The position numbers were made by a program, and so were the translations under genes. Under the pieces are notes generated by a model. That model was not told the DNA's origin and searched no databases. It saw only the letters and a program-made list of their open reading frames with translations. From the NCBI GenBank assembly GCA_018303185.1, contig JAGVYR010000001.1:8461-72460 (forward strand): a DNA stretch of 64,000 nucleotides, written 5' to 3'. Positions 1 through 64,000 of this stretch are shown piece after piece (positions within the stretch are counted from its first letter, which is position 1; each line of letters opens with the position of its first letter). Source of the stretch: Candidatus Woesearchaeota archaeon (GTDB lineage: Archaea > Nanobdellota > Nanobdellia > Woesearchaeales > GW2011-AR4).

Positions 1-754
1 GCGATACTGTTATCCTTATCTGCACAGCCATTATTTTCCTCTTTTTCCCTGTGTTTATTGAAAATTCAATGAATTTTCAAATTCCGAAATATGCTCATTT
101 TTTCTTTCCTCTGTCCCTAGCGCATATTTCGTTATACTGAATTTAGGCTAAATTTTGCCTTTTTTATAGTTTTTGTGGCAATTTATATATAAATGTTTTG
201 ATTAAGCAGCAATTTAATTGTTTATTTATACATTAGAAATACTTTATATATACTTTATTTATGCTTTATTTTGTATAAAACTACTGCAATTTTACTTTAT
301 TTATGCTTTGTTTATGCTTGAGTTTGGATATTTTATCACTAAAAGGAGATTGGCGTATAACTGGAAGTTTCCCAAAATTTCAGATTTTTCTCTTGAATAT
401 CGAATTGAAGTCGGCAAAAACAACAATAATGGCGGCTGTCCTCCCTCGCTTCGCTCGGTCGTCGCTTGACACCCCGAAGGGATAATCTCACTTCGTTCGT
501 TAGTTCGAGCGAAGCTCAAACCAACCCCCGTCAAGCCAGCGCCATTGTTGTTTTTTGCTTTTACGCAGATTGCACTTCGTGCTTTCTGCATTTGCTGAAA
601 GAACTAAAGAAAAAAACTTCTCGCTAACGCTCGACCACGCTGCGCTCTCGCTTCGCTCGGGTCGGGAAACAGGAATTATACAGTTCGCTTCGGCTCGCCA
701 CTCTGTTCCCTTCGGCTGCCCAAGAATTCTTTATTTACTAAAGCCCCAGAAAAC

Positions 755-997
755 CTATTGCTCATCTTTGTGATATAGGGCAAGAATGTAAACAACATTT
801 TCCTCAAATTTATAAGATAATCTCCAGGGAGAAATATACAGTTCTCTGGTCCCTTTTCGGTCAAATCTCATCGGCTTCCCAATTTCTGGGTTATCCTTTA
901 TTTTAGAAACTTGCTTTATAATCTTCTCTTTAACGGATTTATCTTTAATCTTCTTGAAATCTTTCTTAAAATTAGGATCAAAAATTACTTCTACCAC
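755..997 (-). CDS. RelE/ParE-family type II toxin
   Basis: 80 aa. KKDFKKI...PMRFDRKGTRELYISPWRLSYKFEE...ILALYHKDE is a typical RelE/ParE/YoeB fold signature. The start overlaps the upstream antitoxin ORF by 7 nt. Confidence 0.7.
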   Translation of the reverse strand: MVEVIFDPNFKKDFKKIKDKSVKEKIIKQVSKIKDNPEIGKPMRFDRKGTRELYISPWRLSYKFEENVVYILALYHKDEQ

Positions 998-1257
998 TTT
1001 TTCATTTCATCTATAAAATCATCAAAATCCATCCTGATGCCCTTTCCTTCTTCAATTCTTTTCCACGCTTCACCAGTTTTTTTGGCAAATTCTAAATCCT
1101 CTTTTAGATTGCTGTCTAACTTGCTGGCTTTCTTCATGATTAACTGGCCTTCATTCTGGATTATCAAAAGTTTATCCCCTTCATTAATGCCTGCTCTCAT
1201 TTCAGTAGGTATGACAACCTGCCCTTTGGAACTCATTTTGGTTATAGCCACATTCAT
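991..1257 (-). CDS. AbrB/MazE (SpoVT-AbrB) family antitoxin
   Basis: 88 aa. SSKGQVVIPTEMRAGINEGDKLLI is a swapped-hairpin AbrB/MazE motif. It lies directly upstream of the RelE-like ORF and overlaps it. Confidence 0.65.
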   Translation of the reverse strand: MNVAITKMSSKGQVVIPTEMRAGINEGDKLLIIQNEGQLIMKKASKLDSNLKEDLEFAKKTGEAWKRIEEGKGIRMDFDDFIDEMKKW

Positions 1258-1766
1258 TTATATCACCTATGTAAGATTAATCTTACCCACTATATAAACT
1301 TTACGGTTTTCTGGGGCTTTGTATCTATTTTTTGTTGGGCAGCCTACGGTCACTCGCAACTTCGCCTTCGCTCTCCAAAATCCGCCATCATTTTCCAGCT
1401 CTCAAAATTTTTCGGGATGCCTTGAAAATTTTGGAGGGAAAATGCTCCCTAGCCTCCGCTCTGTATCTGGTCTGCCTGATTTGAGGGCACCCTAGGACTT
1501 CGCATAATTCCGATGTTAGCCAAAATTTTCTTACTGCCTAACAGGTTCACTACGTTCCCGAAAATCCTTAAAGTTAGTGCCTTCGTTAAATCGGCAAACG
1601 GAAAAACTTCGCTTATCCGACCAACGAAACGAATCGGAAATTCCTTGAACTTCCTTTAACATAGGATAAACTATTACGCTTCGCTTCATCCAAATTTTTT
1701 CCAACGAGAAAAGTTGGGGGCATACGACGAAAGTTTAATAAAGTTTAACCTTTTTATTTATCCTAT

Positions 1767-2294
1767 ATGGCAGAAAAAATAAAAAAAGCTTGGTATAAAA
1801 GGTGGTGGGCTATTACATTATGGATATTTCTTGGGACTACATTCTTAATTACTTTATTTGGCGACCCTGATACTGCTAAAAAACAAGCAGAATTGACTCG
1901 AATTGCTCAACAAGAAGCGAACAATCCTTCTATTGATTTAGAAATGAGTATGGGAAAAATATTTGATACATTTAGTGGACTATCAAAACTACAACAAGAA
2001 GAAAAAATGAAAGAATTTAAGGGTAAACGAATTAAGACTTCGATTTATGCTTCCAAAATAGACAAAGCTTCACTTTCTACACAATATGTAGTTTTGGAGA
2101 TGTATGAATATCCATATAATTTATTTCCCCACGCTAAAGCTTTTTTCCCAAGTGAAGAAAAAGATAATTTATTGAAGGCAAATATCGGGGATACAATAAT
2201 TTTTTCTGGAGAATTTGTAAGTTATCGCGAAGGAAGTTCAACAAGTACTGTAGAATTTACTAACTCAAGATTTATAGGCATTAAAAAGGAATGA
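1767..2294 (+). CDS. hypothetical protein with N-terminal TM helix (AT-rich cassette gene 1)
   Basis: 175-aa ORF. The region is very AT-rich compared with its flanks. An archaeal-type TTTAATAA box lies about 27 nt upstream of the ATG. The stop overlaps the next ORF (ATGA). Confidence 0.55.
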   Translation: MAEKIKKAWYKRWWAITLWIFLGTTFLITLFGDPDTAKKQAELTRIAQQEANNPSIDLEMSMGKIFDTFSGLSKLQQEEKMKEFKGKRIKTSIYASKIDKASLSTQYVVLEMYEYPYNLFPHAKAFFPSEEKDNLLKANIGDTIIFSGEFVSYREGSSTSTVEFTNSRFIGIKKE

Positions 2295-3199
2295 ATCAAT
2301 TAAATATGGATATTACTTCAACTTTTTCTAAAGAGGAAATATTAAATATGTTTCTTACTTTTTATGATACGGATTGGTGGATAAACAAAACCAGAACTTT
2401 ACAACTATTAATAGAGGACGGGGAATTATTAACTAAAATAAATCAAGATAAAATATTAATGAAATTTGATAAAGAAAAACTGAAGCGTTCTTATCAATAT
2501 GAGTTACATATGACTTCTTACCACAGTTCAGAAGCTTTATTCGGTTTGTTATTTGCTTTTTTATTTGAAAAAGATACTCCTTGGGTGTACCTTACAGAAT
2601 ATCGCTTTGAGAATTTTAATAAATTAGTGGAGGGCATTAAGAATAAAGGTCTTGGAAGCATAATGAAAGAAGAAGAAATATCTAAGTTTATTCAATGGTT
2701 ATTTTTTGCTGGAGTTACGAAAAAAGAGTTTGATGACTATGAAAAAATTGAAAATAGTATAGAATTTGTTAATAAATACTTAAAATCATTGGCAGCCACA
2801 TTAAGTGATAAAAAAGATTACAATTCATACAAACATGGTTTTCGAGGTCTTCCAATAAGGTCCGCTATAACAATTCAAAAACAACAAGTAAATGTGCCAC
2901 CATTGGAAAGTTCTGGCGAAGCTTGTTTGTATCTCGATTTTGACTTTGAAAATAACAATGGAAGTAAGAAAAAAAGATTAAAAATTGTTACAAAAATTTA
3001 TTCTTACAAAACAGCATTGAACATAATAATAACAAATACGCAATTGATTAAGAATATTATAGAAGTACGAAAACAAATGATTATCGATAAAAATAATCAG
3101 ATAACTTTTGGCTTATTCCATGATAAAAAAGTCAAAGATATTTTTCATACGGAACTTAAAGATAAGCCATATCACATATCAAAATTCCAAATAAAATAA
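2291..3199 (+). CDS. hypothetical protein (AT-rich cassette gene 2)
   Basis: 302-aa ORF with a 4-nt overlap with the upstream gene. No motif I recognise. Base composition matches gene 1. Confidence 0.55.
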   Translation: MNQLNMDITSTFSKEEILNMFLTFYDTDWWINKTRTLQLLIEDGELLTKINQDKILMKFDKEKLKRSYQYELHMTSYHSSEALFGLLFAFLFEKDTPWVYLTEYRFENFNKLVEGIKNKGLGSIMKEEEISKFIQWLFFAGVTKKEFDDYEKIENSIEFVNKYLKSLAATLSDKKDYNSYKHGFRGLPIRSAITIQKQQVNVPPLESSGEACLYLDFDFENNNGSKKKRLKIVTKIYSYKTALNIIITNTQLIKNIIEVRKQMIIDKNNQITFGLFHDKKVKDIFHTELKDKPYHISKFQIK

Positions 3200-3451
3200 T
3201 CTACTGCCCCCAACTTTTCAGTCCTTCGGACATTTACCTGCTTCGCAGTAATTTATGCAATTCGGTGACAATCTTAAGAAAATAATAAAAAACGGCTGTC
3301 CCGCCGTCCCAGAGTTCACTTTAGCTCAAAATTTTTGCTTCGCAAAGTTGCACTAAAATTTTGTCCTTGCGGAGAGTTTAACAGCGATTAAGGAAATATT
3401 ACTCAGAAAAAATCAGGCTATACCGATATGTTAATTGCTCAATAACTATCT

Positions 3452-3697
3452 ATGGATATAACTGGAATTATTTGGGCTGTAATTCTTTATATGATGGCAA
3501 CATATCTTATTCTCTTTACCAATAAAGTAAATCTGTTTAAGGCAAATATAGACAATAGAACGGCTAAATTTTTGGGAATAAGATATAGGAAAGTAAATGA
3601 AAATATTGTAAAGACATACGATACCATTACAACAGGGGTTGCAGGGTTAAAAATTGCGATTTTAGCTTCAAAAATACTTTATTGGCCCATACATTGA
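3452..3697 (+). CDS. small hypothetical membrane protein
   Basis: 81-aa ORF with two hydrophobic stretches, inside the AT-rich island. Confidence 0.3.
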   Translation: MDITGIIWAVILYMMATYLILFTNKVNLFKANIDNRTAKFLGIRYRKVNENIVKTYDTITTGVAGLKIAILASKILYWPIH

Positions 3698-3791
3698 ACG
3701 CCAGATTTTTTCTTCCGCCATACTTCCCCTCGCCTTCGGCTCGGCCGCTTAACACCGCTATCTCTAATTCCAGAACTCGCCTCTTTTCATT

Positions 3792-5186
3792 TTACCTTTC
3801 GTAAACCTTAACATTATTTGTAAATCCGCTAACTTGCGATGCTGTCTTTCCAGGAAAAGCTTCGAATTTTATTTTTCTGCCTTCCAGCATCTGCACCAAT
3901 GCTACACCATTAACCTGTCCATCATGCGTGTACGCTTTGGAGATTTTGGCAAAATTCCATCCGTCCCAATTTTCATTTTTATCTGTCAGGTAGCCATACG
4001 GGACAAGCTCATATTTTATTATGCCATCCGTGGCATCAGCATCTTTTGGATCTGGCGCATTGCCTTTGACTGCAAACTGTTTTGCATCCCCTGCATAATC
4101 ACCCATGGAGACAATGATTAAAGCAGGATCTAATCCGTCATATGCAAAGGCAAGGTGTGTACTCCAATAGCCGGGCATGCGCTGGTATTCGGTCTTGCCA
4201 AAATAGCCGTTGGTATTTTCTTCAAACCAATTGCCCACTAATTTCCCGTCAATATCATAATCAATTTTCCCGCCGCGGGGCTCTTTTTGGCGAATGTTTC
4301 TGCCCAAGAGCTGTGTTCGTATGGGCTCAGCAAAATAATCGAACATATCGGCGTTGTGGAGTTTCCATGGCTCAGCAATGTAAGTCTCAGGAACAATGAA
4401 TCCGGAAAGGGTTATCCCATCATTATGTACAGAAAAATCAAACCCTGGCGCTTTTCCTATGGCTTCTCCTGCTTCAACTGCTGCAGTGTTATGTGTATCG
4501 GCAATGGCCTGTAATTTTTCTGATAATTGGTTGACATGGATATAAATGGTATAAAATGAGCAAGTGTGGTGGATAACGAGCCGATAATCGCCAATGCTGC
4601 TGGAGGAATATTCCTGCGGCATGCTCTGAACACTGGTTACAATTCCTGATGCTGGCGCTATAATGTCGCGGAATTTTGCCGTATCTTCCCTGTTGCTGGG
4701 AAAAAGCCATCCTTTTGCGTAATAATAACCATGGTCGATAGGCGTTACATGGCCGCCAATCATTAATCCTATTGGCTCGATGAGTTCAATGTCCTCAATA
4801 CGCATGGGCGGTGAGGTAAAAGTAATAGCCCCTTCGCCAGTGCATCCGCTATTCTCCTGCGGGCCAAAATCTTCTGCTTCAGGGTTTGGGGGAAAAATAA
4901 TCCGGCAGAGTTCAATTTCTTTTCCTCGGCAATACGATTCGCACCGTCCATGGTTATTCTGGCAGAAAGATTTGCATTCTTCTTCGTTAGGGCAGAGAGT
5001 TCCTAATCCTTTATCTCGTGCATTCTCCGGGGTTACTGCACCGGGTTGATAGGCATTTTTATTATTTTGGTTAATGGTTTCGTCCGATCTCTCAGGCTCA
5101 AAACTTTCTTGTTGAGCGCATCCACTTATGAAAATAACTAAAAAGACAGGCAATAGCAGTACCAAATAACCTCTTCTTAACCTCAT
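3792..5186 (-). CDS. secreted lipoprotein, Cys-rich N-terminal module, unknown function
   Basis: The long ORF runs to 5342, but the likely start is the Met at 5186 (MRLRRGYLVLLLPVFLVIFISGCAQQ, a signal peptide with a lipobox). A CxxxC-rich stretch follows. Confidence 0.6.
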   Translation of the reverse strand: MRLRRGYLVLLLPVFLVIFISGCAQQESFEPERSDETINQNNKNAYQPGAVTPENARDKGLGTLCPNEEECKSFCQNNHGRCESYCRGKEIELCRIIFPPNPEAEDFGPQENSGCTGEGAITFTSPPMRIEDIELIEPIGLMIGGHVTPIDHGYYYAKGWLFPSNREDTAKFRDIIAPASGIVTSVQSMPQEYSSSSIGDYRLVIHHTCSFYTIYIHVNQLSEKLQAIADTHNTAAVEAGEAIGKAPGFDFSVHNDGITLSGFIVPETYIAEPWKLHNADMFDYFAEPIRTQLLGRNIRQKEPRGGKIDYDIDGKLVGNWFEENTNGYFGKTEYQRMPGYWSTHLAFAYDGLDPALIIVSMGDYAGDAKQFAVKGNAPDPKDADATDGIIKYELVPYGYLTDKNENWDGWNFAKISKAYTHDGQVNGVALVQMLEGRKIKFEAFPGKTASQVSGFTNNVKVYER

Positions 5187-5214
5187 GGTATAATCTCTCT
5201 TCTCATTGTATAAT

Positions 5215-5356
5215 AAACTTTCGGCGGCCTTTGGAACTCTGCGGTGCTCACTTCGTTCGGGGCAGATAACAGGCATGCCATATGTTAAACTCAATAACAA
5301 AAACCGCACTAATCCCCGGGCGAAAGCCGCTAACCCTGGCAAAGCGAGATTCGGGA
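5215..5356 (-). repeat. degenerate copy of MITE-like repeat family A
   Basis: It shares ...gctcacttcgttcgg... and ggcaaagcgagattcgggacaaagcc with the copies at 9281-9426, 20606-20811 and 27886-28041. Confidence 0.4.
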
Positions 5357-5435
5357 CAAAGCCTATTTTCCAAAAATATTATAAACCCGAATGTTACTGC
5401 AAAGCCAGCCGAATAAAAAATTAAGGTGATAAAGC

Positions 5436-5816
5436 ATGAAGCCAAAGACACTTAAAGTCCTATATTGGGCAGTAACCATCCTGTTCGCAGTTTTCATGCT
5501 TTTCTCGGGCATTGCCGAGCTGATGCAGACACAGCAGTCAATAGACGTGCTCGCGCAATTGGGCTACCCTGCCTATCTCAACATAATACTCGGAGTTGCA
5601 AAAGTGCTTGGCGTCATAGCAATACTCCAGAGAACCTATCCTACACTGAAAGAATGGGCTTATGCCGGCTTCACGATTGATTTCATAGGCGCAGGCACTT
5701 CATTATACTTTGCGGACCAAGGCATATTGATGGCTTCCTCGGTATTGATATTCCTTGCAGTGATGTTCACATCCTACTTCCTCGGGAAGAAAGTGGATGC
5801 CATGAAAGGCAGATGA
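5436..5816 (+). CDS. DoxX-family membrane protein
   Basis: 126 aa with four TM helices and a DoxX-like layout. A GGTGAT Shine-Dalgarno-like motif lies 7 nt upstream. Confidence 0.7.
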   Translation: MKPKTLKVLYWAVTILFAVFMLFSGIAELMQTQQSIDVLAQLGYPAYLNIILGVAKVLGVIAILQRTYPTLKEWAYAGFTIDFIGAGTSLYFADQGILMASSVLIFLAVMFTSYFLGKKVDAMKGR

Positions 5817-6326
5817 TTGGATTTCATTTTTTATTATATTTTCATTAATCACACTATTGTAAGAATCCAAAAAACAATGGATGAAAAAAACCTATCCTAC
5901 TCCCACACCCAGATAGGGCATCTGATGATATTCGTGCTTGCGGCAGTAGCAGCCCTTTACGCCTTTATTCTTTCAAAAGCGGGCTTCAATCCTGCAATTC
6001 TCGGGATAATGGCACTCATACTGCTCATCCTCGCCTCTTTCACAACTTTGAAAGCTGAAATCGGCCAAACCCATCTGAAGATAAAGTTCGGCTACGGCAT
6101 TTTCAGGAAAAAATTTCCCTTAAAGGAGATAGCCTCTGCAAAAGCAGTGAAAAACCGCTGGTATTTCGGCTGGGGAATAAGGTACTGGCTCTTCCCAAAG
6201 ATGTGGGTATTCAACGTCTCGGGATTTGATGCTGTTGAAATAAAGATGAGAAACAGCAGAATCTACAGGATAGGCACTGACGACCAGAAGAATCTTGAGG
6301 CAGCATTAGTGCAGGCGATGAAATAG
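5817..6326 (+). CDS. hypothetical membrane protein
   Basis: ORF with two or three TM helices. The true start may be the internal Met near 5877. Confidence 0.45.
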   Translation: MDFIFYYIFINHTIVRIQKTMDEKNLSYSHTQIGHLMIFVLAAVAALYAFILSKAGFNPAILGIMALILLILASFTTLKAEIGQTHLKIKFGYGIFRKKFPLKEIASAKAVKNRWYFGWGIRYWLFPKMWVFNVSGFDAVEIKMRNSRIYRIGTDDQKNLEAALVQAMK

Positions 6327-6530
6327 CTAGACATCCACCTTATAATCCCCAAGGCTTTCAATCTCTTTCTTCAATGCCTTTAAGTCTGCATTATCATGCT
6401 CAACCACTGCCTTTCCCGCCTTCAAATCCACTTTGCAGCTCTTCACGCCCTTTATGTCACTGCATGCATCCTCTATCAGTGCCTTGCACGAAGCGCAGTG
6501 CATCCCCTTGACTGATATTGTCGTTTTCAT
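6327..6530 (-). CDS. copZ: copper chaperone, HMA domain (CopZ-like)
   Basis: 67 aa with a GMHCASC metal-binding motif and an HMA-fold-length protein. Confidence 0.85.
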   Translation of the reverse strand: MKTTISVKGMHCASCKALIEDACSDIKGVKSCKVDLKAGKAVVEHDNADLKALKKEIESLGDYKVDV

Positions 6531-6542
6531 GTTTTCACCTTT

Positions 6543-7991
6543 TCATGCTATGATTTTGAATGTCCCGGGCCCTGCCATGCCCATTGAGCAGCTGAACATT
6601 ATATTCCCTGTTTGCTGCGGCGTAAATTTTATTGTCTTTACACCATAAGGAAGCCGCTCAAGTATCTTTAAGGCAGGCACACTTATCACTTTTGCACAGC
6701 CCTGCGCATTTCTTCCGTCAATATTCCACTCAACAGGAATGCCTTTTTTCACAGTAAACGATGAGGGGTAATAATCAAGGCCCCGCACTTCCATGTTCAG
6801 CACCTGCTTCTCTACAGGATCATACATGCCGCTTGTCGGAAGGGAGTATACATTCGTATTGGAAGGGAAAGAAGCCCCTACAAGAGTTATTCCCGGCATT
6901 ATATTGAAAATGCCCAATATGATAACCAGAACTGCAGAAAATGTCATGAAATGCCTCTGCACATTCCCTTTCACAAAGCTTGAGAATGCGCCTATGCCCG
7001 CAAGCGATGGCAGCGTTCCAAGTGAAAAGGCCAGCATGGTCAAAGCCCCTGCAGTAAAGCTTCCGCTCCCCAAAACATAGAGCTGCAGGGCCTGTGTGAA
7101 GCCGCACGGCAAAAAGAAGGTTGATGCCCCAAAAAAGAAAGAAGCTTTGTGGCTCCCTTCCTTATGGCCCGCGTCATAAATCCTGTGCGCTATGAATTTA
7201 GGCATTTTTACATGTATTCTGCTGAGGAAAGGAAATATGTGAAGCAGCTGTATTCCCATGAGCACCATGAGCACGCTTGCTGCCAATGTAATTATTCCAT
7301 GGGCTTTTGCAGAGAGCATGAACACAGATCCTATAAGGCCGACCATTCCGCCTAAAAGAGTGTATGAAACAATCCTCCCGATATTGAAGTATATGTGCGG
7401 CCTGAATCTCTGCCAGCCTTCAAGATTAGGGTGCCTTTCATTATATTTGGCAGCAACGGCAAGCAGCAATCCGCCGGAAACAGCAAGGCATGTTGAAGCC
7501 GAAGCGACAAGCCCAATCAAAAAGATGAAGCCGTAGCTCATATTGTCTGTCACGCCAATGTCGTTGAAAGAAAAATCAAAATGCTTTAAAATAAGGTATG
7601 CTGCGAGTATGATTACAAGCACTGCCCCTATTTCCGCATATTTTTTTTTGTCTAAAGATATTATTGAGCTTTTTATTATTTTATTTTTTATTGGATTTTT
7701 TTCATCTATTTGGCTGTTGTTATTTCTCTCTATGCTGTTGCTTTGATTTTGGTTGCCTTCTTTATTGCTGTTTGGATCATACTTTTCTTCATATGAAAGA
7801 GTGTACTGCTCCGGCAGCTCCTTCTGCAGCAGCTCAAGGCTCACATCATCATTGCAGTCTACAATAACCTCCTCTCTAGCCCTATGGACGCGCGCAGAAT
7901 GCACCCCCTTTGCCTTGCGCAGATTCCTTTCGACAAGCACTTCGCATGCGCTGCAGGTCATTCCTTTTACTTTTAGATTAAGTTTTTTCAT
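6543..7991 (-). CDS. HMA-domain membrane protein with a DsbD/CcdA-like Cys-containing TM core and a C-terminal soluble beta domain
   Basis: N-terminal HMA domain (GMTCSAC) after a probable start at MKKLNLKVKG. There is a low-complexity N/S/Q linker, then six or more TM helices with conserved Cys (ASASTCLAVSGG, FLPCGF). The C-terminal roughly 100-aa domain (YYPSSF...GCAKV...FSCSMGM) could be cupredoxin-like. Confidence 0.65.
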   Translation of the reverse strand: MKKLNLKVKGMTCSACEVLVERNLRKAKGVHSARVHRAREEVIVDCNDDVSLELLQKELPEQYTLSYEEKYDPNSNKEGNQNQSNSIERNNNSQIDEKNPIKNKIIKSSIISLDKKKYAEIGAVLVIILAAYLILKHFDFSFNDIGVTDNMSYGFIFLIGLVASASTCLAVSGGLLLAVAAKYNERHPNLEGWQRFRPHIYFNIGRIVSYTLLGGMVGLIGSVFMLSAKAHGIITLAASVLMVLMGIQLLHIFPFLSRIHVKMPKFIAHRIYDAGHKEGSHKASFFFGASTFFLPCGFTQALQLYVLGSGSFTAGALTMLAFSLGTLPSLAGIGAFSSFVKGNVQRHFMTFSAVLVIILGIFNIMPGITLVGASFPSNTNVYSLPTSGMYDPVEKQVLNMEVRGLDYYPSSFTVKKGIPVEWNIDGRNAQGCAKVISVPALKILERLPYGVKTIKFTPQQTGNIMFSCSMGMAGPGTFKIIA

Positions 7992-8093
7992 TTTGTTGAT
8001 TTTTGCATTTCTTTTTTGTTTGTATATCACTTTATTTTTTATGATATTGCGTGCCGGTTTAGGGCCATTTCTGCAATAGCATTTTTTAAGGTG

Positions 8094-8294
8094 CTATTGG
8101 CCTTTACTGTGCATTCCGAAAAGGTCGTGAAGCCAGCAATACCCAAAAAAACTTTCAAAGAGCGCAATCCAGGCAACTATTATTATAGCCCAATCCAAAA
8201 GTGCGATATCAAATCTCAAAGGCCATGGCCCAAGCCACCAAAATGCCAGCGCAAACCGCAAAATCCTGTCTGTCCTGCCCAAATTTTGTTTCAT
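8094..8294 (-). CDS. DUF2892/YgaP-like small membrane protein
   Basis: 66 aa with an RILRFALAFWW...G pattern and two TM helices. Confidence 0.45.
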   Translation of the reverse strand: MKQNLGRTDRILRFALAFWWLGPWPLRFDIALLDWAIIIVAWIALFESFFGYCWLHDLFGMHSKGQ

Positions 8295-8339
8295 TTTTAC
8301 GCCTCCTCACTCCTTAATCTGCCCCCATCGGCTCAAATT

Positions 8340-8807
8340 TTAAGCCCATTCAAACACCCTTTCCTCAACAGCAGGGATGCCTTGCATGGTTATTCTAAAA
8401 GTATCGGGTTTTTCATCCAAATTAAAAACTATGATTCCTGAGCTATGATGGCCGCTCATTTGGGTTGCGGATGTGGGAGCAAAAGCTTTTCCGCCATAGC
8501 TGAGAGTTGTTATTTCTGAAAGGTCAAACTGGCTCAATTCCACGGAATGGGTGTTTGCGGCCAAATTGACTGTAAAAATGCCGTTTTCAAAACCCAAAGG
8601 AGTAAGCTCTATCGCAACATCCCCTGTTCCGGCATTGCCTGTGCTTATCGGCCTGTAGCCGGATGAAGATGAAACAGGGAGATTCAAAGGAGAAGCAGGC
8701 TGCTGATTATTGCTGCTGGTAAAAAGCCCTGCAACCGTGTAGATAAGCACCGCGGCAACAATTGCCAGAAGGGCATACATAATGTATTTTTCATAGTCTT
8801 TTTTCAT
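8340..8807 (-). CDS. hypothetical membrane-anchored extracytoplasmic protein
   Basis: 155 aa with an N-terminal TM anchor and a Ser/Thr-rich linker. Confidence 0.5.
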   Translation of the reverse strand: MKKDYEKYIMYALLAIVAAVLIYTVAGLFTSSNNQQPASPLNLPVSSSSGYRPISTGNAGTGDVAIELTPLGFENGIFTVNLAANTHSVELSQFDLSEITTLSYGGKAFAPTSATQMSGHHSSGIIVFNLDEKPDTFRITMQGIPAVEERVFEWA

Positions 8808-8808
8808 T

Positions 8809-9240
8809 TTATTTTCTCCTTTTTTTCATTTCACTTTTTTTCCTGCTTATTCTTTCCTTAATGAGCAGATAAATGCCTGCAGCCGCTATAACCCCGCCTG
8901 TTAAAAGGAAGTATTTTGAAAACTGCTGCACCTGCTGGAATGGCACCCCTGCAACAATAAGCCCTGAATTTATAATTATGAGGTTCCTTGAGATGCACAT
9001 TTTTTTCAGGTAGATTAGTACTGTTGCGATTAACAGCACCAGGGCGATAGTCCAGGCAGGCAATGCTATTTTCGTCAAAAAAAGAAGCGGCATTCCAGCA
9101 ACAGTTATCCCTACAAGGCTCAATGCCGAAATGATTCCAAGGCATACGCTGTGGCACACCTGCCACGACCCCAGTATGCTTGCAGCTCCCGAGACACTTC
9201 CTGTCGCTCCAATAGCCCTTTCTCTCAGGTTTTTTGCCAT
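8809..9240 (-). CDS. hypothetical membrane protein with CHSVC motif
   Basis: 143 aa with four TM helices, a CxxxC in TM1 and a basic C-terminus. Confidence 0.45.
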   Translation of the reverse strand: MAKNLRERAIGATGSVSGAASILGSWQVCHSVCLGIISALSLVGITVAGMPLLFLTKIALPAWTIALVLLIATVLIYLKKMCISRNLIIINSGLIVAGVPFQQVQQFSKYFLLTGGVIAAAGIYLLIKERISRKKSEMKKRRK

Positions 9241-9280
9241 TTTTCAGTGTATTTTATTTAACTTATTTCAGGCTTTGTCA

Positions 9281-9426
9281 TAAATAAAGGCAGTGCCGAT
9301 TTGCGAGCCTTGTTTATAGCTCACCAAGCATGACAGGGGACGCTCCATCCGGGATGTCATGCCCGTGAAAAGCTCCTTCAGGCGAGCAGGCACTGCCCGA
9401 GCGAAGCGAGATTTGTGACAAAGCCT
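9281..9426 (-). repeat. MITE-like repeat family A copy (reverse orientation)
   Basis: Its reverse complement aligns along its length with the 20606-20811 copy (gtgcctgctcgcct...cttttcac...catccc...gctcgcaaatcggcac). The terminal inverted repeats are degenerate. Confidence 0.5.
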
Positions 9427-9496
9427 CATCTCAAAAAATAAAAAAATCAAAATAAAATGCTAGCAGCATCCTTTGCCTTTTCCCTTTGCCATTTTT

Positions 9497-9643
9497 TGCG
9501 CCTCCTTTATTGCTTTATTTCCCCGACTGAATTTTTTGTAATCCCGATGTTGCAGCTCTTATGCCCTTTGCACCATGCTTCGCATTTCTCCGCCAGCTCT
9601 TTCTCTTTGTATGCAAAACTGCATTCCCCGCATACATAAATCT
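9497..9643 (-). CDS. small Cys-rich (CxxC...C...C/H) putative metal-binding protein, 48 aa
   Basis: Not in the ORF track (<60 aa). I translated it by hand as MVAQIYVCGECSFAYKEKELAEKCEAWCKGHKSCNIGITKNSVGEIKQ. It lies within the metal island. Confidence 0.4.
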
Positions 9644-9664
9644 GAGCAACCATTTTTCTCTCGA

Positions 9665-9949
9665 CTATCTAAGTTCTTTCTTTATTTCCTCATACTCATT
9701 TTTTGATATTTTTCCCGAAGCATACCTTTTCTTCAAAATTTCAAGTGCATCATCCTTTCTTCCTGATGCAGCATTTAATAGGGTTATTGCCAGCCAGATT
9801 ATAATGCCCCAGAACAGTATCATGAACAGCCACCCGAATCCAAAGCCAAAACCCATCATTCCATAGCTTCCCATTCCAAAGCCGCCAAACAGCAGCAAAA
9901 GCAATACGGCTATAACAATCCAAAGCAATGTATTTTTGTTTTGTTCCAT
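9665..9949 (-). CDS. SHOCT-domain membrane protein
   Basis: The C-terminal LKKRYASGKISKNEYEEIKKEL is the SHOCT signature. The N-terminal region is a Gly/Phe/Met-rich TM segment. Confidence 0.65.
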   Translation of the reverse strand: MEQNKNTLLWIVIAVLLLLLFGGFGMGSYGMMGFGFGFGWLFMILFWGIIIWLAITLLNAASGRKDDALEILKKRYASGKISKNEYEEIKKELR

Positions 9950-10161
9950 TTTTAACGGCTGTGTTTTCGTTTTATTTTTAGGCCTTGTTTTTATTTCAAT
10001 ATTATTACGAATTTTGCACTATTGAATCTTTAATCTCCTGCAGCTTTTATTATTATTGAATTTTTTTATTGTGTATTTTGTATTGCTCTTTTATTGTATT
10101 TTATGATATCATTGAAGATTATTGCTTTTCATTGGATTTTATTGGATCATTGATTATTGCA

Positions 10162-10566
10162 TTATTGAAACTCGAATCCCTTCTCTCTCCAGTCATTTGC
10201 TCCGCCAAGCTGGTTATATACGTTTGTATAGCCAAGAGATGCAAGGGTTTCCGCAGCCTCCCTGCTCATGCTTCCCGAGCGGCAGTACAATGCGATTGCG
10301 GCATTTTTGTCCGAAGGCAGTTTATCAAGATTTTTCTCAATTTCATTGTAAGGAATGAAAGCGTCCGTGCCCTTTATATGCTCCTGCTCCGGAATGTGAA
10401 CATCGGCAACATAGACTTTTTCACCTTCATTTTCTATCATGGCCTTCAGTTGTTCGCTTGTAATATCATCATATTTTGATGTTTCAGCTGACTCAGTTTG
10501 ATTTGAGCACCCATTAATAAGCAAGGCAATAATAAAAAAGCTTAAAACAAAAAATAAAGCTTTCAT
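10162..10566 (-). CDS. rhodanese-domain lipoprotein (sulfurtransferase-like)
   Basis: Lipobox LINGCS, plus the rhodanese active-site loop YCRSGSMS. Confidence 0.75.
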   Translation of the reverse strand: MKALFFVLSFFIIALLINGCSNQTESAETSKYDDITSEQLKAMIENEGEKVYVADVHIPEQEHIKGTDAFIPYNEIEKNLDKLPSDKNAAIALYCRSGSMSREAAETLASLGYTNVYNQLGGANDWREKGFEFQ

Positions 10567-11126
10567 TTTTTCAGCTCTTTTTTCATCTCATTGAACTCTT
10601 TCTTTGTTATCTCTCCTTGGGCATACCTCAGCTTTAGCGAGTCCATTGAATTCTTTTTGCTGTTCCTTATGAGCCACAATACAAAGAATGCTATTGCTGC
10701 CACTATGGCAATCCATACAATTGTATTGAAAATCCCATAATACCCATAGCCGTACATCATTCCCGGCCCTGTTCCATAGCCCATCATTCCTTTTCTATTG
10801 AAGCCGCCCATCATCCCGTAGCCATAATTGACAGTTTCATTGCAGTAGAGGCTCCTCCCCATGTTTATATGGACCAGCCTCAAGGATTCGGAGCCTTCTC
10901 CTCCCATCATCTCATCCATCCTCTCATGAGCCTCTCCCGGGTGTATCTGCTCCATATAATAGTCTCCTACGCCCTCAAGCTGCTCCTCTGTCAGCTCGCC
11001 GCATGGCGTTTTTGCATCAATCAGCTGCTTCGCTTCCGCAAAAATCTTCGCATCATGCTCCTCCTGTGCAAACACGAAAAGAGAGGCCATGACTGCCATC
11101 AAAACCAACAAGCTTATTTTTTTCAT
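10563..11126 (-). CDS. secreted Met/Gly-rich protein with C-terminal SHOCT domain
   Basis: Signal peptide, then MMGG/GYGMMGG repeats (Cu(I)-binding-like Met-rich), a TM helix and LKLRYAQGEITKKEFNEMKKEL (SHOCT). Confidence 0.6.
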   Translation of the reverse strand: MKKISLLVLMAVMASLFVFAQEEHDAKIFAEAKQLIDAKTPCGELTEEQLEGVGDYYMEQIHPGEAHERMDEMMGGEGSESLRLVHINMGRSLYCNETVNYGYGMMGGFNRKGMMGYGTGPGMMYGYGYYGIFNTIVWIAIVAAIAFFVLWLIRNSKKNSMDSLKLRYAQGEITKKEFNEMKKELKK

Positions 11127-11175
11127 TTTTTACCACCTTTAATGCTGAAATATTATGCTCAGATAAAAATCTTTT

Positions 11176-11679
11176 TCACCACTCCTTGCAGCAGTCAATT
11201 ATCTTTTTCATTATCTCCGAAAAGCGGCCCATTTTCTTTTCCTCTTTCCTGAAAGCCTCATTTTTTTCCAAATCCTCATGCTTCACCATCTTTAGGTTTA
11301 TCGCAAAAAACATTGAATACAGGTTAAATGACTTCTGAAAATATAAATTTGCCTCCTCTTTATTGCCCCTTGCAAGCTCCTTTGTGCCGACTTCGAAAAG
11401 CCTCATGCTTCCTGCCAGAAGGTGCTTGCTGATGCACCATTCCTCCCCAACAGGGTCTTTCACAATCTTTGCAAGAAGCTCCTTCCTCATCTCCCTTACA
11501 GAAAGAAGCATATCAAGGTATTTCTGGTTTTGGGTCTTTACTGCAGTGAAGAAAAAATGCTCCTCGAGGCTTATCAAGTTCATTATCGCGATGCTCATGT
11601 CCTCATCCCTTGACAGGTCAAAGGCAAAATCCTTTTTCTCATTGACTTTCTTTATCCACTGCTCCAGTTCATCGCTCAT
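11176..11679 (-). CDS. hypothetical cytoplasmic protein
   Basis: 167-aa ORF with coding-like composition. No motif recognised. Confidence 0.5.
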   Translation of the reverse strand: MSDELEQWIKKVNEKKDFAFDLSRDEDMSIAIMNLISLEEHFFFTAVKTQNQKYLDMLLSVREMRKELLAKIVKDPVGEEWCISKHLLAGSMRLFEVGTKELARGNKEEANLYFQKSFNLYSMFFAINLKMVKHEDLEKNEAFRKEEKKMGRFSEIMKKIIDCCKEW

Positions 11680-11798
11680 TTTGATTTTTTTGTTATATTA
11701 TTTTTGGTTTATTTTTGTTATATGCCATTGTTCTATTGTTTTTATTGGGTTGTTTATCGGTCTTATTTGTGATTTCTTAGCTTATCTTATCAATAGGG

Positions 11799-12323
11799 CT
11801 ATATAAGCGCCTCCGCCAAAATGCTCATTATGGCGAGCAGTGAAAACGTCAAAATTATGCCTTGGAAAGGAATCAGCTTTCCATTCCTCAATTCAGTTAT
11901 TTTCCTGCTCATCCAGGGAGTGATGCACACAATCAGCCCTCCTATTACGCTTCCAATCAGGAAAAGGTTCACAAGATATGTCCTATAGAACCATGAGCCG
12001 TAATCCCCAAACATGAATATGGATAGAGGTTCCTGCGCTCCAAGCAGGGGAAGCAACGGGATTATAGTGGTCAGGAATGAAAACGCTACCAAAGCAGCCC
12101 TTTGGTATGGAATGTACTGTTTTTTGATTAAATTGGCAGCATACCATCCCACTGAAGCTGCAAAAGCCCCTATGAAAATCCCTATGATTGAGCTGCTTAC
12201 CCCAAAATATGCGGCTCCTCCTGCTGCCGCAGCCGCTCCCACAGTGCAGAGCGGGCAGTGGGCATAGGCCGCTTTGATGAAAATGGGAAAGCCAAGAAGG
12301 GAGAGAAGTTTTCTGCCGCCCAT
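11799..12323 (-). CDS. hypothetical membrane protein with CPLC motif
   Basis: 174 aa with AHCPLCTVGAAAAAGGA at the N-terminus and four or five TM helices. Confidence 0.5.
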   Translation of the reverse strand: MGGRKLLSLLGFPIFIKAAYAHCPLCTVGAAAAAGGAAYFGVSSSIIGIFIGAFAASVGWYAANLIKKQYIPYQRAALVAFSFLTTIIPLLPLLGAQEPLSIFMFGDYGSWFYRTYLVNLFLIGSVIGGLIVCITPWMSRKITELRNGKLIPFQGIILTFSLLAIMSILAEALI

Positions 12324-12324
12324 A

Positions 12325-12795
12325 TCAAATCCTCATAAATTCAGATGTTGAGCCGTCTTTATTGACAGCATATACTATGAAAGGCCCGTATTTTGGCCCG
12401 GGCATTCCGGGGCTGCCTGACGGCATTCCGGGCATTGCAATCCCCTTTATGTCCGGCTTTTCCAGCATCAGTTTCTCAACAGCCTCCACCGGAACATGCC
12501 CTTCAACGAAATAGTCTCCTATTATCGTGGTGTGGCAGCTTTCCATTGAGTCAGGAACACCATGTTCTTGCTTGATTGCAGCTATATCTGATGGGCTTGA
12601 CGCTTCTACATCAAACCCTTTTTTGCCCATATAGTCCACAAATATGTCGCAGCAGCCGCAACCCGGTCCCTTGAATATTTTCACAGCATTGCCTGCCAGC
12701 TCGCTTTTGCCCTGGCTGCATGCCCCCAGCAGAAATATGGAAAAAATCAAGATAAAGCCAAGGGCAATTGCTTTTTTGCGCATCTCAGCATCCAC
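12325..12795 (-). CDS. DUF411/CopG-like periplasmic metal-binding protein
   Basis: Lipobox LLGACSQG, a CGCC motif and an MPGMPSGSPGMPGP Met-rich tail, typical of DUF411 copper-resistance proteins. The start is probably the internal Met (MRKKAIALGF). Confidence 0.65.
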   Translation of the reverse strand: MDAEMRKKAIALGFILIFSIFLLGACSQGKSELAGNAVKIFKGPGCGCCDIFVDYMGKKGFDVEASSPSDIAAIKQEHGVPDSMESCHTTIIGDYFVEGHVPVEAVEKLMLEKPDIKGIAMPGMPSGSPGMPGPKYGPFIVYAVNKDGSTSEFMRI

Positions 12796-13060
12796 CTACC
12801 ATTGCCGGAAGGCTTGAAGGGTCATATTTCTGCTTTATCGCGCTGTCCCCTCCTGATGCGCCTTTGGATGATCCAGCATTTACAGCAACGCTTGCGCTTC
12901 CGCTTTCAATGCTCTTCTTTATGCCGCTTATCTCAACAGCCTGCACTAAGCTTACTATCAAAAGCACTGCAAGCACAACAAGGGCAATCATCCTCTTTCT
13001 CTTTTCGCCTTCATGCTCTTTTGCGTGTTCGCTTTTTGCATGCTCATTTTCATGTTCCAT
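12785..13060 (-). CDS. His-rich membrane-anchored protein ending in MVGGC
   Basis: 91 aa with the N-terminus HENEHAKSEHAKEHEGE, a TM helix, and the C-terminus ...PAMVGGC. Confidence 0.45.
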   Translation of the reverse strand: MEHENEHAKSEHAKEHEGEKRKRMIALVVLAVLLIVSLVQAVEISGIKKSIESGSASVAVNAGSSKGASGGDSAIKQKYDPSSLPAMVGGC

Positions 13061-13061
13061 T

Positions 13062-13751
13062 TTAACAGCCTCCTACCATTCCGCCTCCTGCGCTCAAGCC
13101 CTGCTCAATTCCCCTATACTTGTTTGATGCAAGGTTTATGTAATTGAATTCAATGCCGTTCTGCTCAAGTGCGGCAGCTTTTCCCTGCATCTGCCCCGGA
13201 AAGAACAGGGTTTTCCATTTCCCAAGCTCCTCTAAAATTTCGTCATCAGTAAAATCATTTGGATGCTCTCTCAGCAGGAATTTTGCAACTCCCCTCATAG
13301 CATAGCTGTGCGCGCATCCGCATGCGGCCTGCCCATTCCTGAATATTATTGCCTCAGCGCCGCAGCAGTATTCGCAGCTTATCTGCATCCCGATTTTTAT
13401 GTACCTTTCAAGCTCCTCCGGAGCCAGCTCTATGTAATTGTCAAGGTAAGCCAGCCTTTTTATTGCCTCATCAGCCTTCCTTTGGTCGTAAGGGCTTATA
13501 TCATCATAGCTCACTCCAAGCTCTTCCCCGTAAAGCCTTGGCATTCCTGTTGGAATGACAGAAGTTTGGGAGGATGCAGCTTCATTTCCCGCGCTTCCGG
13601 CCTGCTGGGCAAATTCTCCCGAGGATGCCATTGCTGCAACCTTATTGACCATTACTTGAGTGTATGTGAGGGTTGCAACAACAAGAATAACAAGAATAAC
13701 AGCAGCCCTTTCCATGTTCTTCATTGTTTTCAATTCTTTTTCCATAGCCAT
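13062..13751 (-). CDS. Cys-rich membrane-anchored protein ending in MVGGC
   Basis: 229 aa with a TM anchor, CEYCCGAEA...ACGCAHS, and the C-terminus ...GGGMVGGC, the same terminal pentapeptide as the downstream gene. Confidence 0.5.
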   Translation of the reverse strand: MAMEKELKTMKNMERAAVILVILVVATLTYTQVMVNKVAAMASSGEFAQQAGSAGNEAASSQTSVIPTGMPRLYGEELGVSYDDISPYDQRKADEAIKRLAYLDNYIELAPEELERYIKIGMQISCEYCCGAEAIIFRNGQAACGCAHSYAMRGVAKFLLREHPNDFTDDEILEELGKWKTLFFPGQMQGKAAALEQNGIEFNYINLASNKYRGIEQGLSAGGGMVGGC

Positions 13752-13867
13752 TTAAGAAATGAGATTTGATATATAATTAACCTCTAAAACTATGGTACAA
13801 AAACACAGTTATAACAAGTTTTTCTGTATTTCATTGTTCAGGATTATCCCAAAAGCTGAAAGAAGGC

Positions 13868-14428
13868 TTAAATTGGCTTTTTTAAGTAAATATTGTTTAT
13901 TTTGCCCTTTTTTACTTTTGACAGCAGCCCTTTCCTCTCAAGCTGCTGCAGGATTACTGAGAGCTTTGTCTTCGAGATATCTGTCCTGTAGCCCAAAGTT
14001 GTCTGGGAAATGCCATCCTGCTCTTTCACCGCAAGCAGCACCTTCCTTTCATCCTCATCCAGGCCGGACAGCAGGATATTCAGCTTCTCTCCCTTGAGCT
14101 CCTTGTCCTTTGTCTGGGAAATCTCATTTATCAGTTCCTTGGACACTGTCTCAAAGCTTTCTGTCCTTTTTGTGAAAAAGTATAGATAAGTTCCAAAGCT
14201 TATTGTAAGCACGACCATTACAGAGCCTATGACAACAGGGATGTTGCTCTGCTCATGCGTGCACACCCCTCCAACGACACAGCTGCCGCCGCTTGACTCC
14301 ATCAAAGTGTCTGTAAGCTCATCCACCTGAATCTTGAAGATTCCGAGGATTACCGCAAACACAATGCCTATGGCGATTATTCCCAGCCCGAGGTGTTTGT
14401 TGTTCATTTTTCTGAAGAAAGGCAGCAT
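13868..14428 (-). CDS. membrane-tethered winged-helix transcriptional regulator (two TM helices, extracytoplasmic Cys loop)
   Basis: TM1, then the loop SSGGSCVVGGVCTHE, then TM2, then a C-terminal MarR/TrmB-like wHTH (ERKVLLAVKEQDGISQTTLGYRTDISKTKLSVILQQLERKGLL). Confidence 0.6.
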   Translation of the reverse strand: MLPFFRKMNNKHLGLGIIAIGIVFAVILGIFKIQVDELTDTLMESSGGSCVVGGVCTHEQSNIPVVIGSVMVVLTISFGTYLYFFTKRTESFETVSKELINEISQTKDKELKGEKLNILLSGLDEDERKVLLAVKEQDGISQTTLGYRTDISKTKLSVILQQLERKGLLSKVKKGKINNIYLKKPI

Positions 14429-14453
14429 TATTATTTAAATATATAGCCTGCCA

Positions 14454-15409
14454 TGCTTGTTTGCAAGTTAAGGTTATAAGTGGGTTTCCCCACGCTTGTT
14501 TTTCGGAAGAAAAACGTGCAGGGTGGGGAGGACCCACAAATGGCAACGTATAGGATAGACCTTAAAAAGTTAATGAAAATAACAGGCAGATTTCTGCGCA
14601 GGCACGACGTGCCTGAGCACTTCAGCAAGAGCAAAAACGAGAAGTATACACTGCATCAGCAGCTTGTTTTATTCATATTGTACTGCCTGCTGGACCTGCC
14701 CATTGACCTTTTTGGTGAATGGATAGGACTTATGGACTTGTCAGGGATAGGCCTTGATTCAAAGCCGCATTATTCGACGATGTGGCGTGCGTGGCGACGC
14801 TTTTCGCCGCGCTTCCTTAGGAAGCTGGTAAAGGCAAGCGGCAGGGGCGGAAGGGACAAGTGCATTGCCCTTGACCCAACGCATATGGAAATTACCCGGC
14901 CAAGCATTGCCTATTGCAAGCGCACAAAGCGCAATCCTGCGCAGGAGCCGAACAGGAAAACAACCATTGCCACAGGCACAAGAAGCCTGAGGATTGTAGA
15001 CGCTATAATGCACAAGGACAGCCACAGGCACGGCCTTGACGACTTTGAAGAGATGGCAGGCGAATGGATAAAGGGAAAGACAATTGTTGCAGATACAGAG
15101 TTTGACGCTGAGGAAAGGTTTCATGGAATTGTCCTTTCATTTGGGGGCAAAGGCGTTGCCCCTTTGCGCCATAAAAACATCCAGATTTGGAGGACAAATG
15201 GGGCGCGACGCAAGCAATTGCGCCGGAGATGGCCTGGCAGAAGCTACCGCAGGAGGCCAATGGCAGAGACTCTGAACAGCATGCTGAAAAGGGGCATGAG
15301 CGCATTCTTGAGAGGCCGTACCGTCTGGCAGCAGGCAAGGCATTTCTACGCCAAATGCCTTGCGCACAATATGATTATGAGGTGTCAGGAATGAACTTGC
15401 AAACAAGCA
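14454..15409 (+). mobile_element. IS5-like insertion sequence, about 956 bp, intact
   Basis: It has perfect 16-bp terminal inverted repeats, TGCTTGTTTGCAAGTT at 14454-14469 and AACTTGCAAACAAGCA at 15394-15409. It is flanked by an 8-bp direct repeat GCCTGCCA (14446-14453 and 15410-17). It contains a single transposase ORF. Its GC content is clearly higher than that of the flanks. Confidence 0.75.
14540..15394 (+). CDS. DDE transposase, IS5/IS4 superfamily
   Basis: Motifs resemble the IS5-family D-D-E (IALDPTH; VADTEFDAEE; R...AET...LKRG). The GGGAGGA Shine-Dalgarno precedes the ATG at 14540. The stop overlaps the right inverted repeat. Confidence 0.7.
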   Translation: MATYRIDLKKLMKITGRFLRRHDVPEHFSKSKNEKYTLHQQLVLFILYCLLDLPIDLFGEWIGLMDLSGIGLDSKPHYSTMWRAWRRFSPRFLRKLVKASGRGGRDKCIALDPTHMEITRPSIAYCKRTKRNPAQEPNRKTTIATGTRSLRIVDAIMHKDSHRHGLDDFEEMAGEWIKGKTIVADTEFDAEERFHGIVLSFGGKGVAPLRHKNIQIWRTNGARRKQLRRRWPGRSYRRRPMAETLNSMLKRGMSAFLRGRTVWQQARHFYAKCLAHNMIMRCQE

Positions 15410-15422
15410 GCCTGCCAATAAC

Positions 15423-15905
15423 TCATCTTTGCACTATCCTTATAGCCTCTCGTTGTACTTTCAGTATTAATTCCTTTATTCTCTTCAATTGCTGCAAATC
15501 GATGCTTGTCTCAACGCCATAGGTGGAAATTTCCCTGCTTTCCCTTACTGTTGGGCTGGACATGCTCTTTTCAGCATCAAGAATATCGAATTGGGCAACC
15601 AGGTCTTTATCCAAGTCAAGTTTCTCCTCATTTATCAAAGTAAGCAGAACAGTTATTGTGCAGGCCTGATTCCTCGATTCATAGCCGTATTTGGCAAGGA
15701 TTGCCAAAAAGCAGTGATATATGGCATAAAACCCCACATTCAGTGCCCAGTCATATATCCTTAACTTTTCAAGAGTCTGCACTATCCCATAATTATGTTC
15801 AGATTTCTTAATATGCTTTTGTGCCAAATCCAAATCTGGCTTTGCCTTTATCAGCCTTTTTGGATCTTTAAGGCACCATTTCAAATGCTCATCTGTTTGC
15901 GGCAT
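15423..15905 (-). CDS. HEPN-domain protein (HEPN/MNT module)
   Basis: 160 aa, alpha-helical, overlapping the upstream nucleotidyltransferase gene by about 25 nt. Confidence 0.55.
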   Translation of the reverse strand: MPQTDEHLKWCLKDPKRLIKAKPDLDLAQKHIKKSEHNYGIVQTLEKLRIYDWALNVGFYAIYHCFLAILAKYGYESRNQACTITVLLTLINEEKLDLDKDLVAQFDILDAEKSMSSPTVRESREISTYGVETSIDLQQLKRIKELILKVQREAIRIVQR

Positions 15906-16525
15906 TTTCTTATAACCTCTGCATATTTTTCAGGATTATCAAATACAAGGCTTTCAGACAGGATATTGTAAAAGATTTTGCCTTCTTTGTTTTGCAGAAT
16001 ATCCTTTTCAGCTATATCCACATACCTTATTGGCTTTTCAACCAGCTCAGATTTTCTTATTTCATCTTTTATCTTTTTGACGTCCTTGGATCTTTCAGCA
16101 CCATACATAAGCAGGATATCTATATCGTTAAAATCCCTGGTTTTTATAGATGAGCCGAAAACCAAGCCCATTCCAACATAGCCTTTAAATTTTTTTAGGC
16201 TATGGGATAAGGCACTTAGCCATTTGGGAAACTCTTTCTCTTCCAAACTTAACATATATTCCATAAACTTAATGGCCAGTTTGTTGTTATATTCATAAGA
16301 AAAAAAGGCTGAATTGCCCATATCTTCTTTGGTTAACAGCATTTTATCCGCCAAAAGATTGCACAGCTTATTGGCATGTGCATGATTAATGCCCAATATT
16401 CTGGCTAATTGCCTGGGATTATACCTATCATTGTAATGCTTAAACAGGTATTTAGCTATCTGAATTTCAATCTTTGTAAATTGTATGTTATTAACATCCA
16501 TATGTATGCTGAAAACATATATCAT
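15881..16525 (-). CDS. minimal nucleotidyltransferase (MNT) with N-terminal wHTH
   Basis: GLVFGSS...DIDILL is the pol-beta-type NTase motif (GS...DxD). It is paired with the downstream HEPN gene. Confidence 0.65.
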   Translation of the reverse strand: MIYVFSIHMDVNNIQFTKIEIQIAKYLFKHYNDRYNPRQLARILGINHAHANKLCNLLADKMLLTKEDMGNSAFFSYEYNNKLAIKFMEYMLSLEEKEFPKWLSALSHSLKKFKGYVGMGLVFGSSIKTRDFNDIDILLMYGAERSKDVKKIKDEIRKSELVEKPIRYVDIAEKDILQNKEGKIFYNILSESLVFDNPEKYAEVIRKCRKQMSI

Positions 16526-16581
16526 ATATAAAGTTTGCGGTTTTAAGTCCTGCTCTCAGATGTTCTTGGCGATATATTAAT

Positions 16582-16666
16582 GGGGGCTGTTAATTTTTAA
16601 TATTGATTAGCCACTATTATGTTCGAAAGACCTAACAAATGCTATTAAAAACTTAGGTCTTTCGTT
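16582..16666 (+). repeat. double-hairpin repeat R1, copy A
   Basis: About 94% identical to 20532-20615. It contains a perfect 12-bp inverted repeat cgaaagacctaa/ttaggtctttcg. Confidence 0.5.
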
Positions 16667-16856
16667 ATAACGAAAACCGAACTAATCCTCGGGCTAAAGT
16701 TTTGCGAAGCAAAGTCACGAACGAAGTGGCTTGACCCGAGGTTTTTATCGTTCGGTTTTCGTGGATTGGAAATGCAAGGAAACCACATTTCCGGCATGCC
16801 GAAAATCTTTGATTTTCGTGCATTCCGCATTGAAGTGCGGGGTTTTAGTTTGAAAT
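16667..16856 (+). repeat. repeat R2, copy A
   Basis: 13-bp inverted arms acgaaaaccgaac/gttcggttttcgt, then a roughly 70-bp block nearly identical to 52492-52562 (ggaaacc.catttccggcatgccgaaaatctttgattttcgtgcattcc...). Confidence 0.5.
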
Positions 16857-16979
16857 GCAAAGCATTTCTAACTCTTAGAAAACCCGTTGGTTTTCAAAGA
16901 AACCCAATCCAAATTCCTTGCAGAATTTTCAATAATAATTGCTTCACCACCTCTCAGAATTAGTTTTTTAAGCCTTACT

Positions 16980-19154
16980 CTACAGCCTTTTCGCCTTCAG
17001 CAGCAGCGCATTGGTGACAACGCTTACCGAGCTTAGTGCCATTGCCCCTCCTGCAATTATCGGGCTTAAAAGCCATCCGGTAAACGGGTACAAAACTCCA
17101 GCTGCTATCGGTATCCCAAGTATATTGTAAATCAGCGCCCAGAACATTCCCTGCTTGATTTTTGCCATTGTTAATTTGCTTAATTTTATTGACTTTGGCA
17201 CATCCAATAAACTGTCCCTCATCAGCACTATGTTTCCTGTCTCCATTGCGACATCAGTCCCTGAGCCCATCGCAATTCCAATGTCTGCCTGCGCAAGCGC
17301 AGGGGCATCATTTATCCCGTCGCCTACCATTGCCACTTTTCCTTTTTTCTGCAGCTTTTTCACGTAATTTGCCTTGTCTTCAGGCATCACTTCCGCAAAA
17401 TAATTCTCAATTCCCGCTTTCTTGGCAATTGCTGCCGCTGTCCTTTCATTGTCGCCTGTTATCATGTAAGGCACAACGCCTATTTTCTTAAGCGCTCTCA
17501 CAGCTTCAGAAGAATCTTCTTTTATTTCGTCAGCGACGGCAATTATTCCAAGTACCTTCCTGTCCTGAGAAACAATCATCGCAGTCTTTCCTTCACTTTC
17601 AAGTTTGCCAATCTGTTCCATTATGCCTGAAACATCGGCCTTTTTCTCTTTCATAAGCCTTAAATTTCCTATAGAATACTGCTTTGAGCCCAATTTTGCA
17701 GCAACGCCTTTCCCGGCAACTGCGCTAAAAGAAGACGCTTTCCTGAAAACAATTTTTTTCTCTTTTGCCTTCTGCACAATCGCGTCTGCCAGCGGATGCT
17801 CGGAAGAATTCTCAATGCTCCCTGCAATCTCCAGAAGCTCTTTTTCTGATTTTGCGCCTTTTACGATAATGTCAGTGACTTCAGGCTTTCCCTTTGTTAT
17901 CGTTCCGGTCTTGTCAAAAATCACATACTTCACTTTATTTGCTGTTTCCAAAGCGTCTCCCCCTTTTATCAGGATTCCGTGGCTTGCGCCTATTCCTGTC
18001 CCGACCATTATTGCTGTGGGAGTTGCCAGCCCCAAAGCGCAGGGGCACGCGATTACGAGGACAGCAACTGCAGTAATGATTGCAAAGCCCAGTGGCTGGC
18101 TTGCAATGAATATCCAGTTAAGGAAGGTCAGCACAGCTATGATGATAACAATAGGCACAAAGTAAGCCGAGATGCTATCTGCAAATCTCTGTATCGGCGC
18201 TTTCCTTGTCTGCGCTTCCTCAATGAGCTTGATTATCCTTGAAAGGGTTGTCTCGCTTCCCACTTTTGTTGCCTGCATTATGAAGCTGCCCTGTTTGTTA
18301 ATTGTGGAGCCTATCACTTCCTGGCCTTTGCCTTTTCCGACAGGCATGCTCTCTCCGGTAACCATGCTTTCGTCTATTGAGCTATGGCCTTCAATGATTA
18401 CACCGTCCACCGGAATCTTCTGCCCGGGCTTGACTATTATTTTGTCGCCTTTCTTCACGTCATCTATCGGTATCTGAATTTCCTTCCCGTTCTTGATTAT
18501 TGTCGCGGTTTTGGCCCCTATCTTCATCAGCTTGCTTATTGCCTCGCTTGTCCTTCCCTTTGCGATTGCCTCAAGGTACTTTCCTACCAGCACAAGCGTA
18601 ATCAAAACAGCGGAAATCTCAAAGTACTGGTGGCCCATCGGGTCGAACAGGGCAACGTAGGCAGAATAGAAATAGGCTGCGCTTGTTCCCAGTGCTATCA
18701 AAGTATCCATGTTAGCTGACCTGTTTTTAAGAGCGGACCAAGTTCCAACATAGAACGACCATCCTATGTAGAATTGTATCGGTGTGGACAATAGCCAAAG
18801 AATGTAAATTGCAAACGGCAGCGATTCCATGAGAAACATCCCGATGATTAAGGCAGGCACTGAAAGGACTGAGCTTATTATAACCTTGTTCCTCAATGCC
18901 CTTATCTCCTCTTTTTTCGCTATGCCGTCTTCTGCAGCCCCTTCCCTTATCACAGATGCGCCGTATCCTTTGCCCTTTACAGCTTCTATCAGTTTTTCTT
19001 CTGAAGTTTTTTTCTCGTCAAATTCCACAGCCGCCTTTTCAGTTGAATAGTTGACAGTCGCGCTCTTTACACCGTCCACTTTGGTGAGCGCCCTTGTTAT
19101 CAATGCAGAGCAGCTTGCGCAGTGCATCCCGCTGATTCTTAGGCTTGATTTCAT
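16980..19154 (-). CDS. copA: copper-translocating P1B-type ATPase
   Basis: N-terminal HMA (GMHCASC), CPC in TM6 (ACPCALGLATP), DKTGT, GDGINDAP, 724 aa. Confidence 0.95.
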   Translation of the reverse strand: MKSSLRISGMHCASCSALITRALTKVDGVKSATVNYSTEKAAVEFDEKKTSEEKLIEAVKGKGYGASVIREGAAEDGIAKKEEIRALRNKVIISSVLSVPALIIGMFLMESLPFAIYILWLLSTPIQFYIGWSFYVGTWSALKNRSANMDTLIALGTSAAYFYSAYVALFDPMGHQYFEISAVLITLVLVGKYLEAIAKGRTSEAISKLMKIGAKTATIIKNGKEIQIPIDDVKKGDKIIVKPGQKIPVDGVIIEGHSSIDESMVTGESMPVGKGKGQEVIGSTINKQGSFIMQATKVGSETTLSRIIKLIEEAQTRKAPIQRFADSISAYFVPIVIIIAVLTFLNWIFIASQPLGFAIITAVAVLVIACPCALGLATPTAIMVGTGIGASHGILIKGGDALETANKVKYVIFDKTGTITKGKPEVTDIIVKGAKSEKELLEIAGSIENSSEHPLADAIVQKAKEKKIVFRKASSFSAVAGKGVAAKLGSKQYSIGNLRLMKEKKADVSGIMEQIGKLESEGKTAMIVSQDRKVLGIIAVADEIKEDSSEAVRALKKIGVVPYMITGDNERTAAAIAKKAGIENYFAEVMPEDKANYVKKLQKKGKVAMVGDGINDAPALAQADIGIAMGSGTDVAMETGNIVLMRDSLLDVPKSIKLSKLTMAKIKQGMFWALIYNILGIPIAAGVLYPFTGWLLSPIIAGGAMALSSVSVVTNALLLKAKRL

Positions 19155-19582
19155 TTTTTAGTCGGTAGTTTTTTGTTTTTGCTGTTTTAATTGCTTAATG
19201 GTTTTTATTTGGTTTTATTGGGCTTTTTTATTGCATTTTGGCTGTTGTTGCTCTTTTTTTATTTTTTTATTTGATTTATTTTTAATTGTTGAAATTTTTA
19301 TTTTTTTATTGCTTTAACTGCTGAAATTATAGTTTGTTTCTTATCGCTTTTCATTTATTTTATTGTTTAATTATTGAAATCGTTATTTATTGCATACTGT
19401 TTTAATTTTTGTGTTTGGCATTGTTGTTTTGTTGTTTTTAATCTTTGGACTTTTTTCATTGAATTTTTTTGTTATTGCACCTTTTTCATCATAATTTTTG
19501 AAATCTTCCTTCTCGTTTTTTGTTTCTGTTGAATTTTTTTATTGTTTGTCATTAAGCTTTATCTTTGTAAAAGCACAAAATC

Positions 19583-19975
19583 CTAAGCCCCTCTTTTTTC
19601 CTCTTCCAGTATCTTGCAGCAATACTCCTTCATGTGGCTGTCTATCAGGCTCATCAGCGGCTTAATTGTCTCTTTATTCAGCGAATAGTACCTAAACTTT
19701 CCCTTCTGCTCTGCCATGACCATGCCGCACCTTTCCAGCCTTTTCAGGTTGTGCGATATCATGGTCTGCTCAAATCCTGTCGCTTTGCACAGCTGAGTGA
19801 CATTTTTCCTTCCCTGCCTCAGCACATTAATAATCTGCAGCCTGTTTGGGTTTGCCAGAGAAGTGAAAAAGATGCTGTACGCGCCCGTTGGATGGTCCAT
19901 ACATGACACAAATATCATATGATATATAAATCTTATGATTTTCCGGGGCTTTGCCGGATGCTTAAGAATGCGCAA
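19583..19975 (-). CDS. ArsR/SmtB-family metalloregulator
   Basis: wHTH NPNRLQIINVLRQG...TQLCKATGFEQTMISHNLKRLERCGMV. The likely start is the internal MDHPTG Met. It lies directly upstream of copA on the same strand. Confidence 0.75.
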   Translation of the reverse strand: MRILKHPAKPRKIIRFIYHMIFVSCMDHPTGAYSIFFTSLANPNRLQIINVLRQGRKNVTQLCKATGFEQTMISHNLKRLERCGMVMAEQKGKFRYYSLNKETIKPLMSLIDSHMKEYCCKILEEEKRGA

Positions 19976-19992
19976 TTAGCCCATACTGGGCG

Positions 19993-20430
19993 TTACAGTC
20001 TGTCAGGATGGTATCTTCTCAGATAGTTTTCAAACAACTGCCTAAAAACCGGATGCCTTGGGCTTCTTGAATTGAACATGGCATTAATCAAAGCATCGGC
20101 TGCTTTAGGGATTTCTGCAGCGGGTTTTGCCCCATTATGCCCATTCAGGATATGCTCCATGTCTAAGACCATTCCGGTCTGATATATCCCTTTTTTGGCT
20201 TGGATTCCATAAGTAATTCTGGGCTTGGTGCTGCCCTCATAAAAATCTATCTCTTCAGCAGTTGCCCTTCCAGCTTTTATCTTGCTTTGGATTTCTGAAA
20301 GGCGGAGTGTCCATTGAACTGCCCATTCCCCGACTCCCTTATCTTCTGCCACAAGTATATCGTGTTCTCTGTATCTTTTTACATGAGTTATATAATGCGC
20401 ACGCATGCCGTCAATTGCCACTACAGCCAT
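19993..20430 (-). CDS. hypothetical protein
   Basis: 145-aa ORF. A TTTATATA box about 20 nt upstream of the ATG with no Shine-Dalgarno suggests an archaeal-type leaderless promoter. Confidence 0.5.
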   Translation of the reverse strand: MAVVAIDGMRAHYITHVKRYREHDILVAEDKGVGEWAVQWTLRLSEIQSKIKAGRATAEEIDFYEGSTKPRITYGIQAKKGIYQTGMVLDMEHILNGHNGAKPAAEIPKAADALINAMFNSRSPRHPVFRQLFENYLRRYHPDRL

Positions 20431-20448
20431 GATGGAAGGTTCTGCAGG

Positions 20449-20458
20449 GCATATATAA
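20449..20458 (-). promoter_or_regulatory. putative archaeal TATA box for leaderless transcript of the 20430 gene
   Basis: aaatatTTATATATgccctgcagaaccttccATG on the minus strand. Confidence 0.35.
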
Positions 20459-20531
20459 ATATTTAGATTAGTTCTACTGTTTAGTAATTAATAAAAATTT
20501 AATACAGTTATTATTGTTTCAAAATATAATA

Positions 20532-20615
20532 GGGGCTGTTAATTTTTAATATCAATCAGCCCCTATTATGTTCGAAAGATCTAACAAATGCTATTAAAAA
20601 CTTAGGTCTTTCGTT
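20532..20615 (+). repeat. double-hairpin repeat R1, copy B
   Basis: taggggctg...cagccccta, a 9-bp stem, plus the cgaaagatctaa/ttaggtctttcg stem. A second copy of the 16582 element. Confidence 0.5.
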
Positions 20616-20811
20616 GGCTATGTAGAAAATCTCGCTCCGCTCGCATAGTGCCTGCTCGCCTTTATGAACTTTTCACTTGCCTGACATCCCATAGGGCTAA
20701 TCTCACTCCGTTCGTTAGTTCGAGTATAGCTCAAACTTCCCCTGTCAGGCTGAATGAGCTATAAATAGGGCTCGCACATTGGCACTATGCTTATTTTCTA
20801 CAGAGCCCCTT
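20606..20811 (+). repeat. MITE-like repeat family A copy
   Basis: Terminal inverted repeats ggctatgtagaaaat / attttctacagagcc. The internal core is shared with 27886-28041 and 9281-9426. It contains a nested sub-element also seen at 476-545. Confidence 0.5.
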
Positions 20812-20846
20812 TCGTTATAATTATAAACAATAACAAATCCGGTTGA

Positions 20847-21419
20847 GTGATGCCCGAAATAACAAAAACCTTCAGCGCTCCTGACAGGAAATCATGGCGT
20901 AAATGGCTTGAAAAGAACCACAGCAAGGAAGATAAAATCTGGCTCATCCGCCACAAGAGGCACACTGGAAAGCCCGCAGTCAGCATGTCTGATGCAATGG
21001 ATGAAGCCATTTGTTTCGGCTGGATTGACACGATAGTAAAAAGTATTGACGAAGACACATTCGCGCAGTGCTTTGTAAAAAGAAAAGAGGCAGGAAGGTG
21101 GAGCGCAGCCACAATAGCAAGGGCAAAGCGCCTGATAAAAGAAAAAAGGATGTCCCCTTCAGGATTAAATTCATATAAACAGGGATTGAAAAACCCATTA
21201 GCGTACATAATCCTTCCGAAGAATCCTGAAATGCCGCAGGATTTGAAAGAAGCTTTGGAAAAAAACAGGGCAGCCCAAAACAAGTTCAATGCCCTCGCCC
21301 CTTCCTACAGGCGCACTTACATCAGCTGGGTCTCCCGTGGAAAATTGCCTGCAACAAGGGAAAAGAGGATAAAAAAGACAATTGAAAATGTTCTTAAGAA
21401 TAAAAGGCTTGGGATGTAA
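20847..21419 (+). CDS. YdeI/OmpD-associated family protein
   Basis: MSDAMDEAICFGWID is characteristic of the YdeI_OmdA family. Confidence 0.65.
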   Translation: MMPEITKTFSAPDRKSWRKWLEKNHSKEDKIWLIRHKRHTGKPAVSMSDAMDEAICFGWIDTIVKSIDEDTFAQCFVKRKEAGRWSAATIARAKRLIKEKRMSPSGLNSYKQGLKNPLAYIILPKNPEMPQDLKEALEKNRAAQNKFNALAPSYRRTYISWVSRGKLPATREKRIKKTIENVLKNKRLGM

Positions 21420-21473
21420 TACTAATTCCCGCAAACCAAAACCCTAATAAACTATCAGGAAAACAATGAGGAT

Positions 21474-23381
21474 ATGCAATACAAAGGCTTCACTTTAGAC
21501 CCCTTTCAGGAGCAGGCCATCCAGTCTATTGAGAACAACCATTCTGTCGTTGTATCTGCCCCCACTGGCTCAGGAAAGACGCTGATTGCTGACTATATAA
21601 TCAACAAGTACATTGATGAAGGCATAAAGATAGTCTACACCGCCCCCATCAAAGCCCTTTCCAACCAGAAATACAGGGAATTCTCCGAAGAGTACGGCAA
21701 GGATAAAATCGGGCTTTTGACAGGGGACATTGTCATAAACCCTGAAGCGAAAATGCTGATAATGACCACTGAAATCTACAGGAACATGGCCCTTTCAAAA
21801 GACATTGACAATGTCGCGTATGTGATTTTCGACGAAATACATTACATTAATGACATAGAGCGCGGCTATGTGTGGGAAGAGTCCATTATTTTTTCAAAGC
21901 CGGAAACCCGCTTTCTCTGCCTCTCTGCAACCATCCCGAATGCGGATGAATTTGCTGAATGGATACAGAAAATAAAGAAGCACAGTGTGGATGTCGTGAA
22001 GAATGAAGTCAGGAATGTCCCTCTTCATTGCATGTTCTACGACGCAGAGCTGGGCATAGCCTCCCTGGAAGACATAAAGGAAGTCGCTGAAATTCCCGAG
22101 CAGAGGCACAGCAGGGGGAGGCAGAGGCAACGGCATAGGGCAAAGAAGCCGTCCCATATAGAATTAATAAAAGAAATTCAGGACAAGCTTCCCTGCTTTT
22201 TCTTCACTTTCTCAAGGAAAGAATGCCAAGAGCACGCTTTTGAGCTTGCCAACGCAAGGATTTTCCAGCCGGATTCAAGGATAACTTCAATAGCCCGGCA
22301 GAAATTAAGCCAGGCGCCTCCTGAAATTAACGGCCTTGTCTCAACCAAAGTAATGAGGCATGTCCTGCCGTATGGAATAGCATTCCATCATGCCGGCTTG
22401 CTTCCCATAATGAAAGAGCTTGTCGAGGATTTGTTTTCCAAAGGCCTCATAAAAGTCCTGTACACAACTGAAACATTTGCAGTCGGCATAAACATGCCCG
22501 CAAAGACAGTTTGCTTTCAGGCTTTAAGGAAATTTGACGGCATGAATTTCCGCTACCTCAATTCAAAAGAGTATTTTCAGATTGCCGGCCGCGCAGGCAG
22601 AAGAGGCATTGACAGGGAAGGATTCTCATACGCAATGATTGACAAGCGCGATTTCAGCTACAGCACGATAAAAAGAATCACTTCAAAGGACATTGACCCT
22701 ATTAAATCCCAGTTCCGGCTCTCAATAAACACCGTCCTCAATCTCATAAAAAACCACGACGAGCAGGAGCAGCACGTCATCCTGAGCCACAGCTTCTACA
22801 ATTTCCAGAGATACGGAAAAGATTTTGAAAAGATAACTGTAATGCACCAGAAATTCCAGGCGATGAAAAGCCGGCTTGAGAAAATGGGGTATGTCAAAGA
22901 CAGCCAGCTAACAGAGAAAGGGGTTTTCTGCTCCCGCATCTATTCAGATGAGATTTTGACTGGCGAATTGTTTGCCACTCCATTTTACAATGACCTTAAC
23001 GAATACCAAATCCTCCTTTTATTGGCGTGCATCGCCTACGAAGGCAGGGAGATGGACCGTTTCTATAAGATATACAAGACAGATTTCCTCTACAGCCTGA
23101 AGAGAAAGATAAAGGCTGACAGGTACCTCAGCCGCTTTAAAAAGTTCATCAGCATGGAAGACTTAACTGCGCTTATTGACCCATGTTATAGCGGAAAGGA
23201 CATTTTTGCCATAATAAAAAACTCAACTTTGCTTGAAGGCGACTTAATAAGATTCTTCAGGCAGATTCTTGACCGTGTCGGCCAGATAAAAAACGCCTCT
23301 CAGGATATAAGGCTGCGGCAGATGATGGGCAGCATACAGGGCATTATCCTCAATACGCTGAAGGATGTGGATGGGATTTAG
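21474..23381 (+). CDS. Ski2/Mtr4-like superfamily-2 RNA helicase
   Basis: Walker A APTGSGKT, DEIH box, and LSATIPNADEFAEWI, the Ski2/Mtr4-type motif. A helicase core without an obvious C-terminal DSHCT domain. Confidence 0.75.
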   Translation: MQYKGFTLDPFQEQAIQSIENNHSVVVSAPTGSGKTLIADYIINKYIDEGIKIVYTAPIKALSNQKYREFSEEYGKDKIGLLTGDIVINPEAKMLIMTTEIYRNMALSKDIDNVAYVIFDEIHYINDIERGYVWEESIIFSKPETRFLCLSATIPNADEFAEWIQKIKKHSVDVVKNEVRNVPLHCMFYDAELGIASLEDIKEVAEIPEQRHSRGRQRQRHRAKKPSHIELIKEIQDKLPCFFFTFSRKECQEHAFELANARIFQPDSRITSIARQKLSQAPPEINGLVSTKVMRHVLPYGIAFHHAGLLPIMKELVEDLFSKGLIKVLYTTETFAVGINMPAKTVCFQALRKFDGMNFRYLNSKEYFQIAGRAGRRGIDREGFSYAMIDKRDFSYSTIKRITSKDIDPIKSQFRLSINTVLNLIKNHDEQEQHVILSHSFYNFQRYGKDFEKITVMHQKFQAMKSRLEKMGYVKDSQLTEKGVFCSRIYSDEILTGELFATPFYNDLNEYQILLLLACIAYEGREMDRFYKIYKTDFLYSLKRKIKADRYLSRFKKFISMEDLTALIDPCYSGKDIFAIIKNSTLLEGDLIRFFRQILDRVGQIKNASQDIRLRQMMGSIQGIILNTLKDVDGI

Positions 23382-23552
23382 TGGTATTTCTGAGAACCAA
23401 CCGCCAGCTTTTTAAATGCATGAACGATACTTGCTTCAAAAGGGTGGCTTGAGCCCCATAGTTCTTAGGGGAGATATAACAGATACTAGAGGTAGGAACG
23501 CAAAATCACAAAATCGGTAAATCAGAAGTTATTTGAAAGAGAATCCAGGGTA

Positions 23553-24314
23553 ATGATGTACAACTTAGGTAGCTTTTACCCTAATTATGTCCCAAGAAAG
23601 AATAATGGGATGGTTTTCAGGTCTGAACATAAAACTCTTGTTGAAATTGTAAAAAGCAGCTTAGAGAGTGGGCATACTGTACAGGCAGATTCGAGAGGCA
23701 AAAGATCATACTGGATTCAGATAGGCAACGTGCCTGAAATCCGGAGAAGCCTCAGGCGCCTTGGAATGAAAAACTCAAAAAAAGAGAGAGTATTCCCAAA
23801 GAAGATCAACGGAGAGTTGGGAAGGGATTTGGTGAGGGGATTTTACGACGCCAGCGGCAGGGTGTCAGTTACAAACAAATATGCCATCAAGGTAGCATTT
23901 CAGTTTGAAGGCACTAAGTTCCTGCACGGACTGAGCAAATTTCTGGAAGAACATGTAGGGGTTGAAAGAAAATACCCGTATGATGGAAGAACACTAATGT
24001 ATTCTCATGCAGATTCATGGAAGATATACAGATTTATGTACGGGAATTTAGGATTCATAAAAGAAAAAGGGATGTATCTTCCAGAAAAAAAGGGAGCATT
24101 TCCAAAAAGAAAAAGAATACCTCCATTATCTGAAAAAAGAAAAATTGCAACTTATAGAAAGATGGAGAGTGCATCAAAGATGCTGAACGATGCAGACCCA
24201 AAGAAAGTTGCAAAAAAACTTGGATACGGGACTGTCAATTCATTTTATAGGGCTTTCTACAGGCATTTCGGGTATGGAATGAGAGAGTTCTATTCGCAGA
24301 AAGGCAGATTGTAA
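23553..24314 (+). CDS. hypothetical protein with LAGLIDADG-like motif
   Basis: VRGFYDASGRV resembles the second LAGLIDADG block. The rest is uncharacterised. Confidence 0.35.
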   Translation: MMYNLGSFYPNYVPRKNNGMVFRSEHKTLVEIVKSSLESGHTVQADSRGKRSYWIQIGNVPEIRRSLRRLGMKNSKKERVFPKKINGELGRDLVRGFYDASGRVSVTNKYAIKVAFQFEGTKFLHGLSKFLEEHVGVERKYPYDGRTLMYSHADSWKIYRFMYGNLGFIKEKGMYLPEKKGAFPKRKRIPPLSEKRKIATYRKMESASKMLNDADPKKVAKKLGYGTVNSFYRAFYRHFGYGMREFYSQKGRL

Positions 24315-24517
24315 GGAAAAACCGGGAAACGCAGTTCCGTCGACAAACCCAAAAACCCTTAAAATTCCTGCCAATAATCACTACACCAGTATACAAATTA
24401 GTAACATTTATATATAAGTTACATCAATAAAAGTGAAGCTTACTGGGAGACTCAGTAAGGGTGTCGAGGAATTGAGTTTTTCTACTATAGTAGATTCTCC
24501 TTGCTAGAGGTGAGACT

Positions 24518-25567
24518 ATGCAAAATCAAAAGAGCGATTTGTTGGATAACGGGCTGGAAGTAGGGCAGGCCAGCATCAAGGTAATCGGGGTAGGCGGTGG
24601 CGGCAACAACATGGTCAACTGGCTCTATAAGAAAGGGGTCAAGGGAGCTGAGATCATAGCCTGCAACTCTGATAAGCAGCATCTCGAGATTACACAGGCC
24701 GACTCAAAGTTCCTTATAGGAAAGCATGTAACTAGGGGCTTGGGATGCGGAGGCTTCCCGCAGAAAGGAGCCGAGGCAGCGCAGGAAAACATGAATGATA
24801 TCAAAGAGCATATTAGAAACTCGGACATAGTATTCGTATGCGCAGGAATGGGCGGCGGCACCGGAACAGGAGCAGCGCCGATAGTTGCATCTGTTGCAAA
24901 GGATGCAGGCGCAATAGTAATCGGCACTGTAACCATGCCCTTCAGCATAGAAAGGGCTCGCGTACATAAGGCAGAATTCGGCCTCGACCAATTAAGGAAA
25001 TACGCAGACACCGTCATAGTGATTGACAACAACAGGCTTGTGAGCATTGCTGGCAATCTTCCTGTGCAGCAGGCATTCGCTGTGGCAAACGAGCTTATAG
25101 CTACAATGATAAGGGGCATTGTTGAGACAATATCGGTCCCATCTTTAGTCAACCTTGACTTCGCTGATGTAAAAGCCATAATGAAGGGAAGCGGCGTAGC
25201 TGCAATCGGCGTCGGCACATCAGACACAACAAACAAGGTTGAAGAAGCAGTCAAAGGCGCACTCAGCAATCCTTTGCTGGACATAAGCTACAAAGGCGCA
25301 ACCGGAGCTTTAATCCACATAGAAGGCGGCCCTGACATGACTCTGGATGAGGTAAGCAGGGCAGGCGAAATGGTCACAGAAAGCCTTGATGAAGACGCAA
25401 ACATCATCTGGGGAGCAAGAGTTTCGGAAAACATGAAGGGAAAGATTACTGTCATGACAATAATAACAGGAGTGACAAGCCCCTGGATAGTTGGAAAGGA
25501 CACAGAGAAGGCTGCAAAGCTTGAAAAAAAGAAAATGGAAAATGAATTCGGCATCGAATTCTTTTGA
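24518..25567 (+). CDS. ftsZ: cell-division GTPase FtsZ (tubulin superfamily)
   Basis: IKVIGVGGGGNNMV, GGGTGTG tubulin signature, 349 aa, GAGGTGA Shine-Dalgarno. Confidence 0.9.
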   Translation: MQNQKSDLLDNGLEVGQASIKVIGVGGGGNNMVNWLYKKGVKGAEIIACNSDKQHLEITQADSKFLIGKHVTRGLGCGGFPQKGAEAAQENMNDIKEHIRNSDIVFVCAGMGGGTGTGAAPIVASVAKDAGAIVIGTVTMPFSIERARVHKAEFGLDQLRKYADTVIVIDNNRLVSIAGNLPVQQAFAVANELIATMIRGIVETISVPSLVNLDFADVKAIMKGSGVAAIGVGTSDTTNKVEEAVKGALSNPLLDISYKGATGALIHIEGGPDMTLDEVSRAGEMVTESLDEDANIIWGARVSENMKGKITVMTIITGVTSPWIVGKDTEKAAKLEKKKMENEFGIEFF

Positions 25568-26307
25568 GGTGCAAAATGGAAAATGACCCTATTATGAAAA
25601 AAGTTGTTGGAAGCATAGTTGAGAGCAATGAAAGGCTTATGAATTCAAGGCAGGAAGTGAGCAAATTCTCAAAAATTGTCCCTGCCCTTATGAAAAAAGG
25701 GCTTGACGAGCTCAATTTATCAATGTTCAGCCCGGAAATAAAGCAGGCAATCCTTACTGCCCTTGGAGAAGAGTACAGGAGAAAAGGCAACCTTAGCGAG
25801 GCTGTAAAGGCATTTGTGCTTGCAGGGGAAAGGTCGAAGCTTAATGATATTGCAGAGGAATACGAGAGGCTTGCCCAGTACGACAACTGCATCGAAGCCT
25901 ACAAGATGGCAGGAAACCATACAAAGCTCATGGAAATGGGCATGAGGTGCCTTAATGACGGCAAATTGGAGCATGCAATAAAGGCCTTCATCGCTGTGGG
26001 AGATGTCGGCAGGCTTATTGAGGTTGGCGACCAGTGCATGGCAAAATTCCGCTTTGACCACGCCCTCGAAATATTCGGCACAATGAAAGACAAAAGGAAG
26101 CTTACAGAGCTCGGCAACAGGTGCGTTGAGGAAAAGCAGTACAAATACGCGCTGCAGGCATTCTCAATAGCTGAGAACAGGGACGGCCTTAACATAATAG
26201 GAGACAGCTGCCTTAGGGAAGAGCACATTTCAATGGCCCTCGAAGCCTACCATCTTGCAAGCAATGAGATGATGGTTCAGTTCATAAGGGAAAACTTCCA
26301 GGATTAA
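25564..26307 (+). CDS. repeat protein (about 38-aa helical repeats), FtsZ-coupled
   Basis: ATGA overlap with the ftsZ stop. There are five or more repeats of the form A.KAF..AG....L.E.G..C. Confidence 0.55.
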   Translation: MRCKMENDPIMKKVVGSIVESNERLMNSRQEVSKFSKIVPALMKKGLDELNLSMFSPEIKQAILTALGEEYRRKGNLSEAVKAFVLAGERSKLNDIAEEYERLAQYDNCIEAYKMAGNHTKLMEMGMRCLNDGKLEHAIKAFIAVGDVGRLIEVGDQCMAKFRFDHALEIFGTMKDKRKLTELGNRCVEEKQYKYALQAFSIAENRDGLNIIGDSCLREEHISMALEAYHLASNEMMVQFIRENFQD

Positions 26308-26324
26308 GCAGTAACGGAGCAAAA

Positions 26325-26717
26325 ATGGAAAGCCTGCTGAAAACCAACACAAGCGATTACATGCTCGACAAGAAGCTCGAGATAATGTTTGACATGAACA
26401 ACAAGAAGCTCTATGCAGAGATTACAGAGCTGAAAAAGGCCGTAATAGGGCTTTCTGAGGAAGTTGCGTCTTTGAAAAAAGCCCAGGCGCAGTCAAGGCA
26501 CTCTGCTTCTGCACCCTCGTATGAGGAGCCGATCCGCCATCAGCCGGAACCTGTTCATCAGGCACCGCAAATTCATGCCGTTCAGAATCATAACAGCCAA
26601 TCCGGTGAAACAAGAAGCGATGACGGCAGGACAAGGGCAAGGACAGGAGACTACAATCCGGATGATGTGTCAATAGACAAGTTCTTCTATTTCGGGAACA
26701 AAGGCCAAAAGAGGTAA
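26325..26717 (+). CDS. hypothetical coiled-coil protein with disordered Q/P/H-rich tail
   Basis: 130-aa ORF. Confidence 0.45.
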   Translation: MESLLKTNTSDYMLDKKLEIMFDMNNKKLYAEITELKKAVIGLSEEVASLKKAQAQSRHSASAPSYEEPIRHQPEPVHQAPQIHAVQNHNSQSGETRSDDGRTRARTGDYNPDDVSIDKFFYFGNKGQKR

Positions 26718-26773
26718 AAGGGCAACAGGAATAAATCCAATAAAACAGAGGCAATGAAATCGAGGCGGTCGCT

Positions 26774-27109
26774 ATGCAAGAGAACAAATACAAGTGCTCA
26801 TACTGCAATAAGGAATTTGACTTCAGGGATGTCAAGTACGGGGAGGACGGAAAGAGGCTTTTCTGCGAAAAATGCCTTGGTTTGCATAAGAAAGAGCTTG
26901 AAGAAAAGAAAAAGGGCTTCAGGGCCGAATCAGGCGAATTTGAAAAAGTGCAGGTAATATGCATAGACTGCAGGTATAAGTTCAGCATAAGCAGGAAAAA
27001 GCCAAGCTTAAGGTGCCCCTACTGTAACCGCTCAAACATTATGAAAGATGACACGACTGCTGACGAGCTGATAAGCGAAGTCACAAAGAATCCTGATATG
27101 TATAGGTAG
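26774..27109 (+). CDS. double zinc-ribbon protein
   Basis: Two CxxC...CxxC units (CSYCNK...CEKC; CIDCRY...CPYC). Confidence 0.5.
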   Translation: MQENKYKCSYCNKEFDFRDVKYGEDGKRLFCEKCLGLHKKELEEKKKGFRAESGEFEKVQVICIDCRYKFSISRKKPSLRCPYCNRSNIMKDDTTADELISEVTKNPDMYR

Positions 27110-27358
27110 AAGTTAGTGCGAAATGGCGGTTGGCATCTGATTTGTGAGCACCATAAAACACGAGGCGGGCGCATTGAGGGAAAGCGAGCCTCGTGACTAG
27201 CATTGCAGAGCATATTGAAAATAAAGAGTAGTTAAAAAAGTTTCAGTGCGGGCAATGTCTTCGAGCTTGCGAGGAGATGCTGGAAGCGAAGTTTCCGTGC
27301 GGCAATCCGAAGAATGAAGAAGAATGAGATTTCGCACCAATTCCGGATAAGGACAAAA

Positions 27359-27838
27359 TCATTTCTTATGGTGCCCTGAGACCTGCCTGAAAAGCGCCTT
27401 GTTCTGGTAAGACTCTGCTATCTTCTTCACAATGAGATAGCTTATCGGGGCTATTGCAAAAGCAAGGATTATGTTTCCTACAATAAATTTCTTGCTGTAG
27501 TTGTAAACTGTATTCAAAAAGGTCACATCATACTGCACATGGGGCACTCCCTGAAAGATAAGCCCGCCAATCTTATAGCTCAGCGCATATACCGGGAATG
27601 TTGTGACAGGATTCCAGAAGAATATTGACGCAATTATCGCCAGCTTGCTGGCTCTTGGAAAGAAAAACGAAACCAATAGCCCTAAAATCAGGTTAAAACC
27701 GGGCGTCGGAAGAATGCTTATGAAAGTACCTATTGCAAAGCCAAAAGCTATTGCGTGCGGCGTCTTTCTTTCCTGCATAAGCTTCCTGTGATGCCTCTTT
27801 GCTTCTGCAATGAATTTCCTGAATATCCTCTTAGGCAT
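27359..27838 (-). CDS. DUF2062-family membrane protein
   Basis: 159 aa. The pattern HAIAFGFAIGTFISILPTPGFNL is typical of DUF2062. Confidence 0.6.
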   Translation of the reverse strand: MPKRIFRKFIAEAKRHHRKLMQERKTPHAIAFGFAIGTFISILPTPGFNLILGLLVSFFFPRASKLAIIASIFFWNPVTTFPVYALSYKIGGLIFQGVPHVQYDVTFLNTVYNYSKKFIVGNIILAFAIAPISYLIVKKIAESYQNKALFRQVSGHHKK

Positions 27839-27885
27839 GGCGTCTTGGAGACTTAGATGGCTATTTTAAATGTTGCTATTACTGA

Positions 27886-28041
27886 GGCTTCGGTGAAAAT
27901 CTCACTTCGTTCGGCTGGTGCCTGCTCGCCCTTATGAGTTTTTCTCAGGCATGCCACCCCGAATGGGGCATCCCCCGTCATGCTTAATGAGCTTTAAGCA
28001 TGGCTCGCACATTGGCACCAGCTACATTTTCACCGAAGCCT
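27886..28041 (+). mobile_element. MITE-like non-autonomous element (family A), apparently recent insertion
   Basis: 156 bp with perfect 15-bp terminal inverted repeats GGCTTCGGTGAAAAT / ATTTTCACCGAAGCC. It is flanked by a 9-bp direct repeat TATTACTGA on both sides. It has no ORF. Confidence 0.6.
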
Positions 28042-28042
28042 A

Positions 28043-28438
28043 TTACTGATTTCCTTTAAACGCCAGGCACGCAGAATTGATGCAGTATCTTTTGCCGGAA
28101 GTGCCTGGCCCGTCATTGAACACATGGCCGAGATGGCCGCCGCACTTTGCGCACAGGACTTCTGTCCGCATCATGCCATGGCTGAAATCCCTCTTCAAAA
28201 TAACTGCTTCTTTCACAGCAGGATCAGTAAAAGACGGCCAGCCTGTGCCGGAATCAAACTTTGTATCGGAAGAGAAAAGCTTCCCTCCGCAGCCTTTGCA
28301 GTGGTACATCCCGCCAGCCTTATGGCTCCAGTACTTTCCCGTGAAGGCAGGCTCGGTTCCTTTCTCCCTGAGGATGCGATATTCTTCTTCAGAGAGCTTG
28401 CTTTTCCAGTCTTTTTCAGATTTTTTGGTTTGTTCCAT
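28043..28438 (-). CDS. msrB: peptide-methionine (R)-S-oxide reductase MsrB
   Basis: CxxC...CxxC zinc site plus GWPSF and RYCINS catalytic motifs, 131 aa. Confidence 0.9.
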
Positions 28439-28570
28439 GCTAGGTTAAATGGCGCCTATTTATTTTTCTTTTTTTATTTTTAGTTTTTATTGCTTTTCAG
28501 GATTATTGCCTCTGTTCTTTCTTTTTGATGCTGGAGTTTATATTATTCTGTGTATGCCGAATAATCCCGC

Positions 28571-29413
28571 CTAAAAAAACAGCGGCGTGACAAAAACCTC
28601 AAGAAGGGCTGCAAAGAACAGCACGAACACCGCAAGGAAAACCAAATCCAGCGAATCCGTAAGGATGTGCCTAAACTTCCCGCTTCCGAAATCATGCCTT
28701 GATATTGCAACCGATATTATCCCGCCTGCCAGCCCTGCCATGAAATAGGCGAGCATCTCAGGCACTCCATGAATGCTGTACCTCAATAATCCAAGTGAAA
28801 ATGAGGAAAAGTAGTTCAGCCCTATGGTTGAGTGCACGAAATGCCCTATAGCTGCTCCAATAACTGAGGCGTTCCATGTCAGTATGAATATAGCCCCAGT
28901 TCCATAGAAAAACGCGAAAATCAGGGCAAATATCATCACAACAAGGTTATTGAAGAAGATGCTGCCGAATATTCCCACAAGGCTCACTGCATTTCCCGTT
29001 ATGTCAATGCCCTGCACCCTTTCAATCTCCTTTATCTGCACGCTGAAGACATTGAAGGTCACATCCTCGGGCAGGAAAACATACCATATTGAAAATGAAA
29101 CCACAAAACCCATAAAGAGGAACATAAAGAATGAAAGGGCCTTTCCGTGCTCCTTTATCAAAACCGCTTCTTCCTCATAGACTAAATCCTTCTTTTCCTC
29201 TATCTTTATCGCTGTGTACATGAAGGGCGTTGCAGCAAGCACTGTAAGGAATATGGCGACAAGGCTGGCATGCTCGGCAAAGATATAGAGCCCGAGCATT
29301 ATCGCGAGGGAGCTGTAAATCAGCCCTATGAAGAACATCTCCCAGGGCTTTTTCCCTGCCTTGACGGGATTGACAAGAGACTCGAATACCATGCCTTTTC
29401 TTCGGAATAGCAA
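28571..29413 (-). CDS. SpoIIM/DUF95-family membrane protein
   Basis: Five or six TM helices in a DUF95-like arrangement. Confidence 0.55.
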   Translation of the reverse strand: MLFRRKGMVFESLVNPVKAGKKPWEMFFIGLIYSSLAIMLGLYIFAEHASLVAIFLTVLAATPFMYTAIKIEEKKDLVYEEEAVLIKEHGKALSFFMFLFMGFVVSFSIWYVFLPEDVTFNVFSVQIKEIERVQGIDITGNAVSLVGIFGSIFFNNLVVMIFALIFAFFYGTGAIFILTWNASVIGAAIGHFVHSTIGLNYFSSFSLGLLRYSIHGVPEMLAYFMAGLAGGIISVAISRHDFGSGKFRHILTDSLDLVFLAVFVLFFAALLEVFVTPLFF

Positions 29414-29886
29414 TTTATATATTTTTGTATTTGTGGGTTAAGTATAGTACTATGTGTCGGAATTATTCCCTGCCCGAGCATTGTGGCGAGGGCTCATAAG
29501 TGCCGAGCGTGCTCAAAAATTTTCAATTTTTGGCATCCCGGAAATCTTGGATTTTCCAGGATATTGGCTCGGCCTAATTGTCCCGCGAAGCGGTATTTTT
29601 GATTTTTGTCACTTAATCTTACTTAACCGTATTTGTGGTTAAGGCAGAGCCGCCGAATTCATACGGTCGCCAAGTTAAGCGCCTTTTGCTCGGTTGTTTT
29701 TTTGATTTTTATTTTGTTGAAACAATGTTTATTTTTATTGAAGAAAAACAATGCCATTTAATCAGAACTTGTAACCTGCCTCGCAAAAATATTGGCGCTT
29801 AGCTTAACTTGGCTTTACTTTGCCTCAGACAAAAAGCGGGCCTGCCTTAACCTATATTTGCGAGAATAATAAGATAAGAAAACTTC

Positions 29887-30672
29887 TCAATAAAACGCCT
29901 TGAATTCTCCGACTTCGAGCCCTGACTTCGTGAACTTCAGCAGGTTTGCCCCGGGCACAATCTCCGTTCCCCTGAGCTTCTTGACAGCAACCGTCCTGTT
30001 GACGTTCTTGGAAGTGTCATTGAGCTGCATCTGTATGACGCCATCGCAGGCAAACTCAGAAACGCCGTCCTTGGTCAGCAATTCCGTCCCCGGTGGAGAA
30101 TCTGTCAGGTATATCGAAGTCGCTCCAAGGTCGTTAACCCTGTTTATGAAGAGGTAAGTGAACTGGGAAACATCCTCAAAAGGCGCATAGCCTGCAACCT
30201 TCAAAACCTTGTCCCTCCCCAAAACTCCTGTAGGATCCGGCTGGTCCTTCAGCGGAAGGCTGAACATCCTTGCGTTTATATTCAATGCAGAAAGGGAATC
30301 CACCACAATCCTCTGCGCCTTTATTTTCTTCGCTGCCCTGGTTATTGTCTCCACAATATTGTAGCCTATATGGTCAATCGGAACCTTAAGGAACTCAAGC
30401 TTTCCTTCCTTCTGAAGCTTTTCAAGGTCCCAGCCGAATCCCTTTCCATAGGTTTTGAGCTTCTCAGGATCGTCTTCGACTGATACAAAAAGCCCGTTCT
30501 CATTGTTTTCAACAGCCCCTCTATACAAAAACTGAAGCGCAAATATTGTCTTGCCGGTTCCGGGCATGCCGCACACAAGGATGCTCTGCCCCCTTATGAA
30601 GCCCCCTCCAACAAGCCCGTCAAAGCCTTTGACCCCGCTTTTCACCCTTTCAATTCCGGAAACTTTTGCCAT
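29887..30672 (-). CDS. KaiC/RecA-like single-domain ATPase (paralog 1)
   Basis: GIERVKSGVKGFDGLVGGG...GMPGTGKT (Walker A), RIVVDSL (Walker B) and the C-terminal ...LEVGEFKAFY. Confidence 0.8.
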   Translation of the reverse strand: MAKVSGIERVKSGVKGFDGLVGGGFIRGQSILVCGMPGTGKTIFALQFLYRGAVENNENGLFVSVEDDPEKLKTYGKGFGWDLEKLQKEGKLEFLKVPIDHIGYNIVETITRAAKKIKAQRIVVDSLSALNINARMFSLPLKDQPDPTGVLGRDKVLKVAGYAPFEDVSQFTYLFINRVNDLGATSIYLTDSPPGTELLTKDGVSEFACDGVIQMQLNDTSKNVNRTVAVKKLRGTEIVPGANLLKFTKSGLEVGEFKAFY

Positions 30673-30721
30673 TTTGATTCTTTACTGAAGGTTATTATTA
30701 AAGTTTTTGATTTGATAAGTT

Positions 30722-30800
30722 GGCGTGCGGCGAGGCTGGGGTCGCGCCCTGCGGGCTGCCGAGCAGGTTTTCGCAGAAAACCGTCGCACCGCCATAAAGC
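30722..30800 (+). repeat. GC-rich structured element R4, copy 1
   Basis: gcgtgcggcgagg...ggggtcgcgccctgcggg...aggttttcgcagaaaacc...gtcgcaccgcc. It is homologous to 51181-51262 and 53741-53832. Confidence 0.5.
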
Positions 30801-30815
30801 TTGGCTCAAGCTCAC

Positions 30816-31514
30816 TTAAAGCACAATAGTATCAGGGAAAACAACCATTCCCTTTTCAGTGATTCTCATCGAGCATATCTTGGATTCGTGCCTCGTGCCC
30901 CTCATCTTGTACACTTCAATGGCCCTGAACCTCAGCCCTTTCGGCTCTCTCTGGTTGTAGAGCAGTATGATTGCATCCGCCATGAATCCCATGACAGTCG
31001 AATGGTGCTTGTCAGGGTCCTGATCTTCCTCTGCGACAACAACAGCAGTGCAGCCCCATTCCTCAATCATGTCAAACAGCGCCACAAGCATCCTTCTCTT
31101 CTCTGCTTCTGTGTCAAAAAGCGCCGTATATGCAGACAAGGAATCTATCACAATCCTCTTTGCCTCAACTTCCTGGATTGCCTTCTCTATTTCCTTGCTC
31201 CTTTCTTTTACTATTTTAGCTATCCTTTCCGGGCTGTACTTCAAAAAAATGAAGCGCCCCTGGCTCTCAAGCTTGTTCAGGTCCCAGCCGAATTTGGACA
31301 TGTGGTCATAAAACCTGTTTTTCCTCTCTTCAAAGGAGATATAGATACCGGTCTCACCGTCAGTTATGCCCTCAACAAGAAACTGCGTCGCGAATATGCT
31401 CTTTCCGCATCCGCCGCCGCCCATTACAAGCACTGCGCTGTTCTTTTCAAAGCCGCCCTCTGTGAGCTTGTCAAGCCCTTTGATGCCTGTTGAAATCCTT
31501 GCTTCGTTGGCCAT
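30816..31514 (-). CDS. KaiC/RecA-like single-domain ATPase (paralog 2, divergent)
   Basis: GIKGLDKLTEGG...GGGGCGKS Walker A, RIVIDSL Walker B. Confidence 0.8.
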   Translation of the reverse strand: MANEARISTGIKGLDKLTEGGFEKNSAVLVMGGGGCGKSIFATQFLVEGITDGETGIYISFEERKNRFYDHMSKFGWDLNKLESQGRFIFLKYSPERIAKIVKERSKEIEKAIQEVEAKRIVIDSLSAYTALFDTEAEKRRMLVALFDMIEEWGCTAVVVAEEDQDPDKHHSTVMGFMADAIILLYNQREPKGLRFRAIEVYKMRGTRHESKICSMRITEKGMVVFPDTIVL

Positions 31515-31532
31515 TTTATCTGTAGAAGGCCA

Positions 31533-32219
31533 TCAGTAGAAGGCCTTGTATTCCTCTATCTCAAGCCCTGCTTTCGATATTTTCAGTATGTTCTGGCCGG
31601 GCGTGATTTCTGTGCCCCTCATCTTCTTTATGGAAAGCGTCCTGCTCACAGTCTTGCTGACATCATTGAGCTGCAGCTGTATGACTCCGTCGCATACAAA
31701 CTCCGACACTCCGTCCTTGGTGAGCTGGTCGCCGCCGCCTGCTGAGGGGCTGTCCGTTATGAAAATGCTTGTCACCCCGAGCTCTTCAAGCACCCCTACA
31801 AAAGAGTACACGAACTGCGTTATGTCCTCGAAAGCCATGTAAATTGATGAAAGCGAATCTACGACAAGCCTTTTTGCGTTCATCCTGGTGACTTGCTCCC
31901 TGACTTTGTCCACAATGTCAAATTTCTTGTCAGTAGGCGCAACATGAAGGAACTGTAGTTTCCCTGCCTTTTCCAGCGCCTCAATGTCTTTCCACCCGAA
32001 TTCAGCCCCGTATTTCCTCAGCTTCCTTGGATGCTCTTCAATGCTCACATAAAGCCCGTTTTCATTGAACTTCTTTGCGCCCATATACAGGAACTGCAGC
32101 CCGAATATTGTCTTTCCGGTCCCGGGAGTGCCGCATATCAGTGTAGAGTGCCCTCTGGGAATGCCTCCTCCGACAAGTTTTTCAAGCCCCTTTATTCCGC
32201 TGTTTATCCTTTCCATCAA
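31533..32219 (-). CDS. KaiC/RecA-like single-domain ATPase (paralog 3)
   Basis: GTPGTGKT, RLVVDSL and the C-terminal ...LEIEEYKAFY. A close paralog of the 29887 gene. Confidence 0.8.
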   Translation of the reverse strand: MMERINSGIKGLEKLVGGGIPRGHSTLICGTPGTGKTIFGLQFLYMGAKKFNENGLYVSIEEHPRKLRKYGAEFGWKDIEALEKAGKLQFLHVAPTDKKFDIVDKVREQVTRMNAKRLVVDSLSSIYMAFEDITQFVYSFVGVLEELGVTSIFITDSPSAGGGDQLTKDGVSEFVCDGVIQLQLNDVSKTVSRTLSIKKMRGTEITPGQNILKISKAGLEIEEYKAFY

Positions 32220-32234
32220 ATCATCCTTTCCATT

Positions 32235-32576
32235 TTAAGATGTCAGCTCATCAAGGAATTTTTCCAGTGACTTTTCCTCCTTCATTACAAACTTAAGGTA
32301 AGGTATTATGCCGATTATCAGCGCGACAAGCCCTACAAGCACCATGATGTTAAGCTGGTTTCTTGTGATAAGGTCGTTGAGCAATCCGACTATTGACACT
32401 ATAAGGAATGCAAAAAAAAGTATTATGCTCCCTCCGAGTATAAGCAGGGATTTTTCCCTCTCAATCTTCATCTTTTCTATCCTTAAAGAAATAATCTGCT
32501 TCTCTGCCTCGCTGAGCTTCCTCTTTGGAATGACGCGAAAGTCCTTTCTCTCAAGAAGCTCCTGATTTTCTTCCAT
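32235..32576 (-). CDS. small membrane protein (two TM helices)
   Basis: The ORF is in the track with a TTG start. I prefer the ATG at 32576 (MEENQ), which is preceded by a GAGGT Shine-Dalgarno and an upstream TATAAATA box. Confidence 0.5.
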   Translation of the reverse strand: MEENQELLERKDFRVIPKRKLSEAEKQIISLRIEKMKIEREKSLLILGGSIILFFAFLIVSIVGLLNDLITRNQLNIMVLVGLVALIIGIIPYLKFVMKEEKSLEKFLDELTS

Positions 32577-32631
32577 TAACAACCTCTTTTTAATTGATTT
32601 TTGAGTATAACGGATATTTATACTTTTGGTA

Positions 32632-34950
32632 TTACTTTTGGCTCATTGCTTTTAAAATTTCCTCTTTTGTCTTCCCTTTAGCCACTTCAGCCCCGATTTT
32701 AGCATCCCACTTCTTCATCCAGTCTGCAAAGTCATTCTTCTGAGCCGTGACGTGCTCCTTGAAAGTGTCGGGGTCCATGTTCTCTATTGCGTCATAAAGC
32801 TCCGTTGTATTCGTAACCATTACCCCGTTCTTGAGCTCCAGAGGGGGAACTTTAGCTGCAGCAGGGCCTCCTGCACTTCCTCCCTCTTTTTTCTTCTCTG
32901 ACTCAAACTTCTTCCTTGCTTCCTGGGCCCTTGCGAACTCTTCCCTGAGCTCTGATTCCGAGACAAGCTTTGTCCTTTTTTGCGGCGGCTCTTTGCCCAG
33001 CTTCTTCCACTGCTCTGCAACCCTTGGCTTCAGCCCGTCAAGGTAGATATCTACCATGTTGAAGCTTCCTGACTTTACCTTGTCAAGGGCCATCTTAAGC
33101 TCCAGCTTCAGGTCAAAGGCATCTATGTTTTCTTTCTCAAGCGCCTCTATTGAGTATTCAAGGTCATCAATCATGTCGTTGTATTTGTTGTAGTTGGAAA
33201 GCTCCTCATCGCTCAGCCTTGCGTGCTCGTGAAAAAGGGGCCTGAATGATATGAAATAAGGATTGCCCTTGTTATAGGCAGCGTTCTGAAGCATTCCTGT
33301 TCCTGTCGCGCTCTTCAGCAGGGACTGAAGCATGTAATCTCCGTATTTGGTCTTTATCCTGTCCAAATCCCCCTGGTCTCTCGTTCTCATCTGGACTTCT
33401 GTGTTTATGTTGGCTTTTGTCTCGCCGATAAAGTCCTTTAATACCTGGGAGATTAGCATTAAACCGACACCCCACTTCCTGAACTCCCTTGCTCCCCTTT
33501 CAATCTGGATGAATCCTGCGCCGGAGCCTCCGAACTTGGGCAGCAGCCTGTGAACCTCATCAAATATGACCATGAGCTTCAATACCGGGCTTTCGGGAAG
33601 GTTTGCGTGGAAAACTTCACGGATAGTATTAGCGACAAGTATGTCTGCATCTTCGGGGTCAAGCTTGTTTATTGTAAAGACGTTTATCTCTCCAGGCTTC
33701 ATGTATCTCTTGATGTCCACTCTTTCCCTAGCGTTGAGTATCTGCCTTACGTTCCCATTAAATGCTCTTGCGTCCCCTTTTTTAAGCCCGAACTTTGGAT
33801 AGAGGCCGAACATCTTCTTGTCAGTATTCTTTCTCAAAAAGCCTGACCACTGCGCCGTCGGGTCAAAAACTATGACTGACACGCCCTTAACAAGCGCCTC
33901 TTCGACAAGCACTTCTGCCGAGACTGTCTTTCCGCCTCCTGTTGAGCCTGCGATAAGCGTGTGGATTGTCAATTGGTCGAGGTCGAAATATGTTTTTTTT
34001 GTGGTTTCCGCAACCATGCCGAGATATGCCGTCCTTGGGCCCGACTTTGGCAGCAGTCCATAGTCTATCTTCATTGTATACCTCTTTTTCTTGGCTTTTT
34101 TCTTGAGATAGACTATGCCGCCTATCGAGCCTATGCCGAACACAATTCCCGCAAGTATGAGCCATCTTACAGGGATTATCCCCAGGAAAACATGGTCCCA
34201 GAAGGGCTCCACAACCTGGAAAGTCCTGCTGGCGCTTGTTTCCAAATCAAGATACTCTGCTGCAACATTGATTACGTAAGTTCCGGGCCTTATGAAGTCG
34301 GGCATGTCAAATTCCTTGACTATGTTGACAGAAGTTGCAAGCTCTACCACTTCTGACTCTTCAAAAAACGCCTTGTCGAACTTGTAGGTGGTGGTTCCAT
34401 CGTCAAGCCTGTCAATGCTGTATTTCATAGTGACATTGTACCTTTCATCAGAAAGCAGGTTCTGCACCCCAACTTTAAAATTGAAGATTTTTCCTATTGC
34501 GGCCTTTTCGGTAATCGGCTCTATCTCTATCAGAAGCGCTTCGACAGGGACAGCAGTGTTGCTTGTTACCGATATATTTATCGGAATTTGCTCATTTATG
34601 CTGCCGGAAATATCCAAAAAGCCGCTTCTGAATGAGGCATTCTCCCCGAATATGGTAAGCTTGACCTGTTCAGTGAGGCCCGGCTGCACATTCAGGCCTG
34701 TCCGGTCCATTGTTGCAATTCTTGATATGTCTCCTATGATGGTGAAGCTGACATCAATATTGCTCTCCCTGCTGTTCGTGATCTTTACTGGGATTTCCAG
34801 AAAGTCACCGCTCTTGACGCGCCTGTTGATTGACTCGGGGGATATGGAATATTGGTCTGACTGCGCCTGCGCAAAGCTGCTGAATGCTATTGCAAAAGCT
34901 AGCAAAATGCACGTCAGTACTGCAGCTTTAGTACGCTTATGGCTTCTCAT
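32632..34950 (-). CDS. membrane-anchored HerA/FtsK/VirB4-superfamily (DUF87-like) P-loop ATPase with an N-terminal extracellular domain
   Basis: Signal peptide, then a roughly 240-aa extracellular beta-rich region, a TM helix (WLILAGIVFGIGSIGGIVYL) and the cytoplasmic ATPase: Walker A GSTGGGKT, VIVFDPTAQW, Walker B MVIFDEVHRL. There is a long C-terminal coiled-coil tail. Confidence 0.7.
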   Translation of the reverse strand: MRSHKRTKAAVLTCILLAFAIAFSSFAQAQSDQYSISPESINRRVKSGDFLEIPVKITNSRESNIDVSFTIIGDISRIATMDRTGLNVQPGLTEQVKLTIFGENASFRSGFLDISGSINEQIPINISVTSNTAVPVEALLIEIEPITEKAAIGKIFNFKVGVQNLLSDERYNVTMKYSIDRLDDGTTTYKFDKAFFEESEVVELATSVNIVKEFDMPDFIRPGTYVINVAAEYLDLETSASRTFQVVEPFWDHVFLGIIPVRWLILAGIVFGIGSIGGIVYLKKKAKKKRYTMKIDYGLLPKSGPRTAYLGMVAETTKKTYFDLDQLTIHTLIAGSTGGGKTVSAEVLVEEALVKGVSVIVFDPTAQWSGFLRKNTDKKMFGLYPKFGLKKGDARAFNGNVRQILNARERVDIKRYMKPGEINVFTINKLDPEDADILVANTIREVFHANLPESPVLKLMVIFDEVHRLLPKFGGSGAGFIQIERGAREFRKWGVGLMLISQVLKDFIGETKANINTEVQMRTRDQGDLDRIKTKYGDYMLQSLLKSATGTGMLQNAAYNKGNPYFISFRPLFHEHARLSDEELSNYNKYNDMIDDLEYSIEALEKENIDAFDLKLELKMALDKVKSGSFNMVDIYLDGLKPRVAEQWKKLGKEPPQKRTKLVSESELREEFARAQEARKKFESEKKKEGGSAGGPAAAKVPPLELKNGVMVTNTTELYDAIENMDPDTFKEHVTAQKNDFADWMKKWDAKIGAEVAKGKTKEEILKAMSQK

Positions 34951-36475
34951 CTTCCGCCTTTTGCCCCACCAGTTTTATCGAATCCTCAATATAGTTGGTA
35001 ACAGCTTCAAGAACCCTGTATTGAGTAAGTATTCCTGCAACTTTATTCTTGTATATGACCGGAAGCCTTCTGTAATTCTTGTCGAGCATTATCTTGTTGG
35101 CCACAAACAGGCTTGTGCTTTGGTCGATTGTCTCTACGGGAGAGTTCATTATGTTCACGGCCTTGATTTTGGAAAATCCTTCCCTGCTTTTGTAAAATTC
35201 TCCCATAATATCCTTGATTGTGATAATGCCCATAAGCTTGCTGTCAGACTCGCTAAACTGCTGGTACACCAGTGCATATCCTTTCTTTGCCCTTGCCATC
35301 TTTCTGGCTATTTCCACAACAGGCTCATCCCTGCTCACTCTCAGTATGTCCCTGTCCATTATATTGCCGACATATGGCTGTCCGACAGGCTCCATCTGCT
35401 CTTTTGAAAACAGCTCGTTGATAAATTTAAGAAGGTCCGTCACTGTGACTATTCCGGCAAGCTTTTCTCCTTCAGCCAGGGGCAGCTTCCTTACTTTCTT
35501 TTTCTGGAGCGTTTGCATTGCCTTCAGCACAGTCCACTCATCAGAGCCGGCAACAAGGGGCGCGCTCATGATGTCCCTTGCTGAGGATTTTTCAGGATTA
35601 TTTTTTAGTATTGCGTTGGGAAGAAGATCGCTTTCTGTTATCATTCCAACAGGCTTCTTTTTGTCCATGACTACAAGGGAATTGAGGTTTTCCTCAAGCA
35701 TCTGTTTCATGACCTGAAGTGCGCGTGCATCTGCATCTGCTGTTTTGACATACCTGGACTTGATAAGGTAGAGTCTTGTTGTATCCAGTGCAACAGTGCT
35801 TTTCAGGAGCCCGTAGTTTGACAGGTTTGCCCTGTCTTTTCTCCTCCTATAAAGCCTGAAAGACAGGAAAGCTGCCAGGGCAGCAGCGAAGTAGAAATGC
35901 AGGTTTCTGGCAAAATGCCATGATATCTTTCTGGCATTGTCAAAAAATGTTCCCTGCCTTATGTCAATAAGGATGGTATTGATTATTGTCCCGCTTGACA
36001 GCTCGCTTTCAGGTCTCATGACCGTCAACGGCACTACTTCCACAGAGCCTCCCGGAGATGAAGGAACATCCGCAGAGGAAAGCCTTGGCTGCGTCATCAG
36101 CCTTATTGTGCTGTTTGGGGCTGCCCTTATCTGGCTCTGGGTAAAAAGGTAGTAGCCTTCAAGCATTGGGTTGCCGAATCGCATTGCCTCTTCTCTGGAG
36201 AGTGTTTTTGTGCGTGCTGCCCTTATTATCCCAAGGCTGTCTGTCCATTTTGCAGTAACCATTTCTCCGGAAACAGGATGGCCTCTTTGATCCACTATCC
36301 TCCCGTAAAGTCCTGTGGGGGGATTGCCGCTTGCACTGCATTCTCCGGTGCAGTTTTCAAGCACTATCTCGCTGCAGTCATCATTCTGGCAGGTAAGCCT
36401 TTGCGCACTTGTGCCTGCGGCTATCAGAGTGAATAAAACTATCGCAGACACTATAAAATTCCTGATTCTGTTCAC
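34937..36475 (-). CDS. membrane protein with extracellular domain and four cytoplasmic CBS domains
   Basis: Signal peptide, a Cys-rich extracellular part, a TM helix (FYFAAALAAFLSF) and then tandem CBS pairs (repeated hydrophobic-xDIM/DLL patterns). It overlaps the downstream ATPase gene by 14 nt. Confidence 0.65.
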   Translation of the reverse strand: MNRIRNFIVSAIVLFTLIAAGTSAQRLTCQNDDCSEIVLENCTGECSASGNPPTGLYGRIVDQRGHPVSGEMVTAKWTDSLGIIRAARTKTLSREEAMRFGNPMLEGYYLFTQSQIRAAPNSTIRLMTQPRLSSADVPSSPGGSVEVVPLTVMRPESELSSGTIINTILIDIRQGTFFDNARKISWHFARNLHFYFAAALAAFLSFRLYRRRKDRANLSNYGLLKSTVALDTTRLYLIKSRYVKTADADARALQVMKQMLEENLNSLVVMDKKKPVGMITESDLLPNAILKNNPEKSSARDIMSAPLVAGSDEWTVLKAMQTLQKKKVRKLPLAEGEKLAGIVTVTDLLKFINELFSKEQMEPVGQPYVGNIMDRDILRVSRDEPVVEIARKMARAKKGYALVYQQFSESDSKLMGIITIKDIMGEFYKSREGFSKIKAVNIMNSPVETIDQSTSLFVANKIMLDKNYRRLPVIYKNKVAGILTQYRVLEAVTNYIEDSIKLVGQKAEDEKP

Positions 36476-36482
36476 CTCTTTT

Positions 36483-39400
36483 TTAGTGCAAATTGCTTAT
36501 GTTGCTTATTTTACTATGCAGCTCCATGCATTTCTTTGACACTTCAGCCTTATGCTCCCTCGGGATAATGCTGTATAGTGATTGTATCTTCTTGTATATT
36601 GCGAATGACGCCTTTTTGTCGTTTGCCATTATGCTGCTTTCCGCTTCATCAGCCAGCTTATGCACATAAAGCATGTTGAGCCTGTGCGCCATGTCAGTCA
36701 CTGCCTGCTTTACTCTTTCTCTTTTCTCTTTCTCAAGCGCCCTGAACTTTTCTGTTATCTGCCTGTATTTCAGGGATGCGTTTTCATAATTCATCGCGGC
36801 AGCATCCGCATTCGCCTCTTCAATTATTTTTTTAAGCTCCTTCAGCTCCTTGCCGCCAAGAAGATGCGCAAATTTCTCGATGCCGCCCATTGAATACACG
36901 AAATAAAACCCTGCCAGCAGCACGATTGCAGCTATCTCGAGTATCAGCCTTATGTCGGCAGCATTTATGAAGCTTGTCGCCGCGCTTTCAAGTATCGAGA
37001 GCCCTATAAAAATCCCTTTGCTCTCAATCTTAAGGCTTTTGTCAAGAAGCATTGACTTTATGCTTTCAGAGTCATCAAGGCTTATTGATTTTTTAATAAG
37101 GTATGAGTATTCTTCAATCTTGTTCAGGTCTATCCGGACTATCGGGTCATATTGCACGACTTCATGGTCAAAAAGCAGCTCTGTCTCATTCAGGTCCTTT
37201 GCGATTTCTTTAGGAATCACCTCGTAGAAGACATAGTCCGATATGTTTGAATTCACCTTGACTATCTTATGGATCAGGGTATAAGTTCTCCTGTCTCCTG
37301 AGATATACTCAAAGTTCACAATCTTTGCCTTTGTTGTGACAGTGATTGCCGATTGCAAATTGAGGTTATGGCTTATAAGCTGCTCTTTTTCTCTCCTGGA
37401 GAACTTAAGGTTTGTCTGGTTTAGCAGCACACTGACCCCTTCCGCAATTTCTGGCCTGCCGGGATAGTTTACAAATTCCGTCGACTCGGCAACCTCAATC
37501 ACTCTTGGAGTTGTTTTTCTTATTTCCTCAACTCTATCCAGTATTTTCTGCGTTTCCTTTTCAAGCTCACTTTCATTCAGCTTTCTCCACTTGAGGCTGT
37601 GCAGGTCTCTATTTGCCCTGTCAAGGCTTGTAATGCTTCTCTCGAGCATCTCCTTGAGCCTGATCGCGTCAGCAGCTTCCTTCTCCTTTCCTGTAAGGCT
37701 TCCTGAATCCTCGATGGCAGACCTTATCTGCTGGACAAGGCTTTCTGTATCCCGGTCGCTCTGGTCAAGGTCGACAGAAAGCTCGTTTATTACCGCTTCT
37801 TCATTTACTACAAGGCTGTAAGTCTGGCTCGCGTTCAGGTTTCCGCTCCTGTCAATGCAGTCTACCTTCCATCTGTAGTCGCCATTGGGCATGTTAGCAA
37901 CCTTAAAATTGTTTGATGAGCCTGTAAGCACAGAGCTGTTCGATGCCTTGACCGAGGAGAATGGGAGGCTGTAGGGTTCATAATAAAGCCTGCATGTCAT
38001 GTAGCCGCCATCGGCTGCGGCATAAGTGAAGGTTACATTTCTCGAGCTGATTATTGTGTCATTCTGCGGGCTTATGAGATAGGCGATGGGGGCTTTTTCA
38101 TCCTTAAGAGTGAGATTGAAGCTCACTTCCTGATTATTGGCATTTATTGATATGTCCTTGGATAGCTTATTGTATCCTCTCTTTGCGATTTCTATATCAT
38201 GGCTGCCCTTATACACTGTAAATGATGCCTGCCCGCTGCTGCTCGTGTTCTTTTCTTCGTCATCCACCGATACTATGGCATTCTGTATGGCTGTTCCGGT
38301 GCCATTCTGCCTGACTGTCACGGTAAAGTTGAACATCTTTCTGACGCTTATAGTTTCTATGTCTGTCTGGTTCCAGAAAGAGTCTTTCACAGTCAAATTT
38401 ACATTATAAGTCCCGTTGAACTGGAACAGCTTTGTGGGATTTGATTCTGTGCTGTCTATCGTTCCGTCATTCTCAAAATCCCATTTGTACGTTACAGTTC
38501 CAGTATTTCCCGACACTGTTGCCGAAAAAGTGACTGCTTTCCCTTCATCTATTGAAGTTCTGTTGGCATTTATTGTAACGCTTAAAGGATTGCTTTGCGG
38601 CGCAAGCACTTCAAACTGCCTTGTTATTGTCTCCGTAACATTAATGTAATGCATGTCCGCTGTTATAGTATAATTTCCGGCATTGCTTGTGTTTTCTATC
38701 TTCCTTATCTCCGATATGGGAAATCCTGAAAACAAAGGCTGGAATAAATGCCTGTACGTGACAGCATTATTTTTCCTTACGGTCATGTTTACAGTGGAAT
38801 TTACTCTGGCTATGACTGTCGCATAAACACTGTCAGTCAGGTTGTATTGAAGCTGGCCTGTTGAGGCATTGAAAGGCACACACGAGCTGCAGCTTCCTCC
38901 GCAGTCTATTCCCGTCTCCTGCCCGTTCTGCCTTGCATCCGAGCAGCTGCCTATCTCTGTAAAGTTGAATTTGTAGAATTCCTGCCTCTCGTTTCCGTTG
39001 AAATCCCTTGCTTTTATAGTAAGGTTGTTTTTTCCTTCCATTACCGGTAATGCAATTTCTTTTTTTCTTCCTGTCCCGGCATCTTCAAATGCTGTAAATC
39101 CGTTATTGTTTGCATTATAGCTTATGTTCCCGTATTCGCTCAGAGTTATTTTTACAGGCAGTGAGAAAGTTATCTCTGACTGCTCGCTGTTGTTGGTTAT
39201 ATTCAGCGATATTGAAGGCGCTGCCGAATCCGCAACAGTAAAAGTATGCTCAAGCCTTCCGCCGCTGTAATTTATCCCGATTGTGTGCTGCCCGTTGGCA
39301 AGGACTCCATGCGGCAACGAGCCGTTCAGTAAAGATAAAAATGATGTATTTTCTCCCAAAGCAATTTTTTCCCCCGCATCCAGCGTATAATTCGCGTCAA

Positions 39401-40013
39401 TCGTCTCATTGGCCGAGAAATTGAGATAAATATTTTCCCCTGATGAAAGATTGCTGCTGTTATCCGGGCTTGTTATCGTTATTATCGGATTTCCCGATGA
39501 CATTATTGAAAAGCCCGAGCCTCCAAAGCTCCCTTGGAATTGTGCGCTCAGGTTCTTCCACTCGGAATAATAAGTATTGGTGTAAGGGTTCTCTCCCAGG
39601 CTGTATTCAACATAGACTGTCTGGGCAAGCACCCTGTTATTTTCAGTTGCCCCATAAGTCCCATATGACAGGTATAAAGGCTCGTTCCAGTCCGGCCTTG
39701 TCGGCACCATGGACATGAAGTTGCAGCACGCCTCGCTTCCGTAGCAGGCAAAAGTCGAGTCTCCTGTATTTTCTGACTGGACATTCCATCTCGTGCAGAG
39801 ATTTGATTCGTTCAGTCCCAGCTCAAACAGCGAATTTTCAACAGTGAAGTCAATTGCCCCGGTATCCGATTCAATCCCGTTATTGTCAAAATCGTATGCG
39901 GGATTGCTTCCGTATTGAAGGTTGATTAAAACGCGCTCTGTAGTCTGCGCCAAAGCGGCTGTGCTTATTATAAGAATAAACAGCAGCAGCATTGTTTTGA
40001 GGAAGGAGCTCAT
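36483..40013 (-). CDS. giant surface (glyco)protein with PKD domain, C-terminal TM anchor and cytoplasmic coiled-coil tail
   Basis: 1176 aa with a signal peptide and dozens of N-x-S/T sequons. The PKD signature is TVTYKWDFENDGTIDSTESNPTKLFQFNGTYNVNLTVKD. The TM helix lies near residue 1010, followed by about 150 aa of cytoplasmic coiled coil. Confidence 0.75.
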   Translation of the reverse strand: MSSFLKTMLLLFILIISTAALAQTTERVLINLQYGSNPAYDFDNNGIESDTGAIDFTVENSLFELGLNESNLCTRWNVQSENTGDSTFACYGSEACCNFMSMVPTRPDWNEPLYLSYGTYGATENNRVLAQTVYVEYSLGENPYTNTYYSEWKNLSAQFQGSFGGSGFSIMSSGNPIITITSPDNSSNLSSGENIYLNFSANETIDANYTLDAGEKIALGENTSFLSLLNGSLPHGVLANGQHTIGINYSGGRLEHTFTVADSAAPSISLNITNNSEQSEITFSLPVKITLSEYGNISYNANNNGFTAFEDAGTGRKKEIALPVMEGKNNLTIKARDFNGNERQEFYKFNFTEIGSCSDARQNGQETGIDCGGSCSSCVPFNASTGQLQYNLTDSVYATVIARVNSTVNMTVRKNNAVTYRHLFQPLFSGFPISEIRKIENTSNAGNYTITADMHYINVTETITRQFEVLAPQSNPLSVTINANRTSIDEGKAVTFSATVSGNTGTVTYKWDFENDGTIDSTESNPTKLFQFNGTYNVNLTVKDSFWNQTDIETISVRKMFNFTVTVRQNGTGTAIQNAIVSVDDEEKNTSSSGQASFTVYKGSHDIEIAKRGYNKLSKDISINANNQEVSFNLTLKDEKAPIAYLISPQNDTIISSRNVTFTYAAADGGYMTCRLYYEPYSLPFSSVKASNSSVLTGSSNNFKVANMPNGDYRWKVDCIDRSGNLNASQTYSLVVNEEAVINELSVDLDQSDRDTESLVQQIRSAIEDSGSLTGKEKEAADAIRLKEMLERSITSLDRANRDLHSLKWRKLNESELEKETQKILDRVEEIRKTTPRVIEVAESTEFVNYPGRPEIAEGVSVLLNQTNLKFSRREKEQLISHNLNLQSAITVTTKAKIVNFEYISGDRRTYTLIHKIVKVNSNISDYVFYEVIPKEIAKDLNETELLFDHEVVQYDPIVRIDLNKIEEYSYLIKKSISLDDSESIKSMLLDKSLKIESKGIFIGLSILESAATSFINAADIRLILEIAAIVLLAGFYFVYSMGGIEKFAHLLGGKELKELKKIIEEANADAAAMNYENASLKYRQITEKFRALEKEKRERVKQAVTDMAHRLNMLYVHKLADEAESSIMANDKKASFAIYKKIQSLYSIIPREHKAEVSKKCMELHSKISNISNLH

Positions 40014-40294
40014 TTCAGCATCCCTCCCTTCATCAGCTGCTCTTTTATCGCTTCCAGCTCTTTGTTGATCTGCTCCCTTACTTTTTCCTCAGAAGTTTTC
40101 CTTGTCTCTTTCTCAATATCCTGCCTTAATTTGTTTAACTGGAATAATTCCGGGCTTTGCGCCTTTGCCCATTCCTTCCTTACAATGCTTCTCAATTGCT
40201 CGCTTAAATCAAGAAAATGCTGCTCCTTTGCAAGCTGCTTCAATTCATCCAGAAGGGATTTCGGCATCCTGATGCTGACTAAAACATCAGTCAT
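40010..40294 (-). CDS. ribbon-helix-helix (RHH/CopG-Arc) family DNA-binding protein
   Basis: VSIRMPKSLLDELKQLAKEQ is an RHH beta-strand plus helix. The probable start is MTDV, an internal Met of the 40315 ORF. It overlaps the giant gene by 4 nt. Confidence 0.5.
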   Translation of the reverse strand: MTDVLVSIRMPKSLLDELKQLAKEQHFLDLSEQLRSIVRKEWAKAQSPELFQLNKLRQDIEKETRKTSEEKVREQINKELEAIKEQLMKGGMLK

Positions 40295-40436
40295 CCTTTC
40301 CCTGCCTCCTGACATAGTTTCTTGAGAATTCCCTGATTGCTTCGCTTCTTGACTTGTAGATGCCTTTCTTCACCAAAGAATCCAGCCACTCAACTATTTC
40401 CTTCGGCAGCCGCACATTGAAAATCTCTACATCCAT
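40287..40436 (-). CDS. small RHH/CopG-like DNA-binding protein, 49 aa
   Basis: I translated it by hand: MDVEIFNVRLPKEIVEWLDSLVKKGIYKSRSEAIREFSRNYVRRQGKDD. It is not in the ORF track. Its stop overlaps the next gene start (gATGActga). Confidence 0.45.
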   Translation of the reverse strand: MDVEIFNVRLPKEIVEWLDSLVKKGIYKSRSEAIREFSRNYVRRQGKDD

Positions 40437-40702
40437 TGTATTCTATCTGTATTACACTAGTGTTTTGTCTAGTACTTTGCCAGATAGTATATAAATCTTT
40501 TGCATTTCCACACTAATAGACGGATTTAGTACACTGGTTTGTGGGTGTGAGTTGACTGTATGGGTTTTGTATTGTATGTGTAATTGACTTATGTTACATA
40601 AATTGATTCACAAAGACTGATAGACTGTATCCGGCATTAGAACATTACTTATTAGTAGTAACAATTAGTAAATTTTATATACTCTTGCTCTAATCTAAGC
40701 CT

Positions 40703-41656
40703 GTGGCAGAGTTAATTGTAAGAAAGGATTATGGAACATCAAGTGCCGGGCTGGACTCAAGACTTGGTGATTCCGCGAAGATTGATTCAGGGAGAACTTT
40801 CTACGATTTTGCAACAGAAAACCTAAAAGGGACTATGGACATTTTACAGGCTCATTATCCAAAACAGATTGCTGGTAGAATCCTCACTATAAACGGTTCC
40901 GGCGATCATGTGATAAATTTTCTTGCCGGAAATCCTGCTGAGGTAACGGGCATTGACAGGTCTTTGGTCGCATGCCTGTATAGTGACATGAAAATAGGCA
41001 TCCTGCAGGCCTTTTCTTTTGACATGTTTAAGGGTTTTTTTGACTATAACACTGGAGATCAAGGCAGCCTTCATTTCTATAACAATTGGTTTCTGAATAA
41101 GCTAAATAGGTCTTTAGACAGAAGGACACTTGAGTTTTTTGGAAGCATTTGCAAAAGCCTCAGAAGCGGTTCTGAAGATGAGGAAAAGGCCGCTTTTCAA
41201 AGGTTATTCGGGCATATGGTCTCGAAATCCGGCGGGGTTAAAGGCGCGAAATTGATAAACTGTTATCTGGCCAGTGAAGAAGCGTATAAAGAGTTTCAGG
41301 GACGTGCAAGGAAAACTGAAATAAGGCTCATAGCAGATGAAATGCAGTCGCATCTTCAATCAGCAGAAGAGAGATACGATGTAATCCATTTAAGTAACAT
41401 ACATGACTATTGCACAAGAGAAATAGTCGGAATAATTGAGCTTGCACAGAAAAGGCTCGCTGAAGAGGGAATATTGATCCTGTACAATAACGGAGGTCCG
41501 GTAATAAAGGAAGATGATGGCTGGAGAAACTATCGTGTTGAGAATGTTTATATGGGAGACGGAAGAATGGACTTCATATCAGTTTTTAAAAATCCGGTAG
41601 CGCTCAAAACAGCAATGGAGCTTCAGTGGCTGCAAAGCTCGGCAGATTTGCACTAG
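40703..41656 (+). CDS. hypothetical protein, possibly Rossmann/SAM-methyltransferase-like
   Basis: RILTINGSGDHVINFLAGNPAEVTGIDRS loosely resembles motif I of class I methyltransferases. Weak evidence. Confidence 0.4.
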   Translation: MAELIVRKDYGTSSAGLDSRLGDSAKIDSGRTFYDFATENLKGTMDILQAHYPKQIAGRILTINGSGDHVINFLAGNPAEVTGIDRSLVACLYSDMKIGILQAFSFDMFKGFFDYNTGDQGSLHFYNNWFLNKLNRSLDRRTLEFFGSICKSLRSGSEDEEKAAFQRLFGHMVSKSGGVKGAKLINCYLASEEAYKEFQGRARKTEIRLIADEMQSHLQSAEERYDVIHLSNIHDYCTREIVGIIELAQKRLAEEGILILYNNGGPVIKEDDGWRNYRVENVYMGDGRMDFISVFKNPVALKTAMELQWLQSSADLH

Positions 41657-41695
41657 TGCAGGGTAAATGCATTTAACAAGAATTTTTGGATAAAC

Positions 41696-43138
41696 CTACC
41701 TATTCCCCCTGAACCCGCCGCCTCTTCCGCCTGAGCCAAACCTTTTCGGCCCTCTTCCGCCTCCGTGATGATAGCCTCCTCCAGAACTTCTGCCTTCGCC
41801 TCCGGAGCCAAAGCTGCCTTCGCCTCTTGAGCCGGAATCTTCTCTTCTTCCAAAGCCTTCGCTTCTTCCTTCAGGCCTCCCAAAGCCGCCTGAGCCTTCC
41901 CTTCTCGGGCCGAATCCGCCCCTTGGTGGGCCTCTTCCGCTGCCTCTGCCAAAGCCTCCACGACCCCTTTGCCCGAAATTTCTTGGGCCTGAGTCCCTGT
42001 CAAAGCCTGAATCTTTTACAATCCGGATTCTTTCAAGCTGCGGAGCTTCTATCTTCTGGACATCAAGCGAGTAATCTCTCAATATCCTGTCGAAATTCTC
42101 GTAATCACGTTCAGAAAGCAAGTTAATCACTTTCCCGTCTTTTCCTGCACGCGCAGTCCTTCCAATCCTGTGGACATACTGCTTGCTGTCAGCAGGCTGG
42201 TTATAATTGTAGATATGGGTGACGCCCTCGATATGCAAACCTCTGGCTGCAACATCTGTGCATGCAATTATGTTTGGCCCCTGCGACTTGAAGCTGTCAA
42301 GGACTTTCTTCCTTCTTGCCTGGGAGTAGCCGCCGTGCATCGCCTGCACCTCAACACCGTTCGTTTTAAGGTTCCTGCAGACAAAATCTGTTGTGCTCTG
42401 CGTATTGCAGAAAACCATCACCAATCCTGAGCTTTCATGCTTAAGCAGATGCACCAATAAAGACAGCTTCTGGTTTTCCTGTATGTTATAATAGCACTGA
42501 GACAATTTTTTAGGATCAACATACTGCTCAGCAGATACTTTCACAGGGTCCTTCATGTACCTTCTGGATATGGAAGTTAGTTCCTCCTCTATTGTTGCGG
42601 AGAAAAGCAAAGTCTGCCTTTCCTTAGGGCATGCTCTTATTATCTGCTCCACGTCATCTATGAATCCCATGTCCAGCATCCTGTCTGCCTCGTCAAGAAC
42701 CAGTATCTTAACCCTGTCAAGCTTGAAATCGCCCCTTCTCATCAAATCCAAAACTCTGCCGGGAGTTCCCACTACAACATCTGCCTTCCTTAAGTTATCT
42801 ATCTGGGGCATCATTGAGACTCCGCCATAGATTGATATGACAAAAAGCCCTTTGAATTTTCCGTATTTTCTTATGCTCTGGCACACTTGTTCTGCCAATT
42901 CCCTCGTAGGGGCAAGAACCAAAGCCTGCACTCCCTTCCCTCTTTCAACAAACTGCACTATTCCTGCGCCGAAAGCCAAAGTTTTTCCTGAACCTGTAGC
43001 GCTTCCTCCAATAACATCCTTCCCCTGAAGTATTAATGGGATTGTTTTTACCTGTATCTCTGAAGGCTCCTTGAAGCCCTCTTCAGCTATGACCTTCATC
43101 AGCTGTTCTCCTATCCCTAATTTCCTGAAACTTTCCAT
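41696..43138 (-). CDS. DEAD-box RNA helicase with C-terminal RGG/GRG-rich tail
   Basis: Q-motif, GSGKT, VLDEADRML, SAT and HRIGRTARAG. The C-terminus has long GRG/GGF repeats. Confidence 0.9.
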   Translation of the reverse strand: MESFRKLGIGEQLMKVIAEEGFKEPSEIQVKTIPLILQGKDVIGGSATGSGKTLAFGAGIVQFVERGKGVQALVLAPTRELAEQVCQSIRKYGKFKGLFVISIYGGVSMMPQIDNLRKADVVVGTPGRVLDLMRRGDFKLDRVKILVLDEADRMLDMGFIDDVEQIIRACPKERQTLLFSATIEEELTSISRRYMKDPVKVSAEQYVDPKKLSQCYYNIQENQKLSLLVHLLKHESSGLVMVFCNTQSTTDFVCRNLKTNGVEVQAMHGGYSQARRKKVLDSFKSQGPNIIACTDVAARGLHIEGVTHIYNYNQPADSKQYVHRIGRTARAGKDGKVINLLSERDYENFDRILRDYSLDVQKIEAPQLERIRIVKDSGFDRDSGPRNFGQRGRGGFGRGSGRGPPRGGFGPRREGSGGFGRPEGRSEGFGRREDSGSRGEGSFGSGGEGRSSGGGYHHGGGRGPKRFGSGGRGGGFRGNR

Positions 43139-43308
43139 TTTATTTATTCACCTATATTGTAGTTTTAACTTATGTATTGAAAATTCTTTTAAAATTTTCA
43201 ATCCCGAAAACCTTCGGTTTTCGTTATATTCCGAATATTTTAAGAAAAAGTCATGAGAATGCTTTCTCTTAAGGTCCGTATATATAGCAACAAGTATTCC
43301 ATTCCTGT

Positions 43309-44067
43309 TTATAAAGGTAATGGTTTTACACCTGCACATTCTCTGGCCTTAATTTCAAGTAGATATGCTAACTCGAGATAAGGTGCCTGCTTCCTAATTT
43401 CCATAGGAGCTGGAGAAATAGGCAAGGTATTTTTCATAAACAGCGGCATCCCCCCTGGAAACAAAATTGTGTCATCTTTCGAAGGAAAGCAGAAGGTGGT
43501 TAGATTTAACTGTTCGCTAGAATCCGGGACATTTGGCCAAACTCTTCCATTATTCAGCTCAAGATAAAATAATATTCCATTTAGCTCGCTTTGCCCAAGA
43601 AAGGTGCTTGTTTCTCCCACCAATTCTAATGGAATTTTGCGATTATTGATTTTCGTCCTGACAATAGTTTCTGGCTCAGCCCTATCTAACGAATATCCGC
43701 TTTCCAAGAGGGGAGCAACTACTTTTAAGCTTGGGTCTACGAGCAAACTGTTTTTCTCCACATATCCATCTCCAACAGCAATCAGCACGGCATGACATCC
43801 AACTGCTTGATTGAATAAATAAGGGTCATTGCCCCAATAAACTCCAAAAGTCATCCCTGGAAATTTCTTTTTCAATTCTGCGTACGCCTTGACTGCCAAT
43901 TCTCCACAATCTCCGTGTTGGTTTTCCGGAGAGTAGTCATACCAATTCGTTATGAGAACTCCCCCTTTAGTTGGATGAAAGCCTATTTCTCCAATTCTGT
44001 CAAGGAGGTCCAATTTACCAAACCTAAAGTGCCTGACTGCATCGCTTAGTTCGTCTATGAGCCCCAT
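43309..44067 (-). CDS. hypothetical protein
   Basis: 252-aa ORF. No motif recognised. Confidence 0.45.
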   Translation of the reverse strand: MGLIDELSDAVRHFRFGKLDLLDRIGEIGFHPTKGGVLITNWYDYSPENQHGDCGELAVKAYAELKKKFPGMTFGVYWGNDPYLFNQAVGCHAVLIAVGDGYVEKNSLLVDPSLKVVAPLLESGYSLDRAEPETIVRTKINNRKIPLELVGETSTFLGQSELNGILFYLELNNGRVWPNVPDSSEQLNLTTFCFPSKDDTILFPGGMPLFMKNTLPISPAPMEIRKQAPYLELAYLLEIKARECAGVKPLPL

Positions 44068-44163
44068 ATAGCAAGGGGATGGTTTTTTCTTTTTAAACTT
44101 AATTCAAATACTCCCTGCCAGTAGTATGAAACCTTTATAATCCAATAAGCAAAAAATCCCTTC

Positions 44164-45948
44164 ATGAACAAGAAAGCAGACTATTGTTTTGAGGTTTCAT
44201 GGGAAGTGTGCAATAAAGTCGGAGGAATCTTCACTGTTGTAAAGAGCAAGGCAGCAAGGATGGTTGAGTATTACCATGAAAACTATTACCTTATAGGCCC
44301 TTACTTCCATGACAAGGCTCTGGGCCAGTTCATTGAAGGCACTCCCGAGCATTCTTTCAGGGAAGCGGCTGACAGCCTGAAATCCCAGGGCATAACCTGC
44401 CATTTTGGGAAATGGCGCGGCGATGGAGAGCCGAACGTAATCCTGATAGACTTTGAAAGCTTCAGGGGCAAAATCAACGACATAAAAAAGGAATTATGGG
44501 AATATTTCAAGGTTGACTCCATAAGGGCAGGCAATGACTATGACGAGCCGGTTGCGTTCGCATATGCTTCTGGAAAAGTGATTGAATCATTGTCAGGCGC
44601 GCTGCACAATAAAAAAGTTGTCGCGCATTTCCATGAATGGCTCTCAGGCGCCGGATTATTGTACTTGAAATCAAGAAGCGCGAAAGTCGCAACAGTATTC
44701 ACAACGCACGCAACCATCTTAGGCAGGACACTGGCCTCATCAGGCATTGACATCTACAATGTATGGGACAAGATAAACCCTGAGGAAGAAGCAAAGAAAC
44801 ATTCCATAGAGTCAAAATTCACGATAGAAAAGCAGTCTGCACTGAATGCTGATGCATTCACGACTGTGTCGGAAATCACGGCTATGGAGGCAGAGCACAT
44901 GCTGGGGAGAAAGGCTGACGTCTTGGTACTAAACGGCCTTGACATAGAAAAATTCCCGAGCTTTGAAGACGCGTCAATACACCACCGCATCATGCGCGAC
45001 AAGATGCGCGAATTCCTTGAATATTATTTCTTCCCTTACTACAGCTTTGACCTGAACCAGTCATTGAACTTTTTCACGTGCGCCCGCTATGAATTCCATG
45101 ACAAGGGAATAAACATAATGATAAAGGCCCTTGGAAACCTGAACAGGAGGCTGATGCAGGAGAAAAGCAGCAAGACAATCGTGGCATTCTTCTTCGTGCC
45201 TGCTGATGTAAGGAGCATGAAACCCGAAATAATAGAGAACAGGACAAACTACCAGGACATAAAGGGGTCTTTCGACGATTCCCTGGAAGACATCAAGAGG
45301 AACATCATGCGCATTCTTCTTTCAGGGAAGAAGATATCGGAAGAGACGGTATTTTCAAAAGAATTCGTCTCTGAAGTTAAAGGGAAATTGTCCAGATTCA
45401 AAAGAAAAGGCCTCCCGCCTGTATGCACCCATGACCTCCATGCCCCTAAAGATGATATTCTCCACGGGCTCTGGCAGGAAGGGCTTAACAATGGTGAGAA
45501 TAGCAGGGTCAAGGTAATATTCTACCCGATTTACCTTACAGGCGCCGATAACCTTCTCAACCTGAGCTATTATGAGGCAATAGAAGCCGGCCATCTGGGA
45601 ATCTTCCCCTCATATTACGAGCCGTGGGGCTATACTCCTCTTGAAGCGGGTTCTTTGGGAGTTGCTTCTGTAACCACTGACCTCGCGGGCTTCGGAAGGT
45701 TCTTCTGCGCTGAATGCCGCCAAGGGGATGAAGCGGGAATCTTCATAGTGAAGCGGCTTAATAAGACAGAAGATGACGCGGTAAGGCAGCTTGAGGATGT
45801 CATGTACAGGTACAGCCAGTTTTCCCAGAATGAGAGGATAGACAACAAGCTCCAGGCAAGGAAAATAGCGGCAACAGCTGACTGGAAGCTCTTCATAAAG
45901 AATTACATTGAGGCGCACAACAAGGCAATTGAGAAGGCGTTTGGCTAG
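44164..45948 (+). CDS. glycogen synthase, GT3 (eukaryote/animal-fungal type) family
   Basis: The N-terminus FEVSWEVCNKVGGIFTV matches the GT3 hallmark (FEVAWEVANKVGGIYTV in eukaryotic GSY). It is 594 aa. A C-terminal YEPWGYTPLE block is present. Confidence 0.75.
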   Translation: MNKKADYCFEVSWEVCNKVGGIFTVVKSKAARMVEYYHENYYLIGPYFHDKALGQFIEGTPEHSFREAADSLKSQGITCHFGKWRGDGEPNVILIDFESFRGKINDIKKELWEYFKVDSIRAGNDYDEPVAFAYASGKVIESLSGALHNKKVVAHFHEWLSGAGLLYLKSRSAKVATVFTTHATILGRTLASSGIDIYNVWDKINPEEEAKKHSIESKFTIEKQSALNADAFTTVSEITAMEAEHMLGRKADVLVLNGLDIEKFPSFEDASIHHRIMRDKMREFLEYYFFPYYSFDLNQSLNFFTCARYEFHDKGINIMIKALGNLNRRLMQEKSSKTIVAFFFVPADVRSMKPEIIENRTNYQDIKGSFDDSLEDIKRNIMRILLSGKKISEETVFSKEFVSEVKGKLSRFKRKGLPPVCTHDLHAPKDDILHGLWQEGLNNGENSRVKVIFYPIYLTGADNLLNLSYYEAIEAGHLGIFPSYYEPWGYTPLEAGSLGVASVTTDLAGFGRFFCAECRQGDEAGIFIVKRLNKTEDDAVRQLEDVMYRYSQFSQNERIDNKLQARKIAATADWKLFIKNYIEAHNKAIEKAFG

Positions 45949-46158
45949 ATTTTTTGATTTTTCTTGGCTCTCGATTTCGTTTTATTGGATTTTTTGTGTT
46001 TTGTTTATTGTATTTTTGTCTGTCGGTTTGCAATCGCTTAACCCGTAGCTGATTTTTAACTGGTTTTTTCAATACGCTCCGCAATTCTTGTCGCAAGGCT
46101 CGCTCTCACGCATAACGCTCGCCTCGCGGCTTTATTTTACCAAAACAGAAATCCGGCG

Positions 46159-47709
46159 TCAGTTAGCGTCAATCATCGACATATTCTTATCCAGAATTAC
46201 TGCGCTGCTTATCCTGTTCTTCCCGAATGATTTCGACCTGTACATGGTCTTGTCAGCCGCATCAACAAGATGCATGTAATCAACATTGGAATCCATGCAC
46301 GTGACTATCCCGATGCTCATAGTGATGTTTCCCTTGGGCTGCTTCTGCCTTCCGAAAAACTCTCCTGTTTCAGCATCTTTCCTTATTCGCTCCATCGCGG
46401 CCTTTGCATCATTTACAGAAGTATTGGGCATTATCACGATAAACTCCTCTCCCCCATATCTTCCCGCAACATCAGCATCCCTGACTTTATTCTTAAGTAT
46501 GGCGCTTATCTCCTGCAATAATGAGTCTCCCCTGACATGGCCATGAGCATCATTGTAATGCTTGAAGTCGTCTATGTCCATCAGTGCTACTGAAACGGGA
46601 TTCTGCTTTGAGGCATTTTTCATGAACTTGTCCCTTAGTATGGCCATGAAATGCCTCCTGTTGTAAAGCCCTGTCAAATTATCGACAACAGACTCCTCTT
46701 TTGCATGCTCAAATTCCTGTGCATTGTAGATCGCCATGGCAAGCTGGTCTGCAACGACAGAAAGAAATGAGGAATGGTCGCTGTTCAGCTTTATGTATCC
46801 TGAATAGTAAAGGCACAGCGCTCCAAGAAGATTTCCACGCATCCTGATAGGCAGGGAAATCGCAGACTTTATGTCTCCGGCCTTTATCCCTTTGAACCTG
46901 AAATCCTTTGAGAAGTCATTCACTTCAACATTGCTTTTCAGGTTTATTATCTCCGAGGCTATGGCACTTTCAAGCGGCTCAAGCCCGTTCATCGGATTAA
47001 AAGAATATTTTTTCTTTACAGCTCCATTCTCTATTATCATGACCGAGCAGTTTTTTGCCTTTCCCTCTTCAACCATGTAATCCACAATATGCCTTATTAT
47101 CCTGTCAAGCTCCAATGAGGAATTTGTCATTTTTGTCAGGTTGTATATGGCTGAAAGCTCTGCAATTTTTCTCTTGTCCTTGCCGCTCTCATTCAGCATG
47201 GCAGGGACAAATGATGAAAGGGCACGCAGCACAGAGGCTATTGCTTTTCTGTCCTCTTCCTTTGCAGGATTTGCCTTTGACAGGGCATCTTTTATTTCAT
47301 CCTCTTCAATATTGGAATTCTTGGTTAAAGATGAAAAATCAGAATTTTCTGCACCTGCTTCAATCACATAAGGGCAGCCGATTGCTCCTGCAACTCTTCC
47401 AGCATCTGCAAGCGCAGCCCAAACGCTGCAGAATCCAAGCTCGTGCCTTTGCAATTGCACTTTGCCTGGCTCATTTAAAACAGCCCTCAGCGCGTCTTTC
47501 CTGAACTCTGCAAGGGCTTTTTTCCCATAATCGCAGCTGCCTATAAGCTGGATTAGAAATGGTATTTTTCCTGAAGACGCTACTTCATTTCCTTCTAAAT
47601 CAACGATGCAGACATGCCTCTTTAAAGCCTCATTGGCCTTGTCCGCGAGCATCTTCCAGCCTTCAATATTGTCCCTGAACAGCGCCTCTTCCCCTGCATA
47701 TTCTGCCAT
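46159..47709 (-). CDS. GAF-domain diguanylate cyclase (GGDEF)
   Basis: The C-terminal domain has DNLTGLYNRRHF, DIDDFKHYND and RYGGEEF, a complete active GGDEF signature. The N-terminal roughly 330 aa is GAF-like. Confidence 0.85.
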   Translation of the reverse strand: MAEYAGEEALFRDNIEGWKMLADKANEALKRHVCIVDLEGNEVASSGKIPFLIQLIGSCDYGKKALAEFRKDALRAVLNEPGKVQLQRHELGFCSVWAALADAGRVAGAIGCPYVIEAGAENSDFSSLTKNSNIEEDEIKDALSKANPAKEEDRKAIASVLRALSSFVPAMLNESGKDKRKIAELSAIYNLTKMTNSSLELDRIIRHIVDYMVEEGKAKNCSVMIIENGAVKKKYSFNPMNGLEPLESAIASEIINLKSNVEVNDFSKDFRFKGIKAGDIKSAISLPIRMRGNLLGALCLYYSGYIKLNSDHSSFLSVVADQLAMAIYNAQEFEHAKEESVVDNLTGLYNRRHFMAILRDKFMKNASKQNPVSVALMDIDDFKHYNDAHGHVRGDSLLQEISAILKNKVRDADVAGRYGGEEFIVIMPNTSVNDAKAAMERIRKDAETGEFFGRQKQPKGNITMSIGIVTCMDSNVDYMHLVDAADKTMYRSKSFGKNRISSAVILDKNMSMIDAN

Positions 47710-47802
47710 GATATTTGCATTGAAGCACTGTTTATTAAAGGTTTTTATTGGATTGCGTCCATGTCGGTAAGTTTTTAAATTGATGGAGCAATTATTGCTG
47801 AA

Positions 47803-48231
47803 ATGAAAGATAAAGAATCTTATATCAAAGTATGCCCTAAATGCAGCAGTTCACATGTCGTCCCAGATTTAAGCAAAGATATGATTGCTTGGGGCGGTTC
47901 TACAAGGAGTTTATGCAAAGAATGTAACTTTTCATCTATTGTTTTTCCGGAAATAAAAAGAGAAGAATTGCGTAAATTCAAAGAAGGGGTAAAAGATAGG
48001 ACTAAAGAAGAAAAAGAAGATATGCAGGAACTGACGAAATCCAAAGGGTTTACACATAAACCATTCATCAGATTTTATCTATGGTACTATGCATTTGGAG
48101 TTTTAGCGGTGTTTTTGATAGTGTTCAGTGAGCGGTTATTCGGTGATAAAGGAAAAATTATAGTCGTTATGAATTTTCTTGTATTGCTCTTTTTTGTTGC
48201 TGTGATAATAAAAGGGATAAGGAAGAAATAA
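47803..48231 (+). CDS. zinc-ribbon plus two-TM membrane protein
   Basis: CPKCSS...CKEC, then two TM helices. Confidence 0.45.
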   Translation: MKDKESYIKVCPKCSSSHVVPDLSKDMIAWGGSTRSLCKECNFSSIVFPEIKREELRKFKEGVKDRTKEEKEDMQELTKSKGFTHKPFIRFYLWYYAFGVLAVFLIVFSERLFGDKGKIIVVMNFLVLLFFVAVIIKGIRKK

Positions 48232-48290
48232 AAAAGAAAGCGCAGCCAAAAACAGGCTGCGCTCCCATTCACCCCTTTGTCCCTGCGTCT

Positions 48291-49127
48291 TTAGCTGAGT
48301 TCAACATAAAAGTAATAGGCTGTAGAGCTTGAAAAGCCGATGCCCGCATTCTCCGGAACAATCATCTGGAAGTCATACAGGTTTGAGTTGAATCCCTCGA
48401 TGTTTGCCTCAATCGGAGTCACATACACGACATTCCCGTTAGTGGTGTTTGTACCGTCATACATTATTATCTGGGTAAAGTTGGCATCATCGCTGTCTGA
48501 AAATGACTGCTCATTGTCATTCTGCCATGTCTGGAGCGTGAAGCACTGATTTTTTCCTACGACAATAGAGCCTATTGTGACTGATGAATGATTTGTCCTG
48601 TCAAAAGTTGCAGTTATGTTGTCATCCTGGTTTACATGCCCTAAGGCTGCATTCTCCCTTTCCTCTATCGTCCTGTTTGAAAGAGATGCCCTCAAAGCCC
48701 CTTCTGCAGCCCACGTGCAGTTTATCTGCGCCCATGTGACTGTTCCTGATGCCCTGGTAGAGTAAACTTCGCCTGCAATGCTCGTAAGGCTCCACTGGTA
48801 GAAAGTGTTGGTATTTGCGTCATCCAAGGCGAATGTGCCTGTCACGTTTCCGACATAAGCCTTCCATCTTGTGTTCTGCTGCCTTATGTCCATGGTCATT
48901 ATGAATATGTATCCGCCCGGGCTGCTTCCGTTGACTGTTGAGTTGACCTTGGTAGCTACCGTTGCATTTGGTGTGAGGTTTGCGGTAATATCAACAACTG
49001 GGCCGACAGGAAGTGAGTTTACGAAATGAGAAATGATGGCAAGCATTGCTACTATCGCCAGCAGGAATGCCAGCGTGTTAATTCCTCTTGCAGCTGATTT
49101 CAGCATCTGTGTGCGCATTTCAATCAC
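48291..49127 (-). CDS. secreted sequon-rich protein, FYVEL-terminus paralog family (member 1)
   Basis: Signal peptide, RWKAYVGNVTGTF and the C-terminus YYFYVELS. The start is uncertain and may be an internal Met, because of the 4-nt overlap with the upstream gene. Confidence 0.6.
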   Translation of the reverse strand: MIEMRTQMLKSAARGINTLAFLLAIVAMLAIISHFVNSLPVGPVVDITANLTPNATVATKVNSTVNGSSPGGYIFIMTMDIRQQNTRWKAYVGNVTGTFALDDANTNTFYQWSLTSIAGEVYSTRASGTVTWAQINCTWAAEGALRASLSNRTIEERENAALGHVNQDDNITATFDRTNHSSVTIGSIVVGKNQCFTLQTWQNDNEQSFSDSDDANFTQIIMYDGTNTTNGNVVYVTPIEANIEGFNSNLYDFQMIVPENAGIGFSSSTAYYFYVELS

Positions 49128-50230
49128 TTCAAAATCTCCAATTGCCTCAAGACGCTCTCCTTGAATTTGTACAGATCCTCTTTCCTTATGCGGCCTCCTG
49201 CGCTGTTCCTGTGGCCGCCGCCATTGGCACTGTCAAGGGTCTTAAGGGACCTCTCAAGAAGGTCATTAACCGCTACCTTGCTGTCCCTTCTCCTGACAGA
49301 AAGCTGTATGAAATCGCGCTTCATGTCCTGCGCTATTATGATTGTCCTGTTTGGGTATAAGCTGCTGATGGCTGAGCTTATAGCAGACTTTATCGCATAT
49401 CTTGGCTTTATGTAGTCGAAAATAAGCTCCTGCTTTGGATAGAACTCTGCAAGCTTCCTGACATTCCTTTTCCAGTAGCTTATCTCCTGCTGGATTGCCT
49501 TCCTGTATTTTGAAAGCCTTGAATTCACGACTTCCCTGCTGCTTTTCGCGCTGCAGAGTATGTCATAGCATTCACCTGCTTTCCTGAAGTCATATGCTTC
49601 TGTGAAAAAAAGCGTTTCTGTGGCTTTGCCTATTATCGTGCTGAATGCATCTTTCTTCGCCGGTATTTTATTTCGGGCAAATGTTTTTGACAGAAAATCC
49701 TTCCATGCATCCGCAGCATTGTCGCCTATGATGCCTATTGCAGCAATCCAATCTGATTCAGTTAAGTCAAAAAGCCTGCTTCCTAGGTCGAATGCGAGCT
49801 TCGCAGTGCAGTACTTTGAAGCCTCAACTTCTGAAGAAATCATCTGCGGCTTTATGTGCACAGTCTTCTTTGAATTAAGATTCCTGTAGAGCTTGTGATG
49901 GTCAAGTATCAGCATCTCTGCAAATTTTTCTGTATCCTGCACGTAGTCTGGATACTGGTCAAGGCTCAAATCTGCGATTATCAGCTTGCTTATCTTCTTT
50001 TTTTTCAGCCTGCTGAATGTCTCCTTCTTTATAGAAAGCTCGTCAGGGCCCTGGCTAAGCCTTAGGTCTATTCTTTTCCCGCGTGCTTTCTCAACAATCC
50101 TGTTGAGTATTGCCGCTGATGAAACGCCGTCAGGGTCTGTATGGTGCAGTATTGCAATCCTGTCTTCCTTTTTCAGCCCTCTGATGAAAGAGTCCAGCCT
50201 TTCGGCCAGCTCCCTGTTTTTTATTTCCAT
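49124..50230 (-). CDS. DHH/DHHA1 phosphoesterase (RecJ/NrnA-like)
   Basis: ILHHTDPDGVSSAAIL (DHH motif) and GGGHRNSAGG (DHHA1). The probable start is MEIKNREL, an internal Met of the longer ORF. Confidence 0.75.
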   Translation of the reverse strand: MEIKNRELAERLDSFIRGLKKEDRIAILHHTDPDGVSSAAILNRIVEKARGKRIDLRLSQGPDELSIKKETFSRLKKKKISKLIIADLSLDQYPDYVQDTEKFAEMLILDHHKLYRNLNSKKTVHIKPQMISSEVEASKYCTAKLAFDLGSRLFDLTESDWIAAIGIIGDNAADAWKDFLSKTFARNKIPAKKDAFSTIIGKATETLFFTEAYDFRKAGECYDILCSAKSSREVVNSRLSKYRKAIQQEISYWKRNVRKLAEFYPKQELIFDYIKPRYAIKSAISSAISSLYPNRTIIIAQDMKRDFIQLSVRRRDSKVAVNDLLERSLKTLDSANGGGHRNSAGGRIRKEDLYKFKESVLRQLEILK

Positions 50231-50234
50231 TTTC

Positions 50235-51032
50235 TTACTCCAGCTCCACGTAGAAATAGTACGGGGTAGCTGCGCCGTCATGGCCCTCGTGGCCGTTTTC
50301 AAGCACAAGCATCTGGAAGTCTGCTGTGTCAGCAGCCCCGGGCTTGTAGCTGTTTGCGTTCTGCCTTAGCAATGCTGTGAAGATGAGGCTGGAATTGTCG
50401 CTCAGCAGGAGCTCATTCCAGTTTGCGTCTGAAGCCTCATTTGTATATGAGTGGGCCAGTGAGCAGCCGTCTGCATTATTGATTGTGTTTGTTCCGACCT
50501 GAAATCCTTCAGTATCATTGTAAAAGCTTGTGAAGGTCTCATTCAGCCCGTCAGGGTCTGTGATGTTTATTCCGAAATTCATTTCAATTTGGGAGCCGTT
50601 TATGGAAGACACAATTCCTCCGGGCCTTATCGGCGTGCTTCCGTTTTGGGAAACATTTATGCAAAAGATTCTGGTCCATGTTACTGAGGAGCCATTGGAC
50701 GCATAGATTTCTCCTGAAGGATCCGGAAGGTTCCAGTCATATAGCGTAAAGTTGTCTGCATCATCCAAAGTTATTATGCCTGTTATGTTTCCAAGATAGC
50801 CTTGCCATGCCATCGTTACCCTTGTACCGTCAATTACAAGCTCAGTCACGTTGCCGGCTTCTGCCTGGACAGATATAGGATTTGTATTTGCAGGATTCCT
50901 TCCTGTGTTGGAAATGTTGATTACATTGGGCCCCTGAGGAGCAGCTAATGCCATTGATGCCAGCAAAGCAAGAACGCTTATCAGTATCAACGCCGCTGCA
51001 AGATTCCTCAAAGAGTCTTTGGTATGTTCCAT
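50235..51032 (-). CDS. secreted sequon-rich protein, FYVEL-terminus paralog family (member 2)
   Basis: Signal peptide ...ALA-AP, AWQGYLGNITGII and the C-terminus YYFYVELE. Confidence 0.6.
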   Translation of the reverse strand: MEHTKDSLRNLAAALILISVLALLASMALAAPQGPNVINISNTGRNPANTNPISVQAEAGNVTELVIDGTRVTMAWQGYLGNITGIITLDDADNFTLYDWNLPDPSGEIYASNGSSVTWTRIFCINVSQNGSTPIRPGGIVSSINGSQIEMNFGINITDPDGLNETFTSFYNDTEGFQVGTNTINNADGCSLAHSYTNEASDANWNELLLSDNSSLIFTALLRQNANSYKPGAADTADFQMLVLENGHEGHDGAATPYYFYVELE

Positions 51033-51180
51033 AAGGTTAGATAAGCGAAAAATTTATATATACTTAACGTACTTATTGTATATCAAATACGTTTAGTATG
51101 TACTTATGGAGTGAATAAATGGCTAAAAATGAGCAAGATTGAATCCATTTTATGGGATTAAGTGAGCAGACTCCTCTCGC

Positions 51181-51262
51181 TTACCCGTAGCGGCGTGCGG
51201 CGAGGCAGGGGACGCTCCCTGCGGGATGCCGAGCAGGTTTCGAAGAAACCGTCGCACCGCCA
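51181..51262 (+). repeat. GC-rich structured element R4, copy 2
   Basis: gcggcgtgcggcgaggcaggggacgctccctgcgggatgccgagcaggtttcgaagaaaccgtcgcaccgcc. It ends about 36 nt before the ATG of the PhoU-like gene and is immediately followed by AATATAAT. Confidence 0.5.
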
Positions 51263-51297
51263 ATATAATTAGACTATGAAAATACAAGAAACTTAAC

Positions 51298-52245
51298 ATG
51301 CAAACAAGAAAACTCGTGAAGGCAGGAGCAGCATCCCATACAGTCGCTCTTCCAAAGGATTGGCTGAAGAAAAACAATCTTGAGAAAGGAAATATAGTAT
51401 ATATAAGGGAGCTGGCAAGCAACGAGCTCCTTGTTTCTTCGCAGGAAGAGAGGAAGCAAAAAGAGGAGAAAGAGATAACAATAAGCCTTGAGGATAAAAA
51501 GCTCGACACGCTGCACAGGGAGCTTGCCTCTGCATACATTAACAACCATACGACTATCAATATTATAGGGAAAGAGCTCTACAGGAATGTAGTTGAGATA
51601 AGAAACATCCTCAATAATTTTGTCGCGCTTGAGATAACAGAGCAGACTTCAACAAAGATTGTTGCAAAAGACATGCTCAGCCTGAAGGAAGTCTCGATTG
51701 ACAAGACAATAAGGCGTGTTGACAACATAATAAGGTCTGTGCTGAAAGACGTGATGGAAAAAAGCGCTGACATGCAGGACAGCATCAATATGCGCGATTC
51801 CGATGTGAACAGGCTTTACTTCCTCCTCTTCAAGATTGCCAAGGGCGCTCTGATGGATCCTTCCATCTCGAAAGAAGTCGGAATTTCTTCACAGGTGGAT
51901 ATACTGTCCTATTGGTACCTCATACTAAACCTTGAAGCCATTGCAGACCATTCGAAGGATATATACAGTTCATACATCAGCCTTGGGAAGGATAAATCTT
52001 CAGAAGGCATAAATGCGGTCCTAAAGCTGATAGAAGAGTCATATCTTGAAGTCATGAAATCCTATTACGGGAATGACAAGATGGCAGCGGACAGGGTAGC
52101 ATCAAAGAGGATAGATATCTTCAACAGGTGCGAAGAGCTGTCAGAGAAGCAGGCAAGCATGCACGTCATCCGGATTGCGGAAAACCTGAAAGACATTGAG
52201 AACTCAATATGCAACATATCAAGGGTTGTGATGGATAAGGAGTAG
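51298..52245 (+). CDS. AbrB-PhoU fusion regulator (archaeal PhoU-like)
   Basis: The N-terminus TVALPKDWLKKNNLEKGNIVYI is an AbrB/SpoVT swapped hairpin. Two PhoU-like helical repeats follow. Confidence 0.75.
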   Translation: MQTRKLVKAGAASHTVALPKDWLKKNNLEKGNIVYIRELASNELLVSSQEERKQKEEKEITISLEDKKLDTLHRELASAYINNHTTINIIGKELYRNVVEIRNILNNFVALEITEQTSTKIVAKDMLSLKEVSIDKTIRRVDNIIRSVLKDVMEKSADMQDSINMRDSDVNRLYFLLFKIAKGALMDPSISKEVGISSQVDILSYWYLILNLEAIADHSKDIYSSYISLGKDKSSEGINAVLKLIEESYLEVMKSYYGNDKMAADRVASKRIDIFNRCEELSEKQASMHVIRIAENLKDIENSICNISRVVMDKE

Positions 52246-52411
52246 GAAGATGAATTCAAGATTAAGGTTAGCATCCTCTTTGCGAGGCTACGAAATTGGC
52301 ATATTAAGGGAGTTGAGGGGGACGCCCCCTACGGGGCTTCAACGATACTTCCAGAGCAACAGCAATAGCCGAGCCTGATGCTAACCGACGACAGCAGAAA
52401 AAAACAATAAA

Positions 52412-52564
52412 ACAAAACAATAACGAAAACCGAAATTATCCCTCTTAAAGGCAGAGATTTTTGCCGTTCGGTTTTCGGGATTGAAAATGCGAGGAAACCG
52501 CATTTCCGGCATGCCGAAAATCTTTGATTTTCGTGCATTCCACACTAAAGTGCAGGGGTTTTAG
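52412..52564 (+). repeat. repeat R2, copy B
   Basis: cgaaaaccgaa/ttcggttttcg inverted arms plus a 70-bp block nearly identical to 16782-16856. Confidence 0.5.
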
Positions 52565-52667
52565 GCCCAATGAAAATTCCTGCGAAATTTCCAATAACAA
52601 AAACAACAAAAGATACACCAAACAAATACAACAATAAATCAAAACAAAAAATCAAACAAATTCAAAA

Positions 52668-53732
52668 ATGCAGCAAAAAATAAAATCTCTCATTGAAAGC
52701 AGCAAGCTAGTCTTCAGGCAGTGCCAGCTAGAAACCGGCGCAATAGTAGCTGCAAACTCGGACTTGAATATCTATCCGAAGGACGTGCAGAACTACCGCT
52801 ATGTATGGCCAAGAGATGTTTCTTTCATTTTAGCAGCTGCAGATTTATTGAAAATAAAGGGAATGCACGAGCCTTTTTACAATTGGCTCATGGAACGCGC
52901 TGAAGATTTCTCAGAATCCGGGCTTCTTTTCCAGAATTACTATCCAAACGGGCCGAAGCGCTGGATGGGCTTCCAGCCTGACCAGAATGGCAGCGTGCTG
53001 TGGAGTATTCACAGTCATTGCAGAGATAATTTGGAAGATGCAAAAAAGCATGAGCCTTTGATAAGAAAACTTGCCGACGGCATTTTAAGCGTATGGAACG
53101 GCAGGCACTTCACCATAATCTCGCAGGACTTGTGGGAAGAAAACTATGCCTATCCGAAATTTGAGCAGAACCACACTTACGCGCTGGCAGCATGCTCCCA
53201 CGGCCTAAGGCTTGCAGATGAAATACTGAAAGAAGAAAAATACAGGAAAGCCTCGGAAGAGATGAAAAAAGCAATTGAAGGCTCATTTGACAGGTATTTT
53301 TTAAGGATGAATGGAAAATTGAAAGACAGGACAATAGACACTTCAATGCTTGGTCTTGCATATCCATTTCCAATATTTGACGCAGGAGACACAAGATTCA
53401 CTTCAACTCTTGACCTTATTGAAAAAAACAACACCGATTCCAACAGGGCATTCAGGTATCCCAATGATTTGTACGACGGCTTCAAGTACAGCGGCATTGA
53501 CGGAAGAAGGGGCTCGGGATTCTGGCCGCTCTTAAACTTCTGGCTTTCAATATGCTTTTCACTGAGGAATGACAGGAAAAAAGCATTAAACTACTATCTT
53601 GCTGCAGTTGATGAGGCAGAAGGCTGTTTCCCCGAGCAGATATTCACAAACGAAATCCAAAAATCCCCAAAGCCATTGGCATGGAGCCATGCAATGTTCA
53701 TATTAGCATCAGAGAAATTAGGGTTTATATAA
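52668..53732 (+). CDS. glycoside hydrolase family 15-like (glucoamylase/glucodextranase catalytic domain)
   Basis: YRYVWPRDVSF is the GH15 signature. Length is consistent with an (alpha/alpha)6 barrel. Confidence 0.7.
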   Translation: MQQKIKSLIESSKLVFRQCQLETGAIVAANSDLNIYPKDVQNYRYVWPRDVSFILAAADLLKIKGMHEPFYNWLMERAEDFSESGLLFQNYYPNGPKRWMGFQPDQNGSVLWSIHSHCRDNLEDAKKHEPLIRKLADGILSVWNGRHFTIISQDLWEENYAYPKFEQNHTYALAACSHGLRLADEILKEEKYRKASEEMKKAIEGSFDRYFLRMNGKLKDRTIDTSMLGLAYPFPIFDAGDTRFTSTLDLIEKNNTDSNRAFRYPNDLYDGFKYSGIDGRRGSGFWPLLNFWLSICFSLRNDRKKALNYYLAAVDEAEGCFPEQIFTNEIQKSPKPLAWSHAMFILASEKLGFI

Positions 53733-53740
53733 AATGGATA

Positions 53741-53832
53741 AAATAGTTTTGGCGTGGCGTGCTACGAGCCGGGGGACGCCCCATACGGGGTGGCGAGTAG
53801 GGCTTTTGCGAGGCAAAAGACCGTAGCACCGC
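53741..53832 (+). repeat. GC-rich structured element R4, copy 3 (divergent)
   Basis: ggcgtg...gggggacgccccatacgggg...ggcttttgcgaggcaaaagacc...gcaccgcc. An AAAAATATAAAAATATTA box follows directly and the GDE gene starts about 30 nt later. Confidence 0.45.
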
Positions 53833-53862
53833 CTAAAAATATAAAAATATTATCAAGCAACA

Positions 53863-55719
53863 ATGGTAAAGGCAATCCACCAGTTAAGCGGCGAAAGGAT
53901 AGAGAAAGACGTCGAAAAGGCAGATTTTATTCTCACAAGCGGCAATGGAAGCTACCTTTACCTTGGAGATTATCCTGAAAGCCGCTATCAGGGCTTTTTC
54001 ATATATGAGAACTCGGAGATGCTCAAGGTTCTTGAGCTGATATCCGTAAAGGGCGCAGCCCCGATAGACACTGTGAAAAACCTCTTCTATTCTGTCCAGA
54101 GGAAAAGAGGCATGCTGATAGAAACCTTCTTCCTTCCAAGAGGCAAAAGCTCCATGATGTACAGCCTCAACGAAAAGAGAGAGATAGAGATTTTCCTCGA
54201 TTTCAAAAAATCCTATGACAACAGGGTATGGGGCCTCTCCTACAGCACCTATGAGCAGGATGGCTGCATCATAATAGAATTCACAAAAGCGACAGACAGC
54301 AGGGAGGATGCCTCTTCAGGGCAGGAGGAATACAAGGCCTATCTTGCTATAAAGTCAGACACCGGAAAATTCTCATTAGCGGGAAATTGGATTAAGCATG
54401 ACTATAATCTGGATAAAACAAGAGGGTCAATACCGAATTCAAGGTTTGTATGCCATGCACTTAATATGGAAGGAAGCAAATTTTTTTTCTCAGCCTCGTT
54501 CAGCAAAGAAAAGGCAATAGGGGAATGCATCAGCATCTTTCAGAACAATGAATCAATATTAAAGGGAGATGAGCAGTCATTAGGGAGGATAATAGCTTCA
54601 AAAGATATAAATAGAATAAAAGACAGGGAAAAAAGGTACGCTTACATCTCATCGCTGCTCTCCCTAAGCTCATTGGTTGTAAAAGAAGAAAAGAGCGCAG
54701 GAATTTTTGCCGGGCTGCCGTGGTTTTTCCAGTTCTGGGCAAGGGATGCCGCAATATCGTGCCGCGGCTTGAAAAGCATAGACCTAAAATTGTCAAAAAA
54801 AATCCTTTTTGACATGCTTGGCACCATGAATAATGAGGGGCGCGTGCTTAACATATACAGCCTTTCGGATAAGGATGATTCAAATCAGGCAGCCGGCATA
54901 GCAAGCACCGCAGACGCGACAGGATGGATTTTCCTCAGGCTGTACTGGCTCTTCAGGGAAGGGAACCTCAATATTATAGAAAGGGCAAAGGCAAAAAAGC
55001 TGCTGCTTGATGCTATAAGGCTTTCCGAAGGCAGGATAAATGAGGAAGGGTTTGAAGCCAACAGGGAAAAAGAGACATGGATGGATACTTCAGATCCCGC
55101 AGGCAAAGACAGGAGGGAAGGCATAAGGATAGAGATTCAGGCTTTAAGGCTGATGATATACCGCTTCGCTTATGAATTGACAGGCATGCAGAAATTCCTT
55201 AAGTGGGAGGAGCTCATGAAAGAGAGGGTTTTGTCCGCATTCTATAAGGACGGGATGCTTGCAGACGGAGTTGGGGATTTTACAGTAAGGCCGAACATTT
55301 TCATAGCATATTACGCCTATCCGTGGCTGCTTGATGAAAGCCAGTGGAAGCTTGTTTTTGATTTGGCAATAAAAAAGCTGTGGCTTGACTGGGGCGGCTT
55401 TGCCACAATAGAGAAAGGCCATCCTCTTTTTCAGTGGAATTACACAGGGGAAAGCAATGCAAGCTACCACAGGGGAGACTCATGGTTTTGGGTAAATTGC
55501 CTTGCGGCTTTGTGCATGCTTAGGCTTGACAGCAAGAAATACTACAGGAATATACTTAAGGTAATGGAAGCGGGCACGCAGGAAATTCTCTGGATGGGCG
55601 CAATATCGCACCATTCCGAGGTAAGCTCTGCATCCTCGTTAAAGAGCGAGGGATGCATGATGCAGGCATGGAGCAGCGCCATGTTCCTGGAGCTTTTGCA
55701 GGAATTTTTTTCAGTCTAG
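53863..55719 (+). CDS. glycogen debranching enzyme (amylo-alpha-1,6-glucosidase, GH133/GDE_C)
   Basis: GLPWFFQFWARDAAIS and ETWMDT motifs, 618 aa. Confidence 0.8.
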   Translation: MVKAIHQLSGERIEKDVEKADFILTSGNGSYLYLGDYPESRYQGFFIYENSEMLKVLELISVKGAAPIDTVKNLFYSVQRKRGMLIETFFLPRGKSSMMYSLNEKREIEIFLDFKKSYDNRVWGLSYSTYEQDGCIIIEFTKATDSREDASSGQEEYKAYLAIKSDTGKFSLAGNWIKHDYNLDKTRGSIPNSRFVCHALNMEGSKFFFSASFSKEKAIGECISIFQNNESILKGDEQSLGRIIASKDINRIKDREKRYAYISSLLSLSSLVVKEEKSAGIFAGLPWFFQFWARDAAISCRGLKSIDLKLSKKILFDMLGTMNNEGRVLNIYSLSDKDDSNQAAGIASTADATGWIFLRLYWLFREGNLNIIERAKAKKLLLDAIRLSEGRINEEGFEANREKETWMDTSDPAGKDRREGIRIEIQALRLMIYRFAYELTGMQKFLKWEELMKERVLSAFYKDGMLADGVGDFTVRPNIFIAYYAYPWLLDESQWKLVFDLAIKKLWLDWGGFATIEKGHPLFQWNYTGESNASYHRGDSWFWVNCLAALCMLRLDSKKYYRNILKVMEAGTQEILWMGAISHHSEVSSASSLKSEGCMMQAWSSAMFLELLQEFFSV

Positions 55720-56094
55720 AAAAGCAGCCTTTATCCCGGAAGCGGTAAGTTTTTCAGATATCTCTTCATCTCCCCTGTAAACGAAAACTTTCTGCACTCC
55801 TAGGTTTTTTATCGCTTTTGAGATATAAGCAACGTCATCCGATTTCAGCCTTACAAGAGCGCCTTCATACTTTTTGGGAGCTTCATTGCCCTGAAACAGG
55901 GTCATTGAATCGTAGCTCTGCTCATCCAAAACTTCAAAATCAGGCGGAATAATGCGGGCTGTTGCAGTTACTGATTTCCCCGATTGCGTTTGCTGGTTAG
56001 GGCCGGATGAATCTGCAATAAAAAAAGAATCTGCATTGAAGGAAAATAATATTAAAAATGATATTAATATTGTCGCTGTCTTGATTACAACCAC
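55711..56094 (-). CDS. hypothetical secreted protein
   Basis: 127-aa ORF with an N-terminal hydrophobic segment. Confidence 0.35.
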   Translation of the reverse strand: MVVIKTATILISFLILFSFNADSFFIADSSGPNQQTQSGKSVTATARIIPPDFEVLDEQSYDSMTLFQGNEAPKKYEGALVRLKSDDVAYISKAIKNLGVQKVFVYRGDEEISEKLTASGIKAAFLD

Positions 56095-56109
56095 CCTTCT
56101 TTAAATGCC

Positions 56110-56445
56110 CTACCCAGTTACCGGAACTTTCTTGCCGTTGAACTCTGTAAGCTGCCCTTTCCTGTTGAATCTCATCGTGATATCGTTGCTCTTCTTCTCA
56201 CCGTCCTTCTCTGCAGAAACGTGCATGAAAACGATCCAGTCGCTTCCTTCCTTGACGCTCTCCATGCTTTCGACCTTAAAAGCGCCAAGATTCTCGGTTG
56301 AATTGCCGTCTCTTGAAAAAAACTGGACATTCTCCTGCACAACCTCTATCGCCATTGACTCAGCTTCTTCCTTTGAGACAGAAGCGCACCCCGCAATGAA
56401 AAGCAGGATAAGTGCAATTCCGGGAATTAGTTTATTTGGAGTCAT
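56110..56445 (-). CDS. hypothetical lipoprotein (PepSY-like?)
   Basis: Lipobox FIAGCAS, about 90 aa mature. Confidence 0.45.
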   Translation of the reverse strand: MTPNKLIPGIALILLFIAGCASVSKEEAESMAIEVVQENVQFFSRDGNSTENLGAFKVESMESVKEGSDWIVFMHVSAEKDGEKKSNDITMRFNRKGQLTEFNGKKVPVTG

Positions 56446-56719
56446 CTTCCTTTTTCATGAGCCTTCCCAAAACCGGCTCAAGCTTCGCCAAAAGCTTCTT
56501 TTTCGCAAGAGCTATTTTTGCTTTTCTTTCCCTGCTCTTCTTCTCCTTAAGCAGTATTTTCTGCATACGCTCATTGTAGCGCTTCATGAGCTTTTCCATT
56601 TCTGCATGGAATTTATTCTCTAACTCTTTCGGCTTTTTGCTGTTGCCCAAATCGTCTGAATATTTGTCCGCAATCTTCTGCTTCTCGTCATCATACCATA
56701 TCTCAAGGTCATCCGCGTC
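56432..56719 (-). CDS. hypothetical Lys-rich coiled-coil protein
   Basis: The probable start is the internal MDADDLE Met, immediately after the stop of a 52-aa upstream ORF. Confidence 0.35.
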   Translation of the reverse strand, partial: DADDLEIWYDDEKQKIADKYSDDLGNSKKPKELENKFHAEMEKLMKRYNERMQKILLKEKKSRERKAKIALAKKKLLAKLEPVLGRLMKKEDDSK

Positions 56720-56723
56720 CATA

Positions 56724-56882
56724 TCAGTCCTTGCCTTCTTTGGCAAGCCTCTTTACCTCGGCTTCAACCTCCTCTCCGGTAAGGATGCCTTCTTTCTCCA
56801 GAAGGCTTGTCATGGCCGCAAGCTTTTTTTCTATCATCCTTATATCGCCCATGTTCCTGAGTATTTGCTCATCTGCATCCAT
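56724..56882 (-). CDS. small hypothetical protein, about 52 aa
   Basis: I translated it by hand: MDADEQILRNMGDIRMIEKKLAAMTSLLEKEGILTGEEVEAEVKRLAKEGKD. It is not in the ORF track. Confidence 0.25.
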   Translation of the reverse strand: MDADEQILRNMGDIRMIEKKLAAMTSLLEKEGILTGEEVEAEVKRLAKEGKD

Positions 56883-56887
56883 CTAAA

Positions 56888-57208
56888 TCACCTGCAAAAG
56901 CATGTGCACTCATTGCACCCTATCTCAGCCTCTTCGAAATCAATTTTGCTGTAGCCCATATCCTCTGTAGAGCACTGCGACCTGCACCTTGACCTGCATT
57001 CATCCTGTGTCTCGATTGTGTGCGTAACCACATTTATGAAGCGCCCGCACTTGTCCTCAATCTCAAATTTCTTTTGCTCCTTTAACGGCAGAAGCAGGAA
57101 CAGTATAGCTATAACTGCAAGAGCCACTATTGCAAGAAACTTTTTATCCATTCTGCTGATAAAACCCTTAAGCATTCTTCCCATCCTTTTCAAATGCCAG
57201 ATATTCAT
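56888..57208 (-). CDS. small membrane-anchored Cys-rich protein
   Basis: A TM helix, then CGRF...CRSRCRSQC...CNECTCFC. Confidence 0.4.
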   Translation of the reverse strand: MNIWHLKRMGRMLKGFISRMDKKFLAIVALAVIAILFLLLPLKEQKKFEIEDKCGRFINVVTHTIETQDECRSRCRSQCSTEDMGYSKIDFEEAEIGCNECTCFCR

Positions 57209-58373
57209 CCTTTACAATCTTTTTTACGCTGTGAAGGCCGTGGTAGGCATCCTGTAATCCCTTATTTAAAGGTTTCCCCATGAGAAGATCATGCCTTAGG
57301 TGGTATACTGACAGCCTTATTATTCCGAATGAGATTACTATAAGTGAGAGAATCATCAGCGCTGCCAGTATATTGCCTGAAATCCCAAGCTCTGAAAGGT
57401 CTCCGTAGGATATCAGAAGCGACAATCCAAATATGATAATTGAAAGAAGCGTTGTAAACTCGCTTCCCGCTATAAGGAATACTGCCCCAACAACAAATGT
57501 TGCCATGAGGCCGCCAAGCGTTATGACCATGTCATTGTAGTATGAACTGCATATTATCTCTGTGTGCGGGCTTCCGAGCACATCATATATGACCGCCTTT
57601 GTATGCTCGCATCCGTAATACTGGGCTGCGATAGCATGCCCAAACTCATGCAAAGCTATGGTGCTGAGCACCATAAACCCCATGACTGATACAAGGAATA
57701 TGGCAAACCTGAAAAAGAGGGTTACGAGATGGAGTGTGCTGCTGCTTTTCCTTATTTTTAGGTCCAGGCTATGGATTCCAAGGTTTGAGACATCAAGATA
57801 AAATGACCTTACCACAAGAAACATTGCGATATTGGGCAAAAGCCACAGCAGCCTGAAAGACTCAAATAAAGTGTATGACAGCGCAATATAGAGCATGAGC
57901 ATTCCCGCATAAAACAGGCCGAAGAACCCCGCTCTTCTCAGGTGGTAATTGGAGTAAAATGCAAGGTCCACAAATGCAATAACCAGCAGAAGCGATGATA
58001 TGGCCATTGAGAAAATAAAGAAGGATTTAATGCTGAAATTTACAGCAAATATTGCAGCCATGAAGAGAAAAAGGAGGTATATGAGGTTCTTTTTTGCGGC
58101 TATCTTGTAAGATATATAGATGATTATCACGCTAGTAACAACACTTAGCACAAGGTTCATCAGGGCAAAGTCGGAGCCTGATGGCGCCAGTATTCCGAAA
58201 GCCCAGAGAAAGTTGATTACCCCCATTAAAAAATAAAAGATGCCCATGACGGCAAGGGCCCTGCTCATCTTGAATTCGGCGCTGCCCCTGCTATATAGGC
58301 TGTAAAATGAATAGAATGACAATCCTGCCACAGCTGCAAAGCTCGCTCCGTTTAAAAAAAACAGCACATCCAT
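57168..58373 (-). CDS. polytopic membrane protein with HExxH zinc-metalloprotease motif
   Basis: About 10 TM helices. ALHEFGHAIAAQYYG (HExxH) lies in the C-terminal third. Confidence 0.5.
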   Translation of the reverse strand: MDVLFFLNGASFAAVAGLSFYSFYSLYSRGSAEFKMSRALAVMGIFYFLMGVINFLWAFGILAPSGSDFALMNLVLSVVTSVIIIYISYKIAAKKNLIYLLFLFMAAIFAVNFSIKSFFIFSMAISSLLLVIAFVDLAFYSNYHLRRAGFFGLFYAGMLMLYIALSYTLFESFRLLWLLPNIAMFLVVRSFYLDVSNLGIHSLDLKIRKSSSTLHLVTLFFRFAIFLVSVMGFMVLSTIALHEFGHAIAAQYYGCEHTKAVIYDVLGSPHTEIICSSYYNDMVITLGGLMATFVVGAVFLIAGSEFTTLLSIIIFGLSLLISYGDLSELGISGNILAALMILSLIVISFGIIRLSVYHLRHDLLMGKPLNKGLQDAYHGLHSVKKIVKDEYLAFEKDGKNA

Positions 58374-58417
58374 ATTAGCCCCTCTTTTTGCCGGCAGATT
58401 TCCGGGTTATGCACCTG

Positions 58418-58966
58418 CTAGCCGCACTTAAAGCTGTTCAGCATGCTGGTGTACATTGCAAGATTTGCAGGCTCTGCTTCGGGTGAAGTCACCAATACCA
58501 CCACTATATGGCTGTCGCCGCACACAGTGCCTGACACAAAAGAGTCGATTCCCTCCCCGGCAAACTTAATCGCATAAGTGTACCATTCTTCCTGCCCGAA
58601 TTTCCTTACGCCGACTGACTTCGCTGCCTCATCTTCTGAAGTGCCTTCATTGCTGCCGGAAAAGTCAGACAGCGCCTGCTCAACTCCCAGCTCATTCAGG
58701 GGCTTGCCATTTGTGGGATTGACGGTGAATATCACAAGATTGTCGCTCTTCCTGATTGCCCAGTTATTTGGCAAATCCTTGGTTATCTGCTCCCAATCAG
58801 CAGGATAGCTAAAGGTAAAGCCGTATTCTTCGCTCTTAAAAGCGCCCGCTTCGGAGCCTTCATTTTCTGGAGAGCAGGATACAGCCAGAAGCATTATTGC
58901 AGCCAATGCAGGAAACTTAAAGCCCATTGCAAAAATCTGATTGCTGGTGCTTATAAAGTTTTCCAC
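58418..58966 (-). CDS. hypothetical lipoprotein
   Basis: Lipobox LLAVSCSP. Confidence 0.45.
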   Translation of the reverse strand: MENFISTSNQIFAMGFKFPALAAIMLLAVSCSPENEGSEAGAFKSEEYGFTFSYPADWEQITKDLPNNWAIRKSDNLVIFTVNPTNGKPLNELGVEQALSDFSGSNEGTSEDEAAKSVGVRKFGQEEWYTYAIKFAGEGIDSFVSGTVCGDSHIVVVLVTSPEAEPANLAMYTSMLNSFKCG

Positions 58967-59211
58967 AAAACGGTTAAGTAAAATATTATGCTTTTTTTAT
59001 CTTTCCTCTGCCAGCAATAATGGCGGCTGTCGTCGCTCCGCTCCTCGTCGGACATCCCGTAGGGAGCGTCCCCTGTCCGACCAGCGCCATCGTTGGCTTA
59101 TATTTTTGTCACTTAATCTTACTTAACTCCACAAAACCAAAAGGTTTATATACTGATGATACTACTATTAAGTAATAAATATATTACTTAATAATACGGG
59201 GGGATGGTTGC

Positions 59212-59835
59212 TTGAATAAGGCATGGACAGCGCTGGTTATAGTATTTCTGCTCGGATGGGCCTCATCGGAAGTATATAGCACTATATTCGGAGATGGCAA
59301 AGAAAGCGCTTCTGCCATGCCGGGATATTACTCATTTGAAGGCTTGCCCCAAGATGAATCAGATGGCATGCAGCAGATAGAAGCGCCTAAATCAAATGAT
59401 GACGCAAATATCAGAAGGTTTGACCTTCTTGAGAAGCTTCTTGCCCAGGAAAGCGAAGATGACAGGGAAAAACTGTCCCCTTATGACTGGATAAAGCAGG
59501 ACCAGATTCAGGTATATAACAACATGGTCATAATCAGGCTGAAAAATCCACAATGGGCGCGCTTCACAGACACCAAATCGATGGACCCTGTTATAGATTC
59601 CTCAAGCCATGCCTTGGAGATAGTGCCGGAAAGCGAAGAAGAGGTGCATGAAGGGGACATTGTCGCCTATGAGTCTGTATACAAGAAGGGAATCATAACT
59701 CACCGTGTCGCCAAGATTGGAAAAGACTCTGAAGGATGGTATGCAGTAATGAAAGGCGACAATAATCCGGGCAATGATCCGGGCAGGGTAAGGTTCAGCC
59801 AGATAAGAAGGGTCGTGGTTGCGGTTATTTATTAG
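59212..59835 (+). CDS. signal peptidase I, Sec11/S26B (archaeal-eukaryal) type
   Basis: TDTKSMDPVIDS (catalytic Ser box), GDIVAY, ITHRV (catalytic His) and KGDNNPGNDPG. There is an unusually long region of about 90 aa between the TM anchor and the Ser box. Confidence 0.7.
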   Translation: MNKAWTALVIVFLLGWASSEVYSTIFGDGKESASAMPGYYSFEGLPQDESDGMQQIEAPKSNDDANIRRFDLLEKLLAQESEDDREKLSPYDWIKQDQIQVYNNMVIIRLKNPQWARFTDTKSMDPVIDSSSHALEIVPESEEEVHEGDIVAYESVYKKGIITHRVAKIGKDSEGWYAVMKGDNNPGNDPGRVRFSQIRRVVVAVIY

Positions 59836-60052
59836 GGTTTTTATATTATTTTCTTAGTCTTATAACTTTGTTATTGTTGATTTATTGATTTTTATTGATT
59901 TTTTATGTTGTTTTATTGTACAGCAAAACTGCGTTTTATGTATTGTTTCTATTGATTTATTGTTTTTTATGTATTGTTTTTATTGAATTTTTTATTGGTT
60001 AAAGTTTTATTTTAAAAAGAGCCATAAATAAAAAACAAATAAAAAGGCTTGC

Positions 60053-61042
60053 CTAATTGAAGTCCTGCACAGCCCCGAAAACGATTGTGCCGTTGCATAT
60101 TCCCCCTGCTCCAAGCGGAATCTGCAGCCTCCAGAAAGTTGAGTTTGAGCTGTTGCCGTAAGTGCGGCTGAGTGTCCTCTTCGGGATGGTTTTGTCAACC
60201 ATCATAGTCTTGTTTGTAAGGTTAACCATGGTTGCGAAGGGCGTTGAATTGATTGTATCATACCTCAGGCTGCCTATGCTTATGTTGGCAGTAGACGCAG
60301 TGGGGTCGCATATCATTGAAAGGTTTTGCCCTACGCTCTCGTTCGTGCCTCCATATCCTCTTACAGTGAAATTCATTGGCACATTTCCAGCGTTTGTCAC
60401 GTTTTCCCTTATCGGCTTTGACGTCTGCGTGACTGAAAGATTGCCGAAATCAACAACAAGGTTCTCAACCTCTATTCCGAGAACCTGATTGAATGTCGCG
60501 GCCGCTGATTGGTTTGTGCTCGATAGGGCTATGTCAGAAACCGTCATGTTGCAGGACCAGCTACCGGGATTTACATAGTATTGCACCGCAAACTGGCACG
60601 TGCAAGTCCCGTTGAGATTGTTTGAATCAGGAATTGGGCTGCACGAAGACACGCCGCAGCTCCTGTTTGTATAATGCGTGTTGTTGTCATCCGCAGCAAT
60701 GGAGGAAGTGCCGGACATGAAAAGAGTTGCATTTATGCTTACCAAATCATCAAAGCCGTTGTCATCCTGGAAAGAGCCGTTGCACAAAACTGTAGTCACG
60801 TTGCCTGCCTGCAGGTCAACATTTCCGGCAGAATCGAGGGGATCAACTATCTGGACAAGATACAGGTAAGGAGGGGCATTAGAGACATTTACCCTCGCAA
60901 GAACAGTTGCGTTGGTGGTATTTCCGGCTAAAACATCAACAGCAACAAATGTTATTCCTATAAATGAGAAAGACAGCAGAAAAAGCGCCATCAGCGCGTA
61001 ATATGCAAGTTCCAGGCGTTTTCGCTTTATTCTTATTATCAT
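60053..61042 (-). CDS. secreted/surface sequon-rich protein
   Basis: 329 aa with a signal anchor and more than 25 N-x-S/T sequons. Confidence 0.5.
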   Translation of the reverse strand: MIIRIKRKRLELAYYALMALFLLSFSFIGITFVAVDVLAGNTTNATVLARVNVSNAPPYLYLVQIVDPLDSAGNVDLQAGNVTTVLCNGSFQDDNGFDDLVSINATLFMSGTSSIAADDNNTHYTNRSCGVSSCSPIPDSNNLNGTCTCQFAVQYYVNPGSWSCNMTVSDIALSSTNQSAAATFNQVLGIEVENLVVDFGNLSVTQTSKPIRENVTNAGNVPMNFTVRGYGGTNESVGQNLSMICDPTASTANISIGSLRYDTINSTPFATMVNLTNKTMMVDKTIPKRTLSRTYGNSSNSTFWRLQIPLGAGGICNGTIVFGAVQDFN

Positions 61043-61101
61043 TCGCGCTCGTTATCATTCGCATTAACAGCCAAGGCGGCCTGCTTGTGCCATTTCGGAA
61101 G

Positions 61102-61326
61102 TCATTTGAGCATCATTATTATCTGTGCCCCTTCCCTCTCCCAGAAATTCCTGCATTTCTGCTCCATGCACATCAAAAGCACGCTGGACTCAGTTTCCCT
61201 GGCGGCAAGCTTCTGCCCGCATTCCTCGCAAAGTTCCTCTTTCATTGCCATGTTGACCTCTCTCCCTGTTTTTTCCTTGTTCATGATTATTCTTGCATTA
61301 TCCTTATGCCATCTTGCCCTCTGCAT
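61102..61326 (-). CDS. small hypothetical zinc-ribbon-like protein
   Basis: CEECGQK...C...C. A weak call. Confidence 0.25.
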   Translation of the reverse strand: MQRARWHKDNARIIMNKEKTGREVNMAMKEELCEECGQKLAARETESSVLLMCMEQKCRNFWEREGAQIIMMLK

Positions 61327-61353
61327 ACCCTGTTTTGGCTCTGCTTATTGCGC

Positions 61354-62094
61354 CTATGTCAGCTCGACATAGAACCAGTAGCTTGTCGGGACCGCAGTGT
61401 CTCCGTCCTCTCCTACGACCATCTGGAAATCCGCAGAATGGCCCTGGAATCCTGTCGCATCCTGCTCAAGCAGCGCAGCGTAAATGATCTTGGTGCTGTT
61501 GTCCGTAAGTATTGTTTCATTGTACCTTAACTGGTCAGCTGCATCATTCACGTTGAGCGAGACCGCCTTACAGCCGCTGTTTTCGTCTATTGTCGCGCTT
61601 CCGACATCAAAACTTCCGGTGAATGTCAGGTTGAACGTCTCGTTCACTCCATCCACATCATTTGCATCTGCCCCGAGGCTTGCTTCAAGCTGCCCCAGAG
61701 TGACATTCTGCTCTGCTGCTGTTTTAGTGAAGTTAAAGCATCCCACATTATTCCATGTAGGCGCTGTTGAGCTGTTGACAGCGTAAATTTCTCCCTGCGG
61801 GCTCATGTCCGCCCACTGATACAGGCTGTTTCCCGCAGCATCCTCAAGCGATATTGTCCCTGTGACATTGCCGAAGAAGCCCTGCCATCTTTGGGTTGCC
61901 CTGGAAGCCGTTATTGAAAGTGATGTTACGTTTCCTGCCTGTGCCTCCTGCTGTATTGCGCTCTGGGCCTGTGCTGTCTGGCTGTCACCTCTTGTAATTG
62001 AATCCGGCCCTATGGGCTGGGCAAATGCAGCTGCACTCAGGGCGATTGCTAAAACTAATAATTCAAGCACTAGCACTTTCGCTCTCAGTCGCAT
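61354..62094 (-). CDS. secreted sequon-rich protein, FYVEL-terminus paralog family (member 3)
   Basis: Signal peptide AFA-QP, QRWQGFFGNVTGTI and the C-terminus YWFYVELT. Confidence 0.6.
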   Translation of the reverse strand: MRLRAKVLVLELLVLAIALSAAAFAQPIGPDSITRGDSQTAQAQSAIQQEAQAGNVTSLSITASRATQRWQGFFGNVTGTISLEDAAGNSLYQWADMSPQGEIYAVNSSTAPTWNNVGCFNFTKTAAEQNVTLGQLEASLGADANDVDGVNETFNLTFTGSFDVGSATIDENSGCKAVSLNVNDAADQLRYNETILTDNSTKIIYAALLEQDATGFQGHSADFQMVVGEDGDTAVPTSYWFYVELT

Positions 62095-62183
62095 TTGCTC
62101 TTTTCCCGCTGCTTCCAGTCTTTGTGTCTTATCTTGTTATCAAAAATTAAAAAATAAAATTAAAAAATCAAAAGGCTGCCTGC

Positions 62184-62933
62184 CTAGGACAGCTCTACGT
62201 AAAACCAATAAGGTGTAGATGCTACAATATCTCCGTCTTCTCCTACAATCATCTCGAAGTCTGCAGGATGGTTCTGGAATCCTGTCGCGCTCTGCTCCAG
62301 TATTGCGGTGTAGATGACGCTGTGCCTTGTCCCGTTGTCTATCAATATTGTCTCGTTGAAGCGGGCAGCGTCATAGGCATCATTCACGTTCAGTGAAACA
62401 TGCTTGCAGTCGCTTGTCAGGGTGACACTTCCGATCGTTATTGGCTGCTTAGTTGTATGGTTGAAGGTTTCATTGACTCCGTCCTCATCCAGTGCGCTCA
62501 TTCCAAGATTAGATTCCAAGGCACTTAATGTAAGTCTCTGCGCTGTGCTTGACTTAGTGTGGTTAAAACATGTCACATTGCTCCATGCCGGAGCTGTCGA
62601 GCTGTTGACTGCGTATATCTCTCCTTGGGGGACGTCATCTGCCCATTGGTAGAGGCTGTTTCCCGCGGCATCATCAAGTGCTATTGTCCCTGTGACATTG
62701 CCGAAGAAGCCCTGCCATCTTTGTGAGGCCCTTGTGCCGCTTACCAGCAGGCCCGTCACGTTTCCCCCTTCAGCCTCCTGCTGGACGCCGCCAGGTGCCG
62801 TCGCCGTCTGGCTGTCACCCCTTGTTATGCTGCTGGGGCCGATTGGATTGGACTGCGCGTACACGCCAGCGCTAAAAACAACCAATGCTATCAGGAAGAC
62901 AGCAATTTTCGCAAATTTCATTTCCATTTTCAT
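62184..62933 (-). CDS. secreted sequon-rich protein, FYVEL-terminus paralog family (member 4)
   Basis: Signal peptide VYA-QS, QRWQGFFGNVTGTI and the C-terminus YWFYVELS. About 70% identical to member 3. Confidence 0.6.
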   Translation of the reverse strand: MKMEMKFAKIAVFLIALVVFSAGVYAQSNPIGPSSITRGDSQTATAPGGVQQEAEGGNVTGLLVSGTRASQRWQGFFGNVTGTIALDDAAGNSLYQWADDVPQGEIYAVNSSTAPAWSNVTCFNHTKSSTAQRLTLSALESNLGMSALDEDGVNETFNHTTKQPITIGSVTLTSDCKHVSLNVNDAYDAARFNETILIDNGTRHSVIYTAILEQSATGFQNHPADFEMIVGEDGDIVASTPYWFYVELS

Positions 62934-63384
62934 TGTTCACCTCTCGTCGGAATTTTACTGTATTTTATTAGTATGAAATGCGGGAACGGACAGCATCATA
63001 ATTCACCAGGTATCGAGGCGTCAGATGGTTATGACCATGAATCCATTCCCGCACTAGCAGGCAAGAAAAAGAATCGGTATCGAGGCGTTCCTTTCTGCTT
63101 GCCCGTATAAGCTTAACCTGATATCACCTCTTGCTGTCCGGATATTGTTGCAGGTTCCATTTTTGTATCCAGTTCTTTGATTTAGCACCTTAGTGTAGGT
63201 TTTTGTATCCTAATTGTTCTAATAATGTAACTTATATTTAAATATTTCGTTTATTACTGTAGTTTTTTATATATTTTAGTTAATATAGTTCATTAATTAA
63301 TTAATCATTTAATTAGTATTTATAAAAAATTTCAGACGGGAAAATAGAATTCAGGAAAGATGCCCTTAAATTGCCCTAAACCCC

Positions 63385-64000
63385 TTAAGAAAGTTCCACA
63401 AAAAAATAATAGTTCCTGACAGTGCCCTGGATAGTTCCATTCACGCCCACTATCATCTGGAAATCCGTTGAATGGCCTTGGAATCCCGTCTGGTCCTGTT
63501 CGAGGATAGATGTAAAGACTATGCTGGTGTTGTCGGTAAGAATAATCTCCTTGAAGCGCTGCGTCTGGTACCCGTTATTGTCATATAAAGTCGCCATGGA
63601 GCAGTTGTCGGCATTGTTTATGGTTATATCCCCGACGGAAAAATATGATCCGTCTGTTCCGTAAGTCTGGTTGAAAGTCGCGTTTACGCTGTCATCGTCA
63701 GCCTCTTCCGACGGCATTCCCAATCCTATAAACCTGTTAAGCGCTGTAAGGTTGTATTTTTCCTCAAGGTAGTCTGCTGTAAAATTGACGCAGAATACTC
63801 TGGTCCATGTGACCGGAGTTCCGTTGGACGCATAAATCTCCCCGCTGGGGTTTGCAAGCCCCCAGTCATAAAGTGCATTGCCTGCAGCGTCCTCAAGCGT
63901 AATGCCGCCTGAAATATTTCCAGTAAATCCCTGCCATCTCTTGGTTATGCGCTGCGAGCTGACATCAAGCGAAGTTACATTGCCGCCTTCCGCTTCCTGC
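63385..64000 (-). CDS. secreted protein, FYVEL-terminus paralog family (member 5), 5' end outside window
   Basis: The frame stays open to the window edge (...KRWQGFTGNISGGITLEDAAGNALYDW...). The C-terminus is YYFFVELS. Confidence 0.5.
   Translation of the reverse strand, partial: QEAEGGNVTSLDVSSQRITKRWQGFTGNISGGITLEDAAGNALYDWGLANPSGEIYASNGTPVTWTRVFCVNFTADYLEEKYNLTALNRFIGLGMPSEEADDDSVNATFNQTYGTDGSYFSVGDITINNADNCSMATLYDNNGYQTQRFKEIILTDNTSIVFTSILEQDQTGFQGHSTDFQMIVGVNGTIQGTVRNYYFFVELS

Follow-up and report, generated by a model that had tools for sequence, protein, structure and literature searches.

Does an intact diguanylate cyclase gene in the assembled genome of a woesearchaeal archaeon belong to that organism, and does it encode the enzyme that its motifs suggest? 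Only one archaeal GGDEF protein, RCIX2274 of Methanocella arvoryzae, is cited as accepted, and MAG-derived archaeal hits have been treated as possible contamination (Galperin & Chou, bioRxiv 10.1101/2021.11.05.467447; Galperin et al., 2018, PMC5847659). GGDEF proteins on archaeal contigs, in the words of Römling, "need to be confirmed" (PMC10086821).

The gene considered here runs from ATG to stop on the minus strand (46159–47709) and is the only GGDEF ORF in the window, by which we mean the whole 64 kb stretch of DNA that was analysed. Its 516-residue product is an exact match to the deposited protein P0001, 'sensor domain-containing diguanylate cyclase [Candidatus Woesearchaeota archaeon]'. 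A sequence-only reading of this DNA had described a complete GAF-GGDEF architecture, and Pfam bears out both of those domains: a GAF domain at residues 199–327 (46729–47115, minus strand; GAF/GAF_2, E 1e-9 to 4e-10) and a GGDEF catalytic domain at residues 341–499 (46213–46689, minus strand; PF00990, E 1.5e-43). The PF00990 match (148.8 bits, cut-off 23.8) covers profile positions 2–161 of 161, and the NCBIfam GGDEF model TIGR00254 matches at E 6e-49 (165.9 bits, cut-off 37.4). What that reading overlooked is an N-terminal PocR sensory domain at residues 15–167 (47209–47667, minus strand; PF10114, E 3.2e-8 and 33.9 bits, cut-off 23.9). In the family alignment, the four-Cys motif of PocR is gone from the window cyclase and is kept by several other family members.

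The AlphaFold2 model of the cyclase has a mean pLDDT of 81.7, with values mostly between 81 and 93 in the GGDEF domain. Long predicted helices (residues 151–197 and 310–339) flank the GAF domain and join the three domains to one another. With the full-length model as query, the top Foldseek matches are PadC (E 2e-21), a phytochrome-diguanylate cyclase (PDB 5llw), and Dcsbis/PA2771 (E 6.5e-17; PDB 4zmu), both of which have the same linker-helix-GGDEF plan, catalytic set and RxxD inhibitory site. The GGDEF domain alone superposes on SadC with a TM-score of 0.89 and an rmsd of 2.0 Å, and on the GGDEF domains of WspR and DosC with TM-scores of 0.83–0.84. The order of GAF domain, linker helix and GGDEF domain is shared with bacterial GAF-GGDEF cyclases of the Dcsbis type; relative to these, the archaeal protein is extended by PocR at its N-terminus and by a C-terminal tail peculiar to the family (...V[IV]VDKNLxxID), and its family is encoded in archaeal genomes under archaeal promoters. 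Across GAF and GGDEF together, identity between the family and its bacterial relatives averages 29% and reaches 38% at most.

Catalytic and allosteric residues were mapped by alignment offsets to PleD and WspR (PDB 1w25, 3bre, 3i5b) and by an alignment of 15 family members (A1). The Mg site, guanine contacts, GGEEF motif and I-site all have equivalents in these two enzymes, and the GGDEF domain aligns with that of WspR ungapped across the active-site region. The three motifs quoted in the sequence-only reading, VVDNLTGLYNRRHF, MDIDDFKHYND and GRYGGEEF, are all present in the ORF. The predicted Mg site, D378/D380, corresponds to PleD D327/D329 and is invariant in 15/15 aligned members; the predicted guanine contacts N386 (PleD N335) and D395 (PleD D344) are likewise invariant. 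The active-site motif GGEEF (residues 419–423; 46441–46455, minus strand) is preceded directly by R417-Y418, and the resulting RYGGEEF recurs throughout the 15 aligned members, as well as in 15/15 other representatives that are complete. The metal-binding residues used as reference for the GG(D/E)EF motif, PleD D327 and E370/E371, have intact counterparts. Five residues before GGEEF lies a putative product-inhibition site, R410-D-A-D413 (46471–46482, minus strand); its RxxD pattern is at least 90% conserved in the alignment and occurs in 14/15 further members. R417, GGEEF 419–423, K493 and the R410xxD413 pair are all invariant or at least 90% conserved among the 15 members. The position of PleD R446 is a Lys in the window cyclase, which is probably a common variant. 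An RxxD I-site is typical of most active diguanylate cyclases, although catalysis does not need it. With every mapped diguanylate cyclase residue intact, we infer a canonical sensor diguanylate cyclase, for which activity and a c-di-GMP product are predicted from sequence.

An intact GGDEF domain could nevertheless serve another role: production of a different dinucleotide such as cGAMP, regulation through GTP or c-di-GMP binding, or antiviral signalling related to Cas10 or CBASS. Such a role would fit with the lack of any report of c-di-GMP from the archaea examined (PMC10249747), and with what is missing around the gene. EAL, HD-GYP and PilZ domains and c-di-GMP riboswitches were not found in the 64 kb window (Pfam, Rfam), where Rfam detected no family of any kind; Pfam lists of the related loci, about 190 kb, likewise contain no EAL, HD-GYP or PilZ domain, and Rfam returned only tRNAs, without a c-di-GMP riboswitch, from six of these loci. 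Two family members also give faint or weak matches to the Cas10-Cmr2 palm. These cross-matches are, however, expected, because the Cas10 palm and the GGDEF domain are homologous folds. Hypr enzymes, which make cGAMP, carry Ser at the guanine-specificity position, whereas this position is Asp (D395) in 15/15 aligned members, not Ser or Thr. PADLOC matched no defence family to the cyclase or its neighbours, and the genes conserved around the cyclase are of the housekeeping kind and do not form defence islands. We therefore regard a role other than c-di-GMP synthesis as unlikely.

Whether the contig itself is archaeal can be judged from several features outside the cyclase. The window contains no rRNA, tRNA or ribosomal-protein genes, and the FtsZ gene (24518–25567, plus strand) served as a phylogenetic marker from the same contig. 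Its best 120 relatives are 74–82% identical, and those with names are Woesearchaeota, Nanoarchaeota or simply 'archaeon', with one 'Bacteroidota' outlier; its best PDB match is FtsZ of M. jannaschii. The promoters point the same way. Upstream of the cyclase ATG lie an A-rich BRE-like stretch and a TATA box, TTTAATAA, at −30 to −23 (47732–47749, minus strand), and no Shine-Dalgarno sequence is found ahead of the start codon, as in promoters of the leaderless type. Across the window, TATA-like hexamers occur at −40 to −22 in 16 of 59 genes, compared with 2.8±1.8 at random positions, and the matches peak in the −30 to −25 bin (19, against 1–5 in adjacent bins). Only 1 of the 16 genes with such a hexamer has an SD-like site. 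The leaderless TATA promoters noticed in the sequence-only reading are thus statistically confirmed, and the three KaiC-like ATPases it reported are present at 29887–32219 and are of archaeal type. Its archaeal-type (Sec11) signal peptidase is weakly supported, as the TIGR02228 match of 42.7 bits falls below the cut-off of 51.85. FtsZ, the architecture of the promoters, the genes present and the MAG labels together mark the contig as archaeal, of Woesearchaeota/Nanoarchaeota type. The archaeal call of the earlier reading was therefore right, and the alternative it left room for, that its domain-of-life call was mistaken, is contradicted by the FtsZ relatives, the TATA/leaderless pattern, the archaeal RecJ-like neighbour and the NCBI label.

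These observations also bear on the explanation that the literature would favour, namely that the GGDEF gene is bacterial DNA, either mis-binned with archaeal sequence or part of a chimeric contig. GGDEF and HD-GYP ORFs in archaeal MAGs have been suspected on these grounds (bioRxiv 10.1101/2021.11.05.467447; PMC5847659), and the closest GGDEF relatives outside the family are indeed bacterial. The cyclase, however, sits in the middle of the 64 kb window, flanked by genes whose nearest relatives are archaeal (FtsZ, RecJ-like), and has an archaeal TATA/leaderless promoter and native composition. At least four samples have yielded this gene order in independent assemblies, which argues against an assembly artefact. 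Orthologs lie within conserved archaeal neighbourhoods at nine other loci; one of these is on a contig of 1.30 Mb (GCA_028279745.1) that carries NucS and OapC, and others have MCM or a tRNA with a putative intron. Given this evidence, we consider contamination effectively refuted.

The cyclase belongs to a PocR-GAF-GGDEF family of about 30 members with 29–80% mutual identity, all of which have RYGGEEF; the organism labels given for them are without exception Woesearchaeota or Nanoarchaeota. Among the best 120 database matches, PocR is confined to family members, and the three-domain architecture does not occur in the bacterial proteins. The sequence-only reading had suggested looking for the nearest relatives of the GGDEF domain; these are first the Woesearchaeota/Nanoarchaeota family itself and, beyond it, bacterial GAF-GGDEF proteins. 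A word-indexed search with the PocR+GAF alignment found two family members and otherwise only weak bacterial GAF matches, whereas an exhaustive profile search recovered the family, with giant PocR-multi-GAF proteins making up most of its top 150. In a simple neighbour-joining tree of GAF+GGDEF that includes 36 bacterial GAF-GGDEF proteins, the family forms a single clade with a bootstrap of 71/100; a neighbour-joining tree of the GGDEF domain alone gives its monophyly 27/100.

The ten cyclase loci (the window and nine others) fall into two conserved archaeal synteny groups, and related loci also carry MCM, OapB/OapC, TruD, GatB and NucS; NucS and OapC lie on the 1.30 Mb contig. In two related loci, tRNA-Thr has an insert of 17 or 21 nt at position 37/38, and the fold of this insert, a helix with small bulges, is compatible with a bulge-helix-bulge, though not a textbook case. 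The identities of neighbouring genes drop in step with that of the cyclase across loci (tblastn). The composition of the cyclase gene is native to its surroundings (GC z=−0.03, GC3 z=−0.16, codon-usage rank 11/25). Some relatives have extra GGDEF paralogs, both intact and degenerate, and at one locus a stretch of 21 kb holds as many as four GGDEF genes; in L085, a degenerate paralog reads AGDEF and is without the RxxD site.

These data allow us to weigh a further explanation, in which the gene is a recent and isolated acquisition from bacteria, an orphan outside archaeal physiology. That c-di-GMP machinery is overwhelmingly bacterial (PMC10249747), and that the window has a single GGDEF ORF, with neither a phosphodiesterase nor a receptor found nearby, would both fit with an orphan. 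A recent arrival would not be expected to have native GC, GC3 and codon usage, conserved synteny and a divergence parallel to that of its neighbours, nor to come with a PocR-GAF-GGDEF architecture absent from the bacterial proteins among the best 120 matches and with further GGDEF paralogs, intact and degenerate, in relatives. Retention of the catalytic residues by about 30 members at 29–80% identity implies long purifying selection. We consider a recent orphan acquisition very unlikely. Native composition, synteny over ten loci, co-divergence with neighbours and lineage-restricted monophyly together indicate an old, vertically inherited archaeal family. The horizontal acquisition envisaged in the sequence-only reading therefore holds in a remote sense only, in that the GAF-GGDEF part is presumably of ancient bacterial origin; a recent transfer is contradicted by the same four lines of evidence. 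That reading had also held that many other vertically inherited c-di-GMP genes would count against the finding. This is partly the case in relatives, and these GGDEF paralogs make the finding more interesting, not less.

A usual neighbour of the cyclase is an AbrB-PhoU-type regulator (51298–52245, plus strand), named as AbrB-PhoU in the sequence-only reading. The copy in the window has no Pfam match at E≤1e-3, and the assignment stands through its orthologs, which have AbrB-like (MazE_antitoxin) and PhoU matches. These orthologs are 37–62% identical in L087, L089, L090, L091 and L092 (tblastn), and in 9/10 loci the ortholog lies 0.5–4 kb from the cyclase in divergent orientation. Upstream of the cyclase, and kept there in synteny group 1, is a gene for a DHH-DHHA1 protein of the archaeal RecJ family (49124–50230, minus strand; Pfam, with the NCBIfam RecJ_archaeal match below cut-off); at L093 it is on the same strand, 73 bp away. 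We considered this protein as a c-di-GMP or pGpG phosphodiesterase. Its profile, however, best fits archaeal RecJ/GAN nucleases, with P. furiosus RecJ as the best PDB match (3e-13) and MjaRecJ2 also found, whereas TmPDE reaches just E 0.17, so there is no specific support for phosphodiesterase activity.

Adjoining the DHH gene, and conserved in group 1, is a gene whose 265-residue product has many N-glycosylation sequons and is secreted or anchored in the membrane (50235–51032, minus strand; alignment A4, tblastn); a 278-residue paralog is encoded at 48291–49127. A GT3-type glycogen synthase gene (44164–45948, plus strand; PF05693, E 1e-153) is convergent with the cyclase. Its orthologs are 56–62% identical, and the linkage is kept in group 1 (L087, L090, L093).

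Based on these data, we propose that the product of the gene is probably a sensor diguanylate cyclase located in the cytoplasm, and that the gene is native to, and vertically inherited in, a DPANN archaeon of Woesearchaeota/Nanoarchaeota type. Transcription would start at the gene's own archaeal BRE/TATA promoter and yield a leaderless mRNA. If the protein works like sensor cyclases of solved structure, the PocR and GAF modules may sense an intracellular cue and relay the signal through the two long linker helices, which probably dimerise; regulation through a dimer is suggested by analogy with those enzymes. Two C-terminal GGDEF domains would then meet, each contributing one GTP to the formation of c-di-GMP, and binding of this product at the RxxD I-site could limit output. 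The family appears to have been inherited vertically in two chromosomal neighbourhoods, usually beside the AbrB-PhoU regulator.

It is conceivable, though on balance we doubt it, that Woesearchaeota-type DPANN archaea run a working multi-cyclase c-di-GMP network whose degraders and receptors are of types other than EAL, HD-GYP and PilZ. Candidates for these functions are the AbrB-PhoU regulator, the RecJ-like DHH-DHHA1 protein and the degenerate GGDEF paralogs. Possible outputs of such a network are surface glycoproteins or host attachment, or glycogen storage, which we put forward because such genes are conserved around the cyclase.

In PleD and WspR the input is a phosphorylated REC receiver, whereas in the archaeal cyclase it is the pair of PocR and GAF sensors. 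Methanocella RCIX2274, compared here by its description only (CAJ37382), likewise combines PocR with GGDEF in an archaeal host. That protein is a REC-PAS-PocR-GGDEF-HD-GYP fusion represented by a lone ORF in the genome of one methanogen, whereas the DPANN family has about 30 members in syntenic loci and is without a phosphodiesterase domain.

As an enzyme, the cyclase is unremarkable; its phyletic occurrence and its evolution are what make it of interest. Reviews still hold c-di-GMP to be undescribed in archaea, and a native archaeal cyclase gene bears directly on that view. This locus and its relatives provide confirmation at the genomic level: the promoter is archaeal, the composition native and the synteny conserved over ten loci, and the family is monophyletic, confined to one lineage and under purifying selection at every catalytic residue. 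Not only does the use of c-di-GMP by archaea thereby become a question that can be addressed experimentally, but a small-genome archaeal lineage, one relative of which is represented by a 1.30 Mb contig, becomes a place to seek non-canonical c-di-GMP turnover enzymes and effectors.

The open reading frame at 46159..47709 on the minus strand encodes a 516-residue protein. Its position and motifs are exactly those given by an earlier sequence-only reading, which took it for an intact GAF-GGDEF cyclase. Both domains are recognized by Pfam (GAF, residues 199-327, E ~1e-9; GGDEF, residues 341-499, E 1.5e-43), in agreement with the NCBIfam match to TIGR00254 (E 6e-49), but that reading overlooked an N-terminal PocR sensor domain (residues 15-167, Pfam, E 3e-8); the protein has three domains, not two. 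The GGDEF domain aligns with WspR without gaps across the active-site region and also matches PleD. Using the PleD offsets together with a family alignment of 15 members, and residue roles from the PleD/WspR structural literature, we assign the Mg site to D378/D380 (PleD D327/D329), the guanine contacts to N386 and D395 (N335 and D344), the conserved Arg before the catalytic motif to R417 (R366), the GGEEF motif itself to residues 419-423 (GGEEF in PleD), the phosphate contact to K493 (K442) and the I-site (RxxD in PleD) to R410-D413. Across the alignment, each of these residues is either invariant or conserved to 90% or more. The predicted product is c-di-GMP rather than cGAMP, because position 395 is Asp in every aligned family member, whereas Hypr GGDEF variants, which produce cGAMP, have Ser at the equivalent position. 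Judged from its sequence, the protein appears to be a canonical sensor diguanylate cyclase, and c-di-GMP synthesis is well supported.

In an AlphaFold model computed from the family alignment, domain-level confidence is good (mean pLDDT 81.7), and two long predicted helices (residues 151-197 and 310-339) connect the three domains. The top full-length Foldseek matches are helix-linked sensor cyclases, PadC (E 2e-21) and Dcsbis, the latter of GAF-GGDEF architecture; taken by itself, the GGDEF domain fits SadC with TM 0.89 and rmsd 2.0 Å. By analogy with PadC, Dcsbis, WspR and PleD, we propose that PocR and GAF would alter with ligand or state, that the signal would be carried along the helical linkers of a cyclase dimer, and that these linkers would control the productive meeting of two GTP-loaded GGDEF domains. 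Product bound at the RxxD I-site would limit output. In the PocR domain, a four-Cys pattern (C...CxxC...C) is shared by the family members P0005, P0008, P0013 and P0015 (alignment columns about 50-100) and by giant PocR-multi-GAF proteins 2000-2900 aa long (P0332, P0340, P0385, P0394), hinting at a metal or redox cofactor; the motif has been lost in the window cyclase (residues about 50-95) and its closest relatives.

Because no rRNA, tRNA or Rfam family is matched anywhere in the window, other evidence of archaeal identity was used. The phylogenetic marker FtsZ (24518-25567) has 120 best relatives that are 74-82% identical, among which the names are "Candidatus Woesearchaeota archaeon", "Nanoarchaeota archaeon" and "archaeon", with one "Bacteroidota" exception; its top solved-structure match is M. 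jannaschii FtsZ (308 bits versus 277 for B. subtilis). That Bacteroidota exception, P0173, is 75% identical to the window's FtsZ and deposited as 'Bacteroidota bacterium'; it probably comes from a DPANN contig placed in a bacterial MAG by a binning error, which inverts the usual contamination worry. Archaea characteristically make leaderless mRNAs from TATA promoters and place Shine-Dalgarno sites on internal operon genes, and the promoter layout of the window has this leaderless/TATA pattern. TATA-like hexamers peak sharply 25-30 nt 5' of start codons (19 in that bin versus 1-5 in adjacent bins) and occur in 16 of 59 genes, against 2.8±1.8 at random positions; just one of the 16 has a Shine-Dalgarno-like site. 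The region upstream of the cyclase gene is aaaaaCCTTTAATAAacagtgcttcaatgcaaatatcATG. A Hel308/Ski2-like helicase, three archaeal-type KaiC ATPases and a DHH-DHHA1 protein closest in profile to archaeal RecJ/GAN nucleases are also encoded, and the cyclase is itself deposited verbatim as a Woesearchaeota protein. FtsZ relatives, promoters, gene content and database label thus bear out the archaeal call made from the sequence, including its leaderless TATA promoters and three KaiC-like ATPases; the Sec11-type signal peptidase that it listed does have an archaeal-type match, but a weak one, below cut-off. The KaiC-like ATPases are tandem, single-domain proteins of 261, 232 and 228 aa (29887-32219), preceded by a 115-aa ORF; their top NCBIfam matches include KaiC_arch_3, and no circadian or archaellum partners were found near the cluster.

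The ten genomic contexts of the cyclase, comprising the window and nine loci of related genomes, fall into two arrangements. Group 1 (window, L087, L090, L093) has the order AbrB-PhoU (divergent; window 51298-52245, +), a 252-265 aa surface protein, DHH-DHHA1, inserts and the cyclase, followed by a convergent glycogen synthase or debranching enzyme, RHH, a ~95 aa ORF and a giant surface protein. In group 2 (L085, L089, L091, L092, L094, L095), MCM, a GTPase, OapB, OapC and divergent AbrB-PhoU precede the cyclase, and a YGR210-type GTPase, PHP and, further on, ADK and TruD follow it; L085, a 1.30 Mb contig (GCA_028279745.1), also encodes NucS. Neighbour-gene identity to the window declines from L090 (54-80%) through L087 (40-60%) to group 2 (AbrB-PhoU 37-46%), and cyclase identity ranks the same way (43%, 35% and 32-35%). 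In group 2, a few kb separate the cyclase from a tRNA-Thr(TGT) gene, which is found with an insert at the canonical 37/38 intron position in L092 (17 nt; 11280-11369) and L089 (21 nt; 14444-14537) and without one in L085 (14111-14183) and L091 (16593-16665). Short introns at this position are found in archaea and eukaryotes and are not known from bacteria. The fold of the insert is no more than compatible with a bulge-helix-bulge motif, and its presence in two of these four genomes suggests that close DPANN relatives have gained or lost an intron; in bacterial mode, ARAGORN missed the L089 gene and called the L092 copy tRNA-Tyr. In group-2 loci, AbrB-PhoU and the cyclase are also kept apart by 500-1150 bp of AT-rich sequence without genes (L091 9513-9792; L094 9417-10001; L092 6473-7064; L095 9487-10001), next to MCM and the origin-associated proteins OapB and OapC. 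A replication origin is one possible role for this gap, a regulatory region another; in L091 it contains palindromic repeat arrays (ACATAGA...CTATGT, 26-56 nt units, at least three copies).

The contig is not a chimera, since independent assemblies from at least four samples gave the same gene order. The cyclase gene is typical of the window in composition (GC z -0.03, GC3 z -0.16, codon-usage rank 11 of 25). A database search yielded 14 further full-length PocR-GAF-GGDEF proteins, 28-43% identical to it, beyond which the matches are bacterial proteins aligning over the GAF-GGDEF part only; among the best 120 matches, PocR is confined to family members. An exhaustive PocR+GAF profile search brought in at least 15 others of full length (RYGGEEF in 15/15, RxxD in 14/15), and organism labels on family members are all Woesearchaeota or Nanoarchaeota. 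Set against 36 bacterial GAF-GGDEF proteins, 29 family members form one clade (bootstrap 71/100, 320 columns), which a GGDEF-only tree recovers with a bootstrap of just 27/100. Composition, lineage-restricted family, conserved neighbourhoods, co-divergence and trees together establish the cyclase as a member of an old gene family, vertically inherited within the archaeal lineage. Of the two outcomes first entertained, horizontal acquisition by an archaeon or a wrong domain-of-life call, the archaeal host therefore stands, while acquisition as a recent transfer is contradicted by native composition, conserved synteny and the family clade. A bacterial source of the GAF-GGDEF part is nevertheless plausible, because the neighbour-joining sister group of the family consists of bacterial proteins, one of them from Nitrospiraceae.

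Glycogen genes surround the cyclase (44164-45948, 52668-53732, 53863-55719), the set also including a GH15 glucoamylase-like protein, an amylo-alpha-1,6-glucosidase (GDE_C) and, in L090, an additional GalT-like gene. The glycogen synthase beside the cyclase is of the eukaryote-like GT3 type (PF05693, E 1e-153), and this linkage, kept in all group-1 loci, may reflect function or merely conserved gene order. A multi-copy secreted or membrane-anchored family (48291-49127, 50235-51032) has no Pfam match, many N-x-S/T sequons, the core QAEAGNVT...WQGY[YL]GN[IV]TG and a C-terminal YYF[YF]VEL; an alignment shows that group-1 loci keep one copy, upstream of the cyclase and beside the DHH gene, and by eye the N-terminal sequences at 60053-61042, 61354-62094, 62184-62933 and 63385-63723 are probably further paralogs. 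A conserved cluster of RHH, the ~95 aa ORF and the giant PKD-domain surface protein (1176 aa in the window, 1382 aa in L090) occupies window 32632-40436, L090 12822-19723 and L087 20425-21563. After the PKD protein, the window encodes a 4xCBS protein and a HerA/VirB4-like ATPase of 772 aa that has a hydrophobic segment at its N terminus; the CBS gene is missing from L090, whose HerA-like protein is 69% identical. Export of surface proteins, or adhesion, is a possible role for the cluster. A copper or heavy-metal island (5400-19200) holds a small HMA protein (6327-6530), an HMA + DsbD_2 + cupredoxin fusion (6543-8030), a CopA-type P-type ATPase (16980-19154), DoxX and several small ORFs for membrane or secreted proteins, with an ArsR-type regulator at 19583-19975. 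In the first 4 kb of the window GC is far lower, 0.32-0.37 compared with ~0.44. The sole long ORFs at 26400-27350 and 56100-56960, low-complexity and Ser/Leu/Phe-rich with no family matches, may be in the wrong frame or not coding at all.

In the window, GGDEF occurs in just one ORF. In L085, the gene directly upstream of the cyclase encodes a GAF-like protein whose motif is degenerate (AGDEF), and L089 has four GGDEF genes within 21 kb, including a minimal 183-aa protein with both RYGGDEF and RxxD intact and another with a GYGEEF variant. No EAL, HD-GYP or PilZ domain was found in the window or in the Pfam lists of about 190 kb of related loci, nor a c-di-GMP riboswitch by Rfam in the window or in six of those loci, and no PADLOC defence family matches the cyclase or its neighbours. 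The conserved DHH-DHHA1 neighbour, which in L093 is on the same strand 73 bp from the cyclase, has the full set of DHH and GGGH motifs, as read from its sequence and from invariant alignment columns. A role as a dinucleotide phosphodiesterase found no specific support: its best profile match is to archaeal RecJ/GAN nucleases, not to known dinucleotide phosphodiesterases.

A 2023 review describes diguanylate cyclases as almost exclusively bacterial and c-di-GMP as undescribed in archaea (PMC10249747). Methanocella arvoryzae RCIX2274, with REC-PAS-PocR-GGDEF-HD-GYP architecture, has been given as the only archaeal case, matches in archaeal MAGs being regarded as possible contamination (Galperin et al., 2018, PMC5847659; Galperin & Chou, bioRxiv 10.1101/2021.11.05.467447), and GGDEF proteins on archaeal contigs were still said to need confirmation (Römling, 2022, PMC10086821). 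One groundwater study gives merely a pooled diguanylate cyclase count for ultra-small bacteria and archaea together. GenBank's automatic annotation already names family proteins diguanylate cyclases; in the literature searched, we found no published description of a DPANN GGDEF family. Its secure archaeal chromosomal placement, lineage-restricted family and paralogs make this cyclase a good entry point to the question of archaeal c-di-GMP signalling.

Follow-up and report, generated by a model that had tools for sequence, protein, structure and literature searches.

The window analyzed here, a 64,000-nucleotide stretch from a Candidatus Woesearchaeota archaeon, carries five genes for related secreted proteins, all on the minus strand. 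"FAM" is used below as the label for the family formed by these five paralogs and their relatives. Type A of this family includes the proteins encoded at positions 61354-62094 (246 aa; HMM E value of 3.5e-90; the reference member for AlphaFold2), 62184-62933 (249 aa), and 50235-51032 (265 aa; the first gene of a FAM-DHH-FAM operon, with a product identical to record P0003, titled Candidatus Nanoarchaeia archaeon), as well as 63385-64000 (204 aa in frame), which runs off the window at its 5′ end, so that ~50 N-terminal residues of a full length of ~255 lie beyond it. The type B paralog at 48291-49127 (278 aa) shows the motif variants WKAYVGN and SPGGYIF. The five proteins align over their whole length with pairwise identities of 29-63% and 31 invariant columns. 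A six-frame scan of the window with the family HMM matched exactly these five, at E values of 1e-76 to 1e-105, and the resemblance is therefore not due to chance. ORFs, full-length alignment, and family HMM agree with the preliminary description of this DNA, in which five paralogous secreted proteins were placed at these positions. The core motif proposed there, W(Q/K)G(F/Y)xGN(V/I)(T/S)G, is present provided that its third position is read as G or A (WKAYVGNVTG in 48291-49127).

Distribution, export, and neighborhood of the FAM family

The family comprises 1,341 clusters at 50% identity. Every named record derives from a Woese-, Pace-, or Nanoarchaeota MAG, in keeping with the lineage specificity proposed previously; many further records are titled "uncultured Methanosarcinales," a doubtful label. 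Across 83 loci, one to six paralogs of the two subtypes are found per locus, with type B accounting for 94 of 432 sequences and occurring in 41 loci. Searches of Pfam, NCBIfam, and PDB sequences returned no family match, and PDB profile searches with FAM alignments gave noise only, with nothing at an E value of ≤10. Likewise, comparison of the FAM model with PDB and BFVD folds using Foldseek yielded no credible match; the best, to glycan-binding jelly-roll capsid proteins, were weak (E value of 0.46). The family thus matches no characterized domain. Weak matches to Lectin_legB (E value of 0.0049) and CBM_6 were confined to single members (1 of 80 each).

Each complete paralog has one N-terminal hydrophobic segment (KD19 of 2.2-2.7) and none past residue 45, where KD19 peaks at 0.73, as expected from the earlier statement that a TM anchor is lacking. 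In the 61354-62094 protein, a Sec-type signal peptide is predicted at residues 1-25 (62020-62094, minus strand; KD19 of 2.59 at residues 7-25) and modeled by AlphaFold2 as a helix spanning residues 2-23. Cleavage sites assigned by eye in the four complete paralogs are AFA-Q (the 61354-62094 protein), VYA-Q, ALA-A, and VNS-L, with the hyphen marking the cut; the Sec signal peptides reported earlier are therefore supported by hydropathy, and AxA-like sites by the first three, VNS-L not being of the AxA type. In the AlphaFold2 model the mature protein is all-beta; it is acidic (pI of 4.05-4.34) and has two invariant Cys residues. The richness in N-glycosylation sequons noted previously is confirmed: density is 3.6-4.9 per 100 aa, compared to 1.0 in other window proteins, and frequency is two to three times the compositional expectation. 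No lipobox Cys was found within the signal peptides or directly behind them, the sole Cys residues being the two in the core. A C-terminal sorting motif with TM helix and basic tail was not found in FAM proteins, nor were sortase, archaeosortase, lipobox, LPXTG, or PGF-type features found with them. By inspection, a type IV pilin (class III signal and retained hydrophobic helix) was rejected, as the hydrophobic segment lies ahead of an AxA-type site, with the invariant PxGP coming next, and the mature protein is modeled as all-beta.

Two partners of FAM are the commonest: 47 of 83 loci encode an ArsR-type regulator at a distance of 71 bp, and 52 encode a 329-aa glycoprotein. In the window the latter is encoded at 60053-61042 (minus strand); besides its signal peptide it has a beta-like N-terminal segment that is conserved and a tandem pair of Ig-like domains, with 23 sequons and 8 Cys residues. 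Its AlphaFold2 model (pLDDT of 91.4) gave CfaE tip adhesin (6k73_D; E value of 6.4e-5) as the best Foldseek match, along with AgI/II and MSCRAMM adhesins. TM-anchored secreted proteins stand beside FAM in 30 and 18 loci. A DHH/DHHA1 (RecJ/NrnA-like) cytoplasmic protein (49124-50308, minus strand; Pfam DHH, 2.8e-8, and DHHA1, 8.6e-8) is encoded between two FAM genes, with its longest ORF overlapping both; the gene has the same position in 5 loci, at a median distance of 6 bp. An archaeal-type signal peptidase I (SipW-like) lies at 59212-59835 on the plus strand (TIGR02228, E value of 5e-11, and SipW, 6e-6, both below cutoff). The interleaving of FAM genes with DHH, signal peptidase, and sequon-rich proteins is thus as first described, but for the signal peptidase the association is weak (7 of 83 loci). 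Also recurrent are a polytopic membrane protein (57168-58373, minus strand; ~10 TM segments, an HEFGH motif, and weak Peptidase_M50B/DUF3267 matches; 18 loci) and a small Cys-rich protein of 106 aa with a single TM segment at residues 24-42 (56888-57208, minus strand; 17 loci).

Core fold, C-terminal strand, and N-terminal extension

The AlphaFold2 monomer of the 61354-62094 protein (pLDDT of 85.4; pTM of 0.79) contains a beta-rich globular core of 11 strands at residues 70-246 (61357-61887, minus strand; pLDDT of 85-96), including the invariant pair C119 and C175 and the Asp/Glu/Asn-rich invariant motifs LDDA, GEIYA, DxDGxNETF, LTDN, and DFQM. A likeness of the stretch ILDDANLKDLY to Bacillus subtilis TasA was rejected, as this stretch is not conserved within the TasA family. 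The core finishes in the strand YWFYVEL (residues 239-245; 61360-61380, minus strand), with a single residue between it and the stop codon. All five window paralogs stop one residue past F(Y/F)VEL, as described before. Over 432 sequences the conserved C terminus persists (Y, 98%; Y, 90%; F, 96%; E, 95%; L, 86%), but the exact single trailing residue loosens to one to three, and E is sometimes D.

In the model, residues 240-245 form a confident strand within the monomer core (pLDDT of ~87). Mean-field direct coupling analysis (mfDCA) of 284 type-A sequences, which recovered hairpins, couples this strand to the GEIYA strand at residues 102-106 (pairs 102-244, 104-240, and 106-242); mfDCA of the full family is dominated by the A/B subtype split. 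In four proteins fused to an ATPase (see below), the C-terminal strand is internal rather than terminal. Placement in the modeled core and within these fusions argues against the sorting or anchoring signal suggested in the preliminary description. On the basis of the model, it is likelier that the strand belongs to the core or the acceptor side than that it is donated.

A better candidate for a donor strand is the N-terminal extension, a feature absent from the preliminary description. In the 61354-62094 protein it spans residues 26-69 (61888-62019, minus strand) and includes PIGP (62005-62016) and AGNVTSLSI (61912-61938); the family-wide motif is PxGP followed by AGNVTxLxI, with P conserved at 97% and G at 99%. 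Conservation of the extension strand (0.60) is comparable to that of the core (0.52), yet the extension falls within the lowest-confidence blocks of an otherwise confident monomer (pLDDT of 56-76) and was left unplaced by AlphaFold2. In the same type-A mfDCA, it covaries with residues 221-238 and 103, the high-ranking pairs being S58-A221, I61-Q224, E50-S238, A53-G231, and I61-I103; mfDCA is noisy, and covariation does not distinguish intra- from intersubunit contacts. S58-A221 and I61-Q224 share an equal offset, i.e., a parallel register. Three database fusions (P0179, P0243, and P0238) hold the extension motif internally, suggesting that a free N terminus is dispensable in some cases.

A possible surface fiber and its alternatives

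FAM also occurs within larger proteins. In 25 giant CARDB/CBM/Ig proteins of 365-3213 aa (Pfam CARDB and CBM96 matched), the FAM core begins directly behind a CARDB-type domain and finishes the protein; jackhmmer started from one of these converges on 198 small FAM members. The domain stands at the extreme end of 198 small and 25 giant proteins, with one to three residues trailing. The extension motif is found in 142 of 179 small members but in none of the 25 giants. Giants have a cleavable-looking signal peptide, and in the seven whose C termini were inspected the FAM strand motif closes the chain, with no TM anchor behind it. The third architecture is rare (4 loci): a signal or TM segment, extension, FAM, CarboxypepD_reg, a TM segment, and a HerA-like ATPase. 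The window itself encodes a related membrane HerA/FtsK/CedD-like ATPase at 32632-34950 (minus strand; Pfam DUF87, 8.6e-11, and HerA_C, 3.7e-7), laid out as a signal peptide, an extracellular beta domain, a TM segment, and a cytoplasmic ATPase. Its NCBIfam matches (CedD, TraD, and HerA) are weak, all translocase matches being far under family cutoffs (CedD, 32 bits against a 600-bit cutoff). Orthologs occur in 10 loci, in addition to the 4 fused forms from other genomes, which bear FAM at the outer end. Family, distribution, motifs, the three architectures, neighborhood, and predicted folds are direct results of these analyses.

From these we infer, with an even chance of being correct, that FAM is the polymerizing module of a DPANN surface fiber whose subunits link by a donor-strand-like exchange, with adhesins at its tip and membrane proteins at its base. 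The preliminary suggestion of a cell-surface or filament subunit family is retained in this sense: the domain architectures are best read this way, with polymerization, strand exchange, polarity, and the roles of the partners as proposals. The polymer would be extracellular, heavily N-glycosylated, most likely a thin fiber, and specific to Nanoarchaeota (Woesearchaeales/Pacearchaeales). Small paralogs would leave the cell through Sec, lose their signal peptide to signal peptidase I, and acquire glycans, and would then join head to tail, the extension (PxGP ... AGNVTxLxI) docking as a beta strand on the core of the next subunit, adjacent to its DFQMxV (penultimate) and YYFYVEL (C-terminal) strands. 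Major subunits may be of type A and minor ones of type B, and the two-Ig-domain 329-aa partner may be an accessory or adaptor subunit. As giants end in a FAM core with no extension, they could accept a strand but not donate one, which would place these CARDB/CBM96/Ig proteins at the distal end as adhesins. Conversely, extension and FAM on a stalk with a TM helix and HerA/FtsK-like ATPase would mark the membrane-proximal end, formed in most genomes by other TM-anchored partners.

Several observations favor such a fiber: multiple paralogs of two subtypes; acidic, secreted, sequon-rich, anchorless proteins; an extension as conserved as the core but poorly placed in the monomer model; the absence of this extension from all 25 giants and the fusion of FAM to a membrane ATPase; the high-ranking extension-core pairs in mfDCA; a neighborhood like that of a surface structure, with regulator, adhesin-like partner, and TM-anchored proteins; and the organization of known archaeal donor-strand fibers (see below). 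Against it, the AlphaFold2 core looks complete and confident, and sequence, profile, and Foldseek searches gave no link to solved donor-strand filaments; the noise and ambiguity of the covariation, the internal extension motif of three database fusions, and the rarity of the ATPase fusions (4 loci) also weigh against it.

A two-dimensional surface layer or sheath, with cores packed laterally, giants plugged in, and TM-anchored partners as tethers, is unlikely but accommodates small subunits, C-terminal FAM in giants, and outer FAM on membrane proteins equally well. FAM is very acidic and densely glycosylated, as are archaeal S-layer proteins, it is widespread across the lineage, and TM-anchored secreted partners are available (30 and 18 loci). 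However, FAM subunits are small (~23 kDa), with 2-6 diverged paralogs and a separable conserved N-terminal strand, a combination commoner in pilus systems than in known archaeal S-layers, and the dedicated adjoining regulator in 47 of 83 loci suggests conditional expression rather than a constitutive envelope.

Quite unlikely is a secreted lectin-like beta-sandwich that binds carbohydrate or host, does not polymerize, and has paralogs of diversified specificity. The beta-rich fold, invariant Asp/Glu/Asn residues potentially able to bind a metal or sugar, the weak Lectin_legB and CBM_6 matches, and the likewise weak resemblance to glycan-binding capsid jelly-rolls point this way, and DPANN archaea need host-attachment proteins. 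The lectin-type matches are, however, at noise level. If FAM bound the ligand, nothing would keep giants with cleavable-looking signal peptides and anchorless C termini on the cell, and neither the conserved extension and its selective absence from giants nor FAM as the outermost module of a membrane ATPase would be explained.

We consider it very unlikely that the FAM polymer forms the outer portion of an ATP-driven apparatus peculiar to DPANN archaea, in which a fiber or tube seated on the transmembrane HerA/FtsK/CedD-like translocase, with giant adhesin tips, acts as a contact-dependent conduit for uptake of DNA or other macromolecules from the host cell; were this so, both the class of archaeal surface machine and the subunit fold would be new.

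A function of the invariant C terminus itself, as a strand donated as in type V pili or as a sorting or anchoring signal read by an enzyme, is highly improbable. This motif is the most conserved stretch (86-98%), it is terminal in small and giant proteins alike, and its internal position in ATPase fusions fits an acceptor-only base subunit. Nonetheless, the strand lies confidently within the monomer core and is coupled to the GEIYA strand of its own domain, the signal peptidase is seldom linked, and neither a sortase or archaeosortase nor a lipobox, LPXTG, or PGF-type feature accompanies it; moreover, the variable number of trailing residues and the E/D exchange argue against chemistry on a precisely placed carboxylate. 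There is only a slender chance that FAM belongs, as a highly diverged branch, to the TasA superfamily (TasA, AbpA, AbpX, CanA, thread, and Tafi) and shares its jelly-roll ancestry as well as its mechanism. Against this, hhalign comparison of profiles for FAM (80 sequences) and TasA/Peptidase_M73 (41 sequences) yielded a probability of 0.9%, PF12389 was unmatched in the five paralogs and in 80 members at an E value of ≤10, PDB sequences gave no match at that cutoff, and no TasA, AbpA, CanA, or thread chain was among the Foldseek matches listed.

DPANN archaea are tiny symbionts that live attached to other cells through contact molecules that are mostly uncharacterized. FAM is a large, Nanoarchaeota-confined, unannotated family with no detectable known fold, and its reuse in three settings (free subunits, giant adhesin ends, and the outer end of an ATPase) points to a modular surface assembly. 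If the proposed fiber is real, FAM would be a new structural family among donor-strand extracellular filaments and offer a handle on DPANN-host attachment.

Comparison with known systems

Known archaeal donor-strand fibers follow the logic proposed for FAM: their glycosylated subunits carry a Sec signal and donate an N-terminal strand, and they are accompanied by minor and tip subunits and by regulators (PMC9245690, PMC9715654, bioRxiv 10.64898/2026.01.04.697558). Archaeal and bacterial filaments of the TasA superfamily, among them AbpA bundling pili, CanA cannulae, and Saci_0406 threads, and, by prediction, FAM share Sec export, cleavage by signal peptidase I, a size of ~20-25 kDa, a beta-rich structure, acidity, glycosylation, and a strand-like extension conserved at the N terminus. 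Their loci are also alike in holding minor paralogs of the subunit, transcription factors, and adhesin-like proteins, sometimes with a signal peptidase and c-di-GMP enzymes. In contrast, FAM shows no detectable homology to this superfamily and is Nanoarchaeota restricted, and its strand exchange is putative. The use of FAM as the C terminus of giant proteins or as the outer module of a HerA-like membrane ATPase has no counterpart among the TasA families as described in the papers cited above.

By their Walker A/B regions, the FAM-fused ATPase of four genomes and the 32632-34950 protein belong to the CedD/TraD/VirB4/HerA/FtsK superfamily. Unlike Ced and conjugation translocases, FAM-linked ATPases carry a long extracellular beta-domain stalk, and no other Ced or T4SS component was identified.

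Type V pili (FimA/Mfa1, Bacteroidota) are, to our knowledge, the only well-known system exchanging C-terminal strands between subunits, the reading prompted by the invariant C terminus of FAM. Pilins of this type are lipoproteins and become active once a protease removes an N-terminal strand; FAM, unlike these, has no lipobox Cys, and its C-terminal strand is modeled in the core.

In chaperone-usher pili (type 1, P, and CFA/I fimbriae), subunits carry an N-terminal extension, the tip adhesin combines a receptor-binding part with an extension-less pilin domain, and the last strand of the pilin fold borders the donor-strand groove (cf. PMC9715654). FAM differs in several respects: its host is archaeal and has no outer membrane, its proteins are predicted to be N-glycosylated, its core of ~180 residues did not match Ig-like pilins in Foldseek, and no PapD-like chaperone or usher was matched by Pfam or NCBIfam among the window proteins scanned. 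The tip-adhesin architecture is nevertheless matched, by analogy rather than homology, by the 25 FAM giants, and the best fold match of the 329-aa partner, CfaE, is itself the tip adhesin of a chaperone-usher pilus, CFA/I.

A lineage-restricted family of secreted proteins

The five paralogs of FAM, the secreted protein family under study, lie on the minus strand of the window at 48291-49127, 50235-51032, 61354-62094, 62184-62933, and 63385->64000, confirming the ORFs of the preliminary description. The first belongs to subtype B and the other four to subtype A; residue numbers refer to the 246-residue protein at 61354-62094, in which an N-terminal extension (residues 26-69) links the signal peptide to the core (residues 70-246). 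The fifth ORF leaves the end of the window, with 204 residues in frame that align from approximately residue 50 of full-length homologs. No completion of this ORF was obtained: the one other contig with this region stops 314 nt past the fourth gene, and the matches included no identical full-length protein. The five sequences align end to end with pairwise identities of 29 to 63% and 31 invariant columns, including W70, G75-N76, G79, LDDA, GEIYA, two cysteines, D222-F223, and the C-terminal Y..F.VEL. The core motif W(Q/K)G(F/Y)xGN is present as first described, except that its third position may also be alanine. When a family HMM was run on the six-frame translation of the window, only these five paralogs were retrieved (E values of 1e-76 to 1e-105).

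Hydropathy shows one hydrophobic segment per complete paralog, at the N-terminus, and none elsewhere. Sec signal peptides with AxA sites had been proposed throughout; by eye, the sites AFA↓Q, VYA↓Q, and ALA↓A conform, while VNS↓L does not. The mature proteins are acidic (pI 4.05 to 4.34) and carry 9 to 12 N-x-S/T sequons each, or 3.6 to 4.9 per 100 residues versus 1.0 in the other proteins of the window. Sequon density and hydropathy together bear out their description as sequon-rich proteins without a transmembrane (TM) anchor.

A profile search of 5.8 billion proteins gave at least 988 matches, none with a Pfam domain; the few named ones belong to Candidatus Woesearchaeota, Nanoarchaeia, or archaeon GW2011_AR3. 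Searched exhaustively with an HMM, 1.84 billion cluster representatives yielded 1,341 proteins at E≤0.001. Scanning GTDB species, each represented by one genome, gave 445 FAM-encoding stretches; where the record titles are informative, they point to metagenome-assembled genomes (MAGs) of Woese-, Pace-, or Nanoarchaeota. Many FAM-bearing MAG records (loci L007, L010, L013, and others) are titled "uncultured Methanosarcinales archaeon (binchicken ...)"; this is probably a submission label rather than true taxonomy, because the FAM clusters there resemble those of Woese- and Nanoarchaeota MAGs. Matches to characterized domains were at noise level when the five paralogs were scanned with Pfam and NCBIfam and in PDB sequence-profile searches (factor VIII and OXA-1 at E≥0.07), and Pfam scans of 80 members taken singly at E≤10 gave nothing consistent. 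No description of FAM was found in the full-text literature on DPANN donor strands or on DPANN HerA, surface proteins, or adhesins. FAM is a real, large, uncharacterized, and lineage-restricted family whose architectures are informative.

Terminal strands and domain architectures

The conserved C-terminus persists in larger alignments, with motif positions 86 to 98% conserved across 432 unique sequences. All 120 best matches end in Y[YWF][FL][YFW][VIALM]E[LIM] plus one residue; among 205 members from 83 loci, the rule loosens to allow E to be replaced by D (rarely Q) and 1 to 3 trailing residues (ELGS, EISG, and ELSAT). A sorting or anchoring role for this terminus did not hold up. The AlphaFold2 model places the strand within the monomer core, covarying pairs (E102-E244, Y104-W240, and V106-Y242) link it to the GEIYA strand of that domain, and in four larger proteins it is internal, running on as YYFYTDPxDxCPxGG. 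For these reasons, the C-terminal strand behaves as a core or edge strand rather than a detachable signal.

In small members of the family, the stretch from the cleavage site to W70 holds two further conserved islands with a variable linker between them. The more N-terminal one, PxGP (P 97%), lies 0 to 3 residues from the predicted mature N-terminus, and the other is the beta-strand-like AxAGNVTxLxI (SPGGYIFxL in type B; G 99%). Conservation of this strand island exceeds the core average (0.60 versus 0.52), despite which the island sits in the lowest-confidence block of the model. Mean-field direct coupling analysis (mfDCA) of all 432 sequences mostly reflected the split between types A and B and was rerun on the 284 type-A sequences only (Meff 207), giving a usable but noisy result in which several hairpins reappear and GEIYA pairs with the C-terminal strand. 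Four extension-core pairs rank in its top 25 (S58-A221, E50-S238, I61-I103, and A53-G231), and the lower-ranked pair I61-Q224 has the offset of S58-A221, as expected of a parallel strand pair. These couplings, which are suggestive only, point to an extension strand that docks at a defined site beside the last two strands, and covariation is blind to whether the partner core belongs to the same or the next molecule.

Three architectures carry the FAM core. Small secreted proteins, with a signal peptide, extension, and core, number 1 to 6 per locus and include both types, which occur together in 41 of the 83 loci; none of the proteins encoded there contains FAM twice. Three database proteins (P0179, P0243, and P0238) bear extra N-terminal domains and retain the extension motif internally. 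The second architecture comprises 25 giant proteins (365 to 3213 residues) that have a divergent FAM core at the C-terminal end and finish in x[FLY]Y.[ED][LI]x. Because a jackhmmer search begun from one of these domains converges on 198 small members, the homology is real. In all 25, the W..Y.GN.(T/S) strand opens the core a few residues past a CARDB-type domain (Pfam assigned CBM96 and CARDB to one such protein), and the extension motif is present in none of them versus 142 of 179 small members. Since 25 natural proteins have a core without its own extension, the docking site can, by inference, exist unfilled in cis, the situation that donor-strand systems exploit.

The third architecture is formed by four proteins of approximately 1215 to 1272 residues (L060 3631-7275, L068 5158-8841, L066 4892-8710, and L073 4103-7750). 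The FAM core, preceded by an N-terminal signal/TM segment and an AG(S/G)(I/Y)TE extension strand, leads into CarboxypepD_reg repeats, and a TM helix near residue 680 connects these to a P-loop domain on the cytoplasmic side. This domain passes the Pfam cutoff for DUF87/HerA, with weak matches to CedD, TraD, and VirB4. The window encodes a FAM-less form of the same ATPase (32632-34950, minus strand), a membrane protein that joins a beta-domain stalk outside the cell to a HerA/FtsK/CedD-like ATPase in the cytoplasm, and 10 further loci have this HerA-like ATPase no more than 10 kb from FAM genes. The outer-end FAM domain in four genomes is a gene fusion that ties the family to a translocase-type ATPase.

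We propose that assembly is polar and proceeds by strand exchange. FAM subunits would leave the cell through Sec, lose their signal peptides to signal peptidase I, and receive N-glycans; they would then join head to tail, the extension strand of each docking next to the DFQMxV and YYFYVEL strands of the following subunit. At the distal end, giant FAM-terminated adhesins would accept strands, and the proximal end would consist of extension-bearing FAM domains on membrane stalks, in some genomes the stalk of the HerA-like ATPase. The mirror image of this model, with the C-terminal strand as donor, accounts for the same architectures, but it agrees less well with the AlphaFold2 model and the covariation than does donation of the N-terminal extension.

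Gene neighborhood and other genes of the window

All ORFs from the 83 FAM loci were clustered. A 329-residue glycoprotein family (window 60053-61042) is present in 52 loci and an ArsR-type winged-helix regulator of ~205 residues (Pfam HTH_5, weak Lrs14 match) in 47, at a median distance of 71 bp. The regulator gene stands immediately upstream of FAM genes (L008 9012-9662, L004 9333-10004, and 45 more loci). It is absent from the window and may, for this locus, lie beyond position 64000. Further families are a second HTH protein (25 loci), two of secreted proteins with a C-terminal TM anchor (30 and 18), a 106-residue TM protein (17; window 56888-57208), a secreted "GWNLI" repeat protein (16), and two of ~67-residue cytoplasmic proteins (10 and 8). 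Genes of these last two are interleaved 0 to 4 bp from FAM genes (L005 3924-4127 and 5879-6085, L036 9750-9950, and L016 3982-4185); beyond a faint RimP-like match they fall in no family, and no equivalent was seen in the window. A polytopic protein with a HEFGH zincin-like motif, ~10 TM segments, and weak Peptidase_M50B/DUF3267 matches (18 loci; window 57168-58373, minus strand) may be a processing protease. The signal peptidase was discarded as a dedicated, defining partner, occurring in only 7 of 83 loci.

AlphaFold2 models the 329-residue partner as two tandem Ig-like domains (pLDDT 91.4), preceded by a conserved N-terminal segment, TVIARVNVTN, of low model confidence. Foldseek matched the model to two-domain bacterial adhesins, best to the CFA/I fimbrial tip adhesin CfaE (6k73_D, E 6.4e-5), and further to AgI/II C-domains and the MSCRAMMs SdrG, ClfA, and Bbp. 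Such modeled likeness is generic to Ig tandems, yet it fits a role in surface adhesion.

The FAM genes are accompanied by a 516-residue PocR-GAF-GGDEF protein (46159-47709, minus strand; Pfam GGDEF E 1.5e-43), encoded 582 nt from the first of them. The GGEEF is intact and an RxxD site (RDAD) is present in this protein, a diguanylate cyclase of a DPANN archaeon; c-di-GMP signaling counts as rare among archaea. Between two of the secreted-protein genes, in one apparent operon, lies a gene for a cytoplasmic DHH/DHHA1 (RecJ/NrnA-like) protein (49124-50308, minus strand) that, with the adjoining GGDEF gene, could form a candidate cyclic-dinucleotide turnover module; of the 83 loci, DHH proteins occur in 5, and the GGDEF cyclase is conserved in 3 related ones. 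Glycogen-metabolism genes (cytoplasmic GH15 glucoamylase-like protein, amylo-alpha-1,6-glucosidase, and glycogen synthase) and a PhoU-like gene (51298-55719 and 44164-45948, plus strand) part two groups of FAM genes, a synteny common only to close relatives (L001 and L006). Just downstream of the HerA-like ATPase gene, three tandem KaiC-like ATPase genes (29887-32219, minus strand; 261, 232, and 228 residues; Pfam KaiC E 1e-49 to 1e-61) adjoin a SpoIIM-like membrane protein gene (28571-29413). On the other side, a CBS-domain gene (34937-36475) separates the ATPase from a 1176-residue surface protein (36483-40013, minus strand). This protein, which has no FAM domain, combines a signal peptide and domains of the PKD and CarboxypepD_reg kinds with a TM helix near residue 1015, and its cytoplasmic tail is a coiled coil.

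Comparison with known surface filaments

Most likely, FAM represents a new structural family of surface-fiber subunits. Members of the TasA superfamily, both archaeal and bacterial, are exported by Sec, carry a donor strand at the N-terminus, and are glycosylated; minor and tip subunits and regulators accompany them, and some loci add a signal peptidase and c-di-GMP enzymes (PMC9245690, PMC9715654, bioRxiv 10.64898/2026.01.04.697558). Homology to TasA was suggested by a short "GY..N..I(L)DDAN..LY" likeness to the Bacillus subtilis protein, which vanished against a 41-sequence TasA profile (0.9% probability) and was rejected as chance. The Pfam scans of 80 members, the PDB profile searches, and the Foldseek matches listed likewise gave no link to TasA. 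A viral capsid reading, raised by weak polyomavirus VP1 matches, was dismissed on a TM score of ~0.1, no significant BFVD match, and the chromosomal synteny of FAM with glycogen-metabolism genes. Sortase, lipobox, and class III signal features are all absent, as are chaperone-usher components among the window proteins scanned. The giant FAM proteins nonetheless share with chaperone-usher pili a tip design of an adhesin plus an extension-less pilin domain, and FAM shares with the TasA superfamily the logic of a donor-strand filament. We accordingly file FAM, by analogy, as a family that would work like a donor-strand filament subunit while belonging to no named family.

Follow-up and report, generated by a model that had tools for sequence, protein, structure and literature searches.

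The window analysed here is a 64,000-nucleotide stretch of a contig from Candidatus Woesearchaeota archaeon, in which the genes for a PhoU-like protein, GH15, and GDE follow one another and two minus-strand KaiC-like genes lie farther upstream. In the spacers beside these genes are three copies of a GC-rich repeat, R4 (GC content, 0.68 to 0.74), all on the plus strand and all matching one covariance model with 79 to 82 bits. This model, R1, was trained on 10 R4 sequences and comprises 74 positions with three helices and an apical hairpin. Copy 1 is placed between the KaiC-like genes and is therefore antisense to both neighbors; gene 29887-30672 starts 49 nt from the 5' end of this copy. The locus of copy 2 is identical in other samples. 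Copy 3 occupies most of the 130-nt GH15/GDE spacer and is directly preceded by a 5-nt duplicate, GGCGU, at 53751-53755. Copies within the window share 73 to 92% identity, with compensatory differences. An earlier note on this DNA had described four copies, and all four exist: three are the covariance-model matches above, and the one called weaker is the tip of a member of a different, longer subtype. The core, GGGGNNGC-Y-CCC-loop-GGG-Z, was searched for with the pattern GGGGNCGCNCCCWRCGGG, allowing at most two mismatches; it occurred six times in the window, versus 0.02 times expected from shuffles.

Table 1. Members of the R4 superfamily and adjoining A/T boxes in the window
Feature	Position	Strand	Remarks
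R4 copy 1	30722..30793	+	R1, 82.4 bits
R4 copy 2 (finding of the earlier note)	51192..51261	+	Seen in sequence; R1, 80.4 bits
TATA-like box AATATAAT	51262..51269	+	Adjoins R4 copy 2; outside the repeat
R4 copy 3	53756..53833	+	R1, 79.1 bits
TATA-like stretch TAAAAATATAAAAATATTA	53834..53852	+	Adjoins R4 copy 3; outside the repeat
Short variant	59020..59090	-	R1, 48.9 bits at 59022-59088
Same variant as 59090-59020	429..545	-	R1, 16.4 bits; repeat family D18
Long form, GGUUAGC...GCUAACC type (weak copy of the earlier note)	52266..52386	+	
Long form, 155 nt	9271..9425	+	
Long form, 155 nt, paralogue of 9271-9425	27886..28040	-	
Long form, 192 nt	20616..20807	-	Repeat families D10 and D17
Degenerate superfamily member	near 5370-5225	-	

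Within its superfamily, whose long forms measure 155 to 190 nt, R4 is the short form with a three-way junction. The window holds at least nine members, all intergenic, at a density of ∼140 per Mb, and they fill at least 2% of its length. Members beyond the earlier note are 59090-59020, 545-429, 9271-9425, 28040-27886, 20807-20616, and the degenerate one near 5370-5225. The first of these has AUGGCG-CUG/CAG-C-CGCCAU as P1 and GUCGGACA/UGUCCGAC as the core arm, and its P3 is replaced by a GCGGAGC mini-hairpin; the 545-429 member has an extra hairpin module of ∼45 nt within the core (GGGGGUUGG...CCCUUCGGGG). The long form at 9271-9425 runs from P0 (15 bp, GGCUUUGUCAUAAAU/AUUUGUGACAAAGCC) through P1 and GCGAGCC/GGCGAGC, which has tandem G·A, to internal loops, then an 8-bp stem, and lastly the core; a CGA-GCGAAGC-GAG mini-hairpin precedes the 3' strand of P0. 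In its paralogue, P0 is compensatorily altered (GGCUUCGGUGAAAAU/AUUUUCACCGAAGCC) and the mini-hairpin reads ACGAAGU. The 192-nt form also carries an extra module of ∼45 nt within its core (GGGGA...CCCUAUGGGA), and the P1 and architecture of the 52266-52386 form recur in many Woesearchaeota and Nanoarchaeota assemblies. Long forms are uniform in length (typically 155 to 170 nt, up to 192 nt) and often begin with 5' GGC; their ends were fixed by eye via complementary outer stems, as boundary calling from MFE folds proved unreliable.

The fold of R4 is exemplified by copy 2, in which P1 is GGCGUGC/GCA-C-CGCC with the C bulged, P2 is GGCGAGGCA/UGCCGAGC with tandem G·A and is capped by the core (GGGGACGC-UCCC-UGC-GGGA), and P3 is GGUUUC-GAA-GAAACC, with GUC at the junction. 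The alignment comprised 86 distinct R4 sequences, and both sides varied in 16 of its 23 pairs. Double-changed cells numbered 313, compared with 87±9 in shuffles (none of 500 reached this value) and 15 to 30 with partners slid. RNAalifold independently recovered the same helices. Single-sequence folding energies were unremarkable (z scores of −0.4 to −2.6 on either strand), and RNA and DNA parameters applied to both strands did not discriminate; the evidence for structure is therefore comparative and not thermodynamic. It supports selection for secondary structure in the R4 family, with real compensatory changes in the aligned sequences.

Individual parts of the fold differ in how they are conserved. 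One P3 hairpin of 15 to 62 nt, with unrelated stem sequences, is present in 84 of the 86 sequences, so that the compensation seen previously in the third hairpin of three copies (GGUUUC/GAAACC, GGUUUUC/GAAAACC, and GCUUUUGC/GCAAAAG) generalizes to the family. The central hairpin also covaries, as had been claimed, but not through a GGGG/CCCC stem: that pairing was rejected because the covarying pair is Y-Z (C-G, 47; U-A, 19; G-C, 17) of the second hairpin, Y-CCC-loop-GGG-Z. The 5' GGGGNNGC stretch either bulges out asymmetrically over 8 nt or pairs, as an alternative, with the CCC run. The P3/P1 junction reads CGUC in most copies or GUAG, and GUAGG follows P2; these motifs are internal, with no 5' tag. 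Tandem G·A occurs in P2 of 55 sequences, and Watson-Crick pairs take its place in the remaining 31. Three other readings were rejected: (i) a UNCG-tetraloop register of the core hairpin, as Y-Z covariation fits the triloop register instead; (ii) a kink-turn/K-loop/L7Ae motif, as CGAG/CGAG is symmetric within P2, lacks a 3-nt bulge, and is Watson-Crick in 31/86; and (iii) an apical GA...GA kink-turn, which fails in the copies at 30738 (GU...GC) and 52318.

The mismatches within the helices bear on which strand folds. R4 helices contain 83 G·U versus 7 A·C and 189 G·A versus 3 C·U oppositions. Because G·U and G·A far exceed A·C and C·U, one strand alone folds well, which disfavors the two-strand DNA cruciform offered previously. 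P3 loops are GAA (30 cases), GCA (6), GGA (5), AAA (5), AGA (3), and GUA (3), and none in the R4 set is a GNRA loop. Mini-hairpins GCGAAGC, GCGGAGC, and GCGTTAGC are present in superfamily members. Hairpins of the GCGNAGC/GCGNNAGC type are extraordinarily stable as DNA and much less so as RNA (PMC13037366; PMC3201870). The folded form is probably single-stranded DNA (ssDNA), since the caps are almost exclusively C(GNA)G triloops and GCGNAGC/GCGNNAGC mini-hairpins flanked by sheared G·A. It is the loop types that favor ssDNA over RNA; single-sequence energies do not discriminate between the two.

Superfamily homologues were found at ∼27 loci in low-GC archaeal MAGs and at 66 groundwater metagenome loci, and the superfamily occurs in many Woesearchaeota and Nanoarchaeota assemblies. 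All 28 adjacent R4 pairs are head-to-head, with 17 spaced by exactly 5 nt and 21 by 2 to 6 nt, and spacers such as ACGTC or ACGGT precede GGCG. Nearly all pairs are heterodimers in which a copy of the GGCGUGC/GGCGUUC type is joined by one of the GGCGCUS/GGCGCAA type; the partners belong to different subtypes, T1 and T2, and have unrelated P2 and P3. Many copies are enclosed by a variable complementary outer stem. Among 24 solo copies taken from other genomes, the orientation with respect to neighboring genes was close to random; adjacent gene starts lay 8 to 491 nt away, and gene 3' ends made up half of the flanks. Across ∼95 loci, no shared neighboring protein family or recurrent gene was found except a DDE transposase, and no HUH/Y1 or other mobilizing enzyme was found near copies. 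Rfam 15 at gathering score gave no match over the window, and relaxing E to 5-10 for the window elements and eight other loci returned only tRNAs and noise. A scan of the window with ARAGORN for tRNA-like genes was negative, IMG/VR viral contigs contained only chance matches to the core and none to the R4 pattern, and searches of the DPANN literature gave no earlier description apart from a bulk "cMITE" count. The superfamily is apparently uncharacterized so far.

These data also bear on a structured-RNA family, in which the elements would be small ncRNA genes or mRNA modules for stabilization, processing, or termination, with the apex as a putative site for an RNA-binding protein. We consider this explanation rather unlikely; it overlaps with the repeat-based reading favored below, because bacterial REPs also work at the RNA level. 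RNA would fit with the strong covariation and with G·U and G·A pairs being strand specific, and likewise with long forms of uniform length (155 to 170 nt) that start with 5' GGC, as transcripts might. The window copies are old, and their compensatory differences fit a host-selected structured RNA equally well. Seven of eight copies in the window are co-oriented with the downstream gene (element orientation flips along the window), and copies 2 and 3 and the 52266-52386 long form would be sense in a PhoU-GH15-GDE transcript. Outside the window, however, gene orientation is near random: solo copies between co-directional genes comprise 4 sense and 9 antisense cases. Eight of 14 long forms have a TATA-like box 14 to 22 nt upstream, but these boxes are too near for transcription to begin with the first base and are present on the opposite flank too; because distances are similar on both flanks, the boxes are uninformative about a promoter belonging to the element. 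Head-to-head pairs 2 to 6 nt apart leave no space for promoters, and no oligo-T terminators follow the elements. The core hairpin loops become UNCG upon a one-position shift, but it is the triloop register with which Y-Z covariation agrees, and GNA triloops with no GNRA are unusual among stable RNAs. Nor was there an Rfam match at E values of up to 10.

A different role, in the BRE/upstream-activating position of an archaeal promoter, had been proposed in the earlier note on the basis of A/T boxes 5 to 10 nt beyond copies 2 and 3. Such boxes do follow both copies, but they abut them directly (at 51262 and 53834). The AATATAAT box ends 29 nt before the PhoU-like ATG at 51298, the TAAAAATATAAAAATATTA stretch ends 11 nt before the GDE ATG at 53863, and the two have no sequence in common. 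Copy 1 is ∼19 to 30 nt from a TATA-like box (30692-30703) of the minus-strand gene starting at 30672, in the opposite orientation.

Comparison with relatives suggested how the elements came to lie beside these boxes. In the syntenic relative L189, the PhoU-like, GH15, and GDE genes are 1 nt apart, versus 422 and 130 nt in the window, and GH15 and GDE are likewise 1 nt apart in the relative L191; neither relative contains an element. Copy 2 is part of an insert of ∼190 nt that separates the ATG from a conserved promoter/operator block, and a relative lacks this insert entirely. R4 copies that are 95 to 99% identical carry unrelated flanks. No target-site duplications were found, and no filled/empty site pair was found among close strains, the available strains all being identical; other assemblies of this population are identical over the copy 3 locus (401 nt aligned). 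Loss in the relatives is possible because the comparators are distant (45 to 63% amino acid identity). A breakpoint between L154 and L157 falls 11 nt past the element and is uninformative about the element boundary.

It is thus highly unlikely that R4 serves adjacent promoters, be it as a DNA element in the BRE/upstream-activating position or as a modulating cruciform. The boxes adjoining copies 2 and 3 do lie 29 to 36 nt before ATGs, copy 1 is close to a TATA-like box, and genes downstream of a split operon need promoters. However, copy 1 presents the opposite end to its promoter, and the 24 other solo copies have near-random orientation, variable distances to gene starts, and gene 3' ends on half of their flanks. 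The BRE consensus is purine-rich, and the 3' end of R4 (...CACCGCC) is not. Copies also occur within insertion sequence (IS) elements and in head-to-head pairs, only one strand folds well, and relatives run the same genes without the element. That copies sit beside TATA boxes seems to be a by-product of insertion into very short spacers and not a sign of promoter function.

Multi-copy insertion raises the question of whether R4 copies derive from a classical DDE IS, either as its termini or as products of internal deletion (MITEs). A DDE_Tnp_1 transposase gene lies 60 to 280 nt from R4 in 4 of ∼95 loci, head-to-head pairs resemble two inverted ends, and a MITE-Tracker-type survey calls a Woesearchaeal genome MITE-rich. 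Like prokaryotic MITEs, the elements are short, non-coding, multi-copy, and intergenic, have inverted-repeat ends, and occur as near-identical copies with unrelated flanks; their density of ∼140 per Mb is similar to the 105 "cMITEs" per Mb counted by MITE-Tracker in the Woesearchaeal genome (PMC11602168). We nevertheless regard this origin as very improbable. No IS other than the DDE IS was found near copies, and this IS carries inverted ends of its own (CAGTATCTCCG...CGGAGATACTG), in keeping with the earlier view that the elements are not decayed MITE ends; R4 lies inside those ends in three cases (in either orientation and on either side of tnp) and outside in one. R4 is a passenger or neighbor of the DDE IS. 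Unlike MITEs, it showed no target-site duplications, and there is no parent IS that shares its ends; its outer stems vary compensatorily among copies, in contrast to conserved inverted ends, the conserved part being the internal loops; and pair partners are different subtypes with unrelated P2 and P3. The earlier opposition of a structured element to a decayed MITE was a false choice, as the family is both an inserted multi-copy repeat and structure-conserved, like bacterial REPs.

Another identity considered was that of recombination sites folded from a single strand, as integron attC sites are, or of some other site-specific recombinase target. Integrons have reportedly been found in DPANN-type archaea by Ghaly et al. 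in 2022. As in attC sites, the fold is conserved (and, in attC, recognized) over sequence, the fold is strand specific, an extrahelical base is present in the basal stem (the bulged C), and the terminal structure is variable. However, R4 has no RYYYAAC/GTTRRRY (R'/R'') core sites, its ends being GGCG...CGCC, and the GGUUAGC type has GTT and AAC motifs in the wrong order. Instead of co-oriented arrays with one site per cassette, there are mixed orientations, head-to-head dimers, and a conserved apex; the flanking genes are ordinary syntenic housekeeping genes of the chromosome, and no integrase gene recurs nearby. An attC-like identity is therefore extremely improbable.

On balance, we favor a REP/BIME-like inserted repeat acting as a folded single strand as the probable explanation. 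Building on the observed family, fold, strand specificity, dimer rule, and absence from syntenic relatives, the R4 superfamily would represent non-coding multi-copy repeats of Woesearchaeota and Nanoarchaeota that inserted into spacers between genes and were retained by selection on the fold of one defined strand. The conserved asymmetric apex, made up of GGGGNNGC and the CCC-triloop-GGG hairpin, may form a protein recognition surface together with the bulged P1 C and the invariant GU of the junction, and a putative trans-acting protein would copy or use the element. The neighboring TATA boxes may be promoters needed, or kept, after the element split formerly abutting genes.

DPANN genomes are regarded as minimal and tightly packed, yet in this stretch structured repeats occupy at least 2% of the DNA and part genes that abut in a relative. 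To our knowledge, REP/RAYT-type systems have been described for bacteria only. More tentatively, and with somewhat less than an even chance of being correct, we propose that this is the first archaeal REP/REPIN-like system: ssDNA elements built of GCGNAGC mini-hairpins, sheared G·A, and a G-rich apical bulge, copied between genes by a putative DPANN enzyme, long-lived under structural selection, and splitting operons so as to create a need for new promoters. If true, this archaeal analogue, whose fold is far more elaborate, would extend what is known of structure-dependent DNA, mobile or domesticated, and would hint at a candidate protein that reads a conserved nucleic acid shape. The covariance model and core motif provide a specific marker of these lineages in metagenomes and a flag for contigs with possibly wrong taxonomic labels, and the family explains GC-rich islands otherwise annotated as novel small RNAs or promoter elements.

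Among known elements, the GC-rich ncRNAs of AT-rich archaea (Hgc/SscA type), reportedly described by Klein et al. in 2002, are likewise GC-rich structured islands in AT-rich archaeal intergenic DNA, and some form small paralogous families. However, the superfamily matches no Rfam family, those included, even at permissive thresholds, and its copy number, dimer organization, and insertion evidence exceed what is known for them. A second comparison set consists of ssDNA signals based on GCGNAGC/GCGNNAGC: the complementary-strand origins of phages G4 and St-1, RSF1010 ssiA, and the N4 early promoters. They share with the superfamily a multi-hairpin, strand-specific organization of ∼70 to 160 nt, mini-hairpins of the GCGAAGC/GCGGAGC/GCGTTAGC type, and C(GNA)G triloops (PMC13037366). 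Those signals are single-copy in phages or plasmids, whereas 64 kb of chromosome here carries ∼10 copies, distributed over both strands.

The closest parallel of the superfamily is the GTAG- and CGTC-tagged REP/BIME/REPIN elements. It differs from them in size and complexity (70 to 190 nt with a three-way junction, tandem G·A, and an asymmetric apex, compared with simple REP hairpins of 20 to 40 nt), in having no preference for sites downstream of genes, and in that no RAYT was found near its loci; a 2018 survey saw no RAYT classes in Archaea (PMC6006769). The R4 junction reads CGUC or GUAG, as do the REP tags, but it lies inside the junction and is not an unpaired 5' tag. Both are high-copy, GC-rich, extragenic imperfect palindromes whose stems carry compensatory changes. 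Bacterial REPs favor head-to-head dimers, form heterodimers, and are sited within palindromes (PMC3733652), and R4 is similar in its predominant head-to-head and absent head-to-tail arrangement, very short spacers, and palindromic flanks. Its two-subtype heterodimers resemble the Y and Z REPs of E. coli BIMEs.

R4, the GC-rich multi-hairpin repeat, had been described in the earlier note from three copies, and all three were present on the plus strand of the window, whose source is a groundwater Candidatus Woesearchaeota genome of ~44% GC. They share one layout: GGCGUGC, a (G/U)(G/A)CGAG-stem, the core GGGGNCGC-Y-CCC-URC-GGG-Z, a returning stem with a GAG end, (C/U)AGG, a hairpin, and CC-GU(C/A)-GCACCGCC. 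With up to two mismatches allowed, the core motif had six matches in the window versus 0.02 expected, and reading around these matches extended the family by further members (see the table). A weaker copy proposed at 52318 turned out to be the tip of a longer element. ORF 3792-5342 was called mechanically and is probably too long; its called start is overlapped by the degenerate long form.

Coordinates of R4 elements and associated features (window positions unless a locus of another assembly is named)
Feature	Position	Strand	Basis or associated feature
R4 copy 1	30722-30793	+	sequence layout
R4 copy 2	51192-51261	+	sequence layout
R4 copy 3	53756-53833	+	sequence layout
Longer element	52266-52386		reading around core match
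Further member	59090-59020	-	reading around core matches
Further member	545-429	-	reading around core matches
Further member	9271-9425	+	reading around core matches
Further member	28040-27886	-	reading around core matches
Further member	20807-20616	-	reading around core matches
Degenerate long form without core	~5370-5225	-	carries GGCUUUGUC, GGUUAGCGGC, CGAACGAAGUGAG
A/T box AATATAAT	51262-51269		abuts R4 copy 2; ATG at 51298
A/T box TAAAAATATAAAAATATTA	53834-53852		abuts R4 copy 3; ATG at 53863
DDE_Tnp_1 insertion sequences (IS)	L087 186-1300; L158 654-1908; L149 409-1750; L162 425-1841		inverted ends CAGTATCTCCG
T-rich spacers	7657-8036, 10049-10105, 19170-19538, 28456-28502, 29685-29734, 45937-46017, 59868-60012		type TTGTTATTGTTGATTTATTG

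Other repeats were also seen in the window. Two hairpin-rich families without the core (16578-16666 and 20527-20615, 89 nt, 93% identity; 16763-16846 and 52478-52561, 84 nt, 90% identity) adjoin long-form elements or occupy other long spacers, and mini-hairpins of the tandem-G·A/GNA kind (CGAGCGAAGCGAG, GAGCGTTAGCGAG, GCACGAAGTGC) form a mosaic at 560-745(-), beside the copy at 545-429. R4 copy 1 lies between the first two of three tandem KaiC-like ATPase genes (29887-32219(-)). A tandem pair of paralogous genes, its members 830 nt apart, lies at 61354-62933(-) (repeat families D4, D7, and D16). The T-rich low-complexity spacers recur in long intergenic regions and may be oligo-T terminator clusters.

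The R4 fold is a three-way junction. Helix P1 has 7 bp with one bulged C on the 3' strand (GGCG-UGC ... GCA-C-CGCC); P2, of ~9 bp, contains in most copies a symmetric tandem G·A (5'-CGAG/5'-CGAG) and its cap consists of an 8-nt 5' bulge, GGGGNNGC, plus the 4-bp hairpin Y-CCC-(3 nt)-GGG-Z; the P3 hairpin varies in both length and sequence, and from it a GU(C/A) junction leads back to P1. The long forms (155-170 nt in ~15 genomes; 192 nt with an extra module inserted) have a terminal helix P0 of 13-16 bp, a second helix that is often GGUUAGC.../...GCUAACC, the same CGAG/CGAG motif, and large internal loops followed by a 6-9-bp stem bearing the R4-type core, with the mini-hairpin CGA-GCGAAGC-GAG at the place of P3. 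Compensatory changes between copies were found in this mini-hairpin (GCGAAGC, ACGAAGU, AUGAAAU, GCGGAGC) and in P0 (GGCUUUGUCAUAAAU/AUUUGUGACAAAGCC versus GGCUUCGGUGAAAAU/AUUUUCACCGAAGCC), and the core-bearing stem, mostly 6-9 bp, had 34 different 5' arms among 35 nonredundant copies.

An exact-core scan of one genome per species gave many chance matches in GC-rich bacteria and ~27 loci in low-GC MAGs and SAGs labelled Woesearchaeota, Nanoarchaeota, Nanoarchaeia, "archaeon," and some Methanosarcinales; all of these low-GC archaeal loci had the same architectures. A stricter R4 pattern yielded 66 metagenome loci (Rifle, Hainich, and other groundwater/sediment) with 65 distinct R4 sequences, in which a covariance model built from 10 R4 sequences found 93 copies, 86 of them distinct. 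No copies were found in IMG/VR viral contigs, and no Rfam 15 family matched the elements, even at E values up to 5-10. MAGs labelled "uncultured Methanosarcinales" (third-party bins; L028, L059, L061, L070, L088, L101, and L113; 31-48% GC) carried Woesearchaeota/Nanoarchaeota-type elements, reflecting either wrong labels or binning or a family that crosses phyla.

The 86 distinct R4 sequences bore out the compensatory base changes claimed in the earlier note. Columns fixed by the search pattern (GGCG, GGGG..GC, CC, GGG, UG, AGG, CCGU, and CGCC) are uninformative, and the covariation signal comes from free columns only. Pairing was retained in 88.6% of cells, versus 74.1% in shuffles. Two-sided changes occurred in 16 of 23 pairs and in 313 cells, versus 87±9 in shuffles (none of 500 reached 313), and fell to 15-30 cells when partners were slid by 1-3 columns. 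The closing pair of the core hairpin, a triloop as judged by covariation, was C-G in 47 sequences, U-A in 19, and G-C in 17, and P3 was one hairpin of 15-62 nt in 84 copies. The two G·A positions of P2 lie inside the helix, since the G·A or A·G of 55 sequences gives way to various Watson-Crick pairs in the remaining 31. Two partners are available to positions 9-10: the 3' strand of P2, with 25 and 11 double changes, and the junction's invariant GU, where the combinations are always R-U and Y-G. Nearly all copies preserve both options, suggesting that the junction may switch. Single-sequence folding energies were unremarkable on both strands; on comparative grounds, the R4 structure is real.

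A DNA cruciform had been considered in the earlier note. Among the noncanonical pairs of the helices, G·U (83) far outnumbered A·C (7), and G·A (189) far outnumbered C·U (3), so that good folding is confined to one of the two strands, which argues against a symmetric cruciform. The P3 loops were GAA (30), GCA (6), GGA (5), AAA (5), AGA (3), and GUA (3), and GNRA loops never capped P3 in the R4 set. The mini-hairpins observed were GCGAAGC, GCGGAGC, GCGUAGC, and GCGTTAGC; GCGNAGC and GCGNNAGC are "mini-hairpin DNA" motifs, whose DNA versions are exceptionally stable and whose RNA versions are far less so; they are known in single-strand DNA initiation signals (PMC13037366; for d(GNA) loops closed by C-G, PMC3201870). 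These loop statistics suggest that the folded polymer is probably single-stranded DNA, although G·U and sheared G·A pairs are tolerated by RNA and DNA alike. The main rival, that the elements act as RNA, whether as genes or as modules within read-through transcripts, appears rather unlikely to us, and the two readings are not mutually exclusive.

All members were intergenic, and their orientation relative to neighboring genes was close to random: in a mixed set of 42, the downstream gene shared the element's strand in 23 cases and was opposite to it in 15. Solo R4 elements between codirectional genes were antisense in nine cases and sense in four; eight lay between divergent genes and three between convergent genes. 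Gaps to adjacent gene starts ranged from 8 to 491 nt, and no recurrent protein family was found among the neighboring genes. Relative to one another, by contrast, the elements followed a strict arrangement: all 28 adjacent pairs were head-to-head, with spacers of exactly 5 nt in 17 and 2-6 nt in 21. Diverging 5' ends with so small a gap (2-6 nt) cannot accommodate promoters between them. Almost all pairs joined a GGCGUGC/GGCGUUC-type unit to a GGCGCUS/GGCGCAA/GGCGCAG-type unit, with unrelated P2 and P3. Many units were enclosed by an extra complementary outer stem of subfamily-specific sequence (e.g., GGCAACAACAAU/AUUAUUGUUGUUGCC). In dimers, this stem consists of the complement of the first 7-12 nt of the partner together with a short copy of it located at the far side.

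Syntenic relatives were compared with the window for evidence of insertion. In L189 (GCA_054040355.1, 32% GC), which keeps the gene order of window 46-62 kb at 45-63% protein identity, the PhoU-like, GH15, and debranching enzyme (GDE) genes are spaced 1 nt each; the GH15/GDE gap is also 1 nt in L191, and neither relative had a family member. The corresponding window junctions measure 422 nt (52246-52667; the longer element plus other hairpin repeats, whole-spacer fold z = -5.2) and 130 nt (R4 copy 3). The PhoU-like gene is preceded by a divergent promoter/operator block of 70 nt (window 51033-51106, L189 3903-3975; …AGCGAAAAATTTATATATACTTAACGTA…AAATACGTTTAGTATGTAC) that is ~80% identical in the two genomes, versus only ~58-61% for the flanking proteins; the ATG follows 13 nt past it in L189 and after ~190 nt, including R4 copy 2, in the window. 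The block contains an inverted repeat, ACTTAACGTA/TACGTTTAGT, which a regulator probably binds. Judged by eye, the N terminus of the adjacent PhoU-like protein is AbrB-like. The syntenic block spans 13.8 kb in the window and 12.0 kb in L189, the extra ~1.8 kb being accounted for by expanded spacers and two window-specific ORFs. These ORFs, 55711-56094(-) (127 aa) and 58418-58966(-) (182 aa), have no counterpart in L189, and the second adjoins the element at 59090-59020.

Near-identical R4 copies (95-99%) had unrelated flanks, and R4 units were found within DDE_Tnp_1-family ISs, with the transposase gene on one side and an inverted end belonging to the IS on the other; both findings fit insertion. 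Lying inside those ends, R4 is not the terminus of this IS, in keeping with the earlier claim. In L087 and L158, whose transposases are only 32% identical, an R4 with its own covarying outer stem lies 38-41 nt inside the right end, suggesting long-term carriage or a hotspot. No target-site duplications were found at the elements and no filled/empty site pair between close strains; the only other assemblies of this population were identical across the aligned R4 copy 3 locus (401 nt).

The proposed adjacency to TATA boxes stood for copies 2 and 3, but the TATA-like box near copy 1 lies on the other side in the opposite orientation. The interpretation as promoter elements was not sustained: orientation and distance vary elsewhere, the boxes beside copies 2 and 3 share no common sequence, and the relatives have neither element nor promoter at these junctions. 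The simplest reading is therefore that elements were inserted into minimal spacers and that downstream genes now rely on the adjoining A/T-rich promoters, beside which a very stable fold may have local effects, e.g., insulation from read-through.

On the whole, we lean toward the reading that these intergenic repeats form a REP/BIME-like superfamily, inserted and selected for structure, and would act as a folded single strand, probably DNA, read by a putative protein. Classical MITEs, integron attC sites, kink-turns, promoter BREs, and all Rfam families each miss at least one defining feature. A MITE-Tracker survey ranked one Woesearchaeal genome among the most "cMITE"-dense archaeal ones (105 per Mb), with no structural description (PMC11602168); those "cMITEs" may overlap with the elements described here. 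Bacterial REP/BIME/REPIN elements come nearest in behavior. They are GC-rich, extragenic palindromes whose stems change in a compensatory way, and some families lie within palindromes; head-to-head dimers predominate and head-to-tail ones are absent, heterodimers of two subtypes are formed, and spacers are at times very short (PMC3733652). The elements described here differ greatly from that class: they fold into several helices over 70-190 nt and carry a conserved apical bulge, they do not favor gene 3' ends, and no RAYT was found for them; archaeal Y1 transposases were only of the classical IS200 type in one survey (PMC6006769). CGUC or GUAG at the R4 junction matches the two REP tags in sequence and may parallel them, although it is internal to the element. 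On this reading, the family would bring the REP/BIME type to a domain and lineage in which none had been characterized before.
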